A stretch of 64,000 nt of DNA from assembly GCA_945877765.1 (NCBI GenBank), contig CAMDWQ010000011.1:2641-66640 (forward strand), read 5' to 3'. The notes below the pieces were generated by a model. That model worked only from the letters and a program-made list of their open reading frames with translations, was not told where the DNA came from and made no database searches. Both the position numbers and the translations under genes were made by a program. This stretch comes from Candidatus Omnitrophota bacterium (lineage in GTDB: Bacteria; Omnitrophota; Gorgyraeia; 2-02-FULL-51-18). Positions 1-64,000 of this stretch are shown here, in pieces. Positions within the stretch are counted from its first letter, which is position 1; the number at the start of each line of letters is the position of its first letter.

Positions 1-231
1 AAGAATTGAAAAAAAGAAAATATTCACCGCACCAAACGCGCGAAACGCCGTGTCTTGAGATCTCAGCGCCTGCGGAGTCATCAACACGGTACAGACCCAT
101 ATTCCAAGCACCCACGAAATACTGACATCTTTAGAGCTCTTACGTTTCATCATATGAAGAATCATCGGAATATTAAAAAACGGCATCACAATGCAGGCCG
201 CCGTTCCGATTTTCTGTATCCACTCATCCAT
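1..231 (-). CDS. small integral membrane protein, truncated by window start (possible PQ-loop-like)
   Basis: Minus-strand ORF from ATG at 231, overlapping the pheT stop in a TAATG context, runs off the window start. Translation MDEWIQKIGTAACIVMPFFNIPMILHMMKRK...LMTPQAL is hydrophobic. Confidence 0.35.
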   Translation of the reverse strand, partial: MDEWIQKIGTAACIVMPFFNIPMILHMMKRKSSKDVSISWVLGIWVCTVLMTPQALRSQDTAFRAFGAVNIFFFSIL

Positions 232-2315
232 TATCTAAACTCGACCGCATAGCGAGATTTAAGATCACGCCCCACGTTTTCCTGAAGCGACTGAATTTCA
301 CTGTCAGTAAAAGTCCCTGTTTCTTTCTGATAAGCCAATGAAAATGCTAAGCTTCGCTTGCCTGGGGCAATATTCCTTCCTATATATTGGTCAAAAAGGA
401 CCACTTCCCTCAAATTTGGCTGAGCGCTCGATTTCATAAGCTCTTGGAGCTCGACCACCGAGATTGTCTCATCCGCAATAAAAGCAAGATCCCGGCGCAC
501 CACAGGAAATTTAGAAACCGGCTTCACCTTACCCGCTAAAAGAGGCCTCGCAAGAATCTCATCTAAAATGATTTCGGCGTAATACCCCTGGTGAGGAATA
601 TCAAAATTTTTCAACACTGCCGCCGACACGCACCCGACCCTTGCCAATAGAAGACCCTCTTGCGAAATATTTACTGTCTGATCCAATCCCATACTTTGAT
701 CGGCATCTTTCCAGCTAGCGTTTTGAGCCCCGATAAACTGCAGTACGTTGGCCACAATTCCTTTTAAATCATAAAATGACGCGTCCGACTTCCGTTGCCA
801 ATTATTTTCAAAAGAGCCGTAAATCAAAAGACCCAGCACCGTCACTTCACGGTTGTCCTGATAACAATTACCGACTTCAAATAGCTTAAGCCCTGCCGCT
901 TTGCGGTGAATATTAAAGACAGCTGCCTCCAACATTCCCGGCAAAAGCAAAGGCCTAAAAAACTCTTGTGCCGCGCTTGTGGTATTGACGACGCGATGCG
1001 CCTTTTCAAGATCAAAACCCGCATCCTTAAGAACCTTCGCCGACATTAAACTATACGTGATAATTTCCGAGAATCCAAGGGCTTCCATGAATTTTTTTAT
1101 TCCAGGGGTCCGTACTGCCTTTAGGCTCTCTGGGCTCGCTATGCCATACCGAGTCGACGGGATCAGCGTAGGGATCTTCTCAAAACCTTCAATGCGGAGA
1201 ATCTCCTCCACCAAATCTTCCTCTTGGCTGATATCGCGTCGATACGAACTCGGTTGGACCAAAATTTTATCTTTCCCAGAAACTTTAGCTGCTATAGAAA
1301 GCGCCTTCAAAATAGCCACTATCCTCTTCTGAGAGACCTTCATCCCCAAAATCTTCTCAACACGGCCGACACGTAAGACAATATCCGCTAGTTTCTTGGT
1401 ACCCAGACTACCCTTTTCAACAAGACCCGAAACCTCCTGCCCCCCCGCCCATTCCAGAATGAGTTCGGAAGCACGTCTTGAAGCGCTAGCCACACCCGCA
1501 GGATCCACCCCACGCTCAAAACGATAGCTCGAATCCGTTGAGATTTTACATTTGCGGGCTGCCTGCCGCACGAGCGCCGGGTCAAAATAAGCGGCTTCTA
1601 AAAGAACGTTCTTGGTTGCGTGTGTCACTTCAGTAAGTTTGCCGCCAATCACACCGGCAATGGCAATCGCCCGCTCGACATCCGCCACAACAAGTGTCTT
1701 TTCATCTAACGTATATTCAATGCCGTCAATTCCCAGAAATTTTTCACCCTTACGGGCATACCGCACAATAATCTTAGCGCCCTTAATCTTGTCAAAATCA
1801 AACGCATGCAACGGCTGTCCCGATTCAAACAACACAAAATTGGTCGCATCCACCACGTTGGAAATAGCCCGTGTGCCCGTCAACTCAAGAAGCTCTTTGG
1901 CTTCTAGTGGCGACGATTTCACCGTCACATTCTGTATCAACCGGCCGGTGTAAAGCGGACAGGCTTTTTTGTCTTCGATGGTAATACCAAATGTCATTCC
2001 CGAATGTTTTAACCGGGAATCATGTCTGGTTTGGTCCCTCGACTTGGCTCGGGATGGCTTTGCCTTTTCTTTATTTTTATAAGCAGATGGCAAAGTCACT
2101 TTCTTTCCCGTCAGTGCCGACATCTCATGTGCCAACCCCAAAATCGAAAGACAATCCGGCCGATTCGTCGTCACCTCAAGCTCGATGACAACCTCGTCCC
2201 CTTTTTTCTCAACCGCCTCGACTTTGGTACCTGACATCGTAAGCATCTCTTCCAGCTTTTCTGCGGAGAGATTGCACTCGATGTATTTTTTTAACCAGCG
2301 AATGGGAAGTTTCAT
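231..2315 (-). CDS. pheT: phenylalanine--tRNA ligase beta subunit
   Basis: 694-aa ORF with PheT-like N-terminal tRNA-binding and B3/4 regions (NRPDCLSILGLA, ACPLYTGR); adjacent to pheS. Confidence 0.9.
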   Translation of the reverse strand: MKLPIRWLKKYIECNLSAEKLEEMLTMSGTKVEAVEKKGDEVVIELEVTTNRPDCLSILGLAHEMSALTGKKVTLPSAYKNKEKAKPSRAKSRDQTRHDSRLKHSGMTFGITIEDKKACPLYTGRLIQNVTVKSSPLEAKELLELTGTRAISNVVDATNFVLFESGQPLHAFDFDKIKGAKIIVRYARKGEKFLGIDGIEYTLDEKTLVVADVERAIAIAGVIGGKLTEVTHATKNVLLEAAYFDPALVRQAARKCKISTDSSYRFERGVDPAGVASASRRASELILEWAGGQEVSGLVEKGSLGTKKLADIVLRVGRVEKILGMKVSQKRIVAILKALSIAAKVSGKDKILVQPSSYRRDISQEEDLVEEILRIEGFEKIPTLIPSTRYGIASPESLKAVRTPGIKKFMEALGFSEIITYSLMSAKVLKDAGFDLEKAHRVVNTTSAAQEFFRPLLLPGMLEAAVFNIHRKAAGLKLFEVGNCYQDNREVTVLGLLIYGSFENNWQRKSDASFYDLKGIVANVLQFIGAQNASWKDADQSMGLDQTVNISQEGLLLARVGCVSAAVLKNFDIPHQGYYAEIILDEILARPLLAGKVKPVSKFPVVRRDLAFIADETISVVELQELMKSSAQPNLREVVLFDQYIGRNIAPGKRSLAFSLAYQKETGTFTDSEIQSLQENVGRDLKSRYAVEFR
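1992..2060. repeat. ~70-bp dyad-symmetric intergenic-type repeat (GTCATTCCCGAA family), in-frame copy inside pheT
   Basis: gtcattcccgaatgttttaaccgggaatcatgtctggtttggtccctcgacttggctcggg matches the intergenic repeat family. It encodes the Lys/Arg/Ser-rich stretch PSRAKSRDQTRHDSRLKHSGM of PheT. Confidence 0.7.
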
Positions 2316-3157
2316 TTTTTCTTTATCTTTTTTGCTTCAACCACCATTTTTTTATCATCAGCTTTAACTTTACGCTCCAACTTTTTGATATCTTCTTCCG
2401 CGTGTAAATTTTCAGGCTTAATCCCACTCTTTGCCAATAAGTCCCGAACATCTTTGTTATTTTTTACATGCTCTCCTGAAATGGGGCTCTCGCCTTTCAG
2501 ATCTTTCTTTCTAACGTTAAAGTTAGTTATTTCAGTCGCCAAATCTTTCGCTTTGATGGTGATTGTAGGTAAGAAATCGGCCAACGGACGATTTTCGGGA
2601 ATCCTCATCTTGCTCTTCATTTGTAAAGTCGTATATCCGCCAAATAAGGCCTGATCCCCTTTGCTTCTCATTCTTCCAAAACCCGGGCCATCGACCCCAC
2701 GCTCGTAAACAAGCCCTGAAAGTTCGTTTTCAGTGGTGACTAGCTTTTGTCGCGCGTGAAGTCTTTCGACGAGCTTGATTCGTTCTTGAAGAAGCTCTTG
2801 TTTACGCGTCTGAATAGCAAAATAACTTTGGGCAAAAGCTATAGCTTCTTTCTTCGGGTCGCCATTCTGCGCTATTAAATAACAAGCATAACGAGTCAAC
2901 GCTATATCATCTATTTCCCTCTCACTACCAGACCCCAATAAGACCATTTTGTTGACGTCAACAAAATGGTCTTCTATTCTCTGCCCTGCCTTCCCACAGG
3001 CTAATTTAGCCTTTTCAATGACTTGAACAAAATTTCTCCACTCAGTGTATTCGAGTAACTCTTGTATGTTACGCGCAAACCAAAACTCTATACCCTCTTT
3101 TTCAAAAGCAGCCTGCTCAAAATTTTTGTTTAATTTAATAACTAGCTCTTTTTCCAT
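2312..3157 (-). CDS. dinD: DNA damage-inducible protein D homologue
   Basis: The region WRNF..V...A..AC......H...FV...KMV.LGSG..RE..D..L.RYACYL..QNGDP.K...A.AQ.YFAIQTR.QEL aligns with E. coli DinD. The gene overlaps the pheT start by 4 nt. Confidence 0.75.
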   Translation of the reverse strand: MEKELVIKLNKNFEQAAFEKEGIEFWFARNIQELLEYTEWRNFVQVIEKAKLACGKAGQRIEDHFVDVNKMVLLGSGSEREIDDIALTRYACYLIAQNGDPKKEAIAFAQSYFAIQTRKQELLQERIKLVERLHARQKLVTTENELSGLVYERGVDGPGFGRMRSKGDQALFGGYTTLQMKSKMRIPENRPLADFLPTITIKAKDLATEITNFNVRKKDLKGESPISGEHVKNNKDVRDLLAKSGIKPENLHAEEDIKKLERKVKADDKKMVVEAKKIKKK

Positions 3158-3161
3158 AAAA

Positions 3162-4160
3162 TCAAAACTGCCTCAAAAACCGCAAATCATTTTCAAAAAA
3201 GTGCCGGATATCCTCGACGCCGTATTTGAGCATGGCTAATCTCTCAACACCCATCCCAAAAGCAAACCCTGTATATTTTTCCGAATCAATCTTCACCGAT
3301 TTTAAAACTTGCGGATGCACCATGCCCGCCCCGAGCACTTCCAACCATGAATTTCTAGCCTCCGACCAAATATCAATCTCAGCGCTCGGCTCAGTAAAAG
3401 GGAAAAAATGAGGCCGAAAACGCAGCTTGGTCCCTTTGCCAAAAAACTCCTGCGCGAAAGCAAAGAGGACTCCCTTTAAATGGGCAAAACTTACTCCTTC
3501 ATCGACCATCAACCCTTCGATTTGGTGAAACATAAAAGAATGCGTCGCATCCGTCGCATCGGGACGATATACTTTTCCGGGAGCGATAATTTTAAGCGGC
3601 GGTTTTGTTTTTTCCATCACGCGCACTTGTACCGGCGATGTCTGACTGCGAAGAAGTCTGCCGCTATCAAGATAAAAAGTATCAAAACTGTCTCGCGCTG
3701 GGTGATTGAGCGGAATATTGAGCGCTTCAAAATTATAATACTCCGTCTCCGCCTCAGGCCCCTCGACTAAATCAAATCCCAGATGTCTAAAAATACCAAT
3801 GACTTCATCGATGACCTGCGTGAGCGGATGAAGCGTCCCTGGAGAATAAAACGTGCCTGGCATCGAAGCATCAATTTTTTTGTAGGCGTGGGCAGAGAAA
3901 GTGCCGAGTGTTTTTTGTTTGTCGGAAAAAAGAGACTCGATCGCGTTTTTGACTCGGTTGAGCTCCTGTCCTGCTTCCCGCTTTTTGTCAGAGGGGACCT
4001 GAGACATTTGCGCAGAAACAGCCGCCAAGAGCCCTTTTCGGCCAAGATATTTTATTTTGGCTTCCTCAAAATGCGCGGCTTCCGTCAAAAGCGTAATTTC
4101 TGCCCGAGCCTCAATTTCGATTTTTTTTAAGTCTTCAATCATAATATCCCGTAGATACAT
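3162..4160 (-). CDS. pheS: phenylalanine--tRNA ligase alpha subunit
   Basis: 332-aa ORF with class II aaRS motifs (FRPHFFPFTEPS, GAGMVHP...GFAFGMGVERLAM). Confidence 0.9.
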   Translation of the reverse strand: MYLRDIMIEDLKKIEIEARAEITLLTEAAHFEEAKIKYLGRKGLLAAVSAQMSQVPSDKKREAGQELNRVKNAIESLFSDKQKTLGTFSAHAYKKIDASMPGTFYSPGTLHPLTQVIDEVIGIFRHLGFDLVEGPEAETEYYNFEALNIPLNHPARDSFDTFYLDSGRLLRSQTSPVQVRVMEKTKPPLKIIAPGKVYRPDATDATHSFMFHQIEGLMVDEGVSFAHLKGVLFAFAQEFFGKGTKLRFRPHFFPFTEPSAEIDIWSEARNSWLEVLGAGMVHPQVLKSVKIDSEKYTGFAFGMGVERLAMLKYGVEDIRHFFENDLRFLRQF

Positions 4161-4168
4161 CCCAACAA

Positions 4169-4238
4169 TGTCATTCCCGAATTTTTTAATCGGGAATCAT
4201 GTCTGGTTTGATCCCCGATTAGAGACTTCGGGGATGAC
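4169..4238. repeat. ~70-bp dyad-symmetric intergenic repeat (GTCATTCCCGAA family)
   Basis: tgtcattcccgaattttttaatcgggaatcat...gatccccgattagagacttcggggatgaca lies between pheS and rplT. It consists of two tandem hairpins with outer GTCAT/ATGAC inverted ends. Confidence 0.75.
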
Positions 4239-4305
4239 AGGCGTATAAATACGAAACACCAGGACAAGCACAGCTTGTCTGGTGTTTATATTTAACTAAG
4301 CAAAT

Positions 4306-4653
4306 TTATGCTTTCGCGATATTACAGATTTCGCTGAAAACCTTTTGTTCGCTGTTTGCCAAATCCGCCAGGATCTTGCGATCAATTTCAATCTTGGCTT
4401 TTTTTAGTCCACCGATCAGACGGCTGTAAGTCAGGCCGTTTTCAACAGCGCCCGCGGAAATACGGGTAATCCAGAGTTTGCGAATAACCGACTTCGAATC
4501 GCGGCGATCGCGTGTGGCAAATGCCATCGCGCGCTGAACCGTTTCACGAGCGGTACGGTAAAGCTTACGGCGTCCGCCGACAAATCCTTTAGCGCGTTTT
4601 AAAAATTTTTTCCTGCGTGCGCGACCCGCGGGAACTGTTTTAGCTTTAGGCAT
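4306..4653 (-). CDS. rplT: 50S ribosomal protein L20
   Basis: 115-aa ORF MPKAKTVPAGRARRKKFLKRAKGF...; bL20 signature. Confidence 0.95.
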   Translation of the reverse strand: MPKAKTVPAGRARRKKFLKRAKGFVGGRRKLYRTARETVQRAMAFATRDRRDSKSVIRKLWITRISAGAVENGLTYSRLIGGLKKAKIEIDRKILADLANSEQKVFSEICNIAKA

Positions 4654-4843
4654 ACGGCAACAATCTCCTTATTTGCTTTTCAAATGTCTTCGCGACAAAA
4701 TCGCCTTTTCTGAGCTGGCGCTTGCGCTTTGACGACTTGTGGTTTAATAGATGCCTTTTACCGGCACGCATCTTTTTGAATTTGCCGCTCTTCGTTTTCC
4801 GCAAACGTTTAGCGGTAGATCGGTTTGTTTTTAACTTTGGCAT
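4646..4843 (-). CDS. rpmI: 50S ribosomal protein L35
   Basis: 65-aa basic ORF MPKLKTNRSTAKRLRKTKSGKFKK; overlaps the rplT start. Confidence 0.9.
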   Translation of the reverse strand: MPKLKTNRSTAKRLRKTKSGKFKKMRAGKRHLLNHKSSKRKRQLRKGDFVAKTFEKQIRRLLPYA

Positions 4844-4856
4844 TTTTCCCTTTCGT

Positions 4857-4928
4857 TGTCATTCCCGCGAAAGCGGGAATCAAACCATTATTTGTTATGA
4901 TCCCCGATTAAAAATTTCGGGGATGACG
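4857..4928. repeat. dyad-symmetric intergenic repeat, GCGAAAGC-loop variant
   Basis: tgtcattcccgcgaaagcgggaatca...gatccccgattaaaaatttcggggatgac between rpmI and infC. Confidence 0.75.
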
Positions 4929-4935
4929 CGTCGCG

Positions 4936-5391
4936 TCATTTAGGCATGATGATCATCGTGATCATCTTACCCTCGAGCACTGGCATTCTTTCGATTTCAC
5001 CCAGAGGGGCGATATCCTGTGCCAGACGCTCCAATACTTTTCTGCCTTTGTCCACGTAGTTCATCTCGCGTCCGCGAAACACCATCGTGATTTTGGCCTT
5101 GTCCCCTTCTTTAAGAAAACGCTCGATGCTATGAAGCTTCACCTGATAGTCGTTTTCCTCGATGAAAGGATGATACTTCACCTCTTTTAGGTGAATCACT
5201 TTCTGCTTCTTCCGGGCTTCCTTTTCCTTCTTCTCTTGGTCGTACTTAAACTTGCTGAAGTCCATGATGCGGCAGACGGGCGGTACGGCCGCTCCGGCGA
5301 CTTCGACCAAATCAAGCTCAGCTTCTCGTGCCATTTGAAGTGCAGCCTGCACGGTGACTACACCGGCCTGATTTCCATTATGATCGATCAA
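4936..5391 (-). CDS. infC: translation initiation factor IF-3
   Basis: ORF ...EVKYHPFIEENDYQVKLHSIERFLKEGDKAKITMVFRGREM... has IF-3 N- and C-domains. The true start is probably a non-AUG codon upstream, as is usual for infC. Confidence 0.85.
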   Translation of the reverse strand: MIDHNGNQAGVVTVQAALQMAREAELDLVEVAGAAVPPVCRIMDFSKFKYDQEKKEKEARKKQKVIHLKEVKYHPFIEENDYQVKLHSIERFLKEGDKAKITMVFRGREMNYVDKGRKVLERLAQDIAPLGEIERMPVLEGKMITMIIMPK

Positions 5392-5476
5392 CCGGACTTG
5401 AGGGACCCGGATCCCCTCATTGATACGCGTTTTATCCTTTGAAATGAAAAACCTCCTGTGTTTATTCGTTACGTTC

Positions 5477-5538
5477 TGTCATCCTCGCGAAAGCGGGGAT
5501 CTGTTTTAGTACGGATTCCCGCTTTCACGGGAATGACA
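5477..5538. repeat. dyad-symmetric intergenic repeat, GCGAAAGC-loop variant
   Basis: tgtcatcctcgcgaaagcggggatc...gattcccgctttcacgggaatgaca between infC and thrS. Confidence 0.75.
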
Positions 5539-5544
5539 TTTTTT

Positions 5545-7290
5545 TTAAATTTTTGCCTGCAGTTCGCTGTTTGTTCTTTTTAAAAAATCCTCAAGTGCCA
5601 TCGGGCCCAAATCACCCAGTACCCTGGACCGCACCGCTATTTTTTCAGCCTGAATTTCTTTGTCACCCAAAACAATCATGTAGGGTATTTTTTCCGTCTG
5701 TGCAGTGCGAATTCTAGACCCCAGCGTATCGGAGGGGGATAAAATTTCACAACGTAACCCAGCCGTCTTGAGCTCCCCTAAAATTTTTTCCGCAAATGCC
5801 TGATGCGTGTCTTTCACCGGAATCAAACTGACCTGCACCGGACTCAGCCACAAAGGCAGCGCTCCCGCATAATGCTCTAATAGCGTCCCCATGAAGCGCT
5901 CGACACTTCCCAAGATCGCTCGGTGCAACATCACCGGCCGATGCTTGTTCCCATCCGACCCTGTATATTCTAAATCAAAACGCTCCGGAAGTGCAAAATC
6001 ACATTGAATCGTACTGCACTGCCACGAACGCCCCAAAGCGTCCTTAATCTTGATATCAATCTTGGGCCCGTAAAAAGCACCCTCGCCTTCACAGATTTTA
6101 TAAACGACATTCTTCGAATCCAAAGCACCTTTAAGGGCCCCCGTCGCCCGGTCCCAGTCCAAATCCGTCCCAATCGACCCCTCGGGCCGTGTACTGATTT
6201 CAATTTCTCTCTCTTTAAACCCAAAAGTATCCAGCGTATAGAATACAAAATCTACCACGCGCTCAATTTCTTCCTGAAGCGCATCCGGCATGCAAAAAAT
6301 ATGCGCGTCATCCTGGGTAAAATTCCGCACGCGCAAAAGCCCATGCAATACTCCCGATTTTTCATTGCGGCAGACATTTCCCAATTCAAAAAATCGTAGC
6401 GGCAGATCACGATAACTGCGAATCTTGGTCTTAAAAATCAGCATGTGCCCCGGGCAATTCATGGGCTTGATCGCGTACTCTTTTTCGTCCTCGGTCTTAA
6501 AAATAAACATGTTTTCTTTATAATGCGAATAATGCCCCGACTTGATCCACACATCGCTCTTCAAAATCTGCGGCCCGATGACAAATTGGTAATCGCGCTT
6601 CAAATGCTCTTCTTTGACAAATTGCTCGATCAAGTGCCGCAGGAAAGCCCCTTTGGGATGATAAAAAATAAGCCCCGGCCCGCCGTCTTCCTGAATCGAA
6701 AAAAAGTCTAATTCTTTCCCAATTTTCCGGTGATCGCGTTTCTTGGCTTCTTCGCGGACACGGATAAACTCATCGAGTTCATTTTTTGAAAAATAGGCGG
6801 TGCCGTAGATCCTTTGCATCATCTGATTTTTCGCATCGCCCTTCCAATAGGCTCCTGCGATGCTTGTGAGCTTGAAAGCTTTGATCAACCCAGTCGAGTC
6901 CGCGTGCGGATATTTGCAAAGATCGCAGAATTCGCCGTCAGTGACGATCGAAAGCTCCTGCCCTTTGGCAGACAGCTCGTCGATGACTTCGCATTTTAAT
7001 GTTTCATTTTTAGCGCTAAAGATCGATTTGGCTTCTGCGGGTGAAACCATTTTTTTCTCGAAAGGGAAATTGGATCTGATAATTTTATCCATTTCCTTTT
7101 CGATACCCTTCAACGCCTCTTCACTCAGTGGCTCGGGCAACACAATGTCATAATAAAATCCCTCTTCCACCGGCGGCCCAAATCCAAGCTTGGCATTGGG
7201 ATAGATCCGTTTCACCGCCTGCGCAAGTACATGCGAACAGCTGTGGCGTAATTTATCGAGGTCGGTGTATTGTTTGACGATTTTTGTCAT
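5545..7290 (-). CDS. thrS: threonine--tRNA ligase
   Basis: 581-aa class II aaRS with ThrRS motifs (HRAILGSVERF, CPGHMLIF, FRDLPLRF). Confidence 0.9.
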   Translation of the reverse strand: MTKIVKQYTDLDKLRHSCSHVLAQAVKRIYPNAKLGFGPPVEEGFYYDIVLPEPLSEEALKGIEKEMDKIIRSNFPFEKKMVSPAEAKSIFSAKNETLKCEVIDELSAKGQELSIVTDGEFCDLCKYPHADSTGLIKAFKLTSIAGAYWKGDAKNQMMQRIYGTAYFSKNELDEFIRVREEAKKRDHRKIGKELDFFSIQEDGGPGLIFYHPKGAFLRHLIEQFVKEEHLKRDYQFVIGPQILKSDVWIKSGHYSHYKENMFIFKTEDEKEYAIKPMNCPGHMLIFKTKIRSYRDLPLRFFELGNVCRNEKSGVLHGLLRVRNFTQDDAHIFCMPDALQEEIERVVDFVFYTLDTFGFKEREIEISTRPEGSIGTDLDWDRATGALKGALDSKNVVYKICEGEGAFYGPKIDIKIKDALGRSWQCSTIQCDFALPERFDLEYTGSDGNKHRPVMLHRAILGSVERFMGTLLEHYAGALPLWLSPVQVSLIPVKDTHQAFAEKILGELKTAGLRCEILSPSDTLGSRIRTAQTEKIPYMIVLGDKEIQAEKIAVRSRVLGDLGPMALEDFLKRTNSELQAKI

Positions 7291-7658
7291 TTAGAAATAT
7301 ACCGCACCCCTCCGATATTTTTAAAATCTTGGTCTTGCGTCCACAAAACAGCCTCATACAAGCGTGCTGTCGCAAGAATAATACTGTCCGCCAACGGCAA
7401 TTTCAATTCATATCCTAACCGGGCGGCGCTCATCGCTAAATTGGTATCCAAATCAACCACTTGCCCCTGCCGCATGTGAGCGACGGCCTTCAGAGCTGAT
7501 TGCTCATCGCTGGTTTGACGCACTTTTTTAAAAACTTCCGTGATGGTAATTGAAGGCACCAAAAGCTCCGCAACGTTTTCAATCGGCTTCGCAAATACCT
7601 TGGCATTTCTACTTTCGGCAAAAAATTCGAGCCAACCAGAAGAGTCCACTACATTCAT
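7287..7658 (-). CDS. vapC: PIN-domain ribonuclease toxin VapC
   Basis: 123-aa ORF MNVVDSSGWLEFF...DSIILATARLYEAVLWTQDQDF shows the PIN acidic-residue pattern. Its stop overlaps the thrS start in an ATGA context. Confidence 0.75.
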   Translation of the reverse strand: MNVVDSSGWLEFFAESRNAKVFAKPIENVAELLVPSITITEVFKKVRQTSDEQSALKAVAHMRQGQVVDLDTNLAMSAARLGYELKLPLADSIILATARLYEAVLWTQDQDFKNIGGVRYISK

Positions 7659-7861
7659 AGACGGTCTTTTTCTCTTTCGATAGCCGTATCAATCCCCTTC
7701 AAAAATCCACGAAGACTTTTCATGGGTTGAATAGGAATCAATTCAATCCGGTTGTCGTATTCCAGTATTTCCACTTTTTGCCCGGCCTTCAAATGCAAAT
7801 GATTTCGAATTTCTTTGGGTATCACCACTTGAAACTTAGGCGAAATCGTCATGGCGCTCAT
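7655..7861 (-). CDS. vapB: AbrB/SpoVT-family antitoxin VapB
   Basis: 68-aa ORF with QVVIPKEIRNHLHLKAGQKVEI, an AbrB/MazE swapped-hairpin motif; overlaps vapC by 4 nt. Confidence 0.7.
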   Translation of the reverse strand: MSAMTISPKFQVVIPKEIRNHLHLKAGQKVEILEYDNRIELIPIQPMKSLRGFLKGIDTAIEREKDRL

Positions 7862-8156
7862 AAACCCTCCTTTTTCTTTATCGATGGCACTACCGTAATA
7901 CTATATACCAATCGATTGAAAATTTCAATAGCGGGTCTTAGCATTACTTTTAGAAAAAGACTCAAGACCGACTTTCATCAATGCTTCTGATTCACGTGTA
8001 TTTTCGGGATGTTTCTTATAGGCCGTTATATACTGTTTTTCTAGATCAGTGCATTGTTTGGCGATTTTAGACATAATTTATTTAATGCTTAATCCTATTA
8101 TTAATTTCTACTACCCACTGCTTTTTTTCGAGTCTTGTATTGCCTACTCCTAGATA

Positions 8157-8249
8157 CCCGTGACGGGTGGCGCGGAGGGTGGGCGCCCATTGACCCGCAG
8201 GGCGAAGCCTGAGGACGCAATGGGCTCCCGCAGCGACAGGCCCCGTCAC
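8157..8249. repeat. GC-rich ~90-bp hairpin repeat, copy 1 (REP-like)
   Basis: cccgtgacgggtggcgcggagggtgggcgcccattgacccgcagggcgaagcctgaggacgcaatgggctcccgcagcgacaggccccgtcac is a long imperfect hairpin (cccattg/caatggg; gtgacggg/cccgtcac). A second copy lies at 10277-10367. Confidence 0.7.
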
Positions 8250-8262
8250 CACACTAAATACT

Positions 8263-8336
8263 TGGGCAATACAGGACTCGAACCTGTGACCTTTTCCATG
8301 TCAAGGAAACGCTCTAACCAACTGAGCTAATTGCCC
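8263..8336 (-). tRNA. tRNA-Val (GAC)
   Basis: Reverse complement GGGCAATTAGCTCAGTTGGTTAGAGCGTTTCCTTGACATGGAAAAGGTCACAGGTTCGAGTCCTGTATTGCCCA gives a cloverleaf with a 7-bp acceptor stem, TTCGAGT T-loop and anticodon GAC. Confidence 0.8.
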
Positions 8337-8343
8337 TAAAATC

Positions 8344-9645
8344 TTACTTAATCTTTGTTACGACCGTAGTTTCTTTTTCTTTATCCTTGTGCAGGAGCGA
8401 TCTTAGCTTCTCCAGATCAAGACCGCTCTCGTCGAAAAATTGTTGGAGATTGGCCCCGCCTTCCGCATCAAGGTTTAAACCAAAAAATTTCTGCGCATTT
8501 GCTCCGCTCATGATCCATTTAATATCGGCTTTCTGAATCGATTCCGCCATCGCGTGAAACTTCGCCATCATCACTTCTTTATGGATGTCGAGCATTTTCA
8601 CATTTAACGCCGTTTCATTAAACTGTTTGAGCGCTTCGGCCAATTTTAAAGTACCAGCGGCTTCAGCCTCTTTTTTAATTTGGATGACATTCGCTTCCGC
8701 GCGGCCTACGGCTTCAATCTCGTTGGAATGACCTTCGGCTTCTACCGTCGATTTGATACGCTGTGCCAGCGCGTGCTGTTCAATTTTTTGTTTTTCAATT
8801 TCAGCGGTACCTACCTGGATTTTTCTGGCGGCTTCGACTTTTTGAATATTGGCCTCGGCTTCTTTGAGAGCGATTTGCTGATTCTTATTCTGCTCAGAAA
8901 TGCCAATCTGCTGATCTTTCTCGATCTGACGTTTGCGGTAAATTTCCTCGGCTTCGGCCTTGGCAATTTCCGCTTCCTTATTGGTAGTTGCCACACGAAT
9001 ATCCGCGTCACGCCTGATTTCAGCGGCCACCTTGCGCTCGATATCCGCAATGATGGTACTGCCCGCTGCATCCTTAATGTCTTTTAATTCCAGATCGACC
9101 AACTGAATTCCCCATTTAGGAAATACCATTTCAACCTCTTTGGTGATCGCTTCATCCAACAGCTGGCGATTCATATAAATATCCAAAATCGTTTGCTTGG
9201 TAACCACGGTACGTCCGATACTTTCCATTATCGCTCGCAAATCCTCGGAAAGGCGCATGAAATCAAAACCCATTTCTTTTTCGCTGTCAGAAAGCACCAA
9301 GCGCTCAGCCGCTAAATTTAAATCCTTGATATTGACAAAGCAAACGATATCGCAGACAAATTTGGCCATGTTCTTATCGTTGAGCTTGATGTCGTTAACA
9401 GGGATGGCAAGATTAGACAGCGGCAACCGATTTAATTTCGTAATAAAGGGAATAAACCAGTAAGCGCTCTTGCCCTCACGAATGGAAAAAATAGATTTTG
9501 TATTCCGCAATACGCGAATATGGGCTTCATTAACAGGAACGACCCGGTACAGGCCCACCATACCGCCAAGAATGTGCCGTAGAAAAAAAACCAATGTTAG
9601 AAATACTGCCACTATCACAACCATGGTGATGAAAAATAAATTCAT
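8344..9645 (-). CDS. flotillin / SPFH (band-7) domain membrane protein
   Basis: One N-terminal TM helix (MNLFFITMVVIVAVFLTLVFF), an SPFH core, and a long Ala/Glu/Lys/Gln coiled-coil (AEIAKAEAEEIYRKRQIEKDQQ...). Start taken at the internal ATG at 9645. Confidence 0.75.
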   Translation of the reverse strand: MNLFFITMVVIVAVFLTLVFFLRHILGGMVGLYRVVPVNEAHIRVLRNTKSIFSIREGKSAYWFIPFITKLNRLPLSNLAIPVNDIKLNDKNMAKFVCDIVCFVNIKDLNLAAERLVLSDSEKEMGFDFMRLSEDLRAIMESIGRTVVTKQTILDIYMNRQLLDEAITKEVEMVFPKWGIQLVDLELKDIKDAAGSTIIADIERKVAAEIRRDADIRVATTNKEAEIAKAEAEEIYRKRQIEKDQQIGISEQNKNQQIALKEAEANIQKVEAARKIQVGTAEIEKQKIEQHALAQRIKSTVEAEGHSNEIEAVGRAEANVIQIKKEAEAAGTLKLAEALKQFNETALNVKMLDIHKEVMMAKFHAMAESIQKADIKWIMSGANAQKFFGLNLDAEGGANLQQFFDESGLDLEKLRSLLHKDKEKETTVVTKIK

Positions 9646-9752
9646 GTGTTCCTCCAAAATATTAATAGTTCTTCGCTTCTTAAGACAACTGACTCCTGAC
9701 CTTGTCTCCGCCAATTTTTTAGCGGAAACCAACCTAATTATTCTTTAAAATT

Positions 9753-10082
9753 TTATAATTTTTCCACGACAACCGCGGTGCCATAACACAACACCTCGCT
9801 GACGCCCTGCATTAATTCCGTCGCATCATAACGCACGCCGATGATCGCGTTGGCACCAAGTTCTTCGGCATGGCGCGTCATCATATCAAATGCTTCAGTC
9901 CGCGTTTTCTCACACAAGTTGGTGAACAGTGAAATATTTCCACCCAGTATTGTCTGTAGTGAGCCGCCGATAGTCCCGAAGATGGAACGTGAACGTACGA
10001 CGATGCCGCGCACAATACCCAAATTTTTACTAATCGTGTAGCCTTCCAGTGTAAAAGCTGTTGTTGTCAATTCATGCTTCAT
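9753..10082 (-). CDS. YbjQ/UPF0145 family protein
   Basis: 109-aa ORF with [13 protein letters not shown]...[13 protein letters not shown]. Confidence 0.75.
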
Positions 10083-10131
10083 TTGTAAATTCTCCGTTTA
10101 AACCCAAATCGCGACCATCCTTCAAAAACCC

Positions 10132-10215
10132 TGGGCGAGGAGGGAGTCGAACCCTCATGGGCCGAAGCCCAACAGATTTTAAGTCTGTCGTGTATGCCAT
10201 TCCACCACTCGCCCA
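10132..10215 (-). tRNA. tRNA-Leu (TAA)
   Basis: Reverse complement GGGCGAGTGGTGGAATGGCATACACGACAGACTTAAAATCTGTTGGGCTTCGGCCCATGAGGGTTCGACTCCCTCCTCGCCCA has a long variable arm and anticodon TAA. CCA is not encoded. Confidence 0.75.
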
Positions 10216-10276
10216 GACAATCTTTCTCTCCAAGCCGAGGAATGGCGCATAAAACAACGCTCTTTACCTTTTTACT

Positions 10277-10367
10277 CCCGGCGGGTGACGCGGAGGGTGG
10301 GCGCCCATTGACCCGCAGGGCGAAGCCCGAGGACGCAATGGGCTCCCGCAGCGGCAGGCCCTGCCGC
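10277..10367. repeat. GC-rich ~90-bp hairpin repeat, copy 2 (REP-like)
   Basis: An ~80-bp core is nearly identical to the 8157-8249 copy in the same orientation. It lies between tRNA-Leu and a tRNA-Cys candidate. Confidence 0.7.
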
Positions 10368-10416
10368 ACACCTAAACACTCCAAACACCAAAGAACACAA
10401 CACCGCAAACATTCCG

Positions 10417-10487
10417 AGGCGCGAACCGGAGTCGCACCGGTCTACGAGGTTTTGCAGACCTCTGCCTAACTGCTCGGCCATCGCGCC
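10417..10487 (-). tRNA. tRNA-Cys (GCA) candidate
   Basis: Reverse complement GGCGCGATGGCCGAGCAGTTAGGCAGAGGTCTGCAAAACCTCGTAGACCGGTGCGACTCCGGTTCGCGCCT has acceptor GGCGCGA/TCGCGCC, anticodon loop CTGCAAA and a 3-bp D-stem. The T-loop TGCGACT is non-canonical. Confidence 0.45.
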
Positions 10488-10560
10488 AGAGAATTACCTA
10501 CAAAATAGACCGCGCCGAACCCATTAAGTTAACAAAAACCACCTCGCCAGTCACGCAATT

Positions 10561-10586
10561 TATTATTGGGCTAACACAGTGGGCTA
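10561..10586. repeat. tandem 13-mer gggctaacacagt x2
   Basis: gggctaacacagtgggctaacacagt, followed by gtatataaacacc. A related array gggctaacacctc x3 is at 11899-11937. Confidence 0.8.
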
Positions 10587-10763
10587 ACACAGTATATAAA
10601 CACCGGACTCAGTCCCAATCACCCAAAAGTACACAGTTAGAAAAGATTTTGTTTCTCCTGGGTGTCGCTTATGCGCTCATGGGTGACATAGAAGCGGTAA
10701 ACCGCTCTTCTCTCATCATCAGATATCCCTAGAATTGAATATACAGGCGACTCGGTGATGAGG

Positions 10764-11195
10764 TCATCCTTTTTTCCGTAGGCGATGTTCCTCCGGAGAG
10801 CCGACAAGCTTGGCTGTGAGCGGATTCCGCTCGACATAACGTCCGCATTCCAAGAGATACGCGTCGCTCTCAATGGGAAAGCTCGAATAGTTTCTCTTAA
10901 AGACCTGCTCGGACCATCGGTGGGTTTTGCAGTAATAGTACGCATACCGTCTCTGGACAAAATGAGCGAACTTGCCAAGCATCTCAAGATCCGGGGATTT
11001 TAAAACCAGATGGATGTGATTGGTCATAAGGCAGTAATGGTACGTCTGCACATCAAACCTATCTGCGTACTCTTTCACGAGAAGCAGATAAGCTCTATAG
11101 TCGTCATCCTTATGAAAGAGCTTCTTTTTGTTCACTCCTCGGGTGACAAAGTGGTAGACGCCTGATGCACTGGTCTTGCGTGGTTTTCTTGGCAT
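10764..11195 (-). CDS. REP-associated tyrosine transposase (RAYT; IS200-like Y1 transposase)
   Basis: 143-aa ORF with YHFVTRGVNKKKLF...YHYCLMTNHIHLVLK (HxH motif) and a downstream Tyr (YAYYYC), the Transposase_17/RAYT architecture. Confidence 0.75.
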   Translation of the reverse strand: MPRKPRKTSASGVYHFVTRGVNKKKLFHKDDDYRAYLLLVKEYADRFDVQTYHYCLMTNHIHLVLKSPDLEMLGKFAHFVQRRYAYYYCKTHRWSEQVFKRNYSSFPIESDAYLLECGRYVERNPLTAKLVGSPEEHRLRKKG

Positions 11196-11307
11196 GAAAG
11201 CCTCCCTTTATATAACTAGACGCCTTGGGAGGGGATTTTCGTTCAGACCTTTTTGCTATCGGCTAACTGCGCCCTTCTTGCGGGGTTTGGACTGAGTCCG
11301 GTATTAA

Positions 11308-11443
11308 CATCACTTCCTGGATCTTGAAGAAGCCTGGAAAACGATCGAAGAATGGCGTATGAGCTATAATGACTTCAGGTCGCACAGTTCGCTAGACGGT
11401 ATGACGCCTGAGGCTTTTGCAGTGCAGTGGTAGGATAAAAACA
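11308..11443 (+). pseudogene. DDE transposase (IS3/IS481 integrase-core) C-terminal fragment
   Basis: Translation HHFLDLEEAWKTIEEWRMSYNDFRSHSSLDGMTPEAFAVQW* matches the conserved C-terminal YN..RPHS.L...TP.EF tail of integrase-core transposases. The N-terminus is absent and it begins directly after a TAA. Confidence 0.6.
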
Positions 11444-11469
11444 ACAACCAAAACACCGCTAAACTGTCT

Positions 11470-11793
11470 TTAAAACTTGTACGCTCCTTGTGCATTTTCT
11501 GACGGGGTTGAACTCAAGAAGCCGATAAGGATAAAAATCAATAGGGTCACAAGAATGACAACTCCTATAACGACTGCGACAACAGAAAGGTTACTTTTTT
11601 GCGATGCTTCCATCTTGCGCTCCTGCAGGCCGAAGTAAATTCCGCTGCCTGCAAGAATGAGAGAAATAAGCCAGCAAATAAGGGAAATATAACCCCCGAT
11701 TTCCGGCAACCCTGAAAGAAAAAGACCTACAATGAAAATCAGAAACCCATAGACCTCAAATTGAAAGGAGAGAGGGGCCTTTATTTGCATCAC
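11470..11793 (-). CDS. hypothetical small membrane protein
   Basis: 107-aa ORF with three predicted TM helices; lies inside the inserted module. Confidence 0.4.
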   Translation of the reverse strand: MMQIKAPLSFQFEVYGFLIFIVGLFLSGLPEIGGYISLICWLISLILAGSGIYFGLQERKMEASQKSNLSVVAVVIGVVILVTLLIFILIGFLSSTPSENAQGAYKF

Positions 11794-11902
11794 AATCCTC
11801 CTTGGACCTTATCTGCTATTGCTTTGGCTAAATGAAATAATCGATTAATACTAGCACGGACAAGTGGTCGATGCAATTCTTAGTTGTATATAAACACCGC
11901 GG

Positions 11903-12520
11903 CTAACACCTCGGGCTAACACCTCGGGCTAACACCTCTGCCCTCTGAATCAAAAGTCGAGCTAGTTTTTTTTTAGAAATCTTTTTTAAAGGCTCTACAC
12001 AGCCGCAAACATCTACCAGAAAAGCATCTATCAGCTTATCTCCAAACGGCGTATTATTTTTCACAACCTTCTGCACTACAATAAGTCCCAACATTTTCCT
12101 ACGAAGTTTTTCATAGCCATTTTTTAATAGATTACCGGATTCCAGCGCAAATCCAATAAAAACCTGCCCCTTTTTCTTACTTTTTGATAATTCTTGTAAA
12201 ATGTCGGGGTTTTTAATCAAGCGCAGAGTCGACAATTTCTCTTTTTTTATTTTTTGTGAGGAAACCGCCACCGGCCGGGCATCGCAGACTGCCGCCGCCA
12301 TGATCAACACGTCATTTTTTGGTAAACGGCGCTTGAGCTCCCTCAAAAGATCCCGCGCTGTCTCGACTGTTTGAGGACATTCCACCCAATCCACTTGGTG
12401 ACGCCGAGCCTTGGCTGCTTCCACCAAATAACGCCCCATCGTGCCCGTTGAATAATTGGATAGGTACCGGACAGGATCGATAGGTTCCCGCGTGGGGCCC
12501 GAAACAATAAGAAACCGCAT
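11903..12520 (-). CDS. coaB: phosphopantothenate--cysteine ligase (CoaB)
   Basis: 205-aa ORF MRFLIVSGPTREPIDPVRYLSNYSTGTMG... is a CoaB/DFP CTP-binding fold. The last ~9 codons are encoded by the gggctaacacctc tandem repeat. Confidence 0.75.
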   Translation of the reverse strand: MRFLIVSGPTREPIDPVRYLSNYSTGTMGRYLVEAAKARRHQVDWVECPQTVETARDLLRELKRRLPKNDVLIMAAAVCDARPVAVSSQKIKKEKLSTLRLIKNPDILQELSKSKKKGQVFIGFALESGNLLKNGYEKLRRKMLGLIVVQKVVKNNTPFGDKLIDAFLVDVCGCVEPLKKISKKKLARLLIQRAEVLARGVSPRC

Positions 12521-13074
12521 TAATTTTTTTTGGCCAGAGCGTCGTGGACTGCTTTTCGAATCGCCGCATTGTCAGCGATATGCCCCATCCCCTGGTCACT
12601 GCACACCAAGTGGCCTTCAATGGGCGGGACAAAAATCACACCGCGTTTTTTGAGTCGCTCGATATTTTCCTGCGTCGCCGGATGCGAATACATTTTATCA
12701 TTCATCGCTGGCACAATGATGACAGGCGCCTGAGTTGCCAACACCGTGCATGTCAGCACATCCCCCGCAAAACCGTAAGAAAGTTTGGCGATGACATCCG
12801 CTGTCGCCGGCGCGATTAAAATGACATCCGATTTTTTGGCAAGCTCGATGTGAATCGGTTTTTTTCTTCCCGCCACGGAGAAAAAATTTTCAATGACATC
12901 ATTGGCCGTAAAACTTTCAAGCACCAGTGGTGTCACAAAATGATGCGCGTCTTCCGTCATCACCGCCGTCACGGAATAATTTTCCGCTCTTAGCTCGGTG
13001 ATAAGATCACATACTTTATAAGCGGAGATGGAGGCGGTGACGCCTAGCAAAATATTTTTTGGATTAGTGTTCAT
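12520..13074 (-). CDS. coaC: phosphopantothenoylcysteine decarboxylase (CoaC flavoprotein)
   Basis: 184-aa ORF ILLGVTASISAYKVCDLITEL...PAMN..M...AT..NI: a flavoprotein separate from coaB (split coaBC). Confidence 0.8.
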   Translation of the reverse strand: MNTNPKNILLGVTASISAYKVCDLITELRAENYSVTAVMTEDAHHFVTPLVLESFTANDVIENFFSVAGRKKPIHIELAKKSDVILIAPATADVIAKLSYGFAGDVLTCTVLATQAPVIIVPAMNDKMYSHPATQENIERLKKRGVIFVPPIEGHLVCSDQGMGHIADNAAIRKAVHDALAKKN

Positions 13075-13092
13075 TTAATTCCTCTTTGATTC

Positions 13093-13228
13093 AACGCCCC
13101 CTAGCCCCCTCTTTAGTAAAGAGGGGGGACCACGCTAACTATTCCCCCTCCCTCCTCATTATTTATTTAAAGAGGAGAAACCACACGCTCCCCCCTCTTT
13201 AATTCAAAGAGGGGGCTAGGGGGCGTTA
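13093..13228. repeat. ~135-bp nested palindrome (G/C homopolymer-rich cruciform element)
   Basis: The outer 22-bp inverted repeat aacgccccctagccccctcttt ... aaagagggggctagggggcgtt encloses inner arms taaagagggggga / tcccccctcttta. It abuts the gmk stop and lies upstream of coaC. Confidence 0.8.
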
Positions 13229-13816
13229 GATTTTCATTCTTTCCGCACGGATAATTCCACGCAGCGCTTCCGTAGCCACAGGAATCTGGCGATTAATAAT
13301 GCGATAGTCACAGAGCGCCAGCTCATTGAGTTCTTTTAATTCCTTCGTGGCTACTTTGTAGCGCACACTGATTTCCTTTTGAGTTTCCGTCCCGCGCTTG
13401 TAAAGCCGGCGGAGCAATTCTTCTTTAGAGGGTGGGGCTAAAAAAATAAATACAGCATCTGGTTTTGTTTTTTTGACTTTCTTGGCTCCCTGCACGTCAA
13501 TCAAAAGGAGCACATCCCGCCCCTGCCGCAAGTGGTCCTCAACTTCTTTTTTGGGCGTCCCATAAGTACGGCCAAACACATTGGCCCACTCAAGAAATCC
13601 ATTTTTTTTTATTTTTTTTAGAAATTCTTTTTTGGTGACGAAAAAATAATCTTGCCCATTTTTTTCATCGGGCCGCGGATGGCGTGTGGTATAGGAAACG
13701 GATTGCACAAGATTTTTGTCTTCTCTTAAAAGCTCGCGCGCAAGCGTCGTCTTGCCTGTACCGGACGATGCCGATATGACAAACAGCCTACCCGAACATT
13801 TCGAAGTTGTTTTCAT
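13226..13816 (-). CDS. gmk: guanylate kinase
   Basis: FVISASSGTGKTTLAREL (P-loop) and C-terminal GMP-kinase region; start taken at the internal ATG at 13816. Confidence 0.85.
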   Translation of the reverse strand: MKTTSKCSGRLFVISASSGTGKTTLARELLREDKNLVQSVSYTTRHPRPDEKNGQDYFFVTKKEFLKKIKKNGFLEWANVFGRTYGTPKKEVEDHLRQGRDVLLLIDVQGAKKVKKTKPDAVFIFLAPPSKEELLRRLYKRGTETQKEISVRYKVATKELKELNELALCDYRIINRQIPVATEALRGIIRAERMKI

Positions 13817-13838
13817 CGTGCCATATTTTTTGGTCGAA

Positions 13839-14342
13839 TCAAGACCAAATTTTTTTCTTAACGTTCTGCAGAGTTGTTTCTTTGGTGGGATAAAGATTAC
13901 TAAAAACAATTTCCTCCGGCTCAAACCAGAGTTTGATCTCACGTTCCGCGTCGGCAGGATTTCCAGAAGCGTGAATCACATTTTCATACACGCCCTTCGT
14001 CGTAATGCGCCCATAAGATCCGCGAATCGTGCTGGGATCGGCTTCTTCAGGATTGGTAGCGCCGCAAATTTTACGAATTTTTAAAATCGCGTCTTCCCCG
14101 TGATACAACAGCGCCATGACGCGCTTGGTGTGGTATTCCCCCATCAGATAACTGACGATTTCTTCAAAAAAAGGTTTTTCCTTCATGTCACGATAATGCT
14201 CTTCGGCAAGCGCGCGGCTGACTTCTTTGATTTTGCAACCGATGATGACAAGTTTTGTTTCGGATAGTTTGGTCAGGATGCCGCCAGTTAACGATTTTTG
14301 TAAACCATCTGGCTTGATAATCACGAGAGTCGGCTGATTCAT
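13839..14342 (-). CDS. ndk: nucleoside diphosphate kinase
   Basis: TLVIIKPDG...NVIHASGN NDK signature with active-site His. Confidence 0.9.
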   Translation of the reverse strand: MNQPTLVIIKPDGLQKSLTGGILTKLSETKLVIIGCKIKEVSRALAEEHYRDMKEKPFFEEIVSYLMGEYHTKRVMALLYHGEDAILKIRKICGATNPEEADPSTIRGSYGRITTKGVYENVIHASGNPADAEREIKLWFEPEEIVFSNLYPTKETTLQNVKKKIWS

Positions 14343-14419
14343 ATTATCCTAATTCTTTGCTGTGTATGAAGTTATAGGATCGATATTATGACAAAAAAAT
14401 AAAAATTCGTCAAGCGCCG

Positions 14420-15271
14420 TTAGTCTTTCTTCACCCCTAGGATTTTCAAGACACGGTCCAGATCATCTAAGGAATAATATTCAATTTCAATCTTACCGCG
14501 TTTTTTTCCATGGCGAATGCGCACTTTAGTGCCAAGCGAGCGCTCAAGACTTTCCTCGAGAGCTTTGATATCGCGATCTTTTGTTCGGATGGCGGAAATT
14601 TTGGTTTTCTGTCTTGGGTTGACCAACGATTCCACCTGGCGAACTGAAAGCCCCTGCTCCACAATCTTAAGACAAAAGCTAAGCTGTCGCGCCTCATCAC
14701 TCACAGGAATCAACGCCCTTGCATGCCCAAATGTAATCAGATTTTGTGACAAATAATCCTGCACTTTTTGTGGTAAGCTAAGCAATCTCAATAGGTTAGA
14801 TATAGAGCTCTTATCTTTGCCTACTTTCAAGGCAATGTTATCCTGTGAATAACCAAACTCCATCGCCAAGCGCTGATAGGCTTTGGCTTCCTCGATTGAA
14901 TTGAGCTCCTCGCGTTGGACATTTTCAATAATGGACAACTCCAAAAGATCCGCGTCAGAAACCCGTCTTACAATTGCCGGTATCTCATTTAATCCCAATG
15001 ACTTAACCGCTCTAAGACGGCGCTCTCCTGCGATCAATTCATACCGGTCTGTGCCCATCGCTCGCACCAAAATCGGCTGAATCACCCCTTTTTCTTTGAT
15101 GGAGTCCGCAAGCTCTTCAATTTTTTCTTCCGAAAAGTGAATGCGCGGCTGGAATTTACTGGCATAGACCTGTTCGGTCTTAAGAATCTGAACTTTTTCT
15201 TTGGCGCTTGTATCAGCTGCTACCGGAGAAATAAGAGCCTCTAAACCGCGTCCCAAAACTTTTCTATCCAT
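14420..15271 (-). CDS. parB: chromosome partitioning protein ParB/Spo0J
   Basis: VLGRGLEALIS N-terminus, ParB box GERRLRA, HTH region. Confidence 0.9.
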   Translation of the reverse strand: MDRKVLGRGLEALISPVAADTSAKEKVQILKTEQVYASKFQPRIHFSEEKIEELADSIKEKGVIQPILVRAMGTDRYELIAGERRLRAVKSLGLNEIPAIVRRVSDADLLELSIIENVQREELNSIEEAKAYQRLAMEFGYSQDNIALKVGKDKSSISNLLRLLSLPQKVQDYLSQNLITFGHARALIPVSDEARQLSFCLKIVEQGLSVRQVESLVNPRQKTKISAIRTKDRDIKALEESLERSLGTKVRIRHGKKRGKIEIEYYSLDDLDRVLKILGVKKD

Positions 15272-15286
15272 GGCTCTCTCCTATAC

Positions 15287-16072
15287 CTATCTATTTGAAT
15301 TTAATAGAGTTGCGTTTGATAAAATAAATTCTTTGGTGAGCTCTTTGTACTTTTTTGCGCCTTCGGATTCTTTGTCGTAGAGAAAAATCGGCTTCCCAAA
15401 TCCAGGGGCTTCACTCAGCTTGATGCTCCGAGGAATTACCGCGTTGTAGACTTTATCGCCAAAATGTTTTTTGACCTCATTGATTACTTCTTGAGTGAGT
15501 TTTGTACGAAAATCTGCCATCGTCATCAAGATGCCTTCAATCTGGAGGTCTTCATTGAGGTTGTTCTTGATCATGGTGATGGTCTTAATCAGCTGACTGA
15601 CCCCTTCTAGCGCGTAATACTCACACTGGATGGGGACAATTACGGAATGAGACGCTGTAAGCGCATTGATCGTCAAAAGACCAAAAGATGGCGGGCAGTC
15701 AATAAAGACAAAATCAAAGGAGGCATCCAGGCGGCTTAGTATCCTCTTAAGCCTCCCCTCTCGCCCCATCTCGCTGACCAGCTCTACCTCGGCCCCGGAA
15801 AGATCCGCATTGGATGGCACCATATATAAATTGTCAACGCAAGAAGGGAGAATAATTTCTTCGATTTTTGTGTCTTCCAGAAGCGCATGATAAATCGATT
15901 TGGCGACAGAATTCTTATCGATACCTACACCGCTGGTCGCATTTCCCTGAGGGTCTAGATCGACCAAAAGACACTTTTTCCCCTCGAGAGCCAAGCAGGA
16001 AGCCAAAGAAACGGCCGTGCTAGTCTTCCCCACGCCGCCCTTTTGATTGCAAATAGAAATAATTTTTGGCAT
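15287..16072 (-). CDS. parA: chromosome partitioning ATPase ParA/Soj
   Basis: KIISICNQKGGVGKTSTAVSLA deviant Walker A; start at the internal ATG. Confidence 0.9.
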   Translation of the reverse strand: MPKIISICNQKGGVGKTSTAVSLASCLALEGKKCLLVDLDPQGNATSGVGIDKNSVAKSIYHALLEDTKIEEIILPSCVDNLYMVPSNADLSGAEVELVSEMGREGRLKRILSRLDASFDFVFIDCPPSFGLLTINALTASHSVIVPIQCEYYALEGVSQLIKTITMIKNNLNEDLQIEGILMTMADFRTKLTQEVINEVKKHFGDKVYNAVIPRSIKLSEAPGFGKPIFLYDKESEGAKKYKELTKEFILSNATLLNSNR

Positions 16073-16120
16073 GCGTACAGTGTATTCAAAAGCTCGTTTA
16101 CTGTCAAACAATGTTTACTA

Positions 16121-16136
16121 GTTTCCACGTGGAAAC
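16121..16136. promoter_or_regulatory. parS centromere-like site 1
   Basis: GTTTCCACGTGGAAAC is a perfect 16-bp palindrome matching the parS consensus (tGTTtCACGTGAAACa class). Confidence 0.8.
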
Positions 16137-16403
16137 TACGTTTGAGGATGTGTATGTGCGAGGACCGGGCTTTTATTTTTTTGCGCGGCGGCCGAAACTA
16201 CATTTGGGCACTCGCGGGAATAGGCTTTTCTTTTTTTGCGTGCAGGTATGCGACGCTTATGCCGCTCTACAAAACCTTTTTTACTCAACCTGTTGAAGGA
16301 GTAACGAAAGTCCCAAGCCCAGTTGAAGCGGAGCGAAGGCATTCCAGTGAAATGCCGGCCGGAACGCAAAAAAAGAAAAGCCTGTTCCCGCTAACACTAT
16401 AAT

Positions 16404-16419
16404 GTTTCCACGTGGAAAC
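16404..16419. promoter_or_regulatory. parS centromere-like site 2
   Basis: An identical GTTTCCACGTGGAAAC palindrome 283 bp from site 1, overlapping the mnmG stop. Confidence 0.8.
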
Positions 16420-18242
16420 TAAGCGCTCAGGCGGCGAAGCTTCTCCATATAGATGGCAAGTGTTGAAATGTCACAAGGTGTGATACCGGAGATACGAGAC
16501 GCCTGCCCAAGGGATACTGGGCGAATCTTTTCAAATTTTTCCTGAGCTTCTCTACGTAGACCCATAACTTCTTTAAATACAATAGTTTCCGGCACTTTCT
16601 TTTCTTCATTATTGCGATAGCGACTCACCATACTCTCTTCTCTTTCGACATAGCCTGAGTATTTGACCTCGATCTCAATCTGTTCTTCGACTTCCCTATC
16701 CCCTATCTCTTCATTTAATAAGCCCATCACGTTCCTCAACTTCACTTCGGGACGACGGAGATATTGCTCCATAGAGACTTGCTGATAGCGCTTGGTTTTT
16801 AGCTTGTCTATCCATTCAATAATGCGGGCTTGTTTTTGATTAAATTTTAAAAACTGCTCTTTTGAAATAAGTCCAAACTCATACCCATAGCTCATCAATC
16901 TCTTATCGGCATTGTCTTGGCGCAAAAGTAAGCGATGCTCCGCGCGTGAGGTAAACATCCGATAAGGCTCCTCCGTGCCGTGAGTAACCAGATCATCAAT
17001 CAAAACTCCAATATAGGCCTCCGACCTCCCCAAAATAAACGGCGCCTGGCCCCTATTCTTTAAGCAAGCGTTGATCCCAGCCATGAGCCCCTGGCACGCC
17101 GCCTCTTCATATCCTGAGGTGCCATTAATCTGACCCGCCAGATAAAGATTTTCTACCTTTTTAGTTTCCAACGTTGGCTTTATTTGAGTGGGCGAACAAA
17201 AATCATACTCAATCGCGTAACCAAATCTCATAAGCTCTGCATTTTCAAGACCTTGCACACTTCTAATAAGTTGTATTTGAATATCCTGTGGAAAACTTGT
17301 TGAAAAACCATTAATGTAAACTTCATTCGTGAAGCGCCCTTCAGGCTCCAGAAATAGCTGATGGCGCAGTTTATCCACAAAACGAAACACTTTGTCTTCA
17401 ATGGACGGACAATAGCGCGGACCGCGGCTTTGGATTTTCCCCGAGTACATAGGGGAGAGGTTAATATTTTTTTTAATCAGGTCGTGAGTGTTTTCATTCG
17501 TGTAGGTGATATGACAAGGCAGTTGCTCTTGAGTGATTTTGTGCGTCTGAAAACTAAAAGGTGCGGGATCGGCATCCCCGTGCTGAGCTTCCAACTTTGA
17601 AAAATCAATCGAGCGCGCATTTAAGCGTGGGGGAGTGCCCGTTTTTAAACGCTTCACTTCCAGCCCTTGTTTTTCTAGACACGCGGAAAGTCCTACGGAA
17701 GGTTTATCACCGGCACGGCCGCCGCCAAAAGTGATTTCGCCGATATGAATCAATCCATTTAAAAAAGTACCTGTGGTGATGATCACGGCTTTTGCATAAT
17801 ACGCGGTGTTGATATTCGTGAGAACACCTTCGACAGAATTACCATTGATCAAAAGTTCTTTGACCTCACCCATCTTAAGATCGAGATTGGGTTGGCTTTC
17901 CAGCACGTGCTTCATCGTCATCGCATAAATTTTTTTGTCGCACTGACCGCGGGGAGCCCACACGGCGGGGCCTTTAGAACGATTGAGCATGCGAAATTGG
18001 ATGCCCGTACGATCCGTCACTTTTCCCATCTCACCACCCAGCGCGTCAATTTCACGCACGATGTGGCCCTTAGCAATGCCACCGATAGCGGGATTACAGG
18101 ACATCTGTGCCACCGAGTCGATATTCATCGTCAGCATCAGAGTGGACTGACCCATACGTGCCGCCGCCAGCGCTGCTTCGCAACCTGCGTGGCCGGCGCC
18201 GACAACAATCACATCATATTTTTTTTCAGAGGGGATAAGCAT
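16419..18242 (-). CDS. mnmG: tRNA uridine 5-carboxymethylaminomethyl modification enzyme MnmG (GidA)
   Basis: 607-aa ORF with FAD-binding VIVVGAGHAGCEAA and conserved MnmG core. Confidence 0.9.
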   Translation of the reverse strand: MLIPSEKKYDVIVVGAGHAGCEAALAAARMGQSTLMLTMNIDSVAQMSCNPAIGGIAKGHIVREIDALGGEMGKVTDRTGIQFRMLNRSKGPAVWAPRGQCDKKIYAMTMKHVLESQPNLDLKMGEVKELLINGNSVEGVLTNINTAYYAKAVIITTGTFLNGLIHIGEITFGGGRAGDKPSVGLSACLEKQGLEVKRLKTGTPPRLNARSIDFSKLEAQHGDADPAPFSFQTHKITQEQLPCHITYTNENTHDLIKKNINLSPMYSGKIQSRGPRYCPSIEDKVFRFVDKLRHQLFLEPEGRFTNEVYINGFSTSFPQDIQIQLIRSVQGLENAELMRFGYAIEYDFCSPTQIKPTLETKKVENLYLAGQINGTSGYEEAACQGLMAGINACLKNRGQAPFILGRSEAYIGVLIDDLVTHGTEEPYRMFTSRAEHRLLLRQDNADKRLMSYGYEFGLISKEQFLKFNQKQARIIEWIDKLKTKRYQQVSMEQYLRRPEVKLRNVMGLLNEEIGDREVEEQIEIEVKYSGYVEREESMVSRYRNNEEKKVPETIVFKEVMGLRREAQEKFEKIRPVSLGQASRISGITPCDISTLAIYMEKLRRLSA

Positions 18243-18256
18243 AAATTTTATGTTAC

Positions 18257-18327
18257 TGTCATCCCCGAATTTTTTAATCGGGGATCATACCTAGTTTGAT
18301 TCCCGATTAAAGCCTTCGGGAATGACA
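18257..18327. repeat. dyad-symmetric intergenic repeat (GTCATCCCCGAA family)
   Basis: tgtcatccccgaattttttaatcggggatcat...gattcccgattaaagccttcgggaatgaca between yidC and mnmG. Confidence 0.75.
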
Positions 18328-18336
18328 CAACTTAAA

Positions 18337-19947
18337 TTAAGTCGCGGTAGATTTTTTTAAATAGAGCTGATACGACGTCATAAAAATCGTATTGGTAAGC
18401 CAGTAAAGCACCAGCGCAGAGGGCATGGTGTAAAAAATAAATCCAAAAATTACCGGCATCATCACCATCATCATTTTTTGCTGTTGAGCGACCATAGGAT
18501 CCTGGCCTTCCATGCTCATCGTCGTCATGCGCTGCTGCAGGACCATGGCGGCAATCATGATGATGGGCAGCACGTGAATCTCATTGCCCAAGAAAGGAAG
18601 AGTAAAGGGCAGTGGGACCGCGTCCGGCGAAGAAAGATCATGAATCCATAGAAAATCCGCGCCAATCAATTTTACAAATTTTGAAATAGCCACGTAGAGC
18701 GCGATAAATACCGGCATCTGCAACAGCATCGGCAAGCATCCGCCAAATGGATTCACTTTATGCTTTTTATAAAATTCCATGGTTTCTTTGTTGAGACGCG
18801 TGGGGTTGTCTTTATACTGCTCGCGCAATTTAGCAATCTGCGGCTGTACGGCCTGCATGCGTTTCATGGAAAGAAGGCTTTGCCGGGTAAAAGGGAAGAG
18901 GCATAGATTGATTAGAAGTGTGAGCGCGATGATCGCCAGTCCATAATTTCTAAAAATTTTGTGGAGCATTTCAAGCGCTCCGATAAATATTTTTCCTATC
19001 AGATCCATCTTTCCAAAATTGACGATGTCCTCAAGGCCTAATGGCAGCAGCTCGCCTAAATCATTGGGGCCCATATACACTAAAAATTCGTGAGTGATGG
19101 ACTCGCCCGCGGCCAAGGACACTTTCGGGGAAACAAGCGCCGCAGAAAAATGATGATCGCCAAGACCCGTGACAACTCCGCTAAATGTATTGGCTTGTTT
19201 GGGTTTCACAATAATAGAAAAGTGCCGGTCCTTGATGGCAACCCACTCCAGAGATCCTTCGCTGTGGACTGTTTTGCCAAGCTTGGATTCGGTGACGTGC
19301 CGTAACTTAGCTCTGTTTTCAACCATGGAGAAAAAATTAGCCGCGATGTACTGCGCATCAATCGAATGCCGCGCGGGGATGCTCGAGCCGGCGAAAAGTT
19401 CATACTGAAGATCGATGGCTTTTTCAGAGGTATTTTTAAAAACAACCGAAAGATCCGCCGAATAACCCGAGCGGCGAAATGCATAATTTTTGGTGACCTG
19501 CACTTCATTACTAAGAACAGGGGACACTAAACTTACACTGTCCGCGCCCATAGAAATCTTAGCGGTCTGATCCTGCACAATCGCGCTGGGGGAGAGAATC
19601 TCAACTGAAAGAGGTGCACCGATAGAAGATTTGGCGGAAACAAGGCTCAAGGGGCCCTTATTTTCAATATCCATGTAATCGATAAACGAAACCTTACGGA
19701 CAACACCGCCCTTGGGATTAAACTCTAAGCGAAGTTTATCATTTTTAAAGAGCACATCATCCGTTTCGGAAATATTCTCGAAAGGTTTGGCACTGACAAC
19801 GGTTGTCTTATTCTCCGAGACGTTTTTGGAAACAATCGCGGCTTTTTGTTCTTGGCCGTACTCAGGATAAAATTTTTGCAACACCACCGGATAAAAACCA
19901 AGAATCAAGAAAGCGAACGCCAGCGCCAAAAGTACTTTTTTATCCAT
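18337..19947 (-). CDS. yidC: membrane protein insertase YidC
   Basis: 536-aa ORF with N-terminal TM helix, periplasmic domain and the conserved C-terminal 5-TM YidC/Oxa1 core. Confidence 0.9.
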   Translation of the reverse strand: MDKKVLLALAFAFLILGFYPVVLQKFYPEYGQEQKAAIVSKNVSENKTTVVSAKPFENISETDDVLFKNDKLRLEFNPKGGVVRKVSFIDYMDIENKGPLSLVSAKSSIGAPLSVEILSPSAIVQDQTAKISMGADSVSLVSPVLSNEVQVTKNYAFRRSGYSADLSVVFKNTSEKAIDLQYELFAGSSIPARHSIDAQYIAANFFSMVENRAKLRHVTESKLGKTVHSEGSLEWVAIKDRHFSIIVKPKQANTFSGVVTGLGDHHFSAALVSPKVSLAAGESITHEFLVYMGPNDLGELLPLGLEDIVNFGKMDLIGKIFIGALEMLHKIFRNYGLAIIALTLLINLCLFPFTRQSLLSMKRMQAVQPQIAKLREQYKDNPTRLNKETMEFYKKHKVNPFGGCLPMLLQMPVFIALYVAISKFVKLIGADFLWIHDLSSPDAVPLPFTLPFLGNEIHVLPIIMIAAMVLQQRMTTMSMEGQDPMVAQQQKMMMVMMPVIFGFIFYTMPSALVLYWLTNTIFMTSYQLYLKKSTAT

Positions 19948-19974
19948 GAGGTAAACTTTCTTTTTTTACTTAAA

Positions 19975-20036
19975 TGTCATCCTCGCGAAAGCGAGGATCA
20001 GCATTAGTTTAGATTCCCGCTTTCGCGGGAATGACA
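19975..20036. repeat. dyad-symmetric intergenic repeat, GCGAAAGC-loop variant
   Basis: tgtcatcctcgcgaaagcgaggatc...gattcccgctttcgcgggaatgaca between yidD and yidC. Confidence 0.75.
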
Positions 20037-20040
20037 ATCG

Positions 20041-20286
20041 TTATTTGGAAGCAACCGGGTCATAGCCGCCCTCTGAAAAAGGGTGGCACTTCAAAATCCT
20101 TTGCGTCACTAACCACAACGCTTTGAAAAAATTCTGCGTCTCAAACGCTTCTCTTGCATAAACCGAACACGTCGGATGAAATCGGCAAGCACGCCATCCC
20201 AACGCCCGAAAAAAACCAGAAACAATTCCCACCGCAAAAATCACGCTCTTCATTAAAATTAAATTAACTTGGCGTCCATATCTCAT
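20041..20286 (-). CDS. yidD: membrane protein insertion efficiency factor YidD
   Basis: 81-aa ORF with [14 protein letters not shown] (YidD/DUF37 signature). Confidence 0.85.
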
Positions 20287-20530
20287 GCATCGCCTCTTTG
20301 GCCTGGGAAAGGCCGATTTCTCCCGGGTTTTTCATCACACGGAAGGTATAAACCTTCTCTTTTTTTAAACTAAACTCAAGCCGCAACGCTTCCTTAATCA
20401 GCCGTCGTAAGCGGTTACGCCTAGTAGCGAGCTTGACTACCTTTTTTGGCACGAGGATTTTTAGCGTTAGTACTTTGGACTCTCGAAGAGTTGCTGGCCG
20501 GCTGGAAACCGTCAGCGAAAGCCAACCCAA
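20264..20530 (-). CDS. rnpA: ribonuclease P protein component
   Basis: [14 protein letters not shown] (RnpA RNR motif); position between rpmH and yidD is conserved. Confidence 0.7.
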
Positions 20531-20531
20531 G

Positions 20532-20670
20532 ACTAGGGGGTGAGGCGCTTTCTGCCCTTTTGACGACGTCTCTTAAGCACCTTGCGACCGTCAGCCGATC
20601 TCATCTTCTTTCGGAAACCGTGGGTTCTCTTGCGTTTTCTATTCGATTTATTCGTCAGTGTTTTTTTCAT
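20532..20670 (-). pseudogene. rpmH: 50S ribosomal protein L34, frameshifted in this sequence
   Basis: From ATG at 20670 the translation is [10 protein letters not shown] then a stop (TAG). Shifting -1 at gaatTag restores [35 protein letters not shown], a perfect L34. So + strand 20638-20642 carries one extra A (ctaAttcg). Confidence 0.6.
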
Positions 20671-21003
20671 GGCTTCCTGTTCCGTTTTAGTTATAAATTG
20701 AAAGAGGGATTATAGCATAGACCCGAGGTGGCACGTCAAGCAGGGAATCTCCCGCCGCCGGTAAGAACCCAACCCTTCAATCGTGGGCCCCTCCAGAACG
20801 CCACAATTTCGTTTGCTAATCCAAGACCCCGTTGCTATAATACCGACTTCATCATGGGCCCCCAATCTATCAATGGTAGCCTGTGCATAACTTGTTAATA
20901 ATTTAGCTTTATTTAATTTCTGATTTTATATTCGTTTTACATACATAAATATATGCATTAATTGATGTTATGACGTCTATTTAATCAGACTGAGAAACCT
21001 TTA

Positions 21004-21021
21004 AGGATAACGTGTGGATAA
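21004..21021. promoter_or_regulatory. DnaA boxes at the dnaA start
   Basis: aggataacgTGTGGATAA: two adjacent TTATCCACA-type boxes overlapping the GTG start of dnaA (autoregulation site). Confidence 0.55.
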
Positions 21022-22390
21022 GTTAAGCAATCAAGACCCCTTGGAATTGTGGTCCAAGGCCCTGGCAAGCCTCCAAAAAGAGTTTGATTCCCAGCTTTTC
21101 GACCGTTGGCTTAAGCCTATTAAAATCAGAGAGTTGGACGAAAACGAAGTCGTCCTGATTGTCCGCGATGACTTTTTTAAATCCTGGGTGATGGATCACT
21201 ACCAGGACAAAATCTATTCCGCCTTGAAAAATATACTCAACAACCCCGAGATATCCATCCGCTTCATTATAGAGACGGAGGCGATTGAAAAAAGCCAGCC
21301 GCTTGGCGACACGATGCCAGCCCCTCGGAGCATGGCCCAAAATTTTACCAGCACTCCATCCATGCCAATAGAAAATGTGCTCAACACCAAATACACTTTT
21401 GATAGCTTTGTCGTGGGACCGTCCAATCGCTTCGCCCATGCCGCCTCGATGGCCGTCGCCGAATCGCCCGCTAAATCTTACAATCCTCTATTTATTTATG
21501 GACCCGTCGGTCTAGGCAAGACTCATTTGATGCAAGCGATAGGGCAAGAAGTGCTCAGAAGAAATCCCTCGAGCAAAGTGTTGTATATCACCAGCGAAAA
21601 ATTCACCAATCAACTCATCAACGCGATCAAAACCGGCACGACCGTCAAGTTTAGAGAAAAATACCGCTCCGTCGACTGCCTCCTTATCGATGACATTCAC
21701 TTCATCGCGGGCAAAGAAGCAACCATGGAAGAATTTTTTCATACATTCAACACGCTTTATGATTCCCACAAGCAAATCGTCGTCTCCAGCGACAAACCCC
21801 CCAAAGATATCAATAATCTCGAGGAGAGACTGGTGTCGCGTTTTGAATGGGGCTTAGTGACCGATATCCAGCCTCCTGATTTTGAAACCCGCACCGCTAT
21901 TTTGAGAAAAAAAGCAGAGCGCGAAGGCCTCCACATTCCCGATTCCGTCACTTTTTTTATCGCGGACAAAATTAAATCCAATATTCGTGAACTCGAGGGC
22001 GCACTGATCCGCGTCGTCGCTTATTCTAAGCTGGTAGGAAAAGAAGTGGATGAAATTGTAGCGCAAGACGTGTTAAAAGATTTGATTGTGGAGAACCAAA
22101 AGAAAATCACGGTTGACCTTATTCAAAGGAAAGTGGCAGAATACTTCGAAATACGGCCATCGGATATGACGGCCAAGCGGCGATCCAAGAGTGTGGCTTA
22201 CCCGCGGCACGTGGCAATGTATTTATCCCGTGAAATGACGGGTTTTTCTTTTCCTGAATTAGGAGAACATTTTGGCGGGCGAGATCACACTACTATTTTA
22301 CATGCGTGTGATAAGATAAAAAAAGATATCAAAAAAGAGCCCAAGACCAAAACTTTAATCGATAAGCTAATTGTTGAAATAAAAAAATAA
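21014..22390 (+). CDS. dnaA: chromosomal replication initiator DnaA
   Basis: 458-aa ORF with GTG start, Walker A GPVGLGKTHL and domain IV DNA-binding region. Confidence 0.95.
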   Translation: MDKLSNQDPLELWSKALASLQKEFDSQLFDRWLKPIKIRELDENEVVLIVRDDFFKSWVMDHYQDKIYSALKNILNNPEISIRFIIETEAIEKSQPLGDTMPAPRSMAQNFTSTPSMPIENVLNTKYTFDSFVVGPSNRFAHAASMAVAESPAKSYNPLFIYGPVGLGKTHLMQAIGQEVLRRNPSSKVLYITSEKFTNQLINAIKTGTTVKFREKYRSVDCLLIDDIHFIAGKEATMEEFFHTFNTLYDSHKQIVVSSDKPPKDINNLEERLVSRFEWGLVTDIQPPDFETRTAILRKKAEREGLHIPDSVTFFIADKIKSNIRELEGALIRVVAYSKLVGKEVDEIVAQDVLKDLIVENQKKITVDLIQRKVAEYFEIRPSDMTAKRRSKSVAYPRHVAMYLSREMTGFSFPELGEHFGGRDHTTILHACDKIKKDIKKEPKTKTLIDKLIVEIKK

Positions 22391-22600
22391 TTTTACCTGT
22401 GATTAATTGTGGATAAGTTTACGCTTTTAAGTTTTAGTTCTACAGGTTGTTGATAACCATCTATTTATCCACAGGTTATAGTATTTGTAAGTCTTTTATT
22501 TTTAAGTGGTTATAAATTTTATGCTGAATTCACAAACTCTACTACTATTACTGTTTTAATTGAGAATGTTAAATAATATAAAGCTAGGGGTTTACTATTC
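22391..22600. promoter_or_regulatory. probable oriC (DnaA-box cluster plus AT-rich unwinding region) in the dnaA-dnaN spacer
   Basis: TGTGGATAA at 22408-22416, perfect TTATCCACA at 22465-22473 and weaker tgataacc. An AT-rich tract follows at 22490-22590. Confidence 0.55.
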
Positions 22601-23713
22601 ATGAAAATAAATACAATTAAGGAAGAATTATTAAAAGGAATTCAGACCGTACAAAATGCGGTAAGCAGTAAAAATACATTACCCATTCTTTCCCATGTTT
22701 TATTAGAAGCAAAGAAAGGCGGTATATTTCTCACCGCCACTGATCTTGAAATTGGGATATCGATGAAAGTAGGTGGTGAAGTCATCGAGGAAGGTGCGAT
22801 TACGATCCCAGCGCGTAAATTTAGTGAGATCATTAAAGAATTACCTTCTCAACAACCCATTTATATTTCAGTGAAGAAGACTCAATCTATTACAATCGAA
22901 TCAGGAAAAAGTTATTTTCGTTTAGTGGGTTTATCAAAAGATGATTTTCCTCAACTACCTGATTTACAATCCATTAATCCTAAAGAAATAGATATCGTTA
23001 AAATTCCGCAAAAAAATCTAAAAAACATGATTCAACTTACCGCCTTCGCGATGAGTCATGATGAAACGCGGTATGTATTGAATGGAATATTATTTAATTT
23101 TAAAGATAAAATATTAAAATTAGTTGCCACTGATGGGAGAAGGCTCGCGGTGATCGAAAATGAAATTTTAGTTTCAGGAAATTTTCGGCGAGACGTGATT
23201 CTCCCAATGAAAACCATTCAAGAATTAAGCCGCAACTTAACCGAAGAGGGAGAAGTAATTTTTTATTTCAAACAAAACCAACTCCAGATTAATGTCGGCG
23301 CTATTAATATCACTTCTCGTTTAATTGAAGGCGAATATCCCAATTACGATCAGGTAATTCCAAAAAAAATAAAAGAAGAATTAAAACTAGGTACTCAAGA
23401 TTTTCTCCAAGCCACAAGACGCGCGAGTATTTTAACCAATCAAGATTCACAGTCGATCAAGATCAATCTCATTAAAGACCGGATGATTATTACCAAGAAT
23501 ACTCCCGATTTAGGGGAAGTCCGTGAAGAGATTGAAGTAAATTATAAAGGTGGTGAATTAACGATTGGTTTTAATCCCGTCTTTTTAATTGATGTGTTAA
23601 AAAATATTGAGGATGAAAGTATTCACTTTGGATTTATTGATCCCGAAAAGCCGGCAGTGATCCGTTGTGGTGAAAATTATACGTATATTGTTCTGCCGAT
23701 GCAGGTCAGCTGA
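22601..23713 (+). CDS. dnaN: DNA polymerase III beta sliding clamp
   Basis: 370-aa ORF with three-domain clamp architecture (MKINTIKEELLKGIQTVQNAV...). Confidence 0.95.
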   Translation: MKINTIKEELLKGIQTVQNAVSSKNTLPILSHVLLEAKKGGIFLTATDLEIGISMKVGGEVIEEGAITIPARKFSEIIKELPSQQPIYISVKKTQSITIESGKSYFRLVGLSKDDFPQLPDLQSINPKEIDIVKIPQKNLKNMIQLTAFAMSHDETRYVLNGILFNFKDKILKLVATDGRRLAVIENEILVSGNFRRDVILPMKTIQELSRNLTEEGEVIFYFKQNQLQINVGAINITSRLIEGEYPNYDQVIPKKIKEELKLGTQDFLQATRRASILTNQDSQSIKINLIKDRMIITKNTPDLGEVREEIEVNYKGGELTIGFNPVFLIDVLKNIEDESIHFGFIDPEKPAVIRCGENYTYIVLPMQVS

Positions 23714-23725
23714 TGACACCCCTAA

Positions 23726-23850
23726 TGTCATCCCTAATGTCATCCCCGAAATTATTTATCGGGGATCATACTCGGTTTGATTCCCGATTAAAACCTTCGG
23801 GAATGACAGTGGACAGGTTTGATTCCCGATTAAACATTTCGGGAATGACA
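23726..23850. repeat. dyad-symmetric intergenic repeat, 1.5 tandem copies
   Basis: tgtcatccctaatgtcatccccgaaattatttatcggggatcat...gattcccgattaaaaccttcgggaatgacagtggacaggtttgattcccgattaaacatttcgggaatgaca. Confidence 0.75.
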
Positions 23851-23872
23851 TTATAATAATGACAGTGTAGAG

Positions 23873-26715
<2,843 letters not shown>

Positions 26716-26718
26716 CAC

Positions 26719-26789
26719 TGTCATCCCCGAAATCTTTAATCGGGGATCATGTATAGGTTTGATTCCCGATAAATACTTTCGGGAATGAC
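26719..26789. repeat. dyad-symmetric intergenic repeat (GTCATCCCCGAA family)
   Basis: tgtcatccccgaaatctttaatcggggatcat...gattcccgataaatactttcgggaatgaca between gyrB and gyrA. Confidence 0.75.
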
Positions 26790-26801
26790 AAATGGAGAAT
26801 T

Positions 26802-29800
26802 ATGGCCGAACAGCAGAAAAATTCTTATACAGCGAATGAAAAAATAAGATCCGTTTTCATCGAGCAGGAGATGAAGACGTCCTATCTAAATTATTCAATG
26901 AGTGTCATCGTCGGTCGCGCTCTGCCGGATGTCCGTGACGGTTTAAAGCCCGTGCATCGCCGCATTCTTTTCGCGATGAAAGAGCTGGGTCTCGACCACA
27001 GCCGCTCGTATAAAAAATCCGCTCGTATCGTCGGAGAAGTCCTCGGTAAATATCATCCGCATGGCGATACCGCCGTGTATGACACGATGGTGCGCATGGT
27101 CCAATATTTTTCACTGCGTTATCCGCTGGTTGACGGCCAAGGTAACTTTGGTTCAGTAGACGGCGACAGCGCGGCGGCGATGCGTTATTGCGTGACTGGG
27201 GATACGCTCGTGGTCACAGACAAGGGTCTTGTTCCTATTGCGGATATATCGCCCGACCAGTCTGAGGATATCTCGATCAAGATTCTTTCTCGTGATAAAA
27301 AAGTCAATAGCGCCGCCAAATGGTTTGACAGTGGAAAGCACCGGACGCTCAAGGTAACCACAAAAGGTGGCTATGAAATTAAAGCCACCACGAATCATCC
27401 TCTGCTTGTATGGGCGGGCGGAGAAGATGGCAGGCCCGGGTTTGAATGGAAACTATTAGGGAAGCTGAGCCCAGGGGATGTGGTCGTCATCGACCGAAGC
27501 GATGATCTTCTGTGGCCCCAAGAGTATGTGGACACAAAATCTTTTTGGCCGGAGGTTAAGTCTACCCGAATCGTTGAAAAAACACTGCCGGTGGTTTTAA
27601 ACGAAGATCTCGCTTCTCTTTTGGGCGCTCTTGTCGCCGAAGGCACGATCAAAGAAAACAAAATTGAATTTTGCAACAGCGATGAGGCGTGGCTCAACGA
27701 CTTTGATGAAGAGTGGCGGAGAACATTTCCCGATTGTCGTCTTCATTCATTTAAGAGAAAGCCAAGTTCGTACGGCAAAAAAAATTATTTCACCCGAGAG
27801 ATTCACTCCCGACATTGCGTTAAGTTTTTAAGGGCGATCGGATTAGAGCCTGTTCGTTCCAAGGATAAAACGGTACCGGATTTAATATTTCGTTCTCCGC
27901 GCCGTGTGGTGGCGGCATTTTTAAGGGCTTATTTTGAGGGTGACGGCGGTGTGACCTCCAGTGGGAAAAAGATGGTCGAGCTTTCTTGTGTGTCGGTAAG
28001 CGAAAAACTGATAAGTCAGATTCAGGTGATACTTCTAAGATTTGGCATTGTTTCCGCCAAAAGGTATGATTCCTACCGTAAAACTTACAAGCTTTACATA
28101 CGCGGGCTTGAAAACTATAGGGCGTTTCAAAAAGAAATAGGATTTATTTCCACGAGGAAAAATACCCTTTTAAATTCTGTGATCGAATCGTATCACAAAG
28201 TCTGCTCATCCACCGATTATGTGCCGTTTTTGAGTGATTTTGTGCGTTCCCATGCGGGGGACGATTCGACATGGAGCGCCAAAGAATTTGCGTTGAAGAA
28301 CAATTTTGACAGATACAACAATCTTTCCGAAAAAGGCGACCGTGTCATGTTGTCGGTGGCCGTTGAAGAGCGGACTCATGTACAAACACTTTTTGAAAAT
28401 CTGCTTAACTACCGCTATTATTTCGACCCCATTGCCAAAATTGAAGACAATGGAATCCAGACCGTTTATTCTCTGCGCGTAGACAGTGCTTGTCATTCAT
28501 TTGTCGCCAATGGATTTATAAATCACAATACCGAAGCACGCCTTGCCGGCATCACCGACGAAATCCTGCGCGATATCGATAAAGAGACCGTCAACTTTGC
28601 CCCCAATTTTGACGAGAGCTTGGAAGAGCCAACACTTCTTCCGGCAACACTGCCCAATCTTTTGTGTAATGGCTCCAGCGGTATCGCCGTCGGTATGGCG
28701 ACCAATATTCCTCCGCACAACTTGACCGAAGTTTGCGATGCCATTGCCGCGACCATTGAAAATCCTGAGATTCAGACCAAGGAATTGATGAAGTATATTA
28801 AAGGTCCCGATTTCCCGACGGGTGCTACGATTTGCGGCACCGAAGGAATCAAGTCGGCTTACGAGACAGGCCGCGGCATCATTAAGATTCGCGCCAAAGC
28901 AAGCATTGAAGAGATTCGCGGAAGCCGCGAAGCGATTGTTGTCACCGAGATCCCTTATCAGGTCAACAAATCCAATCTCATTGAAAATATCGCTGACTTA
29001 GTAAACAGCAAAAAAATTGAAGGTATTTCCGACGTGCGCGATGAGTCCGACAAGGACGGAATGCGCCTGGTTATTGATCTTAAGCGCGACGCTAATTCGC
29101 AAGTCATTTTGAATCAGCTTTACAAGCACACGCAGATGCAAAATACATTTGGTATTATTTTGCTGGCACTTGTTGACGGAAGCCCCCGCGTGTTGAAGCT
29201 TAAAGAAATCATCATCGAGTACATCAAGCACCGCAAGGTAATCATCACGCGCCGCACGATATTCGACCTGGCCAAAGCCAAAGACCGCGCGCACATCGTT
29301 GAAGGCTTGATGAAAGCCGTCGACATCCTCGACAAAATTATTAAAACCATCCGCGGGTCCAAGACCCCGGCCGAAGCCAAAGTCGCCTTGGTGGAAAAAT
29401 ATGAGTTTTCCGAGCGCCAAGCACAGGCCATTTTGGAAATGCAGCTGCAAAAGCTCACCGGCCTTGAAATTCACAAGCTTGAAGATGAGTTCAAAGAGCT
29501 TTTAAAGAAAATCGCTTATTTTGAATCGATCCTCAATTCTGAAAAGAAAGTCCTCGAGATCGTGAAGGAAGAGCTCGCGGATCTCAAGAAAAAATACGGC
29601 GACGACCGCCGCACGGACATCTCGCGTTCAATCGATCTAGACATGAACATGGAAGATTTGATTGCCGACGAAGATGTCGTCGTCACGATTAGCCACCAAA
29701 ATTACGTCAAGCGCCTGCCGGTTACCACTTACCGTAAGCAAAAACGCGGGGGAGTCGGCGTAGGCTCAGGCGGCATCGAAGAAGATTTTGTGGAGCATCT

Positions 29801-30629
29801 TTTCATCGCGTCCACGCATGACACGCTCATGCTTTTCACCTCCAAAGGAAAAGCTTTCACGATTAAAGTACACGAGTTGCCCCAGGCCAGCCGTATTTCC
29901 AAGGGCAAATTCATCGCCAACTTTGTGTCTCTGTCTCAGGGAGAAAAGATTACCTCCTATATTCCTGTCCGGAAATTCGAAGAGGGTCAGTACCTGGTCA
30001 TGTGCACCAAGCTTGGTCAGATCAAAAAATGCGAACTGACGGATTTTGAAAACACACGCCGCAGCGGCATCATTGCTATCGGCTTAGATCCAAAAGATGA
30101 GCTCATCATGGCCGCTCTGACCGACGGCAAAGAAGAGATCGTCATCGCGACCCGTAAGGGCAAAGCCATCCGCTTCCCCAACAATGACGTCCGCAGCATG
30201 GGCCGCAACGCCGGCGGTGTGCGAGGCATCACTCTTGAAGATAAGGATTATGTTATCGGCATGGAAGTCGTCGACAAAAAAGCCAATCTTTTAACCGTCA
30301 CCGAAAAAGGTTTCGGCAAGCGTTCCGAAGTCGAAGAATACCGAGTCACCGGCCGCGGCGGCAAAGGCGTCACCAACGTCAAAGTCACCGACAAAAACGG
30401 CGAAGTCGTCGGCATGAAGTGCGTCACCGAGAAGTATGACTTAATGATTATGACGCAAACCGGCATGGTGGTAAGATGTTCAGTCAAAGACATCCGGGAG
30501 ACCGGCCGTGTCGCGCAAGGTGTGCGCCTCATTAACTTGAAGAAGGATAACGACAAAGTAGTCAGCATCACCTCCGTAGAGCCCGAAGACGACGGCGCCG
30601 CGGCAGCACCCGAAAAAGAACTCGTCTAA
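26802..30629 (+). CDS. gyrA: DNA gyrase subunit A, interrupted by an intein
   Basis: 1275-aa ORF with the GyrA N-terminus. The conserved AAMRYTEARL motif is split as AAMRY|C...HN|TEARL. Extein length is 828 aa. Confidence 0.95.
27189..28529 (+). mobile_element. GyrA intein (447 aa) with LAGLIDADG homing-endonuclease domain
   Basis: Begins CVTGDTLVV at residue 130 and ends VANGFINHN, followed by Thr(+1). Internal blocks LLGALVAEG and [11 protein letters not shown]. Same insertion site as mycobacterial GyrA inteins. Confidence 0.85.
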
Positions 30630-30635
30630 ATTTTA

Positions 30636-30710
30636 GACCCCATCGTCTAGCCTGGCTTAGGACATTACCCTTTCACGGTAGTAACACGGGTTCGAATCCC
30701 GTTGGGGTCA
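30636..30710 (+). tRNA. tRNA-Glu (TTC)
   Basis: GACCCCATCGTCTAGCCTGGCTTAGGACATTACCCTTTCACGGTAGTAACACGGGTTCGAATCCCGTTGGGGTCA has a 7-bp acceptor stem, anticodon loop CTTTCAC (TTC) and T-loop TTCGAAT. Confidence 0.85.
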
Positions 30711-30715
30711 AAAAA

Positions 30716-30758
30716 TCGCCTCCTTTACACAAGTAATTATGTGAAGGAGGCGTTTTTT
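30716..30758 (+). terminator. rho-independent terminator
   Basis: cgcctccttTACACAAGTAATTATGTGaaggaggcg followed by TTTTTTT. Confidence 0.75.
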
Positions 30759-31136
30759 TGCCCCCACGGGATTCTCCATAGGGGAAAACTTTCAGTTTCC
30801 CCCTCTTGGCGCCCGTCCTAATTGCCTATATCCCTCCTCGGCAAGCCTCGTCGGGAAATTTCGGGAACGGCCGGGCTGTCACCCCCTTCGAAAGGGATGG
30901 GCCTTTATCACAGGGAAGAGGAGAGGAGCCCTCCTTTTCCCTGTGCTACCCATATCCTCCCGCATCGGAATCGCTTCGCGATTTTTATGAAATTGTTATC
31001 AGGGCGCCAATGACATTATTAGAATAACGCGCCTTGTCAATGAGAGTAGATATGAGATATATTGCTTCTGCCTGGGGTATTGAAGGCGGGTGCATCCAAC
31101 GGGAGACTTGACCCATTTAATAGAGGGACAGAAGAT

Positions 31137-31607
31137 ATGGAAAGAATAGAAACGGTAGTTATTTCAATCTTGTCATCTGGATTAGTTTCATCCGGTCTTA
31201 CGTGGTATTTAAAATCAAGGGAACTCAGCGATCAAAGGCGTTGGGAGCTTAAACGCGAGGCATGTCTCGAAGCTCTCGAAATTATTGATGCTCGTTTTGC
31301 CGACTATGATTGGTGTAAATCTGGGGTTCCATCAAAAGTTGATATACAAGATGCGATATCAACCGCCAAAATTCGGTCTTGCGTCAACCGGCTTGTGGTT
31401 GCATGCAAAAGCGCGGAGGTTCCGAAACTTTTCAAGAAATGTCTCAATCTTGAAGTTTCTGGTGAGGATCTTTTACCGCTTAATATGGATGTGGTTGTGG
31501 ATTTGCGCAGCGCAATTCGAAAAGAACTGGGGTTCGGAAAAGAAGTGGATGCGGATAGGAAGAACGCGTGGATTACCTTCATAAATTGGCGACGTCCCAA
31601 ACCTTAA
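31137..31607 (+). CDS. hypothetical protein with N-terminal TM helix
   Basis: ATG at 31137 preceded by gagggacagaagat (RBS-like). MERIETVVISILSSGLVSSGLTWYL... has no recognisable domain. Confidence 0.4.
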   Translation: MERIETVVISILSSGLVSSGLTWYLKSRELSDQRRWELKREACLEALEIIDARFADYDWCKSGVPSKVDIQDAISTAKIRSCVNRLVVACKSAEVPKLFKKCLNLEVSGEDLLPLNMDVVVDLRSAIRKELGFGKEVDADRKNAWITFINWRRPKP

Positions 31608-31893
31608 GAGACTTGTTGCGGCGACGTCCAACCACTCATTGCACCAGAAGCGCCTCATCAGCAGGCTCCAATTCGGGGGACACGTAAAACAAAAGTGAAG
31701 GGGTCAAATCTCCTTTTGACTACTTGGCAATAACTGCCTCTGTACGGAATTTCTCATATAGCCAAGGGAGATTTGACCCCTTGTCCTTTCAAGTTAGCCG
31801 ATAGCTAAAATCTAGAATATTTTTTTGACGAAAAAGGCATCCTCCGTCGTCTAGTAGGGTAGAGATATCACCTATCAACGATCATTTGGAGGC

Positions 31894-32259
31894 ATGCTAA
31901 GTAGGCTATGGATCCGATCTCTTGTCCGGCGAGCGGATCTATGGTATATTTACATTGTAAATATATTGAATGAGATCCGATTCGCTTGGGATGAAGATAA
32001 GAACAAGCTCAACAAAATAAAGCATCATGTTTCTTTCGAAGAAGCCAAGAATGTTTTTTATGATGAATACGCGCTCCAATTTTATGACCCTGAGCATTCT
32101 CACTCAGAAGAAAGGTTTATGCTGCTGGGAATAAGTGATCGGCTTAGAGTGCTCTTTGTCTGTCATTGTTATTTGGAGAAAGATTCTATCATTCGAATAA
32201 TATCCGCACGCCGGGCAACCGCCAAAGAAAAGGCGTACTACGAAGGACAAATAAAATGA
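31894..32259 (+). CDS. brnT: BrnT-family (DUF497) ribonuclease toxin
   Basis: IRFAWDEDKNKLNKIKHHVSFEEAKNVFYD...ERFMLLG matches the BrnT F.WD..K...N..KH.V.F.EA..VF pattern. Confidence 0.65.
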   Translation: MLSRLWIRSLVRRADLWYIYIVNILNEIRFAWDEDKNKLNKIKHHVSFEEAKNVFYDEYALQFYDPEHSHSEERFMLLGISDRLRVLFVCHCYLEKDSIIRIISARRATAKEKAYYEGQIK

Positions 32260-32468
32260 GAAAAGAATACGATTTAACCAAACTAAAGAGCCGCCGTAAT
32301 CCATACGCCAAGGCGCTCAAAAGGCAAGTGACGATCCGTATTGGAAACGACGTGATCCATTATTTTAAAGAAATGGGCAACAAAACAGGAGTGCCCTATC
32401 AAAGCCTGATCAACTTATACCTGAGAGATTGCGTGGATTCTCATCGTGTGTTGAAGTGGGCTGCGTAG
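32256..32468 (+). CDS. brnA: BrnA-family antitoxin
   Basis: ATG overlaps the brnT TGA in an ATGA context. MRKEYDLTKLKSRRNPYAKALKRQVTIRIGNDVIHYFKEM... is a CopG/RHH-like BrnA fold. Confidence 0.65.
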   Translation: MRKEYDLTKLKSRRNPYAKALKRQVTIRIGNDVIHYFKEMGNKTGVPYQSLINLYLRDCVDSHRVLKWAA

Positions 32469-32722
32469 TTCTTGATTGAAGATGAACGAATAAAAGTAAA
32501 AGGGGTCAAGTCACCCATTGACCGCACCCCTCACTTATAAAAAAAGGAGCACCCCATGCCCGAAGGCGGATTCTTAGTAAAGTTTGACGGTAAAGAAGCA
32601 TTTCGCTGCTATTTTGTCTCGTTTGATTATGACCAGCTGCAATATACCGTCAACAACAAGGAAACGCATAAACTTCCCAAGGTGAAAAATATAACCATTA
32701 CAAGAGAAGATGACCCCATCTC

Positions 32723-34183
32723 TTGAAACTGCTTAAAGCACTCGTTATAGGAATTCTTTTTTTCCAACCGGTCTATGCCTCGCAAGCCGACATTCAAAAT
32801 ATTCCATCGTCCGAATATTTCTCCACCGCTCTCACTGAAATTTCCCAGGCGAAAGAATCGATCTATGTTGTCATGTATCTTGTCTCTTTCGACCCCGCCA
32901 ACCCCAATACCAAAGTCTCCCAGCTTTTAAAAGCGCTGGTCGATGCCAAAAATAGGGGAGTCTGGGTCCAAGTTATTTTTGATCAAACGATTGATTTTGC
33001 GGAAGACCAGCGGCCTGCGGAGGGATATAGAAATAAGAATGCCCCGGCGTTTGAATATTTACGGGCCAATCAGGTGGAGGTTTTCTATGATACCGAAGGG
33101 ACTTATACGCATGCCAAGGCGATTGTCATTGATCGGGAGATTTCGCTATTTGGCAGCAGCAACTGGTCCCGGGCGGCGCTGACTAAAAATAATGAAGTCA
33201 ATGCGATGGTGCGTTCATCCGAATTTGCGCAGGATCTTATTGATCAATGGGGCAAGATTGAACTTCAGCCCAATGTTGCGGTGGTAGCCGCGCCTTCTGT
33301 CAAAATCCCGCGGGATTTTCTGACCAATCCTGCGTTGTTCCAGGAAATGATCTCTCACGGCGACGAACGCGCTTTGGATGTCTATCTTTACCTCTTGAGC
33401 CAGTACCGCCAAACGGCGGATTCAAAAGTGATTCTGGATTACGACGACCTTGCGTCTTCTCTTGCCATGAGCGGTATGGCACCCGTAGATTATCGCCGGC
33501 AGATTACCAAGACCCTTTCAAAGCTAAAGGGAAAATACCGTCTGATTGATTTCCAAAACCCGACTCATGGCCAAAACGCCCAAATCACGCTGAAAGCTCC
33601 GGAGGCCGCCGATTCTTTTGATCTACCACTCACTTACTGGAAATATCACTGGCCCCAAAAACTTTCATTTCCCGCCAAGGTTATGTATCTCATTTTAATT
33701 TCTAATACCGATCTGGCGTCACCCAGTTTTACTATTTCAAGAGAAGGCCTCGCTAATGAATTTTCCATTTCAAAGTCTTTGATTTCAGACGGCACCAGAG
33801 ACTTAAGATTCCAGAACCTGCTCGACATTCAATATTCCCCCATGGACCGCGAAGATTTTTCCGACAGAAAGCCCAATAGCTACACTCCCACCCCGCTGTA
33901 TGACCCGTCAGCCCTTCAAGAATCCATAGCCGCTCTCGGCCAAAAAGAAGGACAGGCCAAACTCGATCGCGCCCTGAATGCCGCCTCCCAGGTTTTCGCC
34001 CAAAACAATCTATCTGCGATCAAATCACTCCTCGACCTCGAATCCCAATACGGCCCCGCCATCATCCACCAAGCCGCCCAAAAAATAGGCGAAAAAAAAT
34101 CCGACAACCCCAAACGATCCATCGCCTATCTAATCGCCACCATCAAAAGCATGGCCCGAATATACCGTACCCCGTCCCCATGA
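32723..34183 (+). CDS. secreted phospholipase D-family (HKD) nuclease-like protein with long C-terminal extension
   Basis: Signal peptide MKLLKALVIGILFFQPVYASQA, then the HKD motif HAKAIVIDREISLFGSSNWS (H.K....D...GS.N). The last codons are supplied by a MITE terminal repeat. Confidence 0.65.
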   Translation: MKLLKALVIGILFFQPVYASQADIQNIPSSEYFSTALTEISQAKESIYVVMYLVSFDPANPNTKVSQLLKALVDAKNRGVWVQVIFDQTIDFAEDQRPAEGYRNKNAPAFEYLRANQVEVFYDTEGTYTHAKAIVIDREISLFGSSNWSRAALTKNNEVNAMVRSSEFAQDLIDQWGKIELQPNVAVVAAPSVKIPRDFLTNPALFQEMISHGDERALDVYLYLLSQYRQTADSKVILDYDDLASSLAMSGMAPVDYRRQITKTLSKLKGKYRLIDFQNPTHGQNAQITLKAPEAADSFDLPLTYWKYHWPQKLSFPAKVMYLILISNTDLASPSFTISREGLANEFSISKSLISDGTRDLRFQNLLDIQYSPMDREDFSDRKPNSYTPTPLYDPSALQESIAALGQKEGQAKLDRALNAASQVFAQNNLSAIKSLLDLESQYGPAIIHQAAQKIGEKKSDNPKRSIAYLIATIKSMARIYRTPSP

Positions 34184-34262
34184 CCCAAAAAGGGACACGT
34201 TAACTCACGAGAGAGCATGGATTTTTTTGTTCTTTTTGACCCGCTCAGGGTTGGGGCATATA
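34167..34262. repeat. partial copy of the 177-bp MITE (left arm plus core only)
   Basis: ccccgtccccatgacccaaaaagggacacgttaac...ggatttttttgttctttttgacccgctcagggttgggg.atatactga matches 55076-55175. The right terminal repeat is absent. Confidence 0.65.
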
Positions 34263-34381
34263 CTGACTATGTTGACCCCGCTTTAAGGTCACAATTTGTG
34301 ACCTTGAATGCTTGGCCTCTGACAGGATCCACCCAAACTTGAGATGCCAATTTGGCATCTCAAACTTTCTAGCTGATACCT

Positions 34382-34858
34382 TCAAAAGCGCTTCGGCGGT
34401 TCTTCATTTTTGGGTTTATCCTCCACGAGCATTTTGATCGCTTTGAATACAACCTGAAACTGCTGGTCGTATTTTTTCTCCAACTCATCCACGCGGATTC
34501 TTAGGTCTTTGTGAGTGATTGCCAATTCACGTAATTTCATAAATGTGCGCATGATCTGGATATTTACTTGTATAGCCTTCTTACTATTTAAAACGCTGGA
34601 GAGCATCGCCACGCCTTGTTCTGTAAATGCATAAGGGCTTGCGCGGCGAATGCCACCCCAACTTGAAATCACAAATTGTGATTTCAAGTTCTCAAATTCA
34701 TTATTCGTTAGCTGAAACATGAAATCATCTGGAAATCTATCTTTATTACGCTTAACCGCCTGGATCAGTGAACGAACTTCTACATCGTAAAGCTCTGCCA
34801 AGTGGGTACTGAGCATGACTCTTTGGTTTCTTAGTGTAAAAATATATTTTTCTGTCAT
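34382..34858 (-). CDS. ORF6N-domain protein (paralogue 1)
   Basis: ATG at 34858 with AAGGAGGG RBS. LRNQRVMLSTHLAELYDVEVRSLIQAVKRNKDRFPDDFMFQLTNNEFENLKSQFVISSWGG is ORF6N-type. Confidence 0.6.
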   Translation of the reverse strand: MTEKYIFTLRNQRVMLSTHLAELYDVEVRSLIQAVKRNKDRFPDDFMFQLTNNEFENLKSQFVISSWGGIRRASPYAFTEQGVAMLSSVLNSKKAIQVNIQIMRTFMKLRELAITHKDLRIRVDELEKKYDQQFQVVFKAIKMLVEDKPKNEEPPKRF

Positions 34859-35156
34859 AAAACCCTCCTTACCATACAGGACGACACAGACCCCCTTTTT
34901 CGTCAAAAAAATATCAGGATTTTTGCTATCGGTTAACTCATTTCCAACGGAAATTGGAGGTCACAATTTGTGACCTCCAATGTTGGGGTCTGTGGAGGAC
35001 TGCTTCAGGGATTTGAACCGGTCACAATTTGTGACTAGTTCGTTTTGGCCATTGGTCGAGACGCGAGTACAGATGACACATTTTTTCATGGCGGTATTTG
35101 CGCGAGCCGTCCCAACTTGATGTCCCAAATTGGAACATCAAGCCTGCAAAATATCC

Positions 35157-35693
35157 TTACTCTGGCCTCGCGTGAAATCCAATAGTCCTTTTTCGTTTCT
35201 GTTTAAGAGGCTCTTCAATCTCTTTGATCGTTTCGAACACCACTTTAAACTGAGAGTCATATTTCCTCTCAAGTTCTTCGATCTTCTTCTGAAGGTCCTT
35301 ATGATTCAGGATATATTCTTTTAGCTTGGTAAATGTGCGCATAATTTGAATATTTACCTGGATGGCGCGCTTGGAGTTAAGAACCGAGGATAACATCAGA
35401 ATTCCATGCTCAGTAAATACCCTAGGCCTTTTACGAAGGCCGCCCCAACTTGATGTCCCAAATTGGGATATCAAGTTTTTGAACTCCTGTTCACTGAGCT
35501 GAAACATAAAATCCTCCGGGAAGCGATCGGAATTTCTCAAAACATTCCGGTTTAATATACGTGTTTCCACGTCGTAGAGGGCGGCAAGGTCTTTATCAAA
35601 CATTACCTTTTTGCCTCTGATGAAATATATTCTTCTCTCAATCGTGTCATGAGAAAGAAACGTTGAAACCTGGATAGATTTATTTTTTTGCAT
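35157..35693 (-). CDS. ORF6N-domain protein (paralogue 2)
   Basis: ATG at 35693 with GGAGG RBS. IRGKKVMFDKDLAALYDVETRILNRNVLRNSDRFPEDFMFQLSEQEFKNLISQFGTSSWGG aligns with paralogue 1 over its whole length. Confidence 0.6.
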   Translation of the reverse strand: MQKNKSIQVSTFLSHDTIERRIYFIRGKKVMFDKDLAALYDVETRILNRNVLRNSDRFPEDFMFQLSEQEFKNLISQFGTSSWGGLRKRPRVFTEHGILMLSSVLNSKRAIQVNIQIMRTFTKLKEYILNHKDLQKKIEELERKYDSQFKVVFETIKEIEEPLKQKRKRTIGFHARPE

Positions 35694-35821
35694 GGTAAGT
35701 CCTCCTACTCTACTTGACGACACAGACCCCCCTTTTCGTCAAAAAAATATCAGGATTTTTCTATCGGTTAACCTATTTCCAAAGGATTGACCGTCCCGAC
35801 CCAGGCGGGTAGACTGTCTGC

Positions 35822-36214
35822 ATGCCCCAATCCACCTCGAAGAGTCCTGCAACTGACATCATTAGCCTCCAGAAAAAAATCCTCCAATTCCGTGACGCCC
35901 GCGATTGGAAACAATTCCACAATCCCAAAGACGTAGCCCTCTCTCTAGTCTTGGAAGCCACCGAGGTCATGGAACATTTCCAGTGGAAAACTCCGGAAGA
36001 AATTAAAAAATACCTCCAAACCCACACCCCTGACATCGCCGCGGAATTAGCGGATGTTTTTTATTGGGTGCTTTTGATGAGTCATGATCTGGGGATTGAT
36101 ATGGGGGAAGCTCTGGAGAAAAAATTGAAAGTGAATGCATTGAAATATCCCGTCAAAAAAGCCAAGGGCAAGCACAGTAAGTACAATAAGGCATTCAATG
36201 GGAGGGGACGATAA
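35822..36214 (+). CDS. MazG-like nucleotide pyrophosphohydrolase (small all-alpha NTP-PPase)
   Basis: LQKKILQFRDARDWKQFHNPKDVALSLVLEATEVMEHFQWK...ELADVFYWVLLMSHDLGIDMGEALEKKL: the E..E...E..D metal-binding arrangement of MazG/YpjD-like proteins. Confidence 0.55.
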   Translation: MPQSTSKSPATDIISLQKKILQFRDARDWKQFHNPKDVALSLVLEATEVMEHFQWKTPEEIKKYLQTHTPDIAAELADVFYWVLLMSHDLGIDMGEALEKKLKVNALKYPVKKAKGKHSKYNKAFNGRGR

Positions 36215-36218
36215 GCAC

Positions 36219-37037
36219 ATGAATCTCACAAAAATCTCGCAAAAGATTTGGCAAATAGCCGGTCTTGTCGCGTGCGCTTTATTTTTGTTAGGCACTTTGG
36301 CGATTGTTGTTGGCATCGGTTTTGCGGTTTTTCAATATAAAACACATCATGTTAATGGCATTGCGGTAGACCCGATGGAGGACAAGGGAAACCTGAAAGT
36401 CACAGCTGAATATGGCTTGCCTTTGCCATTAGAAGGGTCCGATTTTTATATGATTCCTGTCACGCTTGAAAAGAAAAAACACGGACAAGCGCGGGAAGCG
36501 TTTAGCGAAGTAGCCTATAGAAGTAGGTATGATAGCTATAGTAGCGGCAGTTACTCCTCTTATTCGTGGGGGCCTTATTACAACCTCGTGTTTATCAACA
36601 AGAAAACAGGTGAATCGCGGCCACTTCTTACTCAAAAAGGGTTTATCAATGGCGTTTATTTGCCCGAAAAAAAATACGATAAGAAAGACACTGAAATCAA
36701 ACCAACATTTCTACTGCTTAAGATTGCTACCGCGGACACGAATAATGACGGTGTGATCAACGAAAAAGACGCTTCTGCGGGATTTATTGCCAGCATCGAT
36801 GGGACAAAGCTGACGCAAGTCACACCTGATAATACTCAAATGAAATGGTGGTCTTATGATTTGGCCTCACAAAGACTTTTTGTGGAAATAATTCATGATG
36901 TAAACAATGACAAAGAGTTTGATTGGGATGACCCGCAAACAGTTTTAAGCGTAAACGTTCTCGACCCAAAAATTGCCCAGGAATTTGTTTCGGCAGAAAT
37001 TAAAAATAAAATCGAAGCATTACTGCTTAAAAAATAA
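36219..37037 (+). CDS. hypothetical membrane-anchored protein
   Basis: ATG at 36219 after a GGGAGGGGA RBS. One TM helix (IWQIAGLVACALFLLGTLAIVVGIGFAV), a Ser/Tyr-rich low-complexity stretch (SRYDSYSSGSYSSYSWGPYY) and a DTNNDGVINEKD Ca-binding-like loop. Confidence 0.4.
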   Translation: MNLTKISQKIWQIAGLVACALFLLGTLAIVVGIGFAVFQYKTHHVNGIAVDPMEDKGNLKVTAEYGLPLPLEGSDFYMIPVTLEKKKHGQAREAFSEVAYRSRYDSYSSGSYSSYSWGPYYNLVFINKKTGESRPLLTQKGFINGVYLPEKKYDKKDTEIKPTFLLLKIATADTNNDGVINEKDASAGFIASIDGTKLTQVTPDNTQMKWWSYDLASQRLFVEIIHDVNNDKEFDWDDPQTVLSVNVLDPKIAQEFVSAEIKNKIEALLLKK

Positions 37038-37489
37038 GCGGAAGCTGACCGATTTTAAACCGGGCAATACTCAAACTACTCCCAAAAGAACTGCGTTAGA
37101 GGGGTTTTTTACTAACCTGGTCTTTTTTGGTGACTAGGGACATTATCCCGTTGAGATACCGTGGATTCTTCCCAAGTAGTCAAGAAGAGACTTGACCCCC
37201 GTTTCATGCTCGCAAAACACCTAATATTTATCAAGAGATTTTTATAAACAACTACCATTAAAAGGGATAGAATATACTCCAAAATAAACGAACCCACGGT
37301 CGTATAAAAAATGAAACAACAAACAGGGCGGCTAGCTTTCATTAGGCACCCATTTGGGACAAGGTCCGGCGTATAATCGCGACACTAGTACAAGATCGAT
37401 TATTTTCCTCCCACGCTCTTCCTGACTGGTTAGGTCGATTACAAGTTTCATTTTCCAATCCCACGAAGTTTTCCTATCCCATATCGAAT

Positions 37490-40027
37490 GTGGACAAATT
37501 TAATATACTGATCGCTGCTCGCGCCAAACACACTCCGTTCAAAAATTTGGCTTTGGTAAGCCCTTTCGGAATTGTAACCAATCATTGGCTTGTTCTTATA
37601 AACGTTCTGCTTTCATGTGAGGAGGATTTTAGCGATCCTAATATTGATTTATTGAATGAACTGGCTGTGGGTGACTTAATTCAAATTGATGGTAAACGAG
37701 TCTGTTTCGGGGGAATTAGAGAAACGGATCGCGGGCGCTCGATAGGATTTTATGAAACTGGGAAAAAGGGCAAGGCAGGACCATGTTATACATGGTTATC
37801 TGAAAAAGATATCCGGGGAAGAATAGCGCCGTACGCGGGGATGGCCAAAAACCCCCAGCGCTTCACAGGTAAAAAAGCACGAGCCGCAATAGGACACAAT
37901 TTATTCGCAGCTTTACACGGAATCAATGAATTCCAACCGAATATCAAGACTTCATCATTAGTTATAACGGAAAAAAAGTCTTACATAGAGGAATTGCAGA
38001 ATTTAGAAATTCATTTAGCTTATGACGTTAGTACGCTTAAGTTTCCCTTTTGTGAAGCGATCCCTGCTGCGGCATACTCTACCAACAATAAATTTAGTCG
38101 TATAGCGGCTAAGAAGAACGATAATCGACCTCTTTTGCTCAAAATTGTTTCGTCTCCGGAAGTTGGAATAGAGTTATGCCAAAACGATAAAAATATACAA
38201 ACGGTAATTATAGACGGCGAATCAAAAATATTACGAAATTTTCTTGAGCTTAAGAGGATAAAAGAGATAGAGTCAGTAAAAAATATTTACATAATTCTTT
38301 CTAATAACATAGATCAGAAATCACTAAGAGAATTGCAACAGCTAGGTTTCTTTATTTGGAAGTGGAATGAAGAGTTTATTCTAAGCATAGGTACGGAGTC
38401 TTTGCCAGATAATCGTCAAAATGGCAATATCGATACGGGGGCCATTCAGAATAAACTAATCAGTAACCTGTTAAACAAGACATCAGAAATGGTGGAAGTG
38501 GATTACCCTTCCAAGGAAGCAAAAGCCTTAATCAATGAGTATTCAGAGATATTATTCTATTTAAAAGATTTTATCGATGAGCCGCACGCTGGAGAAATTT
38601 TTAGAGAGTTCATTTGCCAGGGTTATGGGTATCGCAGTTTTATACTTTCGCCGCTGGCAGGACTTCCATCCTGCCATGACCGTGTTAATAGATATATCGA
38701 ACAACTAAAGCTCCTTATACCCGTCTTAAAGGAGCTCAATAAAGCCACTGCCTTACACCAAAGATTGGATAGACTAGCGATAGCGATTGATCGGTTTAAA
38801 GATTTATTTTGTCTCGGTGTTAACCAAAAAAATGAAATGATAAAAAAACATCTTCATTCGGAAAGGACCGGGATCGGATTGGTATTAAAGAACTTACCGG
38901 CTAATAGCGTTCTAGATGAATTCGGCAAATTTATCGGCAAAGGCCTTTCATATCGATTTCTAAAGCTCTCCGACTTAAAAAGTTTTCACCCCTTCGATAG
39001 CTTGTTGTTTACTGGGTGGCTGGGAAGCAACCATCCCTATTACTTAAATTGCCCTTTAGCACCTAAGCATTTATATTTCTTGTACGACATAGAGAAAAAA
39101 ATTTATGAAATCATGCAGAGCCGGCAGCAATTGCATAACTTTCCTGAGCCCTTGGAAAGAGTTGCAGCTCTTTTAGATCTAACTCCAAGCGAGGTATTAT
39201 CGCTGGCGCCATCGTTAGCCCCTTCCAACCTTGCTTCAGTTGAGGAATTTGTTAAAAATAAAAGAGAAGTCAATTTAAACGATCTCTATGACGCTATCTG
39301 CTCAAAGAGAATCCCGTCATATTCTGGAACCGGAGAGATCGGAGAAGAATTGCTCCCTTCAAAATGCATTTTTTTTGAAGATGATCAATACGGCTTCTTT
39401 TCTGAAAATTACATAGCCAAAGTGTTGGATAGATCTAAGGAGGAAGTAATCGATAAGGATCTTAGCGTGCTCGCTGAGGGAGATGAGCTTTTGTTTTTGG
39501 AAGACTCCAAGAGAGATTTATTTCAGGTCATGGCTATAGAACTTCATAAAAAAATGCCGGATAGGATAGAAGAAGCAAAGATTTGGAGGGATAGTCTTAA
39601 ACGATTAAAAACAGAAAAGAATTACTCTGTTGAGAAACTTAATTCTGTACTTAGAGAAAATGGAGTTATTCAAGAGATCTCGACTTTGAAGGGATGGGTA
39701 AGTGATAAAGAAATGATAGCACCTCAATCACTTGACCGCCTGATAGACGTTCTCTCGACTCTATTAAATGATGCGACTATAGGGTCTAAAAAGAAATTAA
39801 TCATAACCGCTTGCAGACGAATTCGTGCGTCACATAACATTTTGGGAAGGTATCTGGCGAAACAATTAATTGGATCGTTTAATAAAGGCGCTAACACGGT
39901 ACAGCAAGATTTGGCAGCAAGCGCCGAAGAATTGAGGAAACACGTATATACGCTGCAAATAAATAAATTGTCCGATGACGTTCAGGCTGTTCCGGTATCG
40001 ATTCTTAACAAGGTATTTGAGCTATAA
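37490..40027 (+). CDS. 845-aa protein of unknown function, first gene of the candidate defence operon (DruF/DrmE-like by position and size only)
   Basis: No motif recognised by eye. Its stop (TAA) is directly followed by the ATG of the next gene. Confidence 0.4.
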   Translation: MDKFNILIAARAKHTPFKNLALVSPFGIVTNHWLVLINVLLSCEEDFSDPNIDLLNELAVGDLIQIDGKRVCFGGIRETDRGRSIGFYETGKKGKAGPCYTWLSEKDIRGRIAPYAGMAKNPQRFTGKKARAAIGHNLFAALHGINEFQPNIKTSSLVITEKKSYIEELQNLEIHLAYDVSTLKFPFCEAIPAAAYSTNNKFSRIAAKKNDNRPLLLKIVSSPEVGIELCQNDKNIQTVIIDGESKILRNFLELKRIKEIESVKNIYIILSNNIDQKSLRELQQLGFFIWKWNEEFILSIGTESLPDNRQNGNIDTGAIQNKLISNLLNKTSEMVEVDYPSKEAKALINEYSEILFYLKDFIDEPHAGEIFREFICQGYGYRSFILSPLAGLPSCHDRVNRYIEQLKLLIPVLKELNKATALHQRLDRLAIAIDRFKDLFCLGVNQKNEMIKKHLHSERTGIGLVLKNLPANSVLDEFGKFIGKGLSYRFLKLSDLKSFHPFDSLLFTGWLGSNHPYYLNCPLAPKHLYFLYDIEKKIYEIMQSRQQLHNFPEPLERVAALLDLTPSEVLSLAPSLAPSNLASVEEFVKNKREVNLNDLYDAICSKRIPSYSGTGEIGEELLPSKCIFFEDDQYGFFSENYIAKVLDRSKEEVIDKDLSVLAEGDELLFLEDSKRDLFQVMAIELHKKMPDRIEEAKIWRDSLKRLKTEKNYSVEKLNSVLRENGVIQEISTLKGWVSDKEMIAPQSLDRLIDVLSTLLNDATIGSKKKLIITACRRIRASHNILGRYLAKQLIGSFNKGANTVQQDLAASAEELRKHVYTLQINKLSDDVQAVPVSILNKVFEL

Positions 40028-41746
40028 ATGGAAATACGATTAATACCACCCTATTTAAGTAGCTCGGTTAAAAGCAACGCGGAAAAAAGAACGTTTGCTG
40101 CAATCCAGTTAATTTCTGCGCCAGCTTACTGTTTTCATTCGCTAAATCTGCCTGAGAAAATAAAGAGAAAACCCGAATGCGAAATTGATTTTCTTTTCCT
40201 AAGCGTCAGGGGAATTATGTGTCTTGAGGTAAAGGGTGGATCTGTACGTCGAGTTGACGGGGTGTGGCAATTTGAAAATCGGTTTGGCGAGGTGACAAAG
40301 AAAATCGAGGGCCCATTCGAACAAGTTCAGAACGCGATGTACGCATTAAAACAACGAATAAAGAATAAATATGGAGCTGATTCAAACCTATTGAAATGTT
40401 TATTTGGGTACGGAGTCATATTTCCAGATACTGATTTTAAAGATGCATCAGCCGAATGGGACCTTGAAATTGTATGTGACAAGATTCGATTCAATAGACC
40501 CATTTCTGACTATATAACAGCATTACATGAATATTGGGCTTTAAAGAAACCTCAATCAAGGCCCCTTACGAACAATGAAGTGGATGAGTTGGCTCAATAT
40601 CTGAGGGGTGATTTTCACTGTGTTGTCCCATTAAAAGATTATATCGGAAACATCAACGAAGAGCTCCTGTCTCTAACCGGTGAACAGCTTAGTCTTCTAG
40701 CGGGACTCGACCAAAATCCTAGGCTAATCATTAACGGGCCGGCCGGGAGTGGCAAGACTCTCATGGCTGTAGAGAAAGCTAAATGTGAGGCGGCAAGGGG
40801 ACAAAAAACGCTTCTAATTTGCTCTAGCGATATTCTAGCCGAGCATCTCCAGCATATGTGTTCGGAATATATCAATCTCTCGGTTACAAATATATTTGCG
40901 CTGTTTAAATCAATTCAAACTTGCGGAGATTTATCCGATATAAAGAAACCGATCCGTGAGAATGAATATAAAATAGATTTACCCCTTATTCTCAAACGAC
41001 AAAAGTTGATTGATAGCGCACATCTATACGACTCGATAATAGTTGATGAAGCCCAAGATATTTTAAAAAGTACGTTTCTAGAAGTTTTAAATGGGTGTCT
41101 TAAGGGAGGATTTCAGAACGGTAGATGGACGCTTTTCTACGACAAATTCCGTCAAGCCGGTCTTTACGGTGATTCCGACAGCGGCGTTGCGTCTATTCTG
41201 GAAAAATTCAAGCCAACCCTATTCAATCTAGGTACGAACTGTAGGAATACCAAGAAAATTGCCGAAGAAACGGAAATGATAACGAATTATATTTTCCAGA
41301 AAATCCTTCACGACGGAGGTCGAAAATCTCGGGTTGAGTTTTATAAGGATATTGAAGAAAGGAACAGCACCCTTTTGTCAATTATGTCAGACTTGGCCAA
41401 ACAAGATATTTCCAAGGGTAGACAAATAATATTAACGCTTGAAAATGAAACTAATTTTTTAAATTCGGTGTCAGGGATACACGGTTATAAGTTTCAATCA
41501 TTGTCCAAATTCGACCAATTTAAGTCTGATCAACATCTCAATTTGGTTTGCGAAGCAAAGAGGTTCAAGGGACTTGAGAGTGATATAGTTATTATTCCCG
41601 AAATAAAAAGTTTTGATCAAACGGTGGAGTTATATGTAGCTATGACACGGGCAAAAGCGATGCTTTTTCTACTTATCGATTCCAGCTTGAAGAAGCAATA
41701 TCAAGAGCGCTTTAAACTGTACGTGGAAAGGAAAGTCTTAATATGA
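40028..41746 (+). CDS. NERD-domain + SF1 (UvrD/AAA_19-like) helicase/nuclease
   Basis: N-terminal ECEIDFLFLSVRGIMCLEVKGGSV (NERD-type EVKG motif). Walker A GPAGSGKTLMAV, Walker B IVDEAQDIL, C-terminal YVAMTRAKAMLFLLID (SF1 motif VI). The ATG follows the previous stop with zero gap. Confidence 0.6.
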   Translation: MEIRLIPPYLSSSVKSNAEKRTFAAIQLISAPAYCFHSLNLPEKIKRKPECEIDFLFLSVRGIMCLEVKGGSVRRVDGVWQFENRFGEVTKKIEGPFEQVQNAMYALKQRIKNKYGADSNLLKCLFGYGVIFPDTDFKDASAEWDLEIVCDKIRFNRPISDYITALHEYWALKKPQSRPLTNNEVDELAQYLRGDFHCVVPLKDYIGNINEELLSLTGEQLSLLAGLDQNPRLIINGPAGSGKTLMAVEKAKCEAARGQKTLLICSSDILAEHLQHMCSEYINLSVTNIFALFKSIQTCGDLSDIKKPIRENEYKIDLPLILKRQKLIDSAHLYDSIIVDEAQDILKSTFLEVLNGCLKGGFQNGRWTLFYDKFRQAGLYGDSDSGVASILEKFKPTLFNLGTNCRNTKKIAEETEMITNYIFQKILHDGGRKSRVEFYKDIEERNSTLLSIMSDLAKQDISKGRQIILTLENETNFLNSVSGIHGYKFQSLSKFDQFKSDQHLNLVCEAKRFKGLESDIVIIPEIKSFDQTVELYVAMTRAKAMLFLLIDSSLKKQYQERFKLYVERKVLI

Positions 41747-44700
41747 TCCCAAATCCTTTAAATCATGAACAAGTTAGAACGGATTTGTTGGATTATATGC
41801 GCAAAGAGCTAGTTGGCCCTCAATCAGACGATGAAATTCTTGACGGCGATAACGTGCCTCAGATCGATCACTACATAGCAGGTGTTCTTTACCCTCAATC
41901 TAAAACCGACTCAGAAGATGATCGATTAGCAACTCAGCCTGATATTAGCGAAGAAGATGCAGATATTGCCGATGATCTAGAAACTAAAGTATACGGGTTA
42001 TCCAATATCTATATGCCTGCATCAATGGGTATCAGTTGCCAGCTAGCCATACCAGCCAAAGAAGGTGTTCAATACAAAGTTACGTGCGCCCGGTATGAGT
42101 TACAGAAGACAGAGATCAAGAATGCTAGCGGGCGTTCCACGCATTGGGTGCGCATACCGATTAAGAAAGAGGGTTCAATAACTCTTCAAGAATTGGCGAA
42201 AGGGAAAGTCACCATAGAAATCGAGAAAGGTCTCGAGCTTGTTTGTATTTTTAAACCCGATAAGGGGTACCTTACAGTAAGTTTAGTTAACGAAAATGAG
42301 TACGATGTTTCCGTAGAAGAGAAAGTGAAACCTAGAAAACTAACTCCAAACTGTTTTTTCCAGTCAGAGTTGGTTCTAACCGGTGCCGGCGACGATCATT
42401 TTCTTCCAAGAAAACCGTATGAATGTCCGGATGGCAAAGAACGAACATACGAAATGTTGTTTCGAAATAAGCCTACCTTTGCCATTGGTCATGGCTGCGC
42501 TGCCGACTGGGATAAAAGCCGCTCAAATAGAACGAACTCGGTAAAAACGACTACGTTTCCGGTTGAATCTGTGCCAAGCGTCGATTTTGAAGTTATTCAG
42601 GATAAAAAAATTCTTCAGGTACTGGACATGAAACGACTTTCAGAGTCTCTTCATCAAAAGGAAGAAATTTTGTCTGATTTGCGCCAATTTGCCAAAGAAT
42701 ACGATCTATGGATAGACCGAATCGAGACGAGCGACGTCGACCCGGTATTTTACGACGTTGCTAAAGAAAATATTATTAAATGCAGAATGTCGTTCGAGCG
42801 GATAGAGGCAGGAATTCAAAAGTTAGAGGATGACCCAGAAGTTTTTGAAGCGTTCGTTCTCATGAATAAAGCGATGGTTCTGCAGCGGCTTGGCCATGAC
42901 CCAAAAGAACCAAGCACCTGTCGCTGGAGACCCTTCCAGCTTGCATTTATCTTACTGAGTGTCGTCGGTTTAATTGATGATCAGTCATCGGACAGAAATA
43001 TAGTTGATTTAATTTGGTTTCCTACCGGAGGCGGAAAAACAGAAGCATATCTTGGGATTACAGCTTTCATTATTTTCTACCGAAGAATCAAATATAAAGC
43101 GTTGGGGGGCGGTACTGCCGCAATCATGCGCTACACTTTAAGGCTTTTAACAACTCAACAACTTCAACGCGCCACTAGGCTAATGTGCGCCTGCGAAATT
43201 ATTAGAAAACAAAATTCAATAAGATACGGTAGCGAGGTAATCAGTTCGGGAATTTGGGTAGGGGGCGATACAACTCCCAACACTTCGTCTGTTTATCGAG
43301 AGCAATTAGAAGACGGTGAATTTGTAAAAATTCTTTCAATGTGCCCGTGGTGTGAATCGGCGCTTCAATACAGTAAGAGGACAAATCCGAAAATATATTG
43401 TAAAAATGAAAATTGTAAATTCTCAAAAGGCTTACCAATATTATTTGTGGATGATGATATATACGAGAACCCACCCACTTTCTTGGTTAGCACTGTCGAT
43501 AAATTTGCTAATCTTTCTTTAAAAGCGGACCCAAAAAATAAGAAAAAGGATGCCGCCCGGATATTTGCTGCGGATGCGGGCAACCAAAAAATAGCCCCCT
43601 CCTTAATTATTCAGGACGAATTACATTTAATATCAGGTGCCTTAGGTACTTTAGTTGGATTATTCGAGATCGTTATAGAAGAGTTGTGCTCACTCAAAAA
43701 AATTAAGCCAAAAATTGTCGCAGCGACAGCGACCATAAGAGGAGCGGAGGAACAAACAAAAAATCTTTTCAATAGAGAAGTATTTCAATTTCCATCGCCT
43801 GGGATAAGTATTGAAGATTCGTTCTTTGCCGTGGAAAAAACTTCAAAGGAAAATCGGTTATACGTTGGAGTACAGGCATCTGGGCACACCTTTACGACAA
43901 CAGAAGTCAGGGTATTTTCAGCATTATTACAAGGAATCTATGAAATTAAATCGGCATATGAGGAGGGAAAAACTCCAGAGGAGATGGCTGCCGTGCAGGA
44001 ACTCATAGACCCGTACTGGACGATGATTGCCTATTTCAATAGCGTTAGACAACTAGGTAAGTGTCATAGCCTGCTGGATCAAGATATTGCAACGCAAATG
44101 GTGGAGTTATCAAAGCGATCCGGCTCTCGCAGACGTTTTATCCCGGACAGGGGCATTAGAGAAATGACCGGAACAAGAAAAACGAAAGATATTGCAGAAA
44201 TTTTAGCCGAACTATTTTATCCACTAAATAGCAAGAAAGCGCTTGATATAGTTCTGACCACAAATATGTTTTCCGTTGGGGTAGACATATCGCGTTTGGG
44301 AGCTATGGTAATTACAAGCCATCCAAAAACAAATGCAGAATATATTCAGGCATCCAGTCGGGTTGGCAGAAAATATCCCGGAATTATTTTTACGGTTTAC
44401 GATTTTTCACGATCGAGAGACCGCTCTTACTATGAGAATTTTGTCGGGTACCATCGGGCACTCTATAGGCATGTCGAGGTTTCTAGCTTAACACCTTTTT
44501 CAATGGCGTCTGTAGATAGAGGGATGAAGAGCGTCATTATCTCCTTATTGCGACAAAGATTTCGTTCGATGGGAGTTGATGATTTAAACACACTTTCTGC
44601 AGATAAACGAGACAAGGTGATTGAAGAGATAAGAGGACTGATTCTTAAAAGAGTGAACGCAGTTGATCAATCCGAATTACGTATGGTTACTTTAAAGCTT

Positions 44701-46716
44701 ACCAGTTGGTTTGTAGAGCTAAAAGAATTCTTGTCCTCACGGGCAAACGCAGAATATAAAGAGCTAATCTATAACCCATCTCTGGGCTCGCCGAGGCAGC
44801 CGTTCCAATGGGATGTTTTATACTCAATGAGGAATGTGGATGAAAGCGCCCGAATCAAAGTAGGAGTTATCAATGGTCAAGAAATATGGGATGAGGACAA
44901 ATCGTGGAACGAAATAAGAAAAAATCAATTAATTGTTCCTTTTGGCCCGGGAGCTATTGTTGAGCTCGAGAACTCAAAAAGCGCGCTCGTTTCTAGATGG
45001 CACGGCAAGGGCGACCCGGTAAGCGATATGCCAGATGAACGATTTATTCAACGCCTATCTCGGTTAAGAGTGAAAGAATTAGTAGCTCCGCCATCGGCAA
45101 AACAAAAGCCGATAGGGGCAGTTCTATTTCCCGCATGGGGTTTTTGTAAAAGCTGTAGAAAATTCGGCGAAATAAAAAATACATTTAAATTTGATGCCCG
45201 CAATGGCAAAGAACGGTGGTCTTGTGAGTGTAGTGGAAGGTCAAAATTATCGGACGCTAAAAAATTTATGAATGCAGTCGTGCAAATAAAATTCATCGCC
45301 GTGTGTTCCGACGGGCATATAGACGACTTACCTTGGGGCGAGCTTCTTCATAAAAGCCCTAGCTATATGAATGACGGAGCTCTCCATCAGTTTAAGTACG
45401 AGTCCTTCGGCGGCTCTCTTGGTGAAGAAAGCTTGTCATGTTCATGCGGAATTGCTCCGTTTCGACTCAATCAGTTGAAAAAGGCAATAACGGGACAACT
45501 TTGTAAAAATCGTCCGTTAACGGACTACAGCACGCAAGAAGGCGTTTGCCCTCGTAATATCGAAATGAAGCATAGGGGAGCATCAAGTACGTACTTTCCC
45601 GTGGTTAGAACTTCGATATATTTGCCACCGCAGGATGATGCTGGTCTTAATAAAGTTTTGGTTAGGCTAAGAAACACCTTAGAGGATGCAGGGGGCACAA
45701 TTCCTGAGGATCAAAAAAGAATAATAGTAGAAAATAACCTTATCCAAATTGGTGTTGTTAAAGAGATCGCATGGCCCACATATCTCCGATTTATTGAACC
45801 CGTTGACATCGCTCAGGCGACAAATGTTGACGAAGAGATTAAGTACAGGGAAGAAGAGTATAAAGTATTCTCCGCGCCCGCAGTCAATCAGCAAGTTTTT
45901 CTAAAAGATCTAGTTTTGGATGAGGTTAGCCCAAGCGTATTGCGGTCTAAAAAATATCCTGAAGAAATTTCTGATATGAAATTAATTAAGACCTTAAAGG
46001 AAACTAGGGCAATTCTGGGCTACACGCGAATCTATCCTATCGACTTTGAAGAAGGTGAGGGCGCAGAGGGTAGGCGCGCTGGTATGATTTCATTGATCAA
46101 AAATTATAAGATTCCTGCCATTGAGGTTCGAGGCGAAGGCATATTCTTTAGACTGAATCCAAGCATGATTAGTGATTGGGCAAAAAAATCAAACGTTGTC
46201 AAACGAGTTAGAATTATTAACGAACACGAACGACTCTCGGGCAGACAATATGGAGTTGGCGTAAAAAATGTTACACCTGCTTTTATCTTAATTCACACAT
46301 TAGCCCATGCCTTAATTAGATATTTGGGAATGGAATGCGGTTACGGGACGGCTTCCCTGCGTGAAAGAATATACTGTCATCAGGTTGAAGGAGATATTAG
46401 AATGGCCGGCGTGATGATTTATACTGCATCCGGAGACGCGGCAGGGACTCTCGGAGGGTTAGTCCGGCAGGGCAGGGAAGACCGCTTTCCGACTTTGTAT
46501 AGGAATGCGATCCATTCAATGGATTGGTGCTCTTCTGACCCGCTTTGTATTCAATCCAAAGGGCAAGGAAGAGACGGTTTGAATGTGTCGGCCTGCCATG
46601 CTTGCGCACTATTACCTGAGACTAGTTGCGAGTTTCAAAATGTTTACTTAGATAGAGCGCTTTTAAACGGCACCATTGATGACCCCAAAATTGGTTTTTT
46701 TAAAAGGTATGAATAG
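41743..46716 (+). CDS. 1657-aa SF2 DEAH-type helicase with Zn-ribbons and a Cys-rich DUF1998-like C-terminal domain (DruE/DrmA-DrmB-like)
   Basis: Motif I WFPTGGGKTEAY, motif II IIQDELHLISG, motif VI QASSRVGRK. Zn-ribbon CPWCESALQY...CKNENC. Cys-rich mid region (CKSCRKF...CECSG, CSDGH, CSCG). C-terminal MDWCSSDPLCIQS...ACHACALLPETSCEFQNVYLDRALL. Overlaps the previous gene by 4 nt. Confidence 0.65.
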   Translation: MIPNPLNHEQVRTDLLDYMRKELVGPQSDDEILDGDNVPQIDHYIAGVLYPQSKTDSEDDRLATQPDISEEDADIADDLETKVYGLSNIYMPASMGISCQLAIPAKEGVQYKVTCARYELQKTEIKNASGRSTHWVRIPIKKEGSITLQELAKGKVTIEIEKGLELVCIFKPDKGYLTVSLVNENEYDVSVEEKVKPRKLTPNCFFQSELVLTGAGDDHFLPRKPYECPDGKERTYEMLFRNKPTFAIGHGCAADWDKSRSNRTNSVKTTTFPVESVPSVDFEVIQDKKILQVLDMKRLSESLHQKEEILSDLRQFAKEYDLWIDRIETSDVDPVFYDVAKENIIKCRMSFERIEAGIQKLEDDPEVFEAFVLMNKAMVLQRLGHDPKEPSTCRWRPFQLAFILLSVVGLIDDQSSDRNIVDLIWFPTGGGKTEAYLGITAFIIFYRRIKYKALGGGTAAIMRYTLRLLTTQQLQRATRLMCACEIIRKQNSIRYGSEVISSGIWVGGDTTPNTSSVYREQLEDGEFVKILSMCPWCESALQYSKRTNPKIYCKNENCKFSKGLPILFVDDDIYENPPTFLVSTVDKFANLSLKADPKNKKKDAARIFAADAGNQKIAPSLIIQDELHLISGALGTLVGLFEIVIEELCSLKKIKPKIVAATATIRGAEEQTKNLFNREVFQFPSPGISIEDSFFAVEKTSKENRLYVGVQASGHTFTTTEVRVFSALLQGIYEIKSAYEEGKTPEEMAAVQELIDPYWTMIAYFNSVRQLGKCHSLLDQDIATQMVELSKRSGSRRRFIPDRGIREMTGTRKTKDIAEILAELFYPLNSKKALDIVLTTNMFSVGVDISRLGAMVITSHPKTNAEYIQASSRVGRKYPGIIFTVYDFSRSRDRSYYENFVGYHRALYRHVEVSSLTPFSMASVDRGMKSVIISLLRQRFRSMGVDDLNTLSADKRDKVIEEIRGLILKRVNAVDQSELRMVTLKLTSWFVELKEFLSSRANAEYKELIYNPSLGSPRQPFQWDVLYSMRNVDESARIKVGVINGQEIWDEDKSWNEIRKNQLIVPFGPGAIVELENSKSALVSRWHGKGDPVSDMPDERFIQRLSRLRVKELVAPPSAKQKPIGAVLFPAWGFCKSCRKFGEIKNTFKFDARNGKERWSCECSGRSKLSDAKKFMNAVVQIKFIAVCSDGHIDDLPWGELLHKSPSYMNDGALHQFKYESFGGSLGEESLSCSCGIAPFRLNQLKKAITGQLCKNRPLTDYSTQEGVCPRNIEMKHRGASSTYFPVVRTSIYLPPQDDAGLNKVLVRLRNTLEDAGGTIPEDQKRIIVENNLIQIGVVKEIAWPTYLRFIEPVDIAQATNVDEEIKYREEEYKVFSAPAVNQQVFLKDLVLDEVSPSVLRSKKYPEEISDMKLIKTLKETRAILGYTRIYPIDFEEGEGAEGRRAGMISLIKNYKIPAIEVRGEGIFFRLNPSMISDWAKKSNVVKRVRIINEHERLSGRQYGVGVKNVTPAFILIHTLAHALIRYLGMECGYGTASLRERIYCHQVEGDIRMAGVMIYTASGDAAGTLGGLVRQGREDRFPTLYRNAIHSMDWCSSDPLCIQSKGQGRDGLNVSACHACALLPETSCEFQNVYLDRALLNGTIDDPKIGFFKRYE

Positions 46717-47818
46717 AAAAAATTCTAAACTAAACATAACGGCGGTTGACCTCTTCTGCGGAGCGGGAGGCCTGACGCGCGGCCTGCTTGATTCCGGGAT
46801 CAAAGTTAAAATCGGTGTCGATTTCGATGGACAGTTTAAAGATACATATGAAAAAAATAATCATCCTTCGCGATTCTTGCAATGTGACATTAGAAAACTA
46901 AAAACCAAATATTTGGAAGAATGCCTAAAATTAGAAGAAACAGATTTATTTTTGCTCTCCGCATGTGCTCCGTGCCAACCCTTTAGCCGCCAAAATTCTA
47001 AACATCATTACGATAGACGTAAATCCCTATTGCTAGAAGTAGTTCGAATTCTTGACGAGCTAAAACGTAAGCCCGATTTTTTATTTTTTGAGAATGTTCC
47101 ACATATTAACAGATCTGAAAGGAGCACTGTTCTCAGAAGACTTAGGAAGGCACTTGTCAAAATGGGCTATTCCTTTGATTCGAAAATTGTGGATGCAGCA
47201 ATATATGGCGTCCCACAACGGAGAAAGAGGTTTATTCTAATAGCCGTTAAGAAAAAAATCGCTGGTAACACCGTCCGTTTTCCTGAAGAACTGTTTGGAA
47301 AAGATCGAAATCAGCCATATCGTACAGTGAGAGAGGCCATAGGTGCTTTCCCGCGCATAAGAGCAGGCCAAACTCACGCGCAAGTAGCAAATCATCAAAC
47401 TCAGTCATTGACTACAAAGACTCGGATGCGATTGCTATTAACGCCTAAAAATGGGGGTTCTCGCCGAGATTGGCCCGATCGCGTAAAATTAAAATGCCAC
47501 GAAGAGCATGTTGGGCATTGGGATGTTTACGGTCGAATGAAATGGAATGAGCCCAGCCCCACTCTTACGTGTCGATGCACGTCAATTTCAAATGGGCGTT
47601 TTGGACACCCAACTCAGCTGAGAGCAATTTCTTTGCGTGAAGCAGCAGCGCTGCAAACATTTCCGAACGATTATCAATTTTACGGAAGTTTTAAAGCTAT
47701 AGCAATGCAAGTAGGTAATGCCGTTCCCGTTCTGTTGGCTGAAGCATTTGGTAAGCATTTTATTGAAATCGGCAACGGTAAGTCCTTTGCCACAAGGACG
47801 GAGAAGAATACCGAATAA
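46709..47818 (+). CDS. DNA (cytosine-5)-methyltransferase
   Basis: Motif I DLFCGAGG, IV PCQPFS, VI FFENVP, VIII QRRKRFILIA, X GNAVPV. The ATG at 46709 overlaps the upstream gene by 8 nt. Confidence 0.85.
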   Translation: MNRKNSKLNITAVDLFCGAGGLTRGLLDSGIKVKIGVDFDGQFKDTYEKNNHPSRFLQCDIRKLKTKYLEECLKLEETDLFLLSACAPCQPFSRQNSKHHYDRRKSLLLEVVRILDELKRKPDFLFFENVPHINRSERSTVLRRLRKALVKMGYSFDSKIVDAAIYGVPQRRKRFILIAVKKKIAGNTVRFPEELFGKDRNQPYRTVREAIGAFPRIRAGQTHAQVANHQTQSLTTKTRMRLLLTPKNGGSRRDWPDRVKLKCHEEHVGHWDVYGRMKWNEPSPTLTCRCTSISNGRFGHPTQLRAISLREAAALQTFPNDYQFYGSFKAIAMQVGNAVPVLLAEAFGKHFIEIGNGKSFATRTEKNTE

Positions 47819-47890
47819 TCTGGGGACACGTACCGAATTCCTCGAATTCTTTATTGGCTATGTTAGATTAGGGCCGCGTCCTGAGAATTT
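47818..47890. repeat. MITE-like repeat (GGGACACGTACC family), degenerate copy
   Basis: aatctggggacacgtaccgaattcctcgaattc...gttagattagggccgcgtcctgagaatt; the left arm is intact and the right arm diverged. Confidence 0.6.
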
Positions 47891-47955
47891 TGAGAAGTTA
47901 ATGTTAAGGCCAAACACTAGTTGGAGAAGTATATGTTAAACGGCGAGAAGCAGTT

Positions 47956-48744
47956 TTGCGCTTAAATTTTGACGTATCAGTTGCCAGTCATTTCAGGAGC
48001 GCATCCCAAAGAGCGCGAGTTTTAACAGAAGCTTGGGTTGATAGCCAGGTCTACTGTCCTAACTGTGGGCTTCTCGGTATAGATAAATATCCTAATAATA
48101 ATCCCGCCGCCGATTTTCACTGCTCGAATTGCCATGAAGACTATGAGCTCAAAAGTAAAAATTCTAAAATTGGAACAAGAGTTGTCGACGGAGCCTACCG
48201 AACATTGATTCAAAAGCTGCGAGGCAATACCAATCCCAATCTATTTTTGTTAAATTACGATCCACGAAGCGCCGAGGTTCTAAATTTTTTTGTGATCCCA
48301 AAGCACTTTTTTATTCCTGAAATTATTGAAAAAAGGAAGCCGCTTGCACCTACCGCTCGCCGTGCCGGTTGGGTTGGTTGTAACATTCTTCTGCATGATA
48401 TCCCGCCAACCGGAATAATTTATTTTGTAAAAAATCGTATTATTGAGTCAAGGGTAAAGGTGCTTTCCTGTTGGAAAAAGACACTGTTTTTGAGAGAAGA
48501 GAAAGAGCTCGTCGCCAAAGGCTGGCTTTTGGATGTGATGCGCTGCGTCGAGCGGCTTAACCAAAGTTTTTCACTTGATGAAGTTTATTCTTTTGCGGGA
48601 GAGCTGGGCATAAAACACCCTGAGAATCGACATATCAAGGATAAAATTCGTCAGCAGTTGCAGGTTCTGCGTGAGAGAGGCTATCTCGAGTTTATCGCGA
48701 ATCCGGGGACACGTACCGAATTCCTGAGGGGCTTAGTCTATTAG
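47956..48744 (+). CDS. Zn-ribbon protein, candidate nuclease partner of the methyltransferase
   Basis: CPNCG-x17-CSNCHEDYELKSK (Zn-ribbon followed by a D...E.K-like triad). The C-terminal half is helical (winged-helix-like?). The last ~12 codons (ANPGTRTEFLRGLVY) are encoded by the MITE. Confidence 0.35.
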   Translation: MRLNFDVSVASHFRSASQRARVLTEAWVDSQVYCPNCGLLGIDKYPNNNPAADFHCSNCHEDYELKSKNSKIGTRVVDGAYRTLIQKLRGNTNPNLFLLNYDPRSAEVLNFFVIPKHFFIPEIIEKRKPLAPTARRAGWVGCNILLHDIPPTGIIYFVKNRIIESRVKVLSCWKKTLFLREEKELVAKGWLLDVMRCVERLNQSFSLDEVYSFAGELGIKHPENRHIKDKIRQQLQVLRERGYLEFIANPGTRTEFLRGLVY

Positions 48745-48786
48745 GTACGTGTCCCGAGATTCCGAGATTCCGTCCCGAGATTCCGC
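48698..48786. repeat. MITE-like repeat (GGGACACGTACC family), full copy
   Basis: gaatccGGGGACACGTACCgaattcctgaggggcttagtctattaGGTACGTGTCCCgagattccgagattccgtcccgagattccg: a 12-bp inverted repeat around a ~26-bp core, plus a cgagattcc tandem tail. Confidence 0.75.
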
Positions 48787-48912
48787 AAGTAGTTAATTTA
48801 AGAGCAGAGTGTTATATTTTTAATTTCCAGCGAGGATACGTATGAAAAATTTGATTGCCCAAAAAATGCGCCCAAACGACCCATTGCCGTTTATATTTCT
48901 GCTTCTTTGCGC

Positions 48913-49090
48913 GGAATCCGGGGACACGTACCGAATTCCTGAGTGGCTATAGTATATTAGGTACGGAATCCGGGCGGAATCCGGGCGAATCCGGGGACAC
49001 GTACCGAATTCCTGAGGGGCTTAGTCTATTAGGTACGTGTCCCGAGATTCACGAGATTCAGCCGAGATTCCGTGTCCCGAGATTCCGTTG
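48913..49090. repeat. MITE-like repeat (GGGACACGTACC family), two tandem copies (first truncated)
   Basis: ggaatccggggacacgtaccgaattcctgagtggctatagtatattaggtacg, then (ggaatccgggc)x2, then a complete copy ending gtgtcccgagattccg. Confidence 0.75.
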
Positions 49091-49426
49091 TGGGGAAGAC
49101 CAAAGAAAAATTGCCCCAAGGCGCCGAAAAGAAAACCGAGATCACGGTAGCCGCGATAGCCGAGGCCCAAAAAGCAGAGCCGCCCAAAAAGCCAGCCATG
49201 GTCAAGCGCGACTCGCTCGTCCTCACCAACGGCCAGACCGTAAGCGGACAAATCCTCGAACGGAGGCCCGACGGCGTCTGGTTTCGTGCCGATGAGGGCA
49301 TCGACATGCTTTTTACTCACGCGGAAATAAAGCAGGTACGCGCGGGGGATGTTGATCCCGAATAAAAAGGGTCCGGTAAACTATTCTGATATCTTTCCAT
49401 AAAAAACCTGAAAGGAGCGCTCTCCA

Positions 49427-50272
49427 GTGACGGCCTTTTACTCTTTTGTAAATTTCTTCCTGCGCAGAAAACCGCTTCTTATTTTTCTCGTTTTCCTTTT
49501 TTTTCTGGGGCTTGGGGTTTCCACCGTCTATCGAGGCGCTCTCAATACTCCCAAACGCACCGATCTCACCGTCTATATCCGCGGCGCCGAAGCGATTCGC
49601 GCCGGAGAAAATATTTATACCGTACGGACCGAGCGTTCATGGAACTACATCTATTTGCCGCTGACGGCGGTCATCCTCTCGTTCTTTACGGGCACGCCTT
49701 TCACGCTGTTTTTGGTATTGTTGGTGTTCTATTTTTACACCCAGAAACGCCCCGCGTGGGCGGGAATTCTTTTGGCGCTGGCGATCGTGCTGAAAACCTC
49801 ACCGGTGGGATTTATAGTTTTTTTCTTCTTATTTAAGAGAGAGTGGGAGATCTGCCTCTGGATACTTTTTGGGCTTTGTTTGTGGATCCTGGCCAGCCCC
49901 TCATTTTTTATCGGCTGGGAAAGGAATTCCAACCACACCATCGCGGTAACCATGAAAGCCTTGAGCGTGGCGGCGCTGGCCGGTTTAGCCTGGCTCTGCG
50001 GTAAAAATAAGACTTCCGATAAGGTCCGGCTCTTCGCGGAGTATTCGCTGTTCCCGATGACAATGCTCTTTTTTTCGCCGGCCTCCAAAATGAACCATTT
50101 CACTGTGTTGTTCATTCTCTTCGCCGCAGCCTGTCTTACCGCGGAGCGGTTTTCACGGCAGTCCGCCATCTACCGCTTTTTGGCCGCCTTTTTCTTTCCA
50201 CAGCGCTTCTGGCGGCGATCCGGCTCAAAAAAAAGGTCCGGTCTTTGGGCTGAGTCTAGTCCAGTGGTATAA
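49427..50272 (+). CDS. polytopic membrane protein, DUF2029/GT87-like (possible polyprenol-dependent glycosyltransferase)
   Basis: ~8 TM helices. The LKTSPVGF motif in a periplasmic loop resembles the GT87/DUF2029 family. Confidence 0.4.
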   Translation: MTAFYSFVNFFLRRKPLLIFLVFLFFLGLGVSTVYRGALNTPKRTDLTVYIRGAEAIRAGENIYTVRTERSWNYIYLPLTAVILSFFTGTPFTLFLVLLVFYFYTQKRPAWAGILLALAIVLKTSPVGFIVFFFLFKREWEICLWILFGLCLWILASPSFFIGWERNSNHTIAVTMKALSVAALAGLAWLCGKNKTSDKVRLFAEYSLFPMTMLFFSPASKMNHFTVLFILFAAACLTAERFSRQSAIYRFLAAFFFPQRFWRRSGSKKRSGLWAESSPVV

Positions 50273-50300
50273 TCTAACCAATGGATGTGTCACCCTTCAA

Positions 50301-51206
50301 TTGGACCCCTTTTTTGCTTCTATGAATTGTCCCTATTGCAATGCTTTGCTTTCGGGGACGGCGATACGTTGTAAAAGTTGTCGCAAAGCTTTGGCTCCGC
50401 TTGAAATCCGACGTTCCGGAACGGGGATCCTTGCCTGGGCGAAGGGTCTCTTGGCGCGCGGGAATTCTTTGTTTCTGGAAGAGAAGCCGGTTGTGTGGGG
50501 CCTGCGGTCGGTGTTGTTTTTTTGGGTGCTGGCTTTTGCGGCTTCCTGGGCTCTCGAGTATCAGGCGCCGGCGCTCCCGTTTTTGGAGTTTCTCCGCGAG
50601 CACTTTTTTATTTTTACGCGGGAGCCGCGGCTTCAGCATTACCTGTATATTTTTTTAAACACGCTGATTCTGAAGACAGCGCTTACGATTGCCGTTCTTA
50701 TTTTTGTCCGGTTTTGCGAAAAGAAGATGGGTGAGGCGCTCGCATGGCGCCTTCCACAGACGGGCTGGATGACGTTCACTTTTGTTTTTTTCGGGATGGC
50801 GGTGATCGCAGGGCAGTTTGAAGGGATCAATCCGCTCATTCCGAATCTGCCGACGTCGTTTTTTTTCGCCGAAAGCGCGGTGATAGGGAATGCGGTTGCG
50901 CTTGTGTCGATCATCGTCATCGCGCCGATCACGGAAGAAATTTTCTTCCGCGGTTTCATGCTGCCGGCCATCGTGAAAAGGACCGGCGCTCTTGCCGGTA
51001 CCCTGATCGTGTCGGTGCTTTTTGCGGCAGTTCACTTTCCCCAGCTTCGTCACAATTACGCGGCGCTCGTGGTCATCTTCGGAGGCAGTGTTCTGATGTC
51101 TTTGGCACGACTTGGTAGCCGGTCGACGATTTATGCAATCGGGCTGCATGCGCTTTACAATGCCTCCATCCTCGGCGCAGGATTCTTTCGTGATGTTCTC
51201 AAATAA
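50301..51206 (+). CDS. CPBP-family intramembrane metalloprotease (CAAX protease/Abi) with N-terminal Zn-ribbon
   Basis: CPYCNALLSGTAIRCKSCRK zinc ribbon, then PITEEIFFRGFM (EExxxR motif) and AAVHFPQ (FxxxH). Confidence 0.7.
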   Translation: MDPFFASMNCPYCNALLSGTAIRCKSCRKALAPLEIRRSGTGILAWAKGLLARGNSLFLEEKPVVWGLRSVLFFWVLAFAASWALEYQAPALPFLEFLREHFFIFTREPRLQHYLYIFLNTLILKTALTIAVLIFVRFCEKKMGEALAWRLPQTGWMTFTFVFFGMAVIAGQFEGINPLIPNLPTSFFFAESAVIGNAVALVSIIVIAPITEEIFFRGFMLPAIVKRTGALAGTLIVSVLFAAVHFPQLRHNYAALVVIFGGSVLMSLARLGSRSTIYAIGLHALYNASILGAGFFRDVLK

Positions 51207-52611
51207 TCATCGCCTGAAATTTGTCTTCGCCGTATTCCTGGTATTTCTGTCCCTGTGTGCCGTGGAGGCGCAGGCTTGGGGCGGACCGAAGATCGAGGAT
51301 CTCGTGCGGCGCGGCGACGAAGCGTTTTATGAGCGTAATTATGAAAAAAGCAGAGAGCGCTACTCCGAAGCGGTAAAAATAAAGCCGCGCGCGGTCGCAC
51401 CGCACGTGATGTTGGGCCGGCTTTACTACGCGATGGCGCGCTACACCCAAGCAAAGCGGGAATTTGAAACTGCGTTGTCTCTGCATCCCGACGCCGTGAT
51501 TCGCAAATTTCTCGAGAGCGCACTCAATCACATGAATAACACCGCCGAAATTTTACGGCGCATCGAAGCCGTGCCCGACACGCCGGCCAATCGTAGTGCC
51601 CTCGTTACTTTGCACGAAGCCGCCGCGCAGAGGATGTATCAGGACCGCGCTTACATGGCGCTTTTGGGCGCGCACCTACGCTACATGCTCGAGGCGGATC
51701 CGAAAAACTCAGTCCTGCGTGCGGGAATCGCCGATGCGTTTTACCTGAGCAGTGATTCGGTGAGCGCCGTCGTGCTTTACGAAGAGTTAGTGCGACTATC
51801 GCCGCGCAATCGGCCGCTTTTGAAGCGGCTTGCGGACACGTACATTTCGCTGGGGCGGTTTGACCAGGCGTCGATGTCTTACAAGAAAGCGCTGCGCGAG
51901 AGTGTCCGCACCGGCGACCGTGAGGAAATAGACGCGCTGTTGAAACTTATCCGGGCACTGCCGGCGCCGTTTGGCAAAGTCCGTTTACTGGCTGAAGATA
52001 AAGAAGATTATGCTGGCGCTATCGCCGCGCTGAAACGGCGTCTTGACCTGAATGGGAATGATTTGGGCGCCATGACGATGATGGGCGCTTTGTATGAGCA
52101 GGTGGAAGAAGACGCAAAAGCAGAGAAGCTCTACAAAACGGCGCTTGAAATCGATCCTGAATATCCCTACGCGCATTTTTACATGGGCCGTTGGTTGCTT
52201 TTGAAAAAAAAGAAGTTCGAAGAAGCTGTCGACGAGTTGAATCTATTCAAAGAATACCTGGAAGCCGCCGGTTACCGTCCAAGTGTCACCGGAAAGACGA
52301 AGGAGATGATCCTGAAGGACCGCGTTCAGGCTTCGCGGTATCTGGCGACTATCTACTCGGAGGTCTTGAACCGGAAAAATACGGCGATTCAGGAGCTGCA
52401 ACAGGCGCTTGTCCTCGCTCCGAAGGACGCCGAGCTTTATTATGATCTGGGCGCTTCCTATGCGGGTGCAAAGAAACGCATGTCCGCCATCCAAAGCTTC
52501 AAGAAAGTGATTGAGCTCAAACCCAAGTCTGAACTCGCCAAGGAAGCAGAAAACGCCATCGACATCATTCGTTCGTACGGGGACAATGGGCGATATACGA
52601 GTCCTTGGTAG
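51193..52611 (+). CDS. secreted tetratricopeptide-repeat protein
   Basis: Signal peptide KFVFAVFLVFLSLCAVEAQA followed by multiple TPR-like A..Y......Y..A...Y..AL repeats. Confidence 0.65.
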   Translation: MFSNNHRLKFVFAVFLVFLSLCAVEAQAWGGPKIEDLVRRGDEAFYERNYEKSRERYSEAVKIKPRAVAPHVMLGRLYYAMARYTQAKREFETALSLHPDAVIRKFLESALNHMNNTAEILRRIEAVPDTPANRSALVTLHEAAAQRMYQDRAYMALLGAHLRYMLEADPKNSVLRAGIADAFYLSSDSVSAVVLYEELVRLSPRNRPLLKRLADTYISLGRFDQASMSYKKALRESVRTGDREEIDALLKLIRALPAPFGKVRLLAEDKEDYAGAIAALKRRLDLNGNDLGAMTMMGALYEQVEEDAKAEKLYKTALEIDPEYPYAHFYMGRWLLLKKKKFEEAVDELNLFKEYLEAAGYRPSVTGKTKEMILKDRVQASRYLATIYSEVLNRKNTAIQELQQALVLAPKDAELYYDLGASYAGAKKRMSAIQSFKKVIELKPKSELAKEAENAIDIIRSYGDNGRYTSPW

Positions 52612-52785
52612 GAAAAGATAATATAATATAAGGTATAAGGTGTCTGTATAAGGTGTCAGTCTGACACGTTTATAATCAAGGGGGTGTTCGACGATGATAG
52701 ACAAGGACACCAAGCTGTCCCTTAATGGGCCGAAGGCAGAGCTAGCGAGAACATTTTGAAGAAAGAGTGTTGATGGAGCCGGGCA

Positions 52786-53244
52786 ATGAAAACATACCTT
52801 TTAAAAAAATCGCAAACGATTTCGAGGGACATTGAGGATGTATTTGGGTTCTTTAAAAAACCAGAAAATCTTTCTCGACTGACCCCGGCTTCTCTCGATT
52901 TTAAAATATTGACACCTTTTCCGATCAAGATGGAAAAAGGAAAACTCATCGATTATACGATCAAGATCGCCGGGATCCGCCAGCGATGGACTACCCTGAT
53001 CACGGATTATGATCCGCCTCACCGTTTTGTCGACGAGCAAATTAAAGGGCCCTATTCATTTTGGCATCATACCCATACTTTTGAAGCGTGTGACGGGGGA
53101 ACCAAAGTTACCGACGAAGTCAGGTACTCAATTTCTTTAGGCTTTATGGGGCGTCTCGCTAATTTTTTGTTTGTAAGAAGACAATTGGAAAGCATCTTCA
53201 ATTATCGGGAAAAAGTGATCCAAGAGTACTTTGATGGCCAATGA
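52786..53244 (+). CDS. SRPBCC-superfamily (polyketide cyclase/dehydrase-like) protein
   Basis: 152 aa with IEDVFGFFKKPENLSRLTP...RQRWTTLITDYDPPHRFVDEQIKGPYSFWHHTHTFE; a paralogue is at 55259-55741. Confidence 0.6.
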   Translation: MKTYLLKKSQTISRDIEDVFGFFKKPENLSRLTPASLDFKILTPFPIKMEKGKLIDYTIKIAGIRQRWTTLITDYDPPHRFVDEQIKGPYSFWHHTHTFEACDGGTKVTDEVRYSISLGFMGRLANFLFVRRQLESIFNYREKVIQEYFDGQ

Positions 53245-53302
53245 TCGATCGGGAGGCTCAAGATGAAAATCATGATAGCGGGAGGGACGGGGTTTATCGT
53301 GG

Positions 53303-53378
53303 AAATCCGGGGACACGTACAGAATTGCTTGTTGGCTGTGTTAGATTAGGTACGTGTCCCGAGATTCTCGAGATTCTC
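53303..53378. repeat. MITE-like repeat (GGGACACGTACC family)
   Basis: gaaatccggggacacgtacagaattgcttgttggctgtgttagattaggtacgtgtcccgagattctcgagattctc. Confidence 0.7.
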
Positions 53379-53434
53379 ATGACCAAGAGCCTGGCGTTTT
53401 CCCAGTTGCCTAAATGTATTAAATATGATACATT

Positions 53435-53929
53435 TTGTATATGCATCCAGTCGGTCAAACCATCAGTTTTTGGCGAATGAAAAAAGGACTTACCCAAGCG
53501 GTAGTGGCCCAGCGGAGTGGTGTTTCAAGGCCTAATCTTTCGGCCATTGAGCAGGGCGCTAGAGACCTAACGGTGCAAACACTTCGTCGTATTGCTTCGA
53601 CCCTGGGTGTTACTCCAGGAGCATTGGTGGATGGGGTTAGTCCCGACGTAGTAAACCCGCAGAAAAAACTTGATCGATATGCTATCGATCGGATTGCCAG
53701 AATTGCTTCCGGCCAAGTTCTAAAAGCTTCTAGTACCGAGCAACGAATCGCACGAGATTTAGCGTCTGTCATGAAATCTAAGACACGAAATATAGCCGAG
53801 AAGAAAAATTTGAGGAATATCCGTTCCGAGAACACCGCTATTTTTTCACTCAAAACAGAAATAGGTCCGGCGCTTTTTGGGCATTTAATACGCCGCGTAG
53901 AAAAAAACCTTAGAAATCATTATGAATAA
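53435..53929 (+). CDS. XRE-family helix-turn-helix protein
   Basis: MKKGLTQAVVAQRSGVSRPNLSAIEQGARDLTVQTLRRIASTLGV: a lambda Cro/C1-type HTH. Confidence 0.65.
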   Translation: MYMHPVGQTISFWRMKKGLTQAVVAQRSGVSRPNLSAIEQGARDLTVQTLRRIASTLGVTPGALVDGVSPDVVNPQKKLDRYAIDRIARIASGQVLKASSTEQRIARDLASVMKSKTRNIAEKKNLRNIRSENTAIFSLKTEIGPALFGHLIRRVEKNLRNHYE

Positions 53930-54515
53930 AAAGCAGATCGAACGTTATTTCAAAATTTTAGATAAGATTTACGGCAAAAAATGTAAAGTAATTCTAACGG
54001 GTGCCGCCGCGGGCGCGTTGTATGGGAATGTTCGCTCAACGCTCGACATCGATTTTTCGGCGGAAGCCGCAGATTGGGAGAGTTTTTCAAAAGCGGCGCA
54101 GGAAGCAAGTATTCGGGTAGGCATTGAAGTTCAGTACGCCGAAGATATTGATCGTTGGTCCTCTATTACCTTAATGGACTACAAGAAACATACTTTTGTC
54201 TACGGGAAACAGGGAAAGATCGAAATTAGGTTGATGGAGCCGCCCTATTGGGCCATAGGAAAACTTTCGCGTTACCTCGATCAGGATATCAGCGATATCG
54301 TAAAAGTTTTTAAGAAAACAAACACCCAGTGGCAGAAAGTAGCATCTGTTTCCGGCATGGCCCTTCGAAAAAGCCCTCAATCAACTGCTTGTTTTTTATT
54401 TCGGAAGCAAACAGAAAATTTTTTCAAGCACTATGGCAGAAAAATCTGGGGAAGAACTTTTGATGAAAACAAAGCTCTCGCTCTTTTTCACCAGGAAGCC
54501 GGTATAAAAAACTGA
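53922..54515 (+). CDS. nucleotidyltransferase-fold protein
   Basis: LTGAAAGALYGNVRSTLDIDFS fits the minimal NTase G[SG]...D.D signature. Overlaps the preceding HTH gene by 8 nt. Confidence 0.45.
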   Translation: MNKKQIERYFKILDKIYGKKCKVILTGAAAGALYGNVRSTLDIDFSAEAADWESFSKAAQEASIRVGIEVQYAEDIDRWSSITLMDYKKHTFVYGKQGKIEIRLMEPPYWAIGKLSRYLDQDISDIVKVFKKTNTQWQKVASVSGMALRKSPQSTACFLFRKQTENFFKHYGRKIWGRTFDENKALALFHQEAGIKN

Positions 54516-54708
54516 ATGCTATAAAACTCTCACGCCTGTCCATGCTTGCAATGTCTGGGCCGTGGATACCGGCGGCGGTTGGAGCGGCAAACTCACCATC
54601 ATGAATATCGACAGCCACGACTATTGGCAGTCGGATCTTGTGCCAGATCTGTACCCACATATCCCTGGGCGGCGTTGATCAAGTTGGGTCAGGCTTAGAC
54701 TAATTTAA

Positions 54709-54963
54709 CTAGAGAACAAATCGCACGCCCGGGATCATCCTTAGCGATACGTCGAGCGTATCCATTTCAATTTTGGAATACACGCGCACACTGATGTTGT
54801 ACGTGACGTATTTACCGCCCTGGGAGTGGTGACCCTCTGTAAGTACCGTGATTTTTTCGCTGATCTCGAAGGCTAGCTCGATCGCCGTGCGAATCAAACC
54901 TTCATCGGCGTCCGCGATGATCTTGATGTGGCACACTTGGGGAAATAGGAGCTCTTCGGGCAT
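54709..54963 (-). CDS. DUF493/YbeD-like small protein
   Basis: 84 aa with FP..C..KII......L...I.......S.....T..H.S.....VTY.ISV.V.S..E.D.L..........V, similar in layout to E. coli YbeD. Confidence 0.4.
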   Translation of the reverse strand: MPEELLFPQVCHIKIIADADEGLIRTAIELAFEISEKITVLTEGHHSQGGKYVTYNISVRVYSKIEMDTLDVSLRMIPGVRFVL

Positions 54964-55075
54964 GCATTTATCATTGCGCTAAGCGTTTTGGGTGTCAAGC
55001 GCCAGTTAGACCGCTTGAATCAAATGATCTTTTGACTAGAAATCCACTTTATGATGATATGGGCATAGCCTAAAC

Positions 55076-55252
55076 CGGACCCCGTCCAAATGATCCAAAA
55101 AGGGACACGTTAACCCAGGAGAGATCCTGGATTTTTTTTGTTCTTTTTGACCCGCTCAGGGTTGGGTATATACTGATGGCATGTGTAAACGTAACCAGGA
55201 CAACGATCAGCGAGCTAACGTGTCCCCAAAAGGGCCATTTGGACGGGGTCCG
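55076..55252. mobile_element. 177-bp MITE with ~35-bp terminal inverted repeats
   Basis: Left ccggaccccgtccaaatgatccaaaaagggacacgttaac and right gctaacgtgtccccaaaagggccatttggacggggtccgg. The core ggattttttttgttctttttgacccgctcagggttgggtatatactga is shared with 34207-34262. Confidence 0.7.
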
Positions 55253-55258
55253 GTATAT

Positions 55259-55741
55259 TTATTTAAATATTTTTTTCAGGTTTTCTCTTCGATAATCAAA
55301 AACTTTTCTGAGATTCGTCTCAGCAAATTTTTTCCCGAACGTGTTCCCAAGCCATCCTAACGGTAACTGATAATGGACTTCATCTGTCATCAGAGTGCCG
55401 TCGTTAGTTTCTTCAAATTGATGCACATGCTTCCAGTAGGCATAAGGCCCGTTTAATTGCACATCTTCAAAGAAGTAAGGAGGCTCGCATCGGGTGATCA
55501 GCGTTGTCCAAGAGAGTGGGACCCCCAAAAGACGGATTTTGTAACGATAGCGAGCATTTAATTTCAATTTTTCCGAATCTGCGGATAGGACCTTGAGACA
55601 TAGCGAAGGCGGGGTCAGCTTAGCAAGGTTGGAGTGAGTTTCAAAAAAAGAAAATACCTCCTGCCTTGTGCGCGGAATAAGTTGTTGCTGACGAAGTGAA
55701 TGGAGATTTTTCAAAGTCGCGACACTTTTTTTATATTCCAT
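55259..55741 (-). CDS. SRPBCC-superfamily protein (paralogue of 52786-53244)
   Basis: QEVFSFFETHSNLAKLTP...LSWTTLITRCEPPYFFEDVQLNGPYAYWKHVHQFE shows the same motif order as the upstream paralogue. Confidence 0.6.
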   Translation of the reverse strand: MEYKKSVATLKNLHSLRQQQLIPRTRQEVFSFFETHSNLAKLTPPSLCLKVLSADSEKLKLNARYRYKIRLLGVPLSWTTLITRCEPPYFFEDVQLNGPYAYWKHVHQFEETNDGTLMTDEVHYQLPLGWLGNTFGKKFAETNLRKVFDYRRENLKKIFK

Positions 55742-56433
55742 AGAATAACCTCTTGTTTTTTTGAGAAATGCAAAAGGGGTTTATCAGAAAGTAATTCAAC
55801 CTTCAAAGACTGCATCATCGTATTTGTTTTCAAAGACAAAGAAGCTTGCTGAAGTTGCCATGGATTGTGATGTATTTCCGCACGATAAAGATTTTTCTTA
55901 TCAGTGCTGTATAGACAATAGCGTTCGGTAAGCCAGTATTCCAGACTTTGCGGTAAAATTTTAATAATTTCTGAGGTTGGTTTGTAGCTTGCAGCAAACT
56001 CTTCAAGTTCACCATTTTTTCTTTTATTTTGATAGAGATAAGAGCCATTTTTATAAATCAAGGACATGTTGGCATGAAAATAAGGTAGGCGATACCACCA
56101 ACGTGCCAGGCGTACTGCCAATAAACTCTCAGCGTCTAGACTGAAAAACCAGACTCCGGACTTGTTTCCGTCAGTGACATAAGTTCTGACGTTTAGTTCA
56201 TTGAAAGAAACTCCCGGTAGCCCTCGGAGCCCCACATCTGTCATGCGAAACGGCACAATCCCAATCCATGCATTGCCGTTGAACGTTTCCAGTTGGAGCG
56301 ATTCGGGAATAAATTTTTGCAATGAGTTTGCGGGAACAGGCCAATGGATAAAAAGCAGATCCCGCCAGGTCTGGCGCATCATCCACGGTTCGCTTGGTAA
56401 AGACCAGGGGCGATGATCAACTGAGATTTTCAT
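55711..56433 (-). CDS. DUF2071-like (COG3361) conserved protein
   Basis: W.DLLFIHWPV....L...IP..L.L.TF.G.AWIGIVPFRM is typical of the YqjF/DUF2071 family; start taken at the internal ATG. Confidence 0.4.
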   Translation of the reverse strand: MKISVDHRPWSLPSEPWMMRQTWRDLLFIHWPVPANSLQKFIPESLQLETFNGNAWIGIVPFRMTDVGLRGLPGVSFNELNVRTYVTDGNKSGVWFFSLDAESLLAVRLARWWYRLPYFHANMSLIYKNGSYLYQNKRKNGELEEFAASYKPTSEIIKILPQSLEYWLTERYCLYSTDKKNLYRAEIHHNPWQLQQASLSLKTNTMMQSLKVELLSDKPLLHFSKKQEVILWNIKKVSRL

Positions 56434-56846
56434 TGAATGGCTAGGTAGAAATGAAGTATCCCTAACGATAAAAACCAGAATAGAACTAGCCAATCCCCGC
56501 GCCTTTTACCAAGGTAGAGTTGAGTGAACGCTCGAATGACCCACCAAAGAGCAATCCATAAACAGACGATGGGGCGATAAGCCTGATCCCGCCAAATAGG
56601 CCATATTAAGTTGAGGATGCCGATAGTAACAATCGTGTAGCTTACGGAGTGATTCATCACCCATGCGATACCACGCGCGTCTGCCCGGGTCGTATTGTAG
56701 GAGAATCCAAAAAGACGAAAAGGTTTAAGGGCTGGTCCTTCTTTGGGAATAGCATGGTCAAAATCCAGAAGATAAGGCAGGAAGAAGTGAATCGTTCCCA
56801 GGGTGATCGTATATAAACCTACTATAAAAATTAGGATATCAATCAT
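56430..56846 (-). CDS. hypothetical 4-TM membrane protein
   Basis: 138-aa hydrophobic ORF overlapping the previous gene by 4 nt. Confidence 0.4.
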   Translation of the reverse strand: MIDILIFIVGLYTITLGTIHFFLPYLLDFDHAIPKEGPALKPFRLFGFSYNTTRADARGIAWVMNHSVSYTIVTIGILNLIWPIWRDQAYRPIVCLWIALWWVIRAFTQLYLGKRRGDWLVLFWFLSLGILHFYLAIQ

Positions 56847-57013
56847 TAAAGTATTCTAACGCCTGGGATATGAAAAAACCAAAGAAAGCTTATGGGTCAG
56901 GAACTCTTTGAAACTCTTGCCATTATTGATAAAATCTGGGTACATAAATTGACGGAGTGTCTGGTAGAAAAAAACTTTTGAAGTAAGCTAACGGATTTGA
57001 GAGAAGTATATCC

Positions 57014-57745
57014 ATGAAAGAAATCATTGTTTTGCAGCACATCGCTTGTGAAGGGCCTGGAATGGTCGCGGAAGCATTGAAGCAAAAAAGCTTTACAATA
57101 CGCATCATTCGTTCTGACGAAGGGCAGGACGTGCCTAAGGAAATCGGACAGGCGGCGGGACTCGTCGTGATGGGAGGGCCGATGGGCGTTTACGAAGAGG
57201 CGAAATACCCATTTTTGACGGCGGAGATGAAACTCATTAAAAATGCCGTGAAAGCAGGAAAGCCGGTGCTTGGTATTTGTTTGGGGAGCCAACTCATCGC
57301 AAAAGCTCTCGGAGCGCAAGTGAAGAAGGGGCCCAAAAAAGAAATCGGCTGGTATCCGGTTCGCTTATCGGCAGCCGGTGCGGCGGATCCGGTGATGGGC
57401 AAGGCGCCGTGTGAATTTATGGCGCTGCATTGGCATGGCGATATTTTTGATTTACCGCCAGGAGCGGAACTTCTGGCTTCTTCGGATTTCACCGCGCATC
57501 AAGCGTTTAGGGTCGGTCAGAATGTGTATGGAATTTTGTTTCATATGGAAATCACGGCGCCGATGCTTCGGGAATGGACGAAAAATTTCTCGGACGAGTT
57601 GGTGGCGGAGAGCCTCAACGGCACACCAATTTTGGCTGAAGCCGAAACTCATTTAGAAGCCCTTCATGCCGTAGGACGCGCCGTTTTTGGAGCCTGGGCA
57701 CTTAGAACAGAATTCGGGTTAGGGCGTGCAGTGCATTTGGTATAA
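57014..57745 (+). CDS. class I glutamine amidotransferase-like protein
   Basis: GICLGSQLIA (nucleophile elbow Cys) and HWHGD...FHME(I) triad histidines. Confidence 0.75.
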   Translation: MKEIIVLQHIACEGPGMVAEALKQKSFTIRIIRSDEGQDVPKEIGQAAGLVVMGGPMGVYEEAKYPFLTAEMKLIKNAVKAGKPVLGICLGSQLIAKALGAQVKKGPKKEIGWYPVRLSAAGAADPVMGKAPCEFMALHWHGDIFDLPPGAELLASSDFTAHQAFRVGQNVYGILFHMEITAPMLREWTKNFSDELVAESLNGTPILAEAETHLEALHAVGRAVFGAWALRTEFGLGRAVHLV

Positions 57746-57793
57746 TAAAAAAGTTCGGCTGACCAACATCAACCATTTAGCGAGAACCAATCG

Positions 57794-58180
57794 ATGAAAA
57801 AAACTTTATTCTTTGTTTTGTTGACCAGTTTTTTGGCAATATCTACCGTTTATGCCGGCGGCCGCAGAATGGGAGATATGCCGGCTCCGCGGCTTCTGTC
57901 GCCTGGTGATCGAGTTGAAATAGGAGCTAGCGACGGACAGGTGGAGTTTCGCTGGGGCAATGAGAGCGGCGGCAATTTTGACCATTACGATTTCCGCTTA
58001 TATCGGGGGACCCAGACTTACGAAAAGGGCCTGATGCTTCAGAAAGACGTGCCGGCGGGTGTCACCTCCATCCGATTAGATAACACTCTTTTTGAAAAGG
58101 GGCAGTCTTACGCGTGGTCCTTGCGCTATATAGGATCCCGAAAGAGCAATTCTTCTTATTCGATCTTTACGGTTTCCTAA
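57794..58180 (+). CDS. hypothetical secreted protein
   Basis: Signal peptide MKKTLFFVLLTSFLAISTVYA; no recognisable domain. Confidence 0.4.
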   Translation: MKKTLFFVLLTSFLAISTVYAGGRRMGDMPAPRLLSPGDRVEIGASDGQVEFRWGNESGGNFDHYDFRLYRGTQTYEKGLMLQKDVPAGVTSIRLDNTLFEKGQSYAWSLRYIGSRKSNSSYSIFTVS

Positions 58181-58268
58181 AATCCTGCCGCTCACGATTT
58201 TACCTAGCTAACTTGTAAATGGGCCTCAGTCTAGCGGGGAAGAATATGCTCACAGAATCCTGGGGATC

Positions 58269-58292
58269 CTGGGACACGTACCTAATTTAGCG
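58269..58292. repeat. MITE fragment (GGGACACGTACC left arm only)
   Basis: ctgggacacgtacctaatttagcg. Confidence 0.4.
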
Positions 58293-58322
58293 ATCATAGG
58301 AACTATCTACTGAAAGGAAAAT

Positions 58323-58898
58323 ATGGCCACACGAAATAAAGTTCGCTGCGCATGGGTGGGGATGGACAAGCCGCTCTATGTGGAGTATCACGACAGAGAG
58401 TGGGGCGTGCCTGTGCACGAGGAGGCCAAGCACTTTGAGTTTTTGATTTTGGAAGGCGCGCAAGCGGGTCTTAGTTGGTATACGATTTTAAGCCGGCGTG
58501 AAGGTTATCGGAAGGCATTTAAGAATTTTGATGCCCGTCAATTGGCGAAGGTGACCGATGCTTATTTGGAAAAACAGTTGAAAAATCCGAATATTATTCG
58601 CAACCGGCTAAAGGTTTATGCGGCACGGAAAAATGCGCAAGTATTTCTGGCGATCCAGAAAGAGTTTGGCAGCTTTGACAAGTACATCTGGTCATTTGTA
58701 GGCGGAAAGCCCTTAGCCAACAAACCAAAGAGCTTGAGGGAGATCCCCGCGACAACACCCGAAAGCGATGCGCTCTCCAAAGACCTTAAGAAGCGAGGCA
58801 TGTCGTTTGTGGGTTCCACGATCATGTATGCGCACATGCAGGCAACTGGTCTTGTCAACGACCACACCGTGGACTGCTGGTGTTATCGCGCTAGATGA
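58323..58898 (+). CDS. tag: DNA-3-methyladenine glycosylase I
   Basis: RCAWVGMDKPLYVEYHDREWGVPVHEEAKHFEFLILEGAQAGLSWYTIL and a C-terminal Zn site (C...H...DHTVDCWCY). Confidence 0.85.
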   Translation: MATRNKVRCAWVGMDKPLYVEYHDREWGVPVHEEAKHFEFLILEGAQAGLSWYTILSRREGYRKAFKNFDARQLAKVTDAYLEKQLKNPNIIRNRLKVYAARKNAQVFLAIQKEFGSFDKYIWSFVGGKPLANKPKSLREIPATTPESDALSKDLKKRGMSFVGSTIMYAHMQATGLVNDHTVDCWCYRAR

Positions 58899-58906
58899 GA
58901 ATTAAT

Positions 58907-59635
58907 TTATTCGTAACGGATATCATCTAGGTAGAAAGTAGCGCCCTCAGGGTTTCCGTCGAGATTACCCGCCCAGCAAAAACCTCCGCTGATTGATGTG
59001 AGATCCTTACCTTCGAGGCTGATTTCGTATTTTGTCCATTCCGTTGTCAGGATGACGGGGCCGATACCTGCGACGTCAGAGTCCGGATATTCGCCGGTGA
59101 TACCGCCGATTTTGAATTCTTCAATTCTTTCGCCGCCTTTTTCACCACGGGCCCAGAAAGTAAGCTTCGAAGCGCCAGTGAGATCGAAGCCTCCAGGACG
59201 TGTTCCCCAATTGTTGGGAGGATTTTGCCAATAAATACCCGCCCAGCGCGCGCCTTGAGTGGCTTTGTTGGAATAGACGATCTGGATGGAAGTGGTTCCG
59301 CTATGGGGGTTGGTAAGAAACTTATCATTGATTTTTAAATCCCCATAATCACCCATCCACCCGGAAGGCGCAAAATGATTGTCGGGAGATTTGCCGTCTC
59401 CATAAATAGAAAAATATTTTCCATTACCAAAAGAGAGCTTATTCGCTGTCTTGGTGGTTTCTGCCGCTGGCTGAACAACCGCGGGAGTTGAGTCGGTAGC
59501 CGTTGCTGCAGGGGACGACTCATCGTAGGCGGTGTCTACTTTGGATGTACTTTGTTCCGAGCAGCCAGAGACAAATGCCGCAAGGGCAATCAACGGCAAT
59601 AAGAAATAAAATTGATGGGAGCGGGTCACAGTCAT
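58907..59635 (-). CDS. hypothetical lipoprotein
   Basis: Lipobox LAAFVSGC; Gly/Trp-rich beta-type sequence; no recognisable family. Confidence 0.4.
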   Translation of the reverse strand: MTVTRSHQFYFLLPLIALAAFVSGCSEQSTSKVDTAYDESSPAATATDSTPAVVQPAAETTKTANKLSFGNGKYFSIYGDGKSPDNHFAPSGWMGDYGDLKINDKFLTNPHSGTTSIQIVYSNKATQGARWAGIYWQNPPNNWGTRPGGFDLTGASKLTFWARGEKGGERIEEFKIGGITGEYPDSDVAGIGPVILTTEWTKYEISLEGKDLTSISGGFCWAGNLDGNPEGATFYLDDIRYE

Positions 59636-59812
59636 TCTCCTTAAGTTGTGGTTTTGCCGGACAAATCTACACATTAAATCAGCCTATACTCTCTAGTGCG
59701 CATTATCAAGGTAATTTCCCGCAAACTGCCTATCACTGCATCATTGATTAATCTCGCTCAACATTTAAAGAAGTTGCTGTATAATTGAAACAATATTGAG
59801 CGTAAGCCAATT

Positions 59813-60367
59813 TTAGACGGGCAGGATTCTTGCCAGCTGCGTGAAGCGGTAGAAATGGAAAAGAAAAGACTCAAACTCAGCACCGGTTTTGGCGGGCGTC
59901 AAAACGAGCGTATTATTGTCAAAAAAAGCGATACGGTCGTTCATTTGAAAAGAGCAGATGGCGTGACCCGAGTTTCCTGAGTGAATAGCCAAAACAACAG
60001 GTTTGTAGCCCAATAATTTCAAGACAGCGCTGTTTAGCGATGAATAATCTTTGCAGTCGCCAAAGCGCTGGGAAAATACTTCGGCTGGCTTGAGCTGTCC
60101 GTTGGTCGGATCGATTTTATAAAGCACATTTTTTTTAAGCCATAAGGCGTAATCATCAAGTTTATATATTCCATTGACGGCTAATAAATCAGAAATTTTT
60201 TGACTGTTGTCTGCAGGTTTTGAAGACCAGACACCGTTCTCATGCGTGACTAAGTGGGAAACTAATCCCGCACCGGGCTGTGCCGGCGTCTCAGGAAATG
60301 CAAACGCGTTTTGCGTCAGTAGAAGAAATAAAATAAAAGCGGTGGATTTAGTAAAGAGAAGTTTCAT
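59813..60367 (-). CDS. transglutaminase-like cysteine peptidase (BTLCP family)
   Basis: Signal peptide, then QRFGDCKDYSSL (GDC.DYA-type catalytic Cys) and ...LAIHSGNSGHAICSF (His). Confidence 0.6.
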   Translation of the reverse strand: MKLLFTKSTAFILFLLLTQNAFAFPETPAQPGAGLVSHLVTHENGVWSSKPADNSQKISDLLAVNGIYKLDDYALWLKKNVLYKIDPTNGQLKPAEVFSQRFGDCKDYSSLNSAVLKLLGYKPVVLAIHSGNSGHAICSFQMNDRIAFFDNNTLVLTPAKTGAEFESFLFHFYRFTQLARILPV

Positions 60368-60533
60368 GCTTTCATTATAGGAGCGTTTTAGCAGCGGGTA
60401 AAGCGGTGGATAGCAGAAAAACGGTTTTATTTTTTCGAAGACAAGCACAATACAAGGCATTTAGGTAGTAGGCATCTTATTTATAATAAAGTAGACTTTT
60501 CTTTCTAAATCTAAGTCAGCGGAGATTTTTCCA

Positions 60534-61343
60534 ATGAAATTTTGGCGGATTGTTTTTTTTAGTGCTCTCCTTGCTCTGTGTCTCCCAGGCATTCTCTTAG
60601 CGGACACGCTTTATCTTAAAAATGGCAATGTGGTCAAAGGTTTTGTAGAGAAAGAGACTTCGGATTCTATCGAATTTATTTTGGGCGACGGCCTCATTGT
60701 CTTTTCAAAAAATGAAATTTCACGCCTAGTGAAGTCTGATGCCCAGGAGACTGAAAAAATTTGGGACGAATGGGGCCAAAACAAAAAAGAGGCCCAGGAG
60801 CGCCGGCCCGAAGAGGAGAGGATCCTAAAGGAAAGAGAAGTCCAGAGGGAGAGGGAAGAAGCGCTTCGAAAGCAAAACGAAGAATTCGCTCCCCGTGAAA
60901 TCCACGGTTCTACAAAGGGCGGTCATTTTTATGTGAATGCAGTTCTTAACGGTAAGGAGCGTGTGAAGTTAATTGTGGATTCCGGCGCCAGCTATGTGAC
61001 CCTGTCAGCAGATGTTGCCAAGCGCCTGCATATTGATACCTTTGGATTAAAAAAACAAAAAACGCTTGTGGCTGACGGCCGCATGGTGGAGGTTTCAGAG
61101 GGCCAGCTTAAAAGCATAGAAGTCTTGGACGGAGATTCGGGGAACCCGGGGGTGTGGGCCACCAACGTGCCTGTTTGGTTCATCCCGAAGCTGCACGACG
61201 TTTTGCCGGAAGCCGCGGATAAGATTGGAGTCCAGGAGGATGGGCTTTTGGGTATGTCCTTTATCAATCGGTTTGCGGTACAGCTGGATTATCAGGGTGG
61301 GAAAATTATTTTTCAAAAGAAAAAGGCCGCCACTTCAAAATGA
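60534..61343 (+). CDS. retropepsin-like aspartic peptidase with coiled-coil linker
   Basis: Signal peptide, Glu/Arg-rich coiled-coil segment, then VKLIVDSGASYVTLSADVAKRL (D[ST]GA clan-AA signature). Confidence 0.6.
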   Translation: MKFWRIVFFSALLALCLPGILLADTLYLKNGNVVKGFVEKETSDSIEFILGDGLIVFSKNEISRLVKSDAQETEKIWDEWGQNKKEAQERRPEEERILKEREVQREREEALRKQNEEFAPREIHGSTKGGHFYVNAVLNGKERVKLIVDSGASYVTLSADVAKRLHIDTFGLKKQKTLVADGRMVEVSEGQLKSIEVLDGDSGNPGVWATNVPVWFIPKLHDVLPEAADKIGVQEDGLLGMSFINRFAVQLDYQGGKIIFQKKKAATSK

Positions 61344-61792
61344 CTCAAATTTATGTCGACTCCGATGCCTGCCCCGTCAAACCTGAAGTGATTCGCGTGG
61401 CCAAGCGCTATGAGCTGGCCGTGACATTTGTTTCCAATTCGTGGATGAAGCTTCCCCAGGAGTGGGAAGCGAAGCTGGTAGTTGTCGAGGGAGATTTTGA
61501 CGCGGCCGACAATTGGATTGTGGAACATGTGGTAAAAAACGATATTGTGGTGACCGGCGATATTCCCCTGGTGCATCGCTGCATGAAGAACGGGGCGCGC
61601 GTGATCGGGCACCAAGGCAATCTTTTTACGGATGAAAATATAGGCAACCTTTTGGCGACTCGCGATTTGATGCACGTACTGCGCGGCGCGGGCGAAATTT
61701 CGGGTGGACCGGCTCCTTTTCGAAAAGAAGACCGGTCGCGGTTTCTCCAAGGGCTTGATCAGATGATTCAAGATATCAAAAAAAATGCTTAG
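61340..61792 (+). CDS. YaiI/YqgE-like UPF0178 (DUF188) protein
   Basis: MTQIYVDSDACPVKPEVIRVAKRY...VVTGDIPL is the UPF0178 signature. Confidence 0.75.
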   Translation: MTQIYVDSDACPVKPEVIRVAKRYELAVTFVSNSWMKLPQEWEAKLVVVEGDFDAADNWIVEHVVKNDIVVTGDIPLVHRCMKNGARVIGHQGNLFTDENIGNLLATRDLMHVLRGAGEISGGPAPFRKEDRSRFLQGLDQMIQDIKKNA

Positions 61793-63662
61793 AAACTCAG
61801 TGAAGAACGCTCTTGAATCGGTTAGAAAAAATAAAAGCAGTCTCATCGCAGTTTTCACGCTTTTGATGATTGCTGCCTATCTGTGTTTACGCTTTATTTT
61901 CCGCTCGGCAATAAATACCTGTCATCTTCCCCTACTAAGTGCTTTATTTTTAGGAGGAACGCCTCTTTTATATGGAGTCTTAAAAAAACTATTCAACCGT
62001 GATTTTGGCGCGGATCTTTTAGCGGGGATCGCGATTGTCACCTCTGTCCTTTTGGGAGAATACCTGGCGGGCGCCATTGTGGTACTGATGCTTTCCGGAG
62101 GAAATGCACTCGAAATGGTTGCGGTTGCAAATGCGTCCTCCGTTTTAAAAGCACTTGCCAAACGCATGCCTTCCATCGCTCACCGCCGGCGAGGCTCGGA
62201 AGTCGTTGAAATCGGCGTCAATCATATTGCGATTGGCGATACGCTGCTTATTTTTCCTCACGAAATCTGCCCGGTGGATGGAATTGTGGTGGAGGGGCAT
62301 GGGGTGATGAATGAAGCATATTTGACCGGAGAGCCGTTTGAGATTGATAAGGCTCCCGGCACGGGTGTGATTTCAGGGGCTATCAATGGAAATACGGCGT
62401 TGACGATTACCGCCACAAAACTTAGCGTCGATTCGCGGTATGCCCAGATTATGGAAGTGATGAAGCTCTCGGAGCAAAACAAACCCCAATTGAGGCGCCT
62501 AGGGGATCAGCTGGGAGCTATCTATACTCCCGTTGCTTTGTCCCTGGCGGCGTTGTCGTGGATTTTTAGCGGGGAAGCCACTCGCTTTCTTGCGGTGCTT
62601 GTCGTGGCGACGCCGTGCCCGCTTTTGATTGGGATTCCCGTGGCGATTATCGGGTCTATTTCACTGGCGGCCCGACGAGGAATCGTGATCAAAAATCCTG
62701 CCATTCTTGAACAAATCGGAAAATGCGAAACCGCTATTTTTGACAAGACAGGCACGCTCACTTACGGAGAGCCTGAATTATCAGAAACGATTTGCGCTGT
62801 TGGCTTCACTAGTGGTGAGGTGTTGAGCCTTGCGGCGAGCCTTGAACGATACTCCAAGCATCCTCTTGGCCGTGCGATTACCGCGGCCGCGAAAAAAAAT
62901 GGCATTACGATTCTTGAAGCCTCTGAGATTCATGAGGTCCCGGGCGAAGGTCTCAAAGGGGTTGCCGATGGCCGAAGGATTCAAGTTATAGGACGCAATT
63001 TAGTGAATACAAGCAAGTGGCTGGGTTTAGAGCAACTACTTCCCAGCAAAGCAGGCCTAGAGTGCCTTGTGTTCATCAATGAAACCTATGCGGCTACCTT
63101 CAGCTTTCGAGATACGCCTCGCATCGAAAGCGTCCCTTTTATTAAGCATTTAGGTCCCAGCCACGAGCTGCATCGCAGTATTATTGTTTCAGGCGATCGA
63201 GCCTCCGAGGTAAATTATTTGGCGGCCAGGGTGGGCATCACGGAAGTTTACGCGGAAAAAAGCCCCGAAGAAAAACTCGTCATCGTCCAAGAAGAAACGC
63301 GTAAGGCCAAGACACTCTATGTAGGCGACGGCATCAATGACGCGCCCGCCTTGATGGCCGCGACGGTAGGTGTGGCGATCGGCCGAAACAGCGATGTTAC
63401 CAGTCAAGCGGCAGGAGCCGTCATCATGGATAGCTCGCTAACCAAGGTGGATGAGTTGATTCATATCGGCCGTCGGATGAGGACGATCGCTTTGCAGAGC
63501 GCGGTAGGAGGTATCACTTTAAGCCTCATCGGGATGATTTTTGCCGCCTCGGGTCATTTGAGTCCTGTTATGGGCGCAATTACCCAAGAAGCGATAGACC
63601 TGCTTGCAATTTTAAATGCTTTGCGTGCCGCTTTCCCACCAAAAGACCTCTCCGATTTTTAG
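61785..63662 (+). CDS. P1B-type heavy-metal-translocating ATPase (without N-terminal metal-binding domain)
   Basis: TGEP, CPC-type ATPCP in TM6, DKTGTLT phosphorylation site and GDGINDAPAL hinge. Confidence 0.85.
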   Translation: MLRNSVKNALESVRKNKSSLIAVFTLLMIAAYLCLRFIFRSAINTCHLPLLSALFLGGTPLLYGVLKKLFNRDFGADLLAGIAIVTSVLLGEYLAGAIVVLMLSGGNALEMVAVANASSVLKALAKRMPSIAHRRRGSEVVEIGVNHIAIGDTLLIFPHEICPVDGIVVEGHGVMNEAYLTGEPFEIDKAPGTGVISGAINGNTALTITATKLSVDSRYAQIMEVMKLSEQNKPQLRRLGDQLGAIYTPVALSLAALSWIFSGEATRFLAVLVVATPCPLLIGIPVAIIGSISLAARRGIVIKNPAILEQIGKCETAIFDKTGTLTYGEPELSETICAVGFTSGEVLSLAASLERYSKHPLGRAITAAAKKNGITILEASEIHEVPGEGLKGVADGRRIQVIGRNLVNTSKWLGLEQLLPSKAGLECLVFINETYAATFSFRDTPRIESVPFIKHLGPSHELHRSIIVSGDRASEVNYLAARVGITEVYAEKSPEEKLVIVQEETRKAKTLYVGDGINDAPALMAATVGVAIGRNSDVTSQAAGAVIMDSSLTKVDELIHIGRRMRTIALQSAVGGITLSLIGMIFAASGHLSPVMGAITQEAIDLLAILNALRAAFPPKDLSDF

Positions 63663-63687
63663 CCAGGTTACGGTATAGTCTACAAAC

Positions 63688-64000
63688 ATGGCATTAATCA
63701 GCATCCAAGAAGTCTCTCTGGCTCTGGGCGGCCCGCTTCTTTTTGACAATATCAGCCTCCAAGTAGAATCCGGCGAGCGTGTGGCACTTTTGGGCCGCAA
63801 TGGCGTAGGGAAAACCACGCTCATGAAAGTCATTGCCGGCCAGATGAAAATCGATCGCGGGGAAATCGGCTACCAAAAAGGGATTAAAGTCACGCATCTG
63901 CCTCAAGAAGTCCCGGCCGATATCACTGGGAACGTTTTTGATATTGTTCTTTCCGGTCTTCCTGATCAAGTCAAACTGCTGGGCGATTTCCATCATTTGA
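63688..64000 (+). CDS. ABC-F type ATP-binding protein, truncated by window end
   Basis: MALISIQEVSLALGGPLLFDNISLQVESGERVALLGRNGVGKTTLMKVIAGQ... with Walker A; runs off the window end. Confidence 0.7.
   Translation, partial: MALISIQEVSLALGGPLLFDNISLQVESGERVALLGRNGVGKTTLMKVIAGQMKIDRGEIGYQKGIKVTHLPQEVPADITGNVFDIVLSGLPDQVKLLGDFHHL

Follow-up and report, generated by a model that had tools for sequence, protein, structure and literature searches.

The dispersed repeats in the 64-kb stretch of DNA analysed here (the window) are, on the evidence of their sequence, members of a known cross-phylum hairpin family, the CGTC-tagged REPs, called SRM in the 2025 nomenclature and dRS3/NTS in Neisseria. What is new is the example in an uncultured Omnitrophota bacterium and not the kind of element. 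This places the genome within the recently defined Ssn/SRM system. The explanation that we consider probable is that these CGTC-tagged REPs/SRM fold and are nicked by a putative cognate Ssn nuclease encoded elsewhere.

A covariance model built from the units, of the kind that the preliminary description of this DNA had proposed for a genome-wide search, was applied to the full 64 kb without filters and finds exactly 16 full hairpin units at eight loci, all between positions 1987 and 26795 (Table 1). The units score 39–59 bits (E 1e-8 to 1e-13), and the runner-up match reaches only 11 bits. The repeat is present at each of the eight positions originally named. The absence of copies from the accessory half of the window is likewise borne out, as the model places no unit in the remaining ~37 kb (26.8–64 kb). 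Given an even spread of loci, finding all eight in the first 26.8 kb has a probability of ~0.001. A simple search for GTCATYCCCG with at most one mismatch gives 22 matches, compared to 6.3 ± 2.6 in shuffles, and none of 100 shuffles reaches 22. The copies were thought to be intergenic. This is true for seven loci, which have co-directional genes on both sides and lie 3–24 nt past the upstream stop, or 66 nt in the case of rplT, but not for the 1992 copy, which lies within pheT, whose reading frame runs through it as ...KPSRAKSRDQTRHDSRLKHSGMT... The DNA flanking different copies is unrelated.

Table 1. Repeat loci in the window, with their hairpin units, strands, neighbouring genes and predicted folds.
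Locus	Element	Units (strand)	Genomic position	Fold
1992..2060	Decayed inverted pair	T-type long-loop 1992-2023 (+), intact bar one A.C mismatch; degenerate partner ~2030-2060	Inside pheT (ORF 231-2315, minus strand)	No longer significant, z = -0.9
4169..4239	Tags-outward long-loop pair	T-type 4169-4200 (+); C-type 4208-4239 (-)	Between rplT stop (4306) and pheS start	ssDNA fold -18.8 kcal/mol, z = -5.2
4857..4928	Hybrid pair	Short-loop T-type 4857-4883 (+); long-loop C-type 4897-4928 (-)	Between infC stop (4936) and rpmI start (4843)	
5477..5538	Short-loop (GAAA) pair	C-type 5477-5503 (+); T-type 5512-5538 (-)	Between thrS stop (5545) and infC ribosome-binding site and ATT start	z = -7.5
18257..18327	Long-loop pair	C-type 18257-18288 (+); T-type 18296-18327 (-)	Between yidC stop (18337) and mnmG/gidA start (18242)	z = -7.1
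19975..20036	Short-loop pair	C-type 19975-20001 (+); T-type 20010-20036 (-)	Between yidD stop (20041) and yidC start (19947)	z = -7.05
23724..23850	Cluster	12-nt 5' half-unit 23724-23735; C-type 23738-23769 (+); T-type 23777-23808 (-); second T-type 23819-23850 (-)	Between dnaN stop (23713) and dciA start (23873)	
26719..26790	Long-loop pair	C-type 26719-26750 (+); T-type 26759-26790 (-)	Between gyrB stop (26715) and gyrA start (26802)	

Each unit is composed of (T/C)GTC, an 8-bp stem ATYCCCGM/KCGGGRAT that encloses a loop of either GAAA or ~9 AT-rich nucleotides, and a C. The length is ~31 nt with the long loop and 27 nt with the short loop. Fifteen of the 16 units are tagged TGTC and one CGTC, leaving GTC invariant, and the C that trails the stem is present in 16/16. 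Eleven units have the 9-nt AT-rich loop and five the 4-nt GAAA loop. The preliminary description had noted GNRA-like loops in three copies; GAAA units do occur at three loci, but there are five of them, and locus 4857-4928 is a hybrid. Tails are CAT or CAA in 12 units, including all 11 with a long loop (CAA/CAT), and CTG, CCG, CAG or CTA in the other four; their first base is always C. Stem pairing holds in 99% of cells, compared to 90% in shuffles, and shifting the 3' partner drops it to 23–59%. Compensatory changes are seen at three stem pairs (Y-R at position 3, C-G/U-A at 5 and A-U/C-G at 8). On the tagged strand the stem mismatches are T.G in 20 cases and C.A in a single one, an asymmetry consistent with a hairpin being important on one strand.

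All seven complete pairs are inverted with their tags outward, and each is heterotypic, combining one T-type with one C-type unit across a semi-conserved spacer. The repeat had been described as four cores in alternating orientation that form two hairpins. The two hairpins stand, but the cores are not independent: the element is an inverted pair of a single unit, with the TGTC ends facing outward. The "1.5 copies" reported at 23726 resolve into a 12-nt 5' half-unit followed by a pair and then a third unit. Such 5' half-units next to full units recur, in the window at 23724 and at loci L106 and L112.

CGTC-tagged REPs are defined by a CGTC tag (often TGTC, with a variant CCTC), an 8–9 bp stem starting with AT and a short tail, and the superfamily includes Rickettsia RPE-4/6 and Neisseria dRS3 (PMC3733652). 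They form mostly tags-outward ("HH") dimers next to co-directional or convergent ORFs, just past their 3' ends, with some in-frame intragenic copies and no flanking transposase (PMC3733652). The window units share the tag, the 8-bp stem with its AT start, the HH dimers and the 3'-end location. Together with the presence of the unit in many phyla, this upholds the earlier suggestion of a dispersed REP/RPE-like family. The likeness to the CGTC-1 family (PMC3733652) extends from the CGTC/TGTC tag, the 8-bp AT-starting stem, the 3-nt tail and the outward dimers to sites between co-directional genes near the upstream ORF's 3' end, in-frame intragenic copies (tRNA synthetase genes included), heterodimers in some hosts and, for the short-loop units, the 4-nt loop. 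Loops in the CGTC families are 4–5 nt, with exceptional loops in a few hosts, and the tail is mostly CCA (PMC3733652), whereas the window units mostly have 9-nt loops and CAA/CAT tails. RPE-4 and RPE-6 belong to the same superfamily and resemble the window repeats in having an in-frame copy in an essential gene (here pheT, ~21 residues in a variable linker), but they are often intragenic, compared to one of eight loci here, and have other stem sequences.

With NTS/dRS3 and the SRM (Chenal 2025, PMC11893778) the window units share the form (C/T)GTC-ATTCCCGCG-MAV-CGCGGGAAT-C, a hairpin with defined orientation and many copies per genome; they differ in forming strict T-type/C-type inverted pairs and not clusters near virulence genes. 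The short-loop units have 2–7 mismatches to the Neisseria NTS consensus CGTCATTCCCGCGMAVGCGGGAATCYRG, with 2 in the best (20010-20036) and 3–7 in the others. All five exceed the single mismatch allowed in PMC11893778, and the long-loop units need a gap to align. The SRM search string HGTCWYN(0-2)YYVSBRHN(0-5)WNVSBRGN(0-2)RNCYNB, which is a search tool and not a functional definition, matches two of the 16 units (5477-5503 and 5512-5538), and the other 14 miss it because of the length of the loop or the base that follows ATC. Long loops and a different tail make the string overlook most of this lineage's units, and string-based surveys therefore undercount the family.

Omnitrophota are usually placed in the PVC group. 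The 2013 survey listed no CGTC repeats in this group (Planctomycetes, Verrucomicrobia, Chlamydiales) (PMC3733652). A sequence scan finds the exact unit in MAGs of more than 10 phyla, which widens the known distribution of CGTC REPs by many environmental phyla. The matches listed are from MAGs of Omnitrophota, Planctomycetia, Nitrospirota, Binatia, Desulfobacterota, Ignavibacteria, Bacteroidetes, Elusimicrobia, Leptospiraceae, Calditrichaceae and Bacteriovoracaceae and from a Colwellia isolate, and the covariance model identifies 145 units on those listed loci.

The 2013 survey concluded that CGTC REPs have no dedicated enzyme (PMC3733652). SsnA is a GIY-YIG nuclease that binds and cuts the NTS hairpin only as ssDNA and does not bind the RNA version, and its strand specificity and effect on natural transformation are known in Neisseria (PMC11893778). 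The bases critical for SsnA are the three nucleotides that lie upstream of the palindrome, as regards cleavage, and the C that immediately follows it, as regards binding (PMC11893778). These bases are invariant in all 16 window units, while the loops vary and the stems covary. We scanned metagenomes with a pattern that specified a unit and then only Y-N10-Y[IV]G, and found at least 120 loci. A full Ssn-family GIY-YIG ORF lies just downstream of the unit in 117 of the 120 listed matches (HMM E mostly 1e-36 to 1e-49), and a second unit, for which the pattern did not search, follows downstream in inverted orientation at 94 of the 100 listed loci with room for one. As the scan demanded a gene-like motif beside the unit, these counts show that cassettes are common and not what fraction of units lies near ssn.

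The flanked proteins retain the Y-11-Y-47-E spacing of Y6, Y17 and E64, the catalytic residues of SsnA that were mutated in PMC11893778. They match nothing specific in NCBIfam or PDB, and Nitrospirae and Deltaproteobacteria both have annotated Ssn proteins with 85–86% identity to the query. Units identical to the short-loop type of the window (TGTC ATTCCCGC gaaa GCGGGAAT C) flank ssn in locus L218. In L106 and L112 the units on either side of ssn are of the long-loop type, and L112 also has a C/T long-loop pair resembling the window pairs. The tails of units beside ssn genes are mostly CCA. One Omnitrophota MAG encodes an Ssn homolog between TGTC-tagged pairs. An HMM search of the 64-kb window and 509 kb of repeat-carrying genome loci gives no Ssn-family or other GIY-YIG gene; an Ssn homolog is found in 81% of genomes with >200 SRMs, and not in all (PMC11893778). 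We infer that the source organism encodes a cognate Ssn, which would take the organism's long-loop units as substrates. The genome offers both natural long-loop and short-loop candidate substrates for studying Ssn specificity.

If a cognate Ssn acts on these repeats, a unit reading GTCAT... would fold when its strand is exposed as ssDNA, as transforming DNA is taken up or in the course of conjugation, replication or repair. A small, single-domain GIY-YIG Ssn nuclease, encoded elsewhere in the genome, would bind the folded unit and, a few bases upstream of the tag, nick the ssDNA, and an inverted pair would present one cleavable unit per strand. The family would have spread as pairs and single units into gaps that closely follow stop codons and, in one instance, in frame into pheT, and the repeats would persist at those sites largely neutrally. 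The role known from Neisseria, restriction of transforming ssDNA, may not hold in an Omnitrophota bacterium.

The unit-ssn-unit cassette might itself be mobile, with Ssn excising and spreading CGTC REPs through an ssDNA intermediate and the repeats as its non-autonomous riders. We regard this as unlikely. It would amount to a GIY-YIG-based transposition that is neither HUH nor DDE, in which the long-loop, strictly heterotypic pairs of this Omnitrophota lineage would be a subfamily with its own nuclease specificity that escapes the published motif search. The bracketed ssn genes, the identity of Ssn in Nitrospirae and Deltaproteobacteria, the presence or absence of copies, the pheT insertion and the half-units are hints in this direction.

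It is quite unlikely that the elements act chiefly as RNA, with hairpins transcribed within operons stabilising 3' ends, providing RNase processing sites or working as weak terminators/attenuators and so tuning the relative expression of adjacent genes. Because they lie between co-directional genes, close after stop codons, the seven intergenic loci are certainly transcribed. Their stems covary and tolerate T.G pairs, the C-type unit after infC is retained in a relative with ~70% nucleotide identity, and Di Nocera et al. infer an RNA function for many REPs from similar positions (PMC3733652). However, hairpin stability leaves unexplained why the GTC tag and the trailing C are invariant and conserved across phyla. 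Both orientations are present in the pairs and there is thus no visible strand preference relative to transcription, and occupancy differs between relatives. The GAAA loop of GCGAAAGC, taken in the preliminary description as a sign of selection at the RNA level, is that of the canonical Neisseria NTS hairpin, which SsnA reads as ssDNA and leaves unbound as RNA (PMC11893778). A role as terminators, also proposed there, is not supported: the transcribed strand has no T-run after any of the units, and terminator-like sites overall are no more numerous than in shuffles. The only terminator-like calls on units (5481-5500 and 5515-5534) are both antisense to thrS/infC, and elements lie inside operons that need read-through (infC-rpmI-rplT and dnaN-dciA-gyrB-gyrA). 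With Rfam 15, only tRNAs in the window reach the gathering threshold, and the repeats give weak chance matches (E 0.16–1).

Preferred target or attachment sites for IS110/Piv-type site-specific recombinases or filamentous phages, as for dRS3, are a very unlikely primary role, one to which the units would owe their abundance. The short-loop units are near-identical to dRS3/NTS, and dRS3 is a documented phage recombinase target in Neisseria (cited in PMC11893778). Yet no IS110-type or phage gene interrupts or adjoins any of the 16 window units or the 145 units of related loci, and being a target leaves the multiplication of the repeats unexplained. Such a role is compatible with nicking by Ssn, to which it would be secondary.

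REPINs, non-autonomous elements moved by a REP-associated tyrosine (Y1/HUH) transposase (RAYT), like the BIMEs of E. coli and the REPINs of Pseudomonas, resemble the window pairs in several ways, but we judge this identity highly improbable. Two inverted hairpins are separated by a short spacer, the whole pair can fold as one ssDNA hairpin, the partners are heterotypic like Y and Z REPs, and the semi-conserved spacers suggest that the pair is copied as a unit. The single-copy gene flanked by its own repeats adds a "REPtron"-like arrangement. The tag, in contrast, is (C/T)GTC and not GT[AG]G, and the gene bracketed by these units encodes a GIY-YIG nuclease, where BIMEs and REPINs combine a GTAG tag with a Y1/HUH transposase. 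RAYT, IS200 and IS608 probes give no tblastn match across the window and 75 repeat-bearing loci (~0.5 Mb), clustering of neighbouring ORFs gave no recurrent transposase, and RAYT genes are never flanked by CGTC REPs in the literature (PMC3733652). REPIN sequences are also lineage-specific and vertically inherited, whereas the window unit is nearly identical across phyla.

Finally, a Correia-type MITE derived from a DDE insertion sequence, an idea raised at the outset, or a local segmental duplication can practically be discounted: the pair does start with TG, end with CA and have long terminal inverted symmetry, but none of the seven pairs has a target-site duplication, DDE-type terminal repeats are lacking, single units and trimers are also found, and the DNA around the copies is unrelated, while local duplication is refuted by the occurrence of the family in many phyla.

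Insertion polymorphism among relatives, which had been suggested as a check, is seen both between genes and within pheT. More than 30 orthologs lack the insertion of ~21 amino acids in PheT, among them the PheT of MAG CAZBIH01, which is 73% identical. In the relative L049 (Omnitrophota JACPXO01), two of three compared operon gaps are empty. A C-type unit is found at the matching position after the infC stop, where its T-type partner is absent, and the thrS-infC gap has no unit. Filled and empty sites of this kind are material for asking how the repeats move. Over 74 nt, the 26719 pair shares 96% identity with one in MAG CAZBIH01 (L009). The repeats account for spurious or extended ORFs, for the 21-residue PheT insertion and for contig breaks in the assemblies of this organism: assemblies from other samples stop at the repeats, one metagenome contig inside the 23724 cluster (L003) and two contigs at 26713, immediately ahead of the 26719 pair (L001 and L002).

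The repeat is a real and well-defined family. On reading the sequence, a copy is present at every position listed in the preliminary description. With at most one mismatch, GTCATYCCCG occurs 22 times in the window, compared to 6.3 ± 2.6 times in shuffled sequences, and none of 100 shuffles reaches 22. A covariance model, built from an alignment of the 16 single hairpins (units), was applied unfiltered to all positions of the window. It recovered exactly 16 units, at 39–59 bits, the next match scoring 11 bits. All of them fall within 1987–26795, which bears out the earlier statement that the repeat is absent from the second half; were loci spread uniformly over the 64 kb, all eight would fall in the first 26.8 kb with P ~0.001.

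Each unit consists of a (T/C)GTC tag, an 8-bp stem (ATYCCCGM...KCGGGRAT) and a C. The loop is GAAA in five units (short-loop) and ~9 AT-rich nucleotides ending in TTWA in the other 11 (long-loop). Stem partners pair in 99% of cells, compared to 90% in column shuffles and 23–59% with the partner slid, and three stem positions have changed on both sides. The tag bases G, T and C never vary, nor do the first stem pairs A-T and T-A or the trailing C. On the tagged strand, stem mismatches comprise 20 T.G and a single C.A, an asymmetry to be expected of a hairpin that is important on one strand. The units are arranged as inverted pairs with tags outward, 11–17 nt apart. All seven complete pairs combine a T-type unit (ATTCCCG) with a C-type unit (ATCCCCG or ATCCTCG), as do 36 of 42 tags-outward pairs among the matches listed in related genomes, giving 43 heterotypic pairs of 49 for the window and these listed matches (P = 3e-8 versus random pairing). 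Spacers are semi-conserved among long-loop pairs, where they read CAT-N5-6-GTTTG, and between the two short-loop pairs, so the pair seems to be copied as one unit. Folded as ssDNA, the pairs reach –17 to –21 kcal/mol (z –3.5 to –7.5); they form either two separate hairpins or a single long, imperfect one. The orientation of T-type relative to C-type follows no consistent pattern with gene direction or replication origin at the eight loci.

Coordinates of repeat loci, genes and other features (window positions unless a retrieved locus is named)
Feature	Position	Strand	Remarks
Eighth repeat locus	1992-2060		Within pheT, in frame
Hybrid repeat locus	4857-4928		One short-loop and one long-loop unit
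5' half-units	23724-23735; L106 ~9607-9621; L112 ~7504-7519		L106 and L112, retrieved loci with ssn genes
Loop inserts in L060 (Omnitrophota MAG)	2696-2767; 4039-4110		Two units
Gene block		minus	pheT, Bro-N gene, pheS, rplT, rpmI, infC, thrS, putative vapBC ... mnmG, yidC, yidD, rnpA
Gene block		plus	dnaA, dnaN, dciA, gyrB, gyrA
Bro-N domain gene	2312-3157	minus	Between pheS and pheT
infC apparent start	5449	minus	ATT, after AGGAGG ribosome-binding site
PIN-domain (VapC-like) ORF	7287-7658	minus	Just upstream of thrS
Small ORF upstream of PIN-domain ORF	7655-7861	minus	Just upstream of thrS
gyrA ORF	26802-30629	plus	1275 aa
Defence island	32723-48744		
Direct repeat, ~95 nt	34161-34255; 55071-55166		83% identical; last 34 nt identical
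30-nt palindrome	34319-35475		4 copies, spaced 324-454 nt
Match to L026 (Planctomycetia-labelled MAG)	34506-34886		76% identity
Second palindromic family	47809-47895; 48692-48762; 48907-48965; 48980-49050; 53296-53373; 58257-58287		~66 nt

The exact string ATTCCCGCGAAAGCGGGAAT occurs in a Neisseria paper. CGTC-tagged REPs have been defined by a CGTC/TGTC tag, an 8–9-bp stem that opens with AT, a short tail and a predominance of tags-outward dimers; they are found immediately past gene 3' ends, now and then also as in-frame copies within genes, tRNA synthetase genes among them, and have no associated transposase (Di Nocera et al. 2013, PMC3733652). Family CGTC-1 is the dRS3 repeat of Neisseria, and CGTC-1 and CGTC-4 are RPE-6 and RPE-4 of Rickettsia (PMC3733652). 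SsnA, a single-domain GIY-YIG nuclease, binds an oriented 28-nt version of dRS3 (NTS, CGTCATTCCCGCGMAVGCGGGAATCYRG) as an ssDNA hairpin, cuts a few bases upstream and does not act on dsDNA, RNA or the opposite strand; it needs the three bases ahead of the palindrome for cutting and a C behind it for binding (Chenal et al. 2025, PMC11893778). The Ssn system reduces transformation by NTS-bearing DNA, and Ssn-related motifs flank ssn genes in several phyla (PMC11893778).

The units of the window fit these descriptions point by point. Tag, stem, tags-outward dimers and gene-end sites agree with CGTC-tagged REPs (PMC3733652), so the REP/RPE-like reading proposed earlier holds. Short-loop units differ from the Neisseria NTS consensus by 2–7 mismatches, and the bases found by experiment to be critical for SsnA are the invariant ones here. 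Most units differ in having a 9-nt loop and a CAA/CAT tail and are putative Ssn substrates; the published search string for Ssn-related motifs matches only 2 of the 16. The repeat belongs to the CGTC-REP/Ssn-related-motif group as a new member, whose long-loop heterodimers form a subfamily. Worth recording are the strict T/C pairing, the in-frame insertion in pheT, and the fact that the published string fails on this lineage.

Units inside operons may have a side effect at the RNA level. However, the specific arguments offered for an RNA role fail: the GNRA-like tetraloop, taken in the preliminary description as a sign of selection on RNA, is the canonical loop of the ssDNA NTS, and a terminator scan, bearing on the suggested terminator function, was negative. 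Rfam searches at gathering and E-value thresholds returned tRNAs only, plus chance matches.

A segmental duplication limited to this locus, also raised at first, is contradicted by the distribution of the element. Scanning one genome per species with GTCATYCCCGAA-N8-TCGGGRATCA gave at least 75 stretches, those listed coming from Omnitrophota, Planctomycetia, Nitrospirota, Binatia, Desulfobacterota, Ignavibacteria, Bacteroidetes, Elusimicrobia, Leptospiraceae, Calditrichaceae, Bacteriovoracaceae and one cultured Colwellia. The covariance model finds at least 145 units in the listed stretches, mostly in tags-outward pairs, and their presence in many phyla means that the element is not confined to this locus or to one lineage. 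Sites are not filled alike in relatives: in JACPXO01, an Omnitrophota relative, a lone C-type unit follows infC, as far from the stop codon as its counterpart in the window, and the thrS/infC and rplT/pheS gaps are empty. Metagenome contigs identical to the window terminate at or inside the repeats, as expected of a high-copy repeat. In L060, two units carry the same ~40-nt insert (CTGTAGCGGTGCGATTTATCGCACGTATTGTAATA) inside the loop, one small element nested in another.

Mobilization by a RAYT/IS200-type enzyme is unlikely: RAYT, IS200 and IS608 probes gave no tblastn match in the window or in the 75 repeat-bearing loci. When 1,468 ORFs from such loci were clustered all against all, the recurrent neighbours belonged to generic families only, with no transposase or nuclease among them.

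The CGTC-REP/Ssn-related-motif assignment links the units to Ssn nuclease genes. A profile from two GIY-YIG sequences retrieved thousands of PF01541 proteins of 95–110 aa, and each of three examined is bracketed by inverted CGTC-ATGGCCGG...CCGGCCAT-CCA units. Searching metagenomes for the window's own unit followed by 15–45 nt and then only Y-N10-Y-[IV]-G gave at least 120 loci. A full Ssn-family ORF stands at the expected spot in 117 of the 120 listed, mostly with HMM E-values of 1e-36 to 1e-49, and a second, inverted unit, which was not part of the search pattern, lies downstream in 94 of the 100 listed loci with enough sequence. Flanking units in the listed loci are mostly of the short-loop type. 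In locus L218, ssn is flanked on either side by TGTC-ATTCCCGC-GAAA-GCGGGAAT-C, exactly as it reads in the window; L106 and L112 have long-loop units next to ssn, and L112 also a C/T long-loop pair. The unit-flanked proteins share with SsnA the Y-11-Y-47-E spacing of its mutated residues, and matched no specific family in NCBIfam and no specific structure in the PDB. One Ssn homolog is annotated in Candidatus Omnitrophota, flanked by TGTC-tagged pairs with a diverged stem. Proteins 85–86% identical to the Ssn query are annotated in Nitrospirae and also in Deltaproteobacteria; horizontal transfer of the cassette would explain the identity of the repeat across phyla. GIY-YIG probes and a regular-expression search near units found no such gene in the window or the genome loci, and an HMM from 120 real homologs found no Ssn gene in the window or 509 kb of repeat-bearing genome loci. 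We infer a cognate Ssn nuclease in the source organism. At three unrelated places a full unit is closely preceded by a 5' half-unit (12–16 nt, comprising the tag and the first arm of the stem); two of these places are directly upstream of ssn genes. The half-units may be the footprint of a process that copies or cuts units.

The window covers the replication origin region; ORFs, translations and Pfam calls on identical metagenome contigs resolve two gene blocks. The closest named PheT homologs are from Candidatus Omnitrophota, and an Omnitrophota MAG shares the thrS–pheS operon at ~70% nucleotide identity. Seven loci occupy gaps between co-directional genes; they start 3–24 nt (66 nt at rplT) beyond the preceding gene's stop codon and end 8–27 nt before the next start. 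The copy in pheT adds ~21 residues (SRAKSRDQTRHDSRLKHSGMT) to a variable linker, which comes after the conserved NRPDCLS motif, and has lost its fold (z = –0.9). More than 30 orthologs lack this insert, among them the protein of MAG CAZBIH01 (GCA_964492015.1, the closest relative), which is 73% identical; the pheT DNA of that MAG contains no unit. Other Omnitrophota PheT homologs (P0017, P0006 and P0085) carry different extra segments in the same linker after ...LTGKK..P (GLSSPSAAKALADKLRRGSNGEK in P0017). These look like palindromic repeats of other kinds read in translation, and insertions may thus land repeatedly in this linker.

Other features of these blocks include the Bro-N gene, in place of which pheS and pheT abut in relatives (P0006 layout). 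The two ORFs upstream of thrS were judged, from translation alone, to be a putative vapBC pair. The apparent ATT start of infC, a codon at which E. coli infC likewise begins, means that the ORF list under-calls its N-terminus. The length of the gyrA ORF is due to an intein, with Intein_splicing and LAGLIDADG_3 Pfam domains at about residues 144–576, between the two parts of the topoisomerase domain.

The defence island contains no hairpin units. It encodes what looks like a DISARM system, made up of a PLD-like nuclease, two ORF6N proteins, one DrmE_C and one NERD/helicase protein, a helicase of 1657 aa bearing an MrfA Zn-binding domain, and a C5 DNA methylase, with a DpnI-like enzyme after it. 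The ~95-nt direct repeats bracket 20.9 kb with the defence genes and may mark where an integrated island begins and ends; the ORFs that were scanned did not include an integrase. A second palindromic family (GAATCCGGGGACACGTACCGAATTCC...GGTACGTGTCCCGAGATTC), unrelated to the hairpin units, occurs in the accessory half of the window only; two of its copies are 100% identical, and some are followed by short tandem tails resembling GAGATTCC. The copies of the 30-nt palindrome (CCCAACTTGA...CAAATTG...TCAAG) lie next to the ORF6N gene pair, and the stretch matching L026 adjoins one of the hairpin units of that MAG.

What the first reader, a model, noticed from the sequence alone, without database searches (positions are those of the whole stretch)
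1992..2060. In-frame insertion of the intergenic repeat inside pheT (RPE-like behaviour)
One family member lies within the pheT reading frame without interrupting it. It contributes a Lys/Arg/Ser-rich segment (about PSRAKSRDQTRHDSRLKHSGM) in a loop that is roughly 17-20 aa longer than the equivalent E. coli PheT region. Its second half is degenerate, consistent with an old insertion tolerated in a surface loop. In-frame palindromic-element insertions into housekeeping genes are the hallmark of Rickettsia palindromic elements and are rare elsewhere.
Basis: partly seen in the sequence, partly recalled or inferred. Interest (0 to 1): 0.7.

Follow-up and report, generated by a model that had tools for sequence, protein, structure and literature searches.

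The report
REP repeat translated inside pheT
A small palindromic "junk DNA" repeat that normally sits between genes has landed in frame inside the essential pheT gene of an uncultured Omnitrophota bacterium, adding 22 amino acids to a floppy surface linker. This kind of event is already documented, but in these bacteria it has hit the same linker repeatedly.

Summary
Confirmed. Window 1992-2059 lies inside an intact pheT (231..2315, minus strand, 694 aa). It is a dimer of small palindromic repeat units, translated as P87-T108 (PSRAKSRDQTRHDSRLKHSGMT).

- **Match to the repeat family.** The outer unit plus spacer is 94% identical over 49 nt to an intergenic dimer 2.1 kb away in the same operon (4167-4215).
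- **Lineage-specific.** The three sister orthologues (about 77-78% identical) lack the segment.
- **Location in the protein.** An AlphaFold model (mean pLDDT 92.6) places it in a low-confidence coil linking domain B1 to B3/4. That stretch is 20 residues longer than in E. coli PheT.

1. The "degenerate second half" is a unit of a different repeat subtype, best matched by units in other Omnitrophota contigs. It is not a decayed partner.
2. The family fits the CGTC/TGTC-tagged REP superfamily of Di Nocera et al. 2013. That superfamily includes Rickettsia RPE-4 and RPE-6 and was already catalogued inside genes, including tRNA-synthetase genes, in several phyla. The behaviour is therefore known and not so rare.

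New here: the same PheT linker carries independent palindromic inserts in at least four other Omnitrophota lineages. No dedicated transposase was found.

Verdict: a real feature and a new member of a known kind, of modest interest.

The parts
231..2315 (-). pheT (phenylalanyl-tRNA synthetase beta subunit), 694 aa, intact. A short form without the B2/OB domain.
   Evidence: ORF and translation. Pfam B3_4, B5, tRNA_synthFbeta and FDX-ACB. Fold matches bacterial PheRS beta chains at E<=1e-50. Residues 38-151 of E. coli PheT have no counterpart.
1992..2059 (-). In-frame REP dimer insert, translated as P87-T108 plus 2 nt of the K86 codon. The ends are uncertain by about 1 nt.
   Evidence: Absent from P0002-P0004 and nearly all other orthologues.
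1992..2023 (+). Outer unit: TGTC tag, ATTCCCGA stem (closing pair broken by T->C), tail CAT. 'CCCGAA' subtype. Encodes H98-T108.
   Evidence: Covariance-model hit of 37.3 bits, E = 6e-7, the lowest score of its subtype in the window. Hairpin retained at -5.4 kcal/mol.
2024..2033 (.). Spacer between the two units (ATGTCTGGTTTG register), identical to the spacer of the 4169-4239 dimer.
   Evidence: Alignment A2; repeat family D3.
2034..2059 (-). Inner unit of a different subtype: GCCATCCCGAGCCAAGTCGAGGGACC. The tag has mutated from GTC to GCC and the tail from GATC to GACC. Encodes K86/P87-D94.
   Evidence: Unique in the window. Closest to the P0007 in-gene unit (27/33) and to L153 intergenic units (25/30, 23/30).
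4169..4239 (+). Closest intergenic relative and possible donor: a 71-nt dimer between rplT and pheS in the same operon. Both 'TCA TYC CCG' frames are open.
   Evidence: 94% identity to the pheT copy over 49 nt. Folds as one long hairpin, z = -5.8. Translations.
4857..4928 (+). Heterodimer of one GAAA-loop unit and one CCCGAA-type unit, between rpmI and infC.
5477..5538 (+). Dimer of GAAA-loop (CGTC-1-like) units between infC and thrS.
18257..18327 (+). Intergenic dimer between mnmG/gidA and yidC.
19975..20036 (+). Intergenic GAAA-loop dimer between yidC and yidD.
23738..23850 (+). Intergenic dimer plus one extra unit, between dnaN and dciA.
26719..26790 (+). Intergenic dimer between gyrB and gyrA.
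10764..11195 (-). Y1/HUH transposase gene resembling a RAYT. Tested as a candidate mobiliser and not linked to the repeat.
   Evidence: Pfam Y1_Tnp at 1.6e-11. NCBIfam REP_Tyr_transpos at 48 bits, below the cut-off of 80. No units flank it, nor 36 homologues in metagenomes.

Best explanation
The segment is a fossil dimer of CGTC/TGTC-tagged REP units. These are short hairpin repeats that spread as non-autonomous selfish DNA. This dimer became fixed inside pheT.

Shown:
- It is a member of the window's intergenic repeat family.
- It is absent from the sister orthologues.
- It is read in the one frame of the element that has no stop codon.
- It adds a basic, disordered peptide to the B1-to-B3/4 linker, and the rest of PheT is unchanged.
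- That linker is the main place where Omnitrophota PheT tolerates extra sequence. Other lineages carry unrelated palindromic inserts there.

Inferred:
- The copy arose by local transposition or ectopic conversion from the neighbouring dimer upstream of pheS. It was either already a heterodimer or landed next to an older unit.
- It survived because only in-frame, stop-free insertions in a length-tolerant loop of an essential gene escape purifying selection.
- It is now immobile, because it can no longer form the long hairpin.
- It is most likely neutral passenger sequence.

The mobilising enzyme is unknown. That is the published situation for the whole CGTC class.
For: - **Family identity and significance:**
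- **Hairpin pairing is maintained.** At the one free stem position, 50 distinct units show T-A 37, C-G 12, T-G 1, C-A 0.
- **Intergenic dimers fold as one long hairpin** (z = -5.8 to -8.3). The pheT copy does not (z = -0.6 and -1.0).
- **Reading frame.** Only the 'TCA TYC CCG' frame is open, in either orientation, and pheT uses it.
- **Lineage specificity.** The linker measures 42-50 aa in 98 of 106 orthologues and 64 aa here. The tree gives (P0001,(P0002-4)) at 93.5%.
- **Loop location.** pLDDT is 84, 53 and 66 for residues 81-110, with coil from 88 to 109, in a model of mean pLDDT 92.6. E. coli and Staphylococcus PheT show a gap at this point.
- **Selection against genic copies.** 88% of the window is coding, yet only 1 of 9 repeat loci is inside a gene.
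- **Hot spot.** P0017 carries a TGTCATCCCCG...CGGGGATCA unit in the same frame, which the model detects at E = 0.002. P0007 carries GTCATCCCGAGCGAAGTCGAGGGATC, while its 91%-identical sister P0009 does not. P0085 carries a long palindrome (z = -4.6) and P0114 carries CCGTAGGGCGGGTTTAAACCCGCCCTACGG (z = -6.4). Only two other sites in the 109-sequence PheT alignment hold rare inserts of 5 aa or more.
- **Published precedent:**
Against: - No empty-site/filled-site pair is close enough to fix the insertion boundaries. The net gain is 16-17 codons for an element of about 23, so roughly 6 linker codons were lost or replaced.
- No target-site duplication is visible.
- No mobilising enzyme was identified.
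- Only 64 kb of the genome was available, so the inner-unit subtype could not be shown to exist elsewhere in this genome.
- Neutrality is assumed, not tested. The peptide is basic, as is the native linker.
- Translation of the segment is inferred from the intact ORF only.
Confidence: 0.85

Rival explanations
1. Two-step nest. An older single unit of the GAGCSAAGTCGAGG subtype already sat in the linker. A CCCGAA-type unit plus spacer was added beside it later, by REP-next-to-REP insertion or by gene conversion from the dimer at 4169-4239. This is a variant of the main explanation, not an alternative to it.
For: The two halves differ sharply in how well they match window copies: 94% for the outer half, and at most 22/34 with 5 gaps for the inner half. 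The inner unit has lost its tag and tail. P0007 shows that a single unit of that subtype can sit alone in this linker. Heterodimers exist in the window, for example 4857-4928. Published REP families cluster as dimers and groups.
Against: Sister orthologues P0002-P0004 have no unit at all, so both steps must be confined to this one lineage. The spacer is shared with the intergenic dimer, which fits a whole dimer being copied.
Confidence: 0.35
2. Exaptation. The REP-encoded basic peptide has been recruited as a functional appendage, for example non-specific tRNA contact that compensates for the missing B2/OB domain. The recurrence in the linker would then reflect positive selection.
For: These PheTs lack B2. 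Several inserts are rich in Lys and Arg: PSRAKSRDQTRHDSRLKHSG, SSRAKSRD...KLRRGS...GLGKKRG. The recurrence is striking.
Against: The inserts are unrelated in sequence and length, are each confined to a single lineage, and are absent from about 92% of orthologues. The segment is predicted to be disordered. The frame used is simply the only open one. The native linker is already basic. No functional data exist.
Confidence: 0.07
3. Coincidence or reverse direction. The extra segment is ancestral PheT sequence that merely resembles the repeat, or the intergenic repeats derive from pheT.
For: The native linker of relatives has some hairpin potential. In P0003, CCCGCC...GGCGGG gives z = -2.9.
Against: 0 matches are expected by chance against 8 found. 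The covariance-model E-value is 6e-7. 98 of 106 orthologues lack any extra sequence. The family occurs in unrelated contigs and in viral contigs.
Confidence: 0.01
4. Assembly artefact. A repeat-induced chimera placed the element inside pheT.
For: The source is a metagenome assembly, and repeats are classic sites of mis-joins.
Against: The flanks are collinear with orthologous pheT on both sides, and the frame is preserved. Two other assemblies made with different assemblers (Logan and MEGAHIT-style ENA contigs) give the same gene with 0 and 1 mismatches.
Confidence: 0.01

Closest known systems
CGTC-tagged REP superfamily (Di Nocera, De Gregorio and Rocco 2013, BMC Genomics 14:522; PMC3733652)
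   Same: Shared features:
- An unpaired CGTC or TGTC tag.
- A stem of about 8 bp starting with A-T and T-A pairs.
- A short tail (CCA in most metagenomic copies).
- Dimers in opposite orientation.
- A location between unidirectional ORFs.
- Occasional in-frame intragenic copies encoding 20-30 aa, including in tRNA-synthetase genes.
- No RAYT flanked by the units.

The window's GAAA-loop units translate to SFPRKRES and DSRFRGND. These are identical to the peptides listed for R. conorii CGTC-1 inserts.
   Different: The phylum is different: Omnitrophota is not among the five phyla listed for CGTC repeats. The CCCGAA subtype has a longer, AT-rich loop (9 nt, or 5 nt if two extra pairs and one mismatch are allowed). 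Window copies end in CAT or CAA rather than CCA. The target gene, pheT, is not in the published list.
Rickettsia palindromic elements (RPE; Ogata et al. 2000 Science 290:347 and 2002 Genome Res 12:808, cited and from my own knowledge)
   Same: Palindromic repeats inserted in frame into housekeeping genes, translated, and compatible with the protein fold. RPE-4 and RPE-6 are assigned to the CGTC class.
   Different: RPE-1 is 100-150 bp and specific to Rickettsia, and roughly half of its copies lie in ORFs. Here only 1 of 9 loci in 64 kb is genic. The host is a free-living or episymbiotic PVC-group bacterium, not a Rickettsia.
REPIN-RAYT systems (Bertels and Rainey 2011, PLoS Genet; PMC3116915, listed)
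   Same: Two inverted REP units with a short spacer fold into one long hairpin. There are many intergenic copies. A RAYT-like Y1 transposase gene is present in the window.
   Different: The tag is TGTC/CGTC, not GTAG. The RAYT-like gene is not flanked by the units, and neither are 36 homologues.
Bacterial MITEs with in-frame fusions (ERIC, BOX, QMITE1, Correia; review PMC10969869)
   Same: Small, non-autonomous, with inverted termini, and able to form in-frame fusions with host ORFs.
   Different: At 71 nt the dimer is at the lower size limit. No target-site duplication is visible. No parent IS with matching termini was seen in the window.

Membership tests
CGTC-tagged REP superfamily (Di Nocera 2013) | Unpaired terminal tetranucleotide CGTC, often changed to TGTC or CCTC | tested here: met
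   Every one of 52 distinct units (window, Omnitrophota and viral loci) starts with TGTC or CGTC. The outer pheT unit has TGTC. The inner pheT unit has AGCC, i.e. mutated.
CGTC-tagged REP superfamily (Di Nocera 2013) | Stem of 8-9 bp whose first two pairs are complementary A/T residues | tested here: met
   The stem is AT[T/C]CCCG[A/C] pairing with its complement ...AT, 8 bp. Covariation at the variable pair is T-A 37, C-G 12, T-G 1, C-A 0.
CGTC-tagged REP superfamily (Di Nocera 2013) | Loop of 4-5 nt | tested here: inconclusive
   The GAAA-loop units (4857, 5477, 5512, 19975, 20010) have 4-nt loops. The CCCGAA subtype, to which the outer pheT unit belongs, has a 9-nt loop with the strict 8-bp stem, or a 5-nt loop with a 10-bp stem containing one mismatch.
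CGTC-tagged REP superfamily (Di Nocera 2013) | Short unpaired tail, consensus CCA | tested here: met
   CCA is the consensus tail of the 52 aligned units. Window copies end in CAT or CAA.
CGTC-tagged REP superfamily (Di Nocera 2013) | Mostly intergenic between unidirectional or convergent ORFs; frequent dimers in opposite orientation | tested here: met
   8 of 9 loci are intergenic in co-directional gene strings, and 7 loci are dimers.
CGTC-tagged REP superfamily (Di Nocera 2013) | No dedicated RAYT flanked by the units | tested here: met
   The RAYT-like gene 10764..11195 has no units in its flanks. No unit lies next to any of 36 homologous loci; the nearest candidate hairpins are weak and of other sequence.
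Rickettsia palindromic elements (RPE) | A member of the RPE sequence families of Rickettsia genomes | tested here: not met
   PheT homologues place the host in Omnitrophota / the PVC group. The similarity to RPE-4/6 is only at the level of the superfamily.
Rickettsia palindromic elements (RPE) | In-frame insertion in a functional ORF, with the insert on the protein surface | tested here: met
   Intact ORF with all invariant residues. Disordered coil in the AF2 model.
Rickettsia palindromic elements (RPE) | A high proportion of copies inside ORFs | tested here: not met
   1 of 9 loci in this window. The covariance-model search finds no other genic copy. Only 64 kb was sampled.
REPIN-RAYT | Two inverted REPs forming one long hairpin | tested here: met
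   Intergenic dimers give z = -5.8 to -8.3. The pheT copy itself fails, at z = -0.6.
REPIN-RAYT | GTAG-type 5' tag and a cognate RAYT flanked by the REPs | tested here: not met
   The tag is TGTC/CGTC. The RAYT-like gene is unlinked.
MITE | Terminal inverted repeats plus a target-site duplication | tested here: not met
   The termini TGTCAT...ATGACA are inverted, but no duplication appears in the flanks of 9 copies.
MITE | A parent insertion sequence with the same termini | not tested
   None was seen in the 64-kb window. The rest of the genome was not available (one search found no match in genome contigs).

The most novel reading that the evidence does not exclude
The B1-to-B3/4 linker of the B2-less Omnitrophota PheT may be more than a merely permissive site. 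One possibility is that it is a true landing pad for palindromic repeats: REP-next-to-REP nesting, with the linker itself a fossil REP. The other is that REP-encoded basic peptides are repeatedly recruited there as a tRNA-contacting appendage. Either would make this linker a natural system for studying how transposase-less CGTC REPs move, or how selfish DNA seeds new protein segments.
Probability: 0.12. Interest if true: 0.55.

Novelty: new member of a known kind. Interest (0 to 1): 0.35.

Why it matters
This extends CGTC-tagged REPs, and their RPE-like habit of being translated inside essential genes, to Omnitrophota. That phylum is poorly studied and has no described repeat biology; I found no paper on it.

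The pheT copy is young on one side: 94% identical to a neighbouring copy. That offers a handle on how a repeat class with no known transposase moves.

The repeated, independent colonisation of one linker by different palindromes is a clean natural example of selection filtering selfish-DNA insertions down to permissive protein loops. It is also a caution for annotation, and for alignment-based phylogenies of aaRS genes in metagenome-assembled genomes.

Tried and rejected
1. **Scan of genome contigs for the dimer spacer pattern** found nothing. The source genome is not among the species representatives.
It returned only one close relative (L006, 55%, no insert, no units), and the rest were distant phyla.
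3. **Protein-database search with a profile of the element-encoded peptide**, meant to catch other proteins with in-frame copies. The concatenated 46-aa profile found no candidate, not even P0001, so this negative result is uninformative.
4. **RAYT hypothesis.** The Y1 transposase at 10764..11195 looked promising, but it is not flanked by units, and 36 metagenomic homologues are not either.
5. **Empty-site versus filled-site comparison of P0007 and P0009.** The two contigs are mosaic strain variants (50-100% identity by segment), and the linker is too diverged to define boundaries.
6. **ORF 17892..18299**, which ends inside a repeat, overlaps the real mnmG/gidA gene and is spurious.
7. **Rfam.** No family matches the repeats, only chance miRNA-like hits at E of about 0.5.
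8. **Literature search by sequence string** returned only primers.
9. **P0088's rare insert at a different PheT site** is not palindromic.
10. **P0006's contig DNA** could not be fetched.
Full report
**1.

pheT occupies 231..2315 on the minus strand as one uninterrupted 694-aa ORF. It carries the four PheRS-beta Pfam domains. It keeps all 58 residues that are invariant across 109 orthologues, and none of those lies between positions 61 and 118.

The motif GTCATTCCCGAATNTTTTAANCGGGAATC matches 1993-2021 exactly. It also matches seven other places in the window, against zero in 100 shuffles. Over 49 nt, 1990-2038 is 94% identical to intergenic 4167-4215 and 71-80% identical to three further copies. 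A covariance model built from 52 distinct units scores 1992-2023 at 37.3 bits, E = 6e-7.

In the pheT frame the element encodes P87-T108, PSRAKSRDQTRHDSRLKHSGMT. Two other assemblies contain the same gene with 0 and 1 mismatches, so it is not an assembly artefact.

**2. Anatomy of the repeat family**

The window holds 16 clear units at 9 loci, all within the first 27 kb. A unit has four parts:
- a TGTC tag;
- an 8-bp stem beginning AT (AT[T/C]CCCG[A/C]);
- a loop;
- the complementary arm and a short tail.

Most loci are dimers of two units in opposite orientation, with tags outward and about 10 nt between them. As single strands the dimers fold into one long hairpin, z = -5.8 to -8.3.

There are two subtypes in the window: an AT-rich-loop 'CCCGAA' type and a GAAA-loop type. 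Pairing is maintained by covariation. Among 50 distinct units fetched with a pattern that left both positions free, the variable pair is T-A 37, C-G 12, T-G 1 and C-A 0.

Eight of the nine loci are intergenic, in short spacers of co-directional gene strings: thrS-infC-rpmI-rplT-pheS, mnmG-yidC-yidD and dnaN-dciA-gyrB-gyrA. Since 88% of the window is coding, genic copies are strongly under-represented.

**3. The insert is lineage-specific and sits in a loop**

The nearest PheT orthologues (P0002-P0004, about 77-78% identical outside the linker) form the sister clade at 93.5% bootstrap and lack the segment.

Between the TTNRPD and C..YT[AG]R anchors, the stretch measures 42-50 aa in 98 of 106 orthologues and 64 aa here, the longest. 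Against E. coli PheT (3PCO_B), the stretch between the flanking aligned blocks is 37 residues versus 17. Staphylococcus PheT shows an 18-residue gap at the same place.

The AlphaFold2 model built with 109 sequences has mean pLDDT 92.6. For residues 81-90, 91-100 and 101-110 the values drop to 84, 53 and 66, with no secondary structure from 88 to 109. The model matches solved bacterial PheRS beta chains at E <= 1e-50.

The segment is therefore a disordered linker between domains B1 and B3/4. These PheTs also lack the B2/OB domain, E. coli residues 38-151.

**4. Why this frame**

In the best-preserved dimer (4169-4239), four of the six frames contain stops in the AT-rich loops. Only the 'TCA TYC CCG' frame is open, in either orientation, giving SSPKSLIGDQTRHDSRLKNSGMT and SFPNFLIGNHVWFDPRLETSGMT. 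pheT uses exactly this frame. So do the inserts in P0007 and P0017. That fits a selection filter rather than design.

**5. The 'degenerate half' is a different subtype**

The inner 26 nt (GCCATCCCGAGCCAAGTCGAGGGACC in the pheT sense) align poorly with every partner unit in the window: at most 22/34 identical, with 5 gaps. They align well with 'GAGCGAAG(T/C)CGAGG'-loop units elsewhere:
- 27/33 to the unit inside P0007's pheT;
- 25/30 and 23/30 to intergenic units of another Omnitrophota contig, L153.

Its tag (GTC to GCC) and tail (GATC to GACC) are mutated. The whole insert can no longer form the long hairpin, z = -0.6 and -1.0.

Heterodimers do exist in the window, for example 4857-4928. So the insert is either a heterodimer copied in one step or a nest of two events. 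I cannot decide between these with 64 kb.

The outer unit and spacer are closest to the copy 2.1 kb upstream in the same operon. That suggests local copying, which is an inference.

The net gain over the sisters is 16-17 codons for an element of about 23. So about 6 linker codons were lost or replaced.

**6. The same linker has been hit repeatedly**

DNA was fetched for the other orthologues whose linker is longer or atypical.

| Orthologue | Identity to window PheT | Insert in the linker | Support |
|---|---|---|---|
| P0017 | 55% | TGTCATCCCCG...CGGGGATCA unit with an expanded loop; its contig's spacers are full of related units | Model hit at E = 0.002 |
| P0007 | about 72% | GTCATCCCGAGCGAAGTCGAGGGATC | Its 91%-identical sister P0009 has none; clade at 100% bootstrap |
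| P0085 | 52% | 85-nt imperfect palindrome | z = -4.6 |
| P0114 | 40% | CCGTAGGGCGGGTTTAAACCCGCCCTACGG | z = -6.4 |
| P0116, P0120 | about 40% | weakly palindromic | |
| P0006 | about 73% | DNA not available | |

The insertion points differ by a few codons, which argues against a single target site.

In the 109-sequence alignment, rare inserts of 5 aa or more occur at only two other sites. The one of those that I checked is not palindromic.

**7. What it is called**

The unit's features are those that Di Nocera et al. [quoted passage not shown]

That paper makes three further points that bear on this case:
- It assigns R. conorii RPE-4 and RPE-6 to the class.
- It lists intragenic copies, more than half of which are dimers or grouped repeats encoding 20-30 aa, in many genes. 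These include glycyl- and isoleucyl-tRNA synthetase of E. litoralis (...IPASAGMT).
- It notes that no RAYT is flanked by CGTC units.

The window's GAAA-loop units translate to SFPRKRES and DSRFRGND. These are identical to peptides listed for R. conorii inserts.

My own test of the RAYT idea agrees with the paper. The window has a Y1 transposase gene that scores best against the RAYT model, though below its cut-off. Neither that gene nor 36 metagenomic homologues are flanked by units.

**8. Verdict**

This is a real, well-supported in-frame REP insertion in an essential gene. The kind of event is known, however, and it is not confined to Rickettsia.

What is new is the phylum, the target gene, and the recurrence in one linker.

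The function of the peptide is most likely none. A role as a basic appendage is not excluded, but nothing here supports it.

Noticed in passing
window 2312-3157 (-): A 281-aa gene lies between pheS and pheT, overlapping pheT's start by 4 nt. It has a Bro-N domain and matches NCBIfam 'DNA damage-inducible protein D' at 3e-103. In four other Omnitrophota contigs pheS is followed directly by pheT.
   Followed up: partly
window 2940-2973: A perfect 34-nt palindrome, AAGACCATTTTGTTGACGTCAACAAAATGGTCTT, lies inside the dinD-like coding sequence and encodes ...DHFVDVNKMV.... It is far too long to be chance in 64 kb. Its purpose is unknown.
   Followed up: no
window 10500-11950: The RAYT-like Y1 transposase gene (10764..11195) appears frameshifted near its C-terminus at an A-run. 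The region is bracketed by GGTGTTTATATAC plus tandem GTGTTAGCCC repeats (10568-10603 and 11900-11935). It also contains what looks, by eye only, like the C-terminal remnant of an IS integrase (about 11300-11440). It lies next to tRNA genes.
   Followed up: partly
window 26802-30629 (+): gyrA is 1275 aa and contains an intein with a LAGLIDADG homing-endonuclease domain (about residues 144-576).
   Followed up: no
window 32723-48744: An apparent DISARM-like defence island. It comprises a PLD-domain protein, a DrmE C-terminal domain protein, a NERD-helicase, a 1657-aa helicase with an MrfA Zn-binding (MZB) domain, a C5 cytosine methylase and a DpnI-like endonuclease. ORF6N/Rha-like genes and a BrnT toxin lie nearby.
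   Followed up: partly
window 47809-58289, 34159-35475 and 55071-55259: Other repeat families occupy the second half of the window, where no CGTC units occur. They include AATCCGGGGACACGTACCGAATT... (6 copies), 11-14-bp palindromes around the ORF6N genes (TTGAGATGCCAAATTGGCATCTCAA type), and a 77-nt repeat at 34161 and 55071 with an inverted partner at 55212.
   Followed up: no
window 8155-8262 and 10273-10380: A 108-nt direct repeat (86% identical) lies just 3' of two tRNA genes (8263-8336 and 10417-10487). It brackets SPFH/Band-7 and YbjQ genes. This may be an integration scar or a duplicated tRNA flank.
   Followed up: no
L086-L115 (IMG/VR viral contigs): The same CCCGAA-type unit occurs in 30 stretches of viral contigs, with up to 8 per 39-kb contig, often with a CGTC tag and a CCA tail and next to other CGTC-type hairpins. 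One unit lies in frame (GFPIEAFGNDA) in an ORF of more than 1847 aa that matches a giant-protein PHROG. In L095 and L102 the 3' arm is tandemly reiterated.
   Followed up: partly
L003 versus L152 (sample ERZ3430527): The two pheT contigs of P0007 and P0009 have equal coverage. They are mosaics: some 700-nt stretches are 100% identical and others only 50-90% identical. They are recombining strains or assembly hybrids.
   Followed up: no
window 20.3-24.2 kb: The window spans the probable replication-origin region (parB, parA, mnmG, yidC, yidD, then dnaA, dnaN, dciA, gyrB, gyrA). CGTC REP dimers sit in nearly every spacer of this region.
   Followed up: no
L153 5860-6001: In another Omnitrophota genome the pheS-pheT spacer holds a 140-nt palindrome with simple-repeat arms (GCACGAA...). 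It is the same style as the palindrome inside that genome's pheT linker.
   Followed up: no

Follow-up and report, generated by a model that had tools for sequence, protein, structure and literature searches.

Inteins in the A subunit of DNA gyrase are known from mycobacteria, both as the Mxe mini-intein (1am2, 4oz6), which is without an endonuclease, and as the M. leprae type, which contains one, and GyrA inteins have already been reported in several bacterial phyla (PMC4760082). The deletion primers described for M. leprae end with ...ATGCGTTAT and start with ACCGAGGC... (PMC6658535). A splicing (HINT) domain with a nested LAGLIDADG endonuclease, as in the gyrA intein analyzed here, is likewise found in the archaeal VMA inteins (TliVMA, 7qss and 7qsu; PhoVMA, 7qst) and in PI-PfuI (1dq3), PI-PkoII (2cw7), and PI-SceI (1vde).

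Insertion site in an Omnitrophota gyrA gene

We analyzed a stretch of 64,000 nucleotides of metagenome-derived DNA (the window), to which all coordinates refer, with all the features on the plus strand. A sequence-only reading of this DNA had proposed that the AAMRYTEARL motif of GyrA, at the active-site position, is split after its Tyr by a 447-aa insert at 27189-28529 that starts with Cys and ends with His-Asn before Thr, in a locus that did not look mycobacterial. These coordinates turned out to be exact, and the host is Candidatus Omnitrophota, not a mycobacterium. The gyrA precursor (N-extein, intein, and C-extein) is encoded by a single ORF (26802..30629; 1275 aa, stop codon included in the coordinates), in which Pfam recognized DNA_topoisoIV (E=2.5e-161), in two stretches, and six DNA_gyraseA_C blades. 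The N-extein of 129 aa (26802..27188) ends with GDSAAAMRY, its last residue being the catalytic Tyr; the intein of 447 aa (27189..28529), supported by the sequence, Pfam, a PDB match, and the structural model, extends from Cys1 to His446-Asn447; and the C-extein (28530..30629), with Thr+1 (28530-28532) as its first residue, is colinear with its counterparts in L004 and L005, two alleles that have no intein. The codons were read directly at both junctions: atg-cgt-tat (M-R-Y), up to 27188, is followed by tgc (Cys1, 27189-27191), and cac-aat (His-Asn), up to 28529, by acc (Thr+1). The insert of 1341 nt, or 447 codons, is in frame and lies exactly between the catalytic Tyr and the Thr of AAMRY/TEARL (slashes mark junctions).

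We take this position to be the site named GyrA-a in InBase. Among the 80 best related loci, the RY/C...HN/T junction was exact in 75 under a strict pattern, and RY/C...HN/TE was found in 77 under a looser one; Thr was the +1 residue at all 75 pattern-found junctions, with a pattern that permitted T, S, or C. The window junction, ...ATGCGTTAT/ACCGAAGC, is identical to the nucleotide to that of M. leprae (primers in PMC6658535), which bears out the assignment to the active-site position. Mycobacterial GyrA inteins share this insertion point at both the residue and the nucleotide level (...ATGCGTTAT/ACCGA...), and, like the window intein, they have Cys1, a penultimate His, a terminal Asn, and Thr+1.

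The metagenomic derivation of the window and the lower GC content of the endonuclease core (0.43, versus 0.50 for the exteins) might raise the suspicion of a chimera from assembly or binning, or of a pseudogenizing insertion in a dead gyrA copy, but we consider either extremely improbable. Four contigs encode the identical 1275-aa protein; they represent at least three different ENA metagenome assemblies, which indicates that the insert is not an assembly artifact, a doubt that the sequence-only reading had itself raised. Also opposed to these readings are the exact reading frame and the canonical junction residues, as well as the related genome L008, from another species, whose gyrA matches that of the window in architecture and differs from it at many synonymous sites. 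The gene order around gyrA is the conserved dnaA-dnaN-dciA-gyrB-gyrA, and strong purifying selection acts on both exteins (dN of 0.02-0.06 between the window and L008).

Splicing domain and nested endonuclease

We interpret the insert, with high confidence, as a canonical class 1 intein in which a two-motif LAGLIDADG homing endonuclease is embedded. It lies directly after the catalytic Tyr of an Omnitrophota gyrA and is a member of the allelic family to which the GyrA inteins of mycobacteria also belong. Pfam detected Intein_splicing (PF14890) in the insert (E=3.2e-13, 50.2 bits against a cutoff of 35.8). In a phmmer search of the PDB, the Mxe GyrA intein 1am2 was the top match, and thereby the closest solved structure (E=1.2e-23, the alignment covering the N- and the C-terminal splicing half), which agrees with the earlier claim that the terminal blocks resemble those of mycobacterial GyrA inteins. 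Matches of this strength, those of Pfam included, lie far outside what chance would give. The N-terminal splicing (HINT) half (residues 1-105, 27189..27503) aligns to Mxe residues 3-109, and the C-terminal half (residues 406-447, 28404..28529) aligns to Mxe residues 151-199. The former contains block A, with Cys1 (27189-27191) in the start string CVTGDTLV, and block B, T67-T68-N69-H70 (27387-27398), with its T-x-x-H motif; block F starts at 28464, and block G, NGFINHN, ends at 28529. The insert therefore has the features that define an intein, namely, the N-terminal nucleophile Cys1, the block B T-x-x-H, and the C-terminal His-Asn followed by Thr+1. Conservation of blocks A, B, F, and G, on which the sequence-only reading had made its claim depend, held in an alignment of 97 homologous GyrA inteins: C1, H70, S428, H436, H446, and N447 were invariant, N69 was present in 96 of the 97 sequences, and position 67 was T or S.

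Other intein-like classes were considered and rejected. A class 3 intein (WCT triplet) is excluded by Cys1 together with Ser428 at block F position 4 (V-Y-S-L) in 97/97 sequences, and a bacterial intein-like (BIL) domain is excluded by the canonical Cys1...HN/T junctions and the Ser at block F position 4. The conserved Cys435 occupies a block F position different from that of the class 3 Cys nucleophile.

The LAGLIDADG homing endonuclease core (residues ~136-335, 27594..28193), recognized by Pfam, by alignment to TliVMA (7qsu), and by its fold, holds the two LAGLIDADG-like blocks that had been noticed in the sequence: motif 1, LLGALVAEG (residues 144-152, 27618-27644), with the catalytic E151 at 27639-27641, and motif 2, LRAYFEGDG (residues 245-253, 27921-27947), with the catalytic D252 at 27942-27944. 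The Pfam family LAGLIDADG_3 (PF14528) matched residues 240-318 (E=2.5e-21, 76 bits against a cutoff of 22.5). E151 and D252 are 101 residues apart, and in each motif the acid is followed by Gly, as expected of a monomeric two-motif enzyme. Within the family, E151 is present in 93/97 members and D252 in 92/97, with an acidic residue in at least 94/97 at each position; the losses are to A (twice) and Q (once) at position 151 and to G (twice) and A (once) at position 252. The endonuclease core is followed, ahead of the C-terminal splicing strands, by a helical region (residues 336-405, 28194..28403), in which the model has helices at 348-354, 362-370, 376-389, and 392-408 and the alignment has invariant D343, D374, and R375; it is possibly an accessory DNA-binding or linker domain.

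The AlphaFold model of the intein (mean pLDDT 93.1, pTM 0.92) matched the HINT domain of the Mxe GyrA intein with a TMt of 0.83, and it matched I-DmoI (TMt 0.65-0.68) and I-Tsp061I (0.67), as expected of an endonuclease fold. Its best Foldseek matches were TliVMA, PhoVMA, PI-PfuI, PI-PkoII, and PI-SceI (E down to 8e-26), the Tli, Pho, Pfu, and Pko inteins being the best whole-chain structural matches (TM of 0.6-0.7). For the endonuclease part, phmmer likewise retrieved VMA inteins (TliVMA, 7qsu) and PI-PkoII (E of ~1e-16). Unlike the mycobacterial inteins, these VMA/PI-type inteins are non-allelic to the window intein, since they reside in other host proteins at other insertion sites, and they are only 10-22% identical to it.

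The comparison with the mycobacterial GyrA inteins, whose hosts are Actinomycetota and not Omnitrophota, also revealed differences. The window intein contains an endonuclease, whereas the Mxe GyrA intein does not; it is 447 aa long versus ~420 aa, with an extra segment of ~23 residues after the N-terminal splicing domain (alignment columns 115-137); and it has Cys before the block F His, where the mycobacterial type has Asp. The actinobacterial-type full-length homologue P0040 aligns with it end to end at ~34% identity, versus 50-85% for relatives from Omnitrophota, Patescibacteria, and Woesearchaeota, which excludes a mycobacterial origin. On these identities, the mycobacterial inteins are distant members of the family and not the likely donor.

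Close alleles with and without the intein and spread across phyla

Aligned over 100% of its length, the spliced product of 828 aa shares 94% identity with GyrA P0075, which has no intein. The two closest GyrA alleles (94 and 92% identical) are devoid of the insert and colinear at the site, and the spliced product is colinear with P0075 and P0076 (828 and 827 aa). We also read the empty sites of L004 and L005, which were colinear and in frame, that of L004 (around 4001+387) being ...GCCGCCGCGATGCGTTAT/ACCGAAGCGCGCCTGGCC.... A third close relative, L008, does have the intein, 85% identical to that of the window in protein and 75% in DNA. In an extein tree (distance and neighbor joining, with bootstrap), the four sister alleles formed a clade with 100% support, the intein being present in two of them and absent from the other two. 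The order of gains and losses is not readable from this tree, since the four alleles are nearly equidistant (79-83% nucleotide identity) and the pairing of the window with P0075 has a bootstrap of only 77%. No co-conversion tract was found at the junction in comparisons with L004 and L005, the identity being flat at ~0.75-0.9 in 60- and 100-nt windows, but at the ~18% divergence of these alleles the comparison is uninformative.

Relatives of the intein are encoded in at least 564 GTDB species genomes of Bacteria and DPANN Archaea, many of the database matches being fragmented or labeled "partial." The same-site intein occurs in hundreds of species genomes, among them genomes of Omnitrophota, Patescibacteria, Woesearchaeota/Nanoarchaeota, Armatimonadota, Chloroflexota, and Acidobacteriota. 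The GyrA inteins at this site matched the window intein with E values of 1e-159 to 1e-49, versus 3e-34 or weaker for the inteins of PhoH, clamp loader, RuvB, and dCTP deaminase, so the window intein is closer to GyrA inteins than to those of other host proteins. The GyrA inteins of uncultivated lineages (including L008, P0108, and P0124) share with it the site, a length of ~430-452 aa, the domain order, and the conserved residues, and they differ from it at the sequence level only: its identity is 85% to L008, 57-58% to P0108 and P0124, and 38-57% to those of other phyla. No intein more than 85% identical to the window allele was found in another species. A literature search found nothing specific on inteins in connection with the candidate phyla radiation, gyrase, Omnitrophica, or DPANN.

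Across phyla, the inteins (38-57% identity) are about as similar as the GyrA exteins (44-66%), and the two rankings differ. This decoupling of intein from extein similarity, together with the close sister alleles without an intein, supports the horizontal spread of the intein, as the sequence-only reading had supposed. As to a vehicle, a scan of the IMG/VR viral contigs with the intein alignment gave no evidence of a virus carrying this gyrA intein; the 228 relatives retrieved were all 24-35% identical, far below the 38-85% among gyrA inteins, and on this basis were taken as non-allelic.

The comparison with L008 bears on the state of the endonuclease. Over the whole intein, the endonuclease core included, dN is ~0.10 and dS is saturated, and the core has the lowest dN of the intein segments (0.087). 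As synonymous sites are saturated (pS of 0.57-0.90), only the qualitative statement can be made that dN is much lower than dS; the intein, including its endonuclease core, is under purifying selection. This selection could, for the endonuclease region, partly reflect the need for a splicing-permissive fold in an essential protein, and not nuclease activity. It is possible, if rather doubtful, that the window intein is splicing competent with an inactive endonuclease, a fixed and vertically inherited passenger late in the homing cycle that is kept since its imprecise loss destroys an essential gene. Decay does occur in the family, some members of which are without a catalytic acid at position 151 or 252, and the lack of a co-conversion tract and of polymorphism in the window's own population, where all four contigs encode the same protein, would fit such a passenger. 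Nevertheless, the window intein retains both catalytic acids and both glycine-rich motifs, its endonuclease core shows the low dN given above, its presence and absence are interleaved among the four close sister alleles, and the cross-phylum incongruence argues for continuing mobility in the family. Both catalytic acids and all the splicing residues are in place in the window intein, and present-day endonuclease activity is predicted for it.

Proposed cycle and significance for the family

From the conserved residues and the established chemistry of inteins, the window precursor is predicted to splice itself. The 1275-aa precursor would be translated first, and Cys1, aided by the block B T..NH residues, would form a thioester at the Tyr-Cys bond. 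Attack of Thr+1 on this thioester would give a branched intermediate, from which the intein would be released by cyclization of Asn447, aided by His446 and the block F His436, and an O-to-N shift would then restore AAMRY-TEARL in an active GyrA of 828 aa. The freed intein, with E151 and D252 as the presumed metal-binding acids, would cut intein-less gyrA at ...GCGATGCGTTAT/ACCGAAGC..., and repair from the intein-bearing copy would spread the element. Movement between distant lineages would be possible because the active-site peptide encoded there is nearly invariant.

The position beside the catalytic Tyr, which guarantees that the unspliced precursor is inactive, would also suit an intein co-opted as a conditional (e.g., redox- or stress-sensitive) switch that delays gyrase maturation and is kept by host selection, not by homing alone. 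Conditional splicing has been described for other inteins, that of Mtb RecA among them (PMC11377839), and Cys435, beside the block F His and conserved in 93/97 family members, might pair with Cys1. We nonetheless find a switch improbable: the distribution is sporadic and the closest relatives have no intein, which indicates that the host does not need it, and the conserved Cys435 may be structural. If such a switch exists, the maturation of gyrase would be under redox or stress control in Omnitrophota as well as in the many lineages of Patescibacteria and DPANN with the same intein, which would help to explain why a single allelic family, together with its endonuclease, has stayed intact in two domains of life.

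Interpreted as a homing class 1 intein, the window intein belongs, as a genuine but unremarkable member, to a known and very widespread family; it is a distinct sequence variant of what has already been described, and no new mechanism emerges from it. With it, the hosts of the active-site intein of GyrA come to include Omnitrophota. Gene callers and pipelines that use GyrA as a taxonomic marker should expect precursors of 1270 aa. For the Mxe GyrA intein, which is important in biotechnology, the family is a source of many natural variants, and it also contains candidate rare-cutting nucleases. The allelic GyrA intein family extends far beyond what the mycobacterial examples would lead one to expect, and it is a clean example of an element that exploits an invariant string of active-site codons to cross the boundaries of phyla and domains.

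An intein at the GyrA active site

The gyrA precursor is a single long ORF of 1275 aa (26802..30629, forward strand). Read from the DNA, the last N-extein codons, ATG-CGT-TAT (Met-Arg-Tyr), end at 27188 and are followed by TGC (Cys) at 27189-27191; at the other end, the insert closes with CAC-AAT (His-Asn) at 28529, and the next codon, ACC (Thr), occupies 28530-28532. The insert measures 1341 nt (447 codons), and its removal in silico restored AAMRY-TEARL and gave a protein of 828 aa. The sequence-only reading, which had placed a 447-aa insert starting with Cys and ending with His-Asn before Thr behind the Tyr of AAMRYTEARL, proved exact, and all the protein strings it quoted from the splicing and LAGLIDADG blocks were found in the insert. 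The junction is identical, to the nucleotide, to that of the M. leprae GyrA intein, for which the intein-deletion primers end ...ATGCGTTAT and start ACCGAGGC (PMC6658535).

In Pfam, the insert alone matched LAGLIDADG_3 (E=2.5e-21, 76 bits; cut-off, 22.5) and Intein_splicing (E=3.2e-13, 50 bits; cut-off, 35.8), the latter over residues 15-447 and interrupted by the endonuclease, and the whole ORF gave DNA_topoisoIV in two stretches plus six GyrA C-terminal blades. The top sequence match among solved structures was the Mycobacterium xenopi (Mxe) GyrA intein (1am2, E=1.2e-23), in keeping with the proposed likeness of the splicing blocks to those of mycobacterial GyrA inteins. The alignment covered only the N- and C-terminal splicing halves (query 2-104 and 399-447), because the Mxe mini-intein lacks an endonuclease. 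The middle of the insert aligned to the endonuclease regions of PI-PkoII and of VMA inteins from Thermococcus and Pyrococcus. An AlphaFold2 model made from 24 homologues (mean pLDDT, 93.1; pTM, 0.92) was matched by Foldseek over the whole chain to endonuclease-bearing inteins in the PDB (TliVMA, E=7.8e-26, TM about 0.7; further, PhoVMA, PI-PfuI, PI-PkoII, and PI-SceI), and at the domain level to the Mxe GyrA intein (TMt 0.83) and I-DmoI (TMt about 0.67). The Pfam, 1am2, and Foldseek matches bear out the original assignment, and the element is confirmed as a true intein at the GyrA active site that carries a LAGLIDADG homing endonuclease.

The identical 1275-aa protein is encoded on four contigs, three of them traced to separate ENA assemblies (ERZ27280294, an 81-kb contig; ERZ27280197; ERZ27280213), which rules against the assembly chimera considered earlier; a chimera or pseudogene origin of the insert is effectively excluded. 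The gene sits in a conserved dnaA-dnaN-dciA-gyrB-gyrA arrangement. Inside this replication-gene cluster there is a marked compositional step at 22200..23600 (dnaN and the dnaA-dnaN spacer), where GC is 0.31-0.35 versus 0.46-0.54 in the adjoining gyrB and gyrA. The gyrB product (24169..26715, 848 aa) has a stretch of ~200 aa without a Pfam match between Toprim/hook (up to about residue 572) and the C-terminal domain (from 775); to judge by protein lengths, this stretch is probably a trait of the lineage and not a mobile insert, because GyrB of intein-less relatives has 845-846 aa.

Downstream, tRNA-Glu(ttc) (30636..30710), 6 nt past the gyrA stop codon, marks a variable island extending to about 47800. 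It carries BrnT/BrnA toxin-antitoxin genes (31894..32259, 32166..32468) and genes for a PLD-like protein (32723..34183), a DrmE_C-like protein (37490..40027), a NERD-helicase (40028..41746), and a 1657-aa helicase with an MZB/DUF1998 domain (41743..46716), which together look like a DISARM-like defence island. The DNA beyond the tRNA differs among the contigs with identical GyrA, one having a PLD/SNF2 helicase (L001) and another a serine recombinase (L002).

Conserved residues and predicted splicing

Conservation was scored on an alignment of 97 full-length inteins from the same gyrA site. Invariant were the N-terminal nucleophile Cys1, block B His70 (in T/S67-x-N69-H70; N69 in 96/97), block F Ser428 and His436, and His446 and Asn447 at the C-terminal junction; the LAGLIDADG acids were nearly so (motif 1 Glu151, E in 93/97; motif 2 Asp252, D in 92/97 and E in 2/97). 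The window intein keeps every one of these residues, so the expected conservation of the splicing blocks held on proper alignment. By sequence, this set of residues typifies a class-1 intein having Thr+1 as a nucleophile and does not fit the class 3 (WCT) pattern. Judging from the conserved residues and standard chemistry, the intein would splice through an N-S acyl shift at Cys1, Thr+1 transesterification, Asn447 cyclisation, and an O-N shift.

Cys435 (28491..28493) directly precedes the block F His (D-S-x-C-H-S-F) and is kept in 93/97 inteins, position 435 being Asp only in actinobacterial or mycobacterial-type members. A regulatory role through conditional splicing is possible though improbable, its only support being the location at the gyrase active site and the conserved Cys435.

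Empty sister alleles and predicted homing

The locus had been thought not to be mycobacterial, and indeed the spliced GyrA is 81-84% identical to that of MAGs named Candidatus Omnitrophica. Its closest GyrA relatives, P0075 (94%), P0076 (92%), and P0077 (88%), lack the intein, as they have only 826-828 aa, and the DNA of two intein-less sister alleles runs colinear across the insertion site, ...GCGATGCGTTAT|ACCGAAGC... Among the 120 best GyrA matches, a homologous intein at the Tyr site occurred only in P0108 and P0124 (intein, 57-58%; extein, 82-84% identity). An Omnitrophica GyrA in the same set (P0117, 1295 aa) has its Tyr site empty and instead carries, elsewhere, a LAGLIDADG intein that is unrelated (residues about 80-540; junctions IVGE|C...VVHN|); the insertion point falls within the quinolone-resistance-determining region.

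A scan of GTDB species genomes yielded a closer intein in a related Omnitrophota genome, L008 (85% protein and 75% DNA identity; exteins, 98% [N] and 91% [C]). In an NJ tree of exteins, the window (+), P0075 (-), L008 (+), and P0076 (-) form one clade with 100% bootstrap and are roughly equidistant (79-83% nt), the intein being carried by two of the four sister lineages. This sporadic presence matches the prediction of the homing cycle. Comparison of the window intein with that of L008 gave a dN of about 0.10 (0.087 in the endonuclease core) and saturated synonymous sites, and therefore the endonuclease region has been under purifying selection. The intact motifs, this selection, and the distribution suggest that the LAGLIDADG endonuclease would home by making a double-strand break in the empty gyrA site; the main alternative, that it is now inactive in the window's own lineage, we regard as rather unlikely.

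Distribution and horizontal spread

In the GTDB scan, with counts drawn from the first 600 pattern matches listed, at least 564 species genomes (564/600) encode a relative of the intein. The exact RY|C...HN|T junction was present in 75 of the best 80 (strict pattern), and RY|C...HN|TE in 77 (looser pattern). The hosts of the best 80, as titled in the records, are Patescibacteria groups, Woesearchaeota/Nanoarchaeota, other Archaea, Armatimonadota, Chloroflexota, Acidobacteriota, Bipolaricaulota, Atribacteria, and Omnitrophota. Several TPA MAG titles among L008-L087, such as "uncultured Planctomycetia" and "uncultured Gammaproteobacteria," look unreliable, because the GyrA exteins misfit those names. 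By record title, the closest relatives outside Omnitrophota among the matches listed are mostly Patescibacteria and Woesearchaeota/Nanoarchaeota, ultra-small, often symbiotic lineages of groundwater or sediment; the hosts include Archaea possessing bacterial-type gyrase. In some metagenomic GyrA fragments (P0029, P0042, and P0060, some named Nanoarchaeota), two inteins lie just 11 residues apart, the first ending ...VFVHN|S(I/V)DGD at a GNFG|S site and the Tyr-site intein coming directly after it.

Across the best relatives, identity to the window is 38-57% for the intein and 44-66% for the extein, so that the intein about equals the highly constrained GyrA extein, and the rank orders differ: an Omnitrophota MAG (L046) has 66% extein and 45% intein identity, and another locus (L011) has 51% and 56%. 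Taken with the empty sister alleles, this discordance between intein and extein speaks for horizontal transfer, as the sequence-only reading had supposed. The homing site is kept at first and second codon positions in 77 hosts (consensus, ..GC.GC.ATGCG.TAT|AC.GAAGC), which explains how one endonuclease could find targets in distant genomes. Mycobacteria as donors were rejected: the intein of P0040, an actinobacterial-type family member (exteins, GSPGNDPPAAMRY|...|TEARLTPLAME), is only about 34% identical, making mycobacteria distant cousins.

Novikova et al. counted 50 GyrA inteins, in Actinobacteria, Aquificae, Chloroflexi, and Proteobacteria (PMC4760082), and our literature search turned up no publication that treats inteins in the gyrase of Omnitrophota. 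The kind of intein is itself well known and very common; Omnitrophota is a new host phylum for it.

Follow-up and report, generated by a model that had tools for sequence, protein, structure and literature searches.

Class 2 DISARM, the closest described relative of the locus reported here, is presented in later accounts of its Bacillus paralicheniformis prototype (Ofir et al. 2018, as relayed in 10.1101/2021.12.28.474362 and PMC9252829) as a drmE-drmA-drmB-drmC-drmMII operon. The encoding of DrmA and DrmB by separate adjacent genes has been described as a consistent DISARM feature in a paper that also mentions "many uncharacterized DISARM-like classes" (PMC12458937), and RmuC-domain ShdA homologues have been reported as alternative nucleases in DISARM-like operons (PMC10270631). 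DrmC, the nuclease assigned to these systems, could be dispensed with in the two DISARM systems tested so far (10.1101/2021.12.28.474362), and the locus reported here offers a candidate for the enzyme by which they would degrade phage DNA. Our literature search found no paper describing a NERD-SF1 nuclease-helicase in combination with DrmA/DrmB.

We analyzed a 64,000-nt window (the whole stretch of DNA under study, from whose first letter positions are counted) of a Candidatus Omnitrophota genome (GCA_945877765.1, CAMDWQ010000011.1:2641-66640) that encodes such a combination. We read the locus as a putative, restriction-modification-like anti-phage operon belonging to the DISARM family; its NERD-SF1 protein would be an integral component filling the role of DrmC, the usual small nuclease, and from which a neighboring DpnI-type enzyme would be separate; we give this reading a probability of roughly 0.6. 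The operon and its immediate downstream surroundings comprise the following features:

37490-47818, + strand: operon of four coupled genes (ORF listing and sequence reading)
37346..40027, + strand: DrmE-family gene, with an open frame from 37346 and a called GTG start at 37490 (listed ORF 37490-40027, 845 aa)
40028..41746, + strand: NERD (PD-(D/E)xK) nuclease plus SF1 helicase, 572 aa, ATG start (Pfam, PADLOC)
41743..46716, + strand: single-chain DrmA-DrmB fusion, 1657 aa, ATG start (PADLOC, NCBIfam, PDB matches)
41743-44877, + strand: DrmA-like SF2 helicase part of the 1657-aa protein, about aa 1-1045
44878-46716, + strand: DrmB-like OB/DUF1998 module of the same protein, about aa 1046-1657
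46709..47818, + strand: Dcm-type C5-cytosine DNA methyltransferase (Pfam, TIGR00675, PADLOC); listed ORF 46676-47818, where TTG is the start in the ORF listing
47956..48744, + strand: predicted DpnI-family methyl-directed (Gm6ATC-type) restriction endonuclease, 262 aa (Pfam, PADLOC)
47817..49050, no strand: REP/MITE-like palindromic repeat cluster with units of about 50-66 nt (repeat search)

The ORF coordinates bear out the expected translational coupling of four co-directional genes through a 0-nt gap and 4-nt and 8-nt overlaps. The DrmE-family gene stops at 40027, with the ATG of the NERD-SF1 gene immediately after it at 40028; the NERD-SF1 stop (41744-46) is overlapped by 4 nt by the ATG at 41743; and reading of the sequence places the methyltransferase ATG at 46709, an 8-nt overlap with the DrmA-DrmB frame, whose stop lies at 46714-16. 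Motif inspection found all four ORFs intact, with their catalytic motifs present. GC content is 0.38-0.43 over the operon versus about 0.46 in its flanks, in agreement with the lower-GC island originally proposed. Promoter and terminator scans gave signal no higher than shuffled background.

The 1657-aa protein matches both halves of the DISARM core: the PADLOC models for DrmA (1.1e-204) and DrmB (1.1e-66), the solved Serratia chains 7S9V_A (DrmA, 9.3e-124) and 7S9V_B (DrmB, 8.2e-57), NCBIfam DrmB_fam (372.7 bits, cut-off 240), and NCBIfam DISARM_DrmAS, against which its 870.6 bits fall slightly below the equivalog cut-off of 950. As the original prediction held, it is an SF2 helicase with a DUF1998-like C-terminus, fused in one ORF rather than encoded separately: Pfam recovers Helicase_C and MZB/DUF1998 (2.1e-7), and the GGGKT, DELH, and SRVGR motifs are accompanied by several CxxC motifs. 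The operon thus contains DrmA (SF2 helicase, Helicase_C) and, C-terminal to it in one polypeptide, DrmB (DUF1998/MZB). The fusion is real but uncommon: the ORF is identical in three assemblies (this one and two more), and fused homologues occur at loci L003, L005, L041, and L042, with 0 of 72 metagenome relatives carrying one. A 2057-aa protein joining an SF1 C-terminus to DrmAB (P0156) was set aside as Rosetta-stone evidence: its contig has a coverage of 1.96x, and the apparent fusion probably results from a frameshift artefact.

The 845-aa protein, initially thought to carry no recognizable motif, belongs instead to the DrmE family, matching NCBIfam NF038316 DrmE_fam over its full length (246.5 bits, cut-off 80; 5.9e-73), Pfam DrmE_C (1.4e-12; 48.1 bits, cut-off 27), and PADLOC DrmE (4.1e-9). 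Against the DISARM_DrmE equivalog NF038323, it reaches 50.9 bits, below the cut-off of 250. Homologues of 886/888 aa align through their N-termini with the residues encoded 5' of GTG 37490, and the open frame between 37346 and this GTG contains no ATG, GTG, or TTG, only ATT 37352, ATA 37373, and ATC 37376; the true start probably lies upstream of the GTG, at a non-canonical codon near 37352-37376. A word-index search for DrmE homologues returned the query itself as the sole match, and a metagenome scan with a DrmE alignment yielded zero confirmed matches. Its single-sequence AlphaFold2 model had a mean pLDDT of 36 and was unusable, so we assign no fold to DrmE.

The fourth product is the anticipated Dcm-type methyltransferase (Pfam PF00145 DNA_methylase, 6.7e-57; TIGR00675 dcm, 146.8 bits), with motifs I (FCGAGG), IV (APCQ), VI (ENV), VIII (QRRKR), and X (GNAV). 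As it matches the PADLOC models for generic type II methyltransferases (MTase_II, 1.8e-88) and DruM (1.2e-78) as well as, with a lower score, DrmMII (2.1e-51), it does not discriminate between systems; we predict that it fills the self-marking role of DrmMII. The locus combines a DrmE-family protein, a DrmA-DrmB fusion, and a Dcm-type methyltransferase, and for this reason we classify it, from sequence, as DISARM class 2-like: the class 2 components DrmMII (C5 methyltransferase) and DrmE (at broad family level) are present, and Pfam and PADLOC found no PLD-domain DrmC in 37346-48744. DISARM class 2, originally put forward as the alternative, is therefore the right family neighborhood by its DrmA, DrmB, and DrmE-family matches.

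Inserted between the DrmE-family and DrmA-DrmB genes is the 572-aa protein, whose identity as a NERD domain joined to an SF1 helicase was called correctly at the outset (Pfam NERD, 1.4e-9, plus ResIII/UvrD_C_2), as was its position outside the canonical system. Its best PADLOC model, matched over its full length, is RTasNERD-Hel (2.2e-45), a model associated with reverse-transcriptase defence systems; partial PADLOC matches were obtained for Nhi, AbiO, and GajB, that to Nhi (7.2e-11) being limited to aa 298-550. Residues E52, D54, E67, and K69, the Walker A stretch G240-T244, and D340/E341 are conserved without exception across 24 homologues, and the AlphaFold2 model (pLDDT 85.7) retrieved SLFN11/14, Upf1, Dna2, and RecD2 as top Foldseek matches. 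We consider this protein a candidate nuclease-helicase effector replacing DrmC. Homologues outside DISARM, at about 32-35% identity, lie beside dynamin-like GTPase and WYL genes; a Saccharibacteria homologue has no DISARM genes nearby, and several genome loci likewise provide non-DISARM contexts, indicating that the family can work without DrmAB. A neighbor-joining tree does not recover the DISARM-linked NERD-helicases as a clean monophyletic group.

Downstream of the operon, the gene first described as a Zn-ribbon candidate nuclease turned out to encode a DpnI-family enzyme (Pfam DpnI, 1.6e-72, 243.4 bits; DpnI_C, 2.7e-26, 92 bits; PADLOC mREase_II, 7.1e-100). It starts after a 137-nt gap 3' of the methyltransferase, and repeats lie at 47817-47895 and 48697-48762. 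The repeats were supposed to flank the operon as MITEs; their copies at 47817, 48697, 48915, and 48985, with another at 53304 (direct families D1, D3, and D6; inverted pairs I4, I5, and I8), bracket the DpnI-type gene and not the whole operon. We regard this gene as a separate neighboring defence system. The GATC tetranucleotide occurs at 0.86 of expectation, a value uninformative on host methylation.

Upstream, the following features connect the operon to a tRNA gene:

30636..30710, + strand: tRNA-Glu(UUC) (ARAGORN, Rfam)
31894..37037, no strand: other island cargo between tRNA-Glu and the operon (Pfam and PADLOC scans), as itemized below
31894-32468: BrnT/BrnA toxin-antitoxin
32723-34183: NucT-like PLD protein with a signal-peptide-like hydrophobic N-terminus
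34382-34906 and 35157-35723, - strand: two ORF6N genes (PADLOC candidate PDC-S05)
35822-36214: MazG-like gene
36198-37037: 279-aa ORF without an assigned family

Sister contigs are 99-100% identical to the window up to 30709/30710 and unrelated beyond, which fixes the left edge of a strain-variable chromosomal defence island precisely at the tRNA-Glu 3' end. The tRNA gene, claimed to lie next to the operon, is 6.8 kb upstream of it, and what stands of that claim is this border. No duplicate of the tRNA-Glu 3' end turned up to mark the right border, and tRNAs were the only matches in the Rfam scan. The operon is absent from sister strains, in which the same tRNA-Glu site holds other restriction-type cargo or a recombinase. 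The stated lack of an adjacent PLD drmC holds for 37346-48744, where no PLD ORF occurs, but has to be set against a sub-threshold PLD ORF 3.3 kb upstream of the operon, past two opposite-strand genes. We rejected this ORF (32723-34183) as a detached DrmC: its 57 bits fall short of the DrmC_I cut-off (133), it is NucT-like with a signal-peptide-like start, and it lacks a counterpart in related loci.

The same arrangement recurs well beyond this genome. DrmE, the NERD-helicase, and DrmA (fused to or followed by a separate DrmB) appear in this order in proteins 20-47% identical, with a C5 methyltransferase close by and often Vsr too. We found this layout at L003, L005, and L041, in Alkaliphilus hydrothermalis (L006/L007), in Virgibacillus siamensis within a composite transposon, in Salinarimonas ramus, in a protein cluster of 1331 member sequences, and in MAGs of Sedimenticola, Alteromonadaceae, Chromatiaceae, Planctomycetales, and Solirubrobacteraceae. 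Judged from these sequences, the NERD-helicase is no isolated insertion, and the layout occurs in many unrelated bacteria. The suggestion of an undescribed variant holds up, and recurrence across phyla gives it stronger evidence than a reading of the sequence on its own could give.

To quantify the association, we took the 80 metagenome loci closest to this DrmA, which are close relatives rather than a random sample of DISARM. A full-length NERD-SF1 helicase adjoins DrmA/DrmB in 36 of them, positioned between DrmE and DrmA in 14 and right after DrmB, in the DrmC slot, in 22. DrmC/PLD proteins, sought by tblastn with DrmC sequences and a relaxed HKD pattern, were found in none of these 36 loci versus 15 of the 44 without the helicase (Fisher p = 6e-5; 2e-3 once near-duplicates were collapsed). 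Across 44 loci, divergence of the NERD-helicase correlates with that of DrmA at r = 0.86 (0.91-0.93 on subsets), comparably to DrmB (0.90) and DrmE (0.90), with the methyltransferase at 0.49; these Pearson values lie far above the Spearman ones (DrmA-NERD 0.40 vs DrmA-DrmB 0.67). The helicase is kept down to about 25% identity in two operon architectures, including DrmE-less and methyltransferase-less loci. At L069, a Mrr_cat nuclease occupies the slot.

These observations bear on three rival explanations. The original prediction favored Druantia type II (DruM/DruF/DruG/DruE) with a rearranged gene order, a reading that would account for a large DUF1998 helicase, a cytosine methyltransferase with a DruM match of 1.2e-78, and two large accessory genes. 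We judge it extremely improbable, given that the 1657-aa helicase matches the DrmA/DrmB models (1e-204, 1e-66) and solved chains without a DruE match, and that the DruM match is weaker than that to the generic type II model. The proposed accessory roles fall with it: the 845-aa protein belongs to the DrmE family, and the DruE, DruF, and DruG models had zero PADLOC matches among the four operon proteins. It is very unlikely that the locus is a housekeeping operon for a DNA-repair helicase of the MrfAB/YprA type, or else an inactive remnant. YprA-family helicases do include repair enzymes, DrmE lacks a canonical start codon where its homologues begin, and the operon lies about 9 kb from dnaA; against this stand its intact ORFs with catalytic motifs, its defence and toxin-antitoxin neighbors, its occurrence on a composite transposon in Virgibacillus, and its place as strain-variable island cargo instead of a syntenic MrfAB-like repair operon.

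The third rival concerns the role of the NERD-SF1 protein, which might be an independent single-gene defence of the Nhi type, embedded in a DrmC-less DISARM class 2 operon for co-regulation and co-transfer and dispensable for DISARM activity. Defence genes are often nested in DISARM, BREX, and type I R-M operons, 96.7% of them in the orientation of the host system (10.1101/2024.01.29.577857), and the solitary or otherwise placed homologues, the partial Nhi, AbiO, and GajB matches, and the variable position before DrmA or after DrmB all fit this explanation. We nevertheless think it unlikely, because the NERD-helicase diverges in step with DrmA as closely as DrmB and DrmE, far above the exchangeable methyltransferase, is strictly mutually exclusive with DrmC in the 80 loci, persists across both architectures at high divergence, and is translationally coupled on both sides. 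Since DrmC is itself dispensable, holding its slot is no proof of an essential effector role for the NERD-helicase.

Under the DISARM-family reading with an integral NERD-SF1 protein, and by analogy with DISARM, the methyltransferase would mark host DNA at a short motif, while the DrmAB module with DrmE would engage incoming DNA through free or single-stranded ends, an engagement licensed when the methyl mark is missing. As in DISARM, protection against phage would then depend on DrmA, DrmB, and DrmE, and losing the methyltransferase that marks the host's own DNA would be toxic. Comparative genomics suggests that the NERD-SF1 protein takes the nuclease role canonically given to the PLD protein DrmC; its motor would translocate on DrmAB-engaged DNA, and its PD-(D/E)xK site would cut that DNA. 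The DpnI-type enzyme would act as a separate, complementary defence against adenine-methylated invader DNA.

A broader proposal, which we advance tentatively, is that NERD-SF1 nuclease-helicases are the hallmark of a DISARM class, widespread but unnamed, whose DrmAB and DrmE recruit them, and not a PLD protein, as the DNA-degrading effector. If true, this would make NERD-SF1 the executioner that DISARM-type immunity has lacked. The DISARM-like group to which the locus belongs is large and spans a wide phylogenetic range; within it, DrmC is absent and a nuclease-helicase co-evolves with DrmA, DrmB, and DrmE. Current detection rules, which demand DrmC, are likely to overlook or misassign a considerable fraction of DISARM-type systems. 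The hypothesis is testable in cultured isolates such as V. siamensis and A. hydrothermalis, and a natural single-chain DrmA-DrmB could simplify reconstitution and offer a convenient minimal form for structural and biochemical work.

Among known systems, the nuclease-helicase resembles Nhi, GajB, SLFN11/14, and Dna2 in joining an N-terminal nuclease to an SF1 helicase, SLFN11/14 and Dna2 being among the best structural matches to its predicted fold. At sequence level, the matches cover the helicase part only, and Nhi is a single-gene defence, whereas the protein described here is embedded in, and co-evolves with, a DrmAB operon. The downstream gene matches both Pfam domains of DpnI (type IIM) in full length (DpnI 1-182/183 plus DpnI_C); its predicted specificity is DpnI-like, and it lies outside the coupled operon with REP-like repeats on either side. 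RmuC/ShdA-type DISARM-like operons likewise pair a DrmA/DrmB core with a non-PLD nuclease module; at our locus, that module consists of a NERD domain carrying an SF1 motor of its own. The DrmAB of Serratia class 1 DISARM (7S9V/7S9W; PMC9142583) has the helicase motifs and C-terminal Cys cluster in common with the 1657-aa protein, but consists of two chains instead of one, has a long-type DrmA where ours is short (NCBIfam DrmAS), and is partnered by the SNF2 protein DrmD and an N6 methyltransferase instead of DrmE and a C5 methyltransferase. DISARM class 2 comes closest, sharing with this locus a DrmA-type SF2 helicase, a DrmB-type OB/DUF1998 module, an upstream DrmE-family protein, a C5-cytosine methyltransferase, and the organization as one co-directional operon in a defence island. 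It differs in possessing a PLD-domain DrmC, in lacking the extra NERD-SF1 gene between DrmE and DrmA, and in encoding DrmA and DrmB separately (PMC12458937) rather than as a single 1657-aa polypeptide. [quoted passage not shown]

We place the four-gene operon in the DISARM family, where, judged from its sequence, it would represent a new, evidently widespread variant. Profile scans with Pfam, PADLOC, and NCBIfam, which were in agreement, gave the following gene identities for the operon and the gene behind it:

37490-40027, same strand as the other three operon genes: DrmE-family gene, 845 aa as called
40028-41746, co-directional: NERD-SF1 helicase gene (NERD-helicase), 572 aa
41743-46716, co-directional: DrmA-DrmB fusion gene (DrmAB), 1657 aa
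46709-47818, co-directional: C5 methyltransferase gene, 369 aa
47956-48744: fifth gene, DpnI family, after a 137-nt spacer following the methyltransferase gene

The ORF list and junction sequence bore out the original prediction of four coupled, co-directional genes, which meet, in order, at a 0-nt gap, a 4-nt overlap (ATGA), and an 8-nt overlap; the lower-GC stretch that it described was likewise recovered, GC content being 0.38-0.43 across the operon and about 0.46 on either side. The 845-aa protein, earlier thought to carry no recognisable motif, matches the DrmE family over its full length (NF038316, 246.5 bits with a cut-off of 80; Pfam DrmE_C, 1.4e-12) and falls below the narrow DISARM_DrmE equivalog (50.9 bits vs 250). 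Its start is probably 5' of the called GTG (37490): no stop codon interrupts the frame from 37346 on, the residues that precede the GTG (…ALPDWLGRLQVSF…) align to the N-termini of 886-888-aa homologues, and start candidates in this stretch are limited to ATT, ATA, and ATC. The 572-aa protein joins a NERD PD-(D/E)xK nuclease to an SF1 helicase, with E52, D54, E67, K69, Walker A, and Walker B unchanged across 24 homologues, and its alignment-based AlphaFold2 model (pLDDT 85.7) is predicted to lie nearest to nuclease-helicases and SF1B helicases (SLFN11/14, Upf1, Dna2, and RecD2). Within the single 1657-aa chain, PADLOC detected both DrmA (1.1e-204) and DrmB (1.1e-66), and NCBIfam detected DrmAS (870.6 bits) and DrmB_fam (372.7 bits); the chain also matches the solved Serratia DrmA and DrmB structures (7S9V_A, 9.3e-124; 7S9V_B, 8.2e-57), and its GGGKT, DELH, and SRVGR motifs and Cys clusters are all intact. 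Motifs I, IV, VI, VIII, and X were found in the 369-aa Dcm-type methyltransferase. The fifth gene, initially taken for a Zn-ribbon candidate nuclease, instead encodes a DpnI-family methyl-directed endonuclease matched by both Pfam domains, and is best read as a putative separate, complementary barrier to adenine-methylated DNA.

The headline assignment of the original prediction, a Druantia type II-like system, is rejected because the DruE, DruF, and DruG models found no match among the operon proteins in the PADLOC scan. Its stated alternative, DISARM class 2, proved to be the right neighbourhood, as the DrmE, DrmA, and DrmB profile matches indicate.

The NERD-helicase is evidently not a chance insertion. 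Homologues at 37-44% identity occur in the common order DrmE, NERD-helicase, DrmA; DrmB is either part of the DrmA chain or a separate gene behind it, and a C5 methyltransferase and, in many cases, Vsr are close by. This order was observed with fused DrmAB in three relatives' loci (L003, L005, and L041), in Alkaliphilus hydrothermalis, and between inverted transposon copies in Virgibacillus siamensis, and it is represented in a protein cluster of 1331 member sequences; a genome scan gave loci with split DrmA/DrmB in Sedimenticola, Alteromonadaceae, Chromatiaceae, Planctomycetales, Salinarimonas, and Solirubrobacteraceae. The best-120 match lists of the NERD-helicase and DrmAB are linked by 18 contigs of exactly matching length. 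For a less hand-picked sample, metagenomes were scanned with a DrmA alignment and the 80 closest of 598 confirmed relatives were taken. Among these best 80 loci, a full-length NERD-SF1 helicase stands beside DrmA/DrmB in 36, lying between DrmE and DrmA, as in the window, in 14 and directly 3' of DrmB, the usual DrmC place, in 22. DrmC/PLD was present in 15 of the 80, none of which carried the NERD-helicase (Fisher p = 6e-5; 2e-3 with near-duplicates collapsed), and a Mrr-type nuclease occupies the DrmC slot in one locus.

The Virgibacillus siamensis block looks like a composite transposon bearing the whole system: Vsr-DrmE-NERD-helicase-DrmA-DrmB-methyltransferase is enclosed by inverted copies (L035 1721-4648 and 17505-20432) of a module of four genes (DUF6431, rve transposase, TniB-like ATPase, and DUF5348). 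Companions beside the methyltransferase or DrmB vary among related operons (L008 10707-11891, L013 18302-19018, L036 4345-6384, and L003 16739-17155) and include an AspBHI-like 5mC-dependent endonuclease, an HhH-GPD glycosylase, and an AIPR abortive-infection protein, as well as Vsr, which recurs very often. Vsr is missing from the window, where DpnI is present instead.

As a co-evolution control, each partner's pairwise distances across 44 loci were correlated with the DrmA distances. Pearson r with DrmA was 0.90 for both DrmB and DrmE, 0.86 for the NERD-helicase (0.91-0.93 on subsets), and 0.49 for the methyltransferase; Spearman values were lower (DrmA-NERD, 0.40; DrmA-DrmB, 0.67; DrmA-methyltransferase, 0.22). 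In an earlier test on 24 pairs, r was 0.91, a value that 0 of 2000 permutations reached. The r values with DrmA thus indicate that the NERD-helicase is passed on together with the core no less faithfully than acknowledged core genes, and the methyltransferase has evidently been swapped far more often than the NERD-helicase. Such co-inheritance with DrmA is not proof of physical cooperation.

According to the DISARM literature, the methyltransferase marks self DNA, and DrmAB binds DNA via 5' single-stranded ends, with a trigger loop holding it off; class 2 DISARM requires DrmA, DrmB, and DrmE and can do without DrmC (10.1101/2021.12.28.474362). The sequence establishes intact domains, gene coupling, and recurrence of the layout. 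We infer, with a probability of about 0.6, that the NERD-SF1 protein would be the nuclease module of this class, acting on DNA engaged by DrmAB and DrmE. The main rival account, which we regard as rather unlikely, makes the NERD-helicase an embedded defence gene acting autonomously; embedded defence genes are documented for DISARM (10.1101/2024.01.29.577857), and NERD-helicase relatives exist outside it. A second architecture in three related loci (L042 10001-19500; L009 11642-19486; L011 445-9642) fits partnership with DrmAB itself; it comprises DrmA/B, which is fused in Psychrobacter, a ~400-aa UvrD-like helicase, a ~540-aa protein without a Pfam match, and the NERD-helicase. The latter is kept, and DrmE and the methyltransferase were not detected within this gene set, which may constitute a methylase-less DISARM-like system.

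The DrmA-DrmB fusion is genuine but uncommon. Its ORF is the same in three assemblies, fused orthologues are known at 44-47% identity, and the three closest fused forms cluster in the DrmA tree as well as in that of the NERD-helicase. None of the 72 assessable metagenome loci has the fusion, and fused forms number about 25 among the best 120 protein matches, for which the full-length query is biased toward fused proteins; one fused match carries the NCBI annotation 'DrmB family protein'. In another related locus (L034 945-7118), a 2057-aa ORF combines an SF1 helicase C-terminal end (UvrD_C_2 at aa 111-156) with fused DrmAB, a triple fusion that is less likely than a frameshift artefact because contig coverage is 1.96x.

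The window contains the origin region, in the order mnmG, yidC (minus strand), dnaA, dnaN, dciA, gyrB, and gyrA; gyrA has an intein, and tRNA-Glu comes after it. The replication origin likely lies at about 19900-24200; the cumulative GC-skew minimum falls at about 21-23 kb, and GC dips to 0.36 at 22-24 kb. The intein interrupting gyrA (26802-30629, 1275 aa) carries a LAGLIDADG homing-endonuclease domain (Pfam matches in order: DNA_topoisoIV, Intein_splicing, LAGLIDADG_3, DNA_topoisoIV, DNA_gyraseA_C). Features between gyrA and the operon are as follows:

30636-30710: tRNA-Glu, after gyrA
31894-32468: BrnT toxin (3e-28) and BrnA antitoxin (5.2e-10) pair, inside the island
32723-34183: PLD-domain ORF
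34226-35790, minus strand: two ORF6N-domain genes, PADLOC candidate PDC-S05 (2.5e-55 and 6.2e-60)
35822-37037: MazG-like pyrophosphohydrolase gene and a 279-aa ORF, overlapping by 17 nt

Contigs of sister strains from the same study are 99-100% identical to the window up to 30709/30710 and diverge completely beyond, which places the left border of a strain-variable island at the 3' end of tRNA-Glu; a right border was looked for and none was defined. This defence island begins only about 9 kb from dnaA and holds, in the window, BrnT/BrnA, the NucT-like PLD protein, the ORF6N genes, the MazG-like gene, the further ORF, the DISARM-like operon, and DpnI. At the same tRNA-Glu site, one sister strain carries an SNF2/PLD helicase (1119 aa) and an MmeI-type methyltransferase (1115 aa; L030 14539-21242), and the other a serine recombinase (L032 4958-6385); this position is a hotspot for integration and defence. 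The operon is not a conserved housekeeping operon, a check that the original prediction had proposed, as it sits in a strain-variable island with other cargo in sister strains.

A DrmC role for the PLD-domain ORF is implausible. The ORF is NucT-like, scoring 57 bits vs the DrmC cut-off of 133, has a hydrophobic N-terminal stretch that is signal-peptide-like in appearance, and is separated from the operon by the two opposite-strand ORF6N genes; its homologue is absent from every related locus. The ORF6N pair is an imperfect tandem duplication of ~835 bp with common upstream and downstream repeats (families D2, D4, D5, and D7). Just upstream of the operon, the MazG-like gene and the 279-aa ORF, whose sole PADLOC match is weak and TIR-like (E = 0.003), may form a further two-gene defence or anti-defence cassette. 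The MITEs said to flank the locus were recovered as REP/MITE-like palindromes, but what they bracket is the DpnI gene. Another family of short palindromic repeats (GGGGTCAAATCTCC…) is represented by a hairpin copy (31691-31789) and by a single arm (37166-37199) that precedes the DrmE gene by about 290 nt.

A full-text literature search that included the YprA paper supplements, with those of Ofir et al. 2018 outside its scope, returned no description of a NERD-helicase DISARM. The published PADLOC type II rule demands DrmC, and NERD-helicase loci would therefore not be called. The variant is of moderate interest because the NERD-helicase would offer a concrete candidate for DISARM's missing effector. 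Among known systems, DISARM is, according to a 2025 survey, the one YprA branch whose two parts, here fused as DrmA-DrmB, are consistently separate, and 'many uncharacterized DISARM-like classes' are stated to exist (PMC12458937); DISARM-like operons with RmuC-type ShdA homologues have also been reported (PMC10270631).
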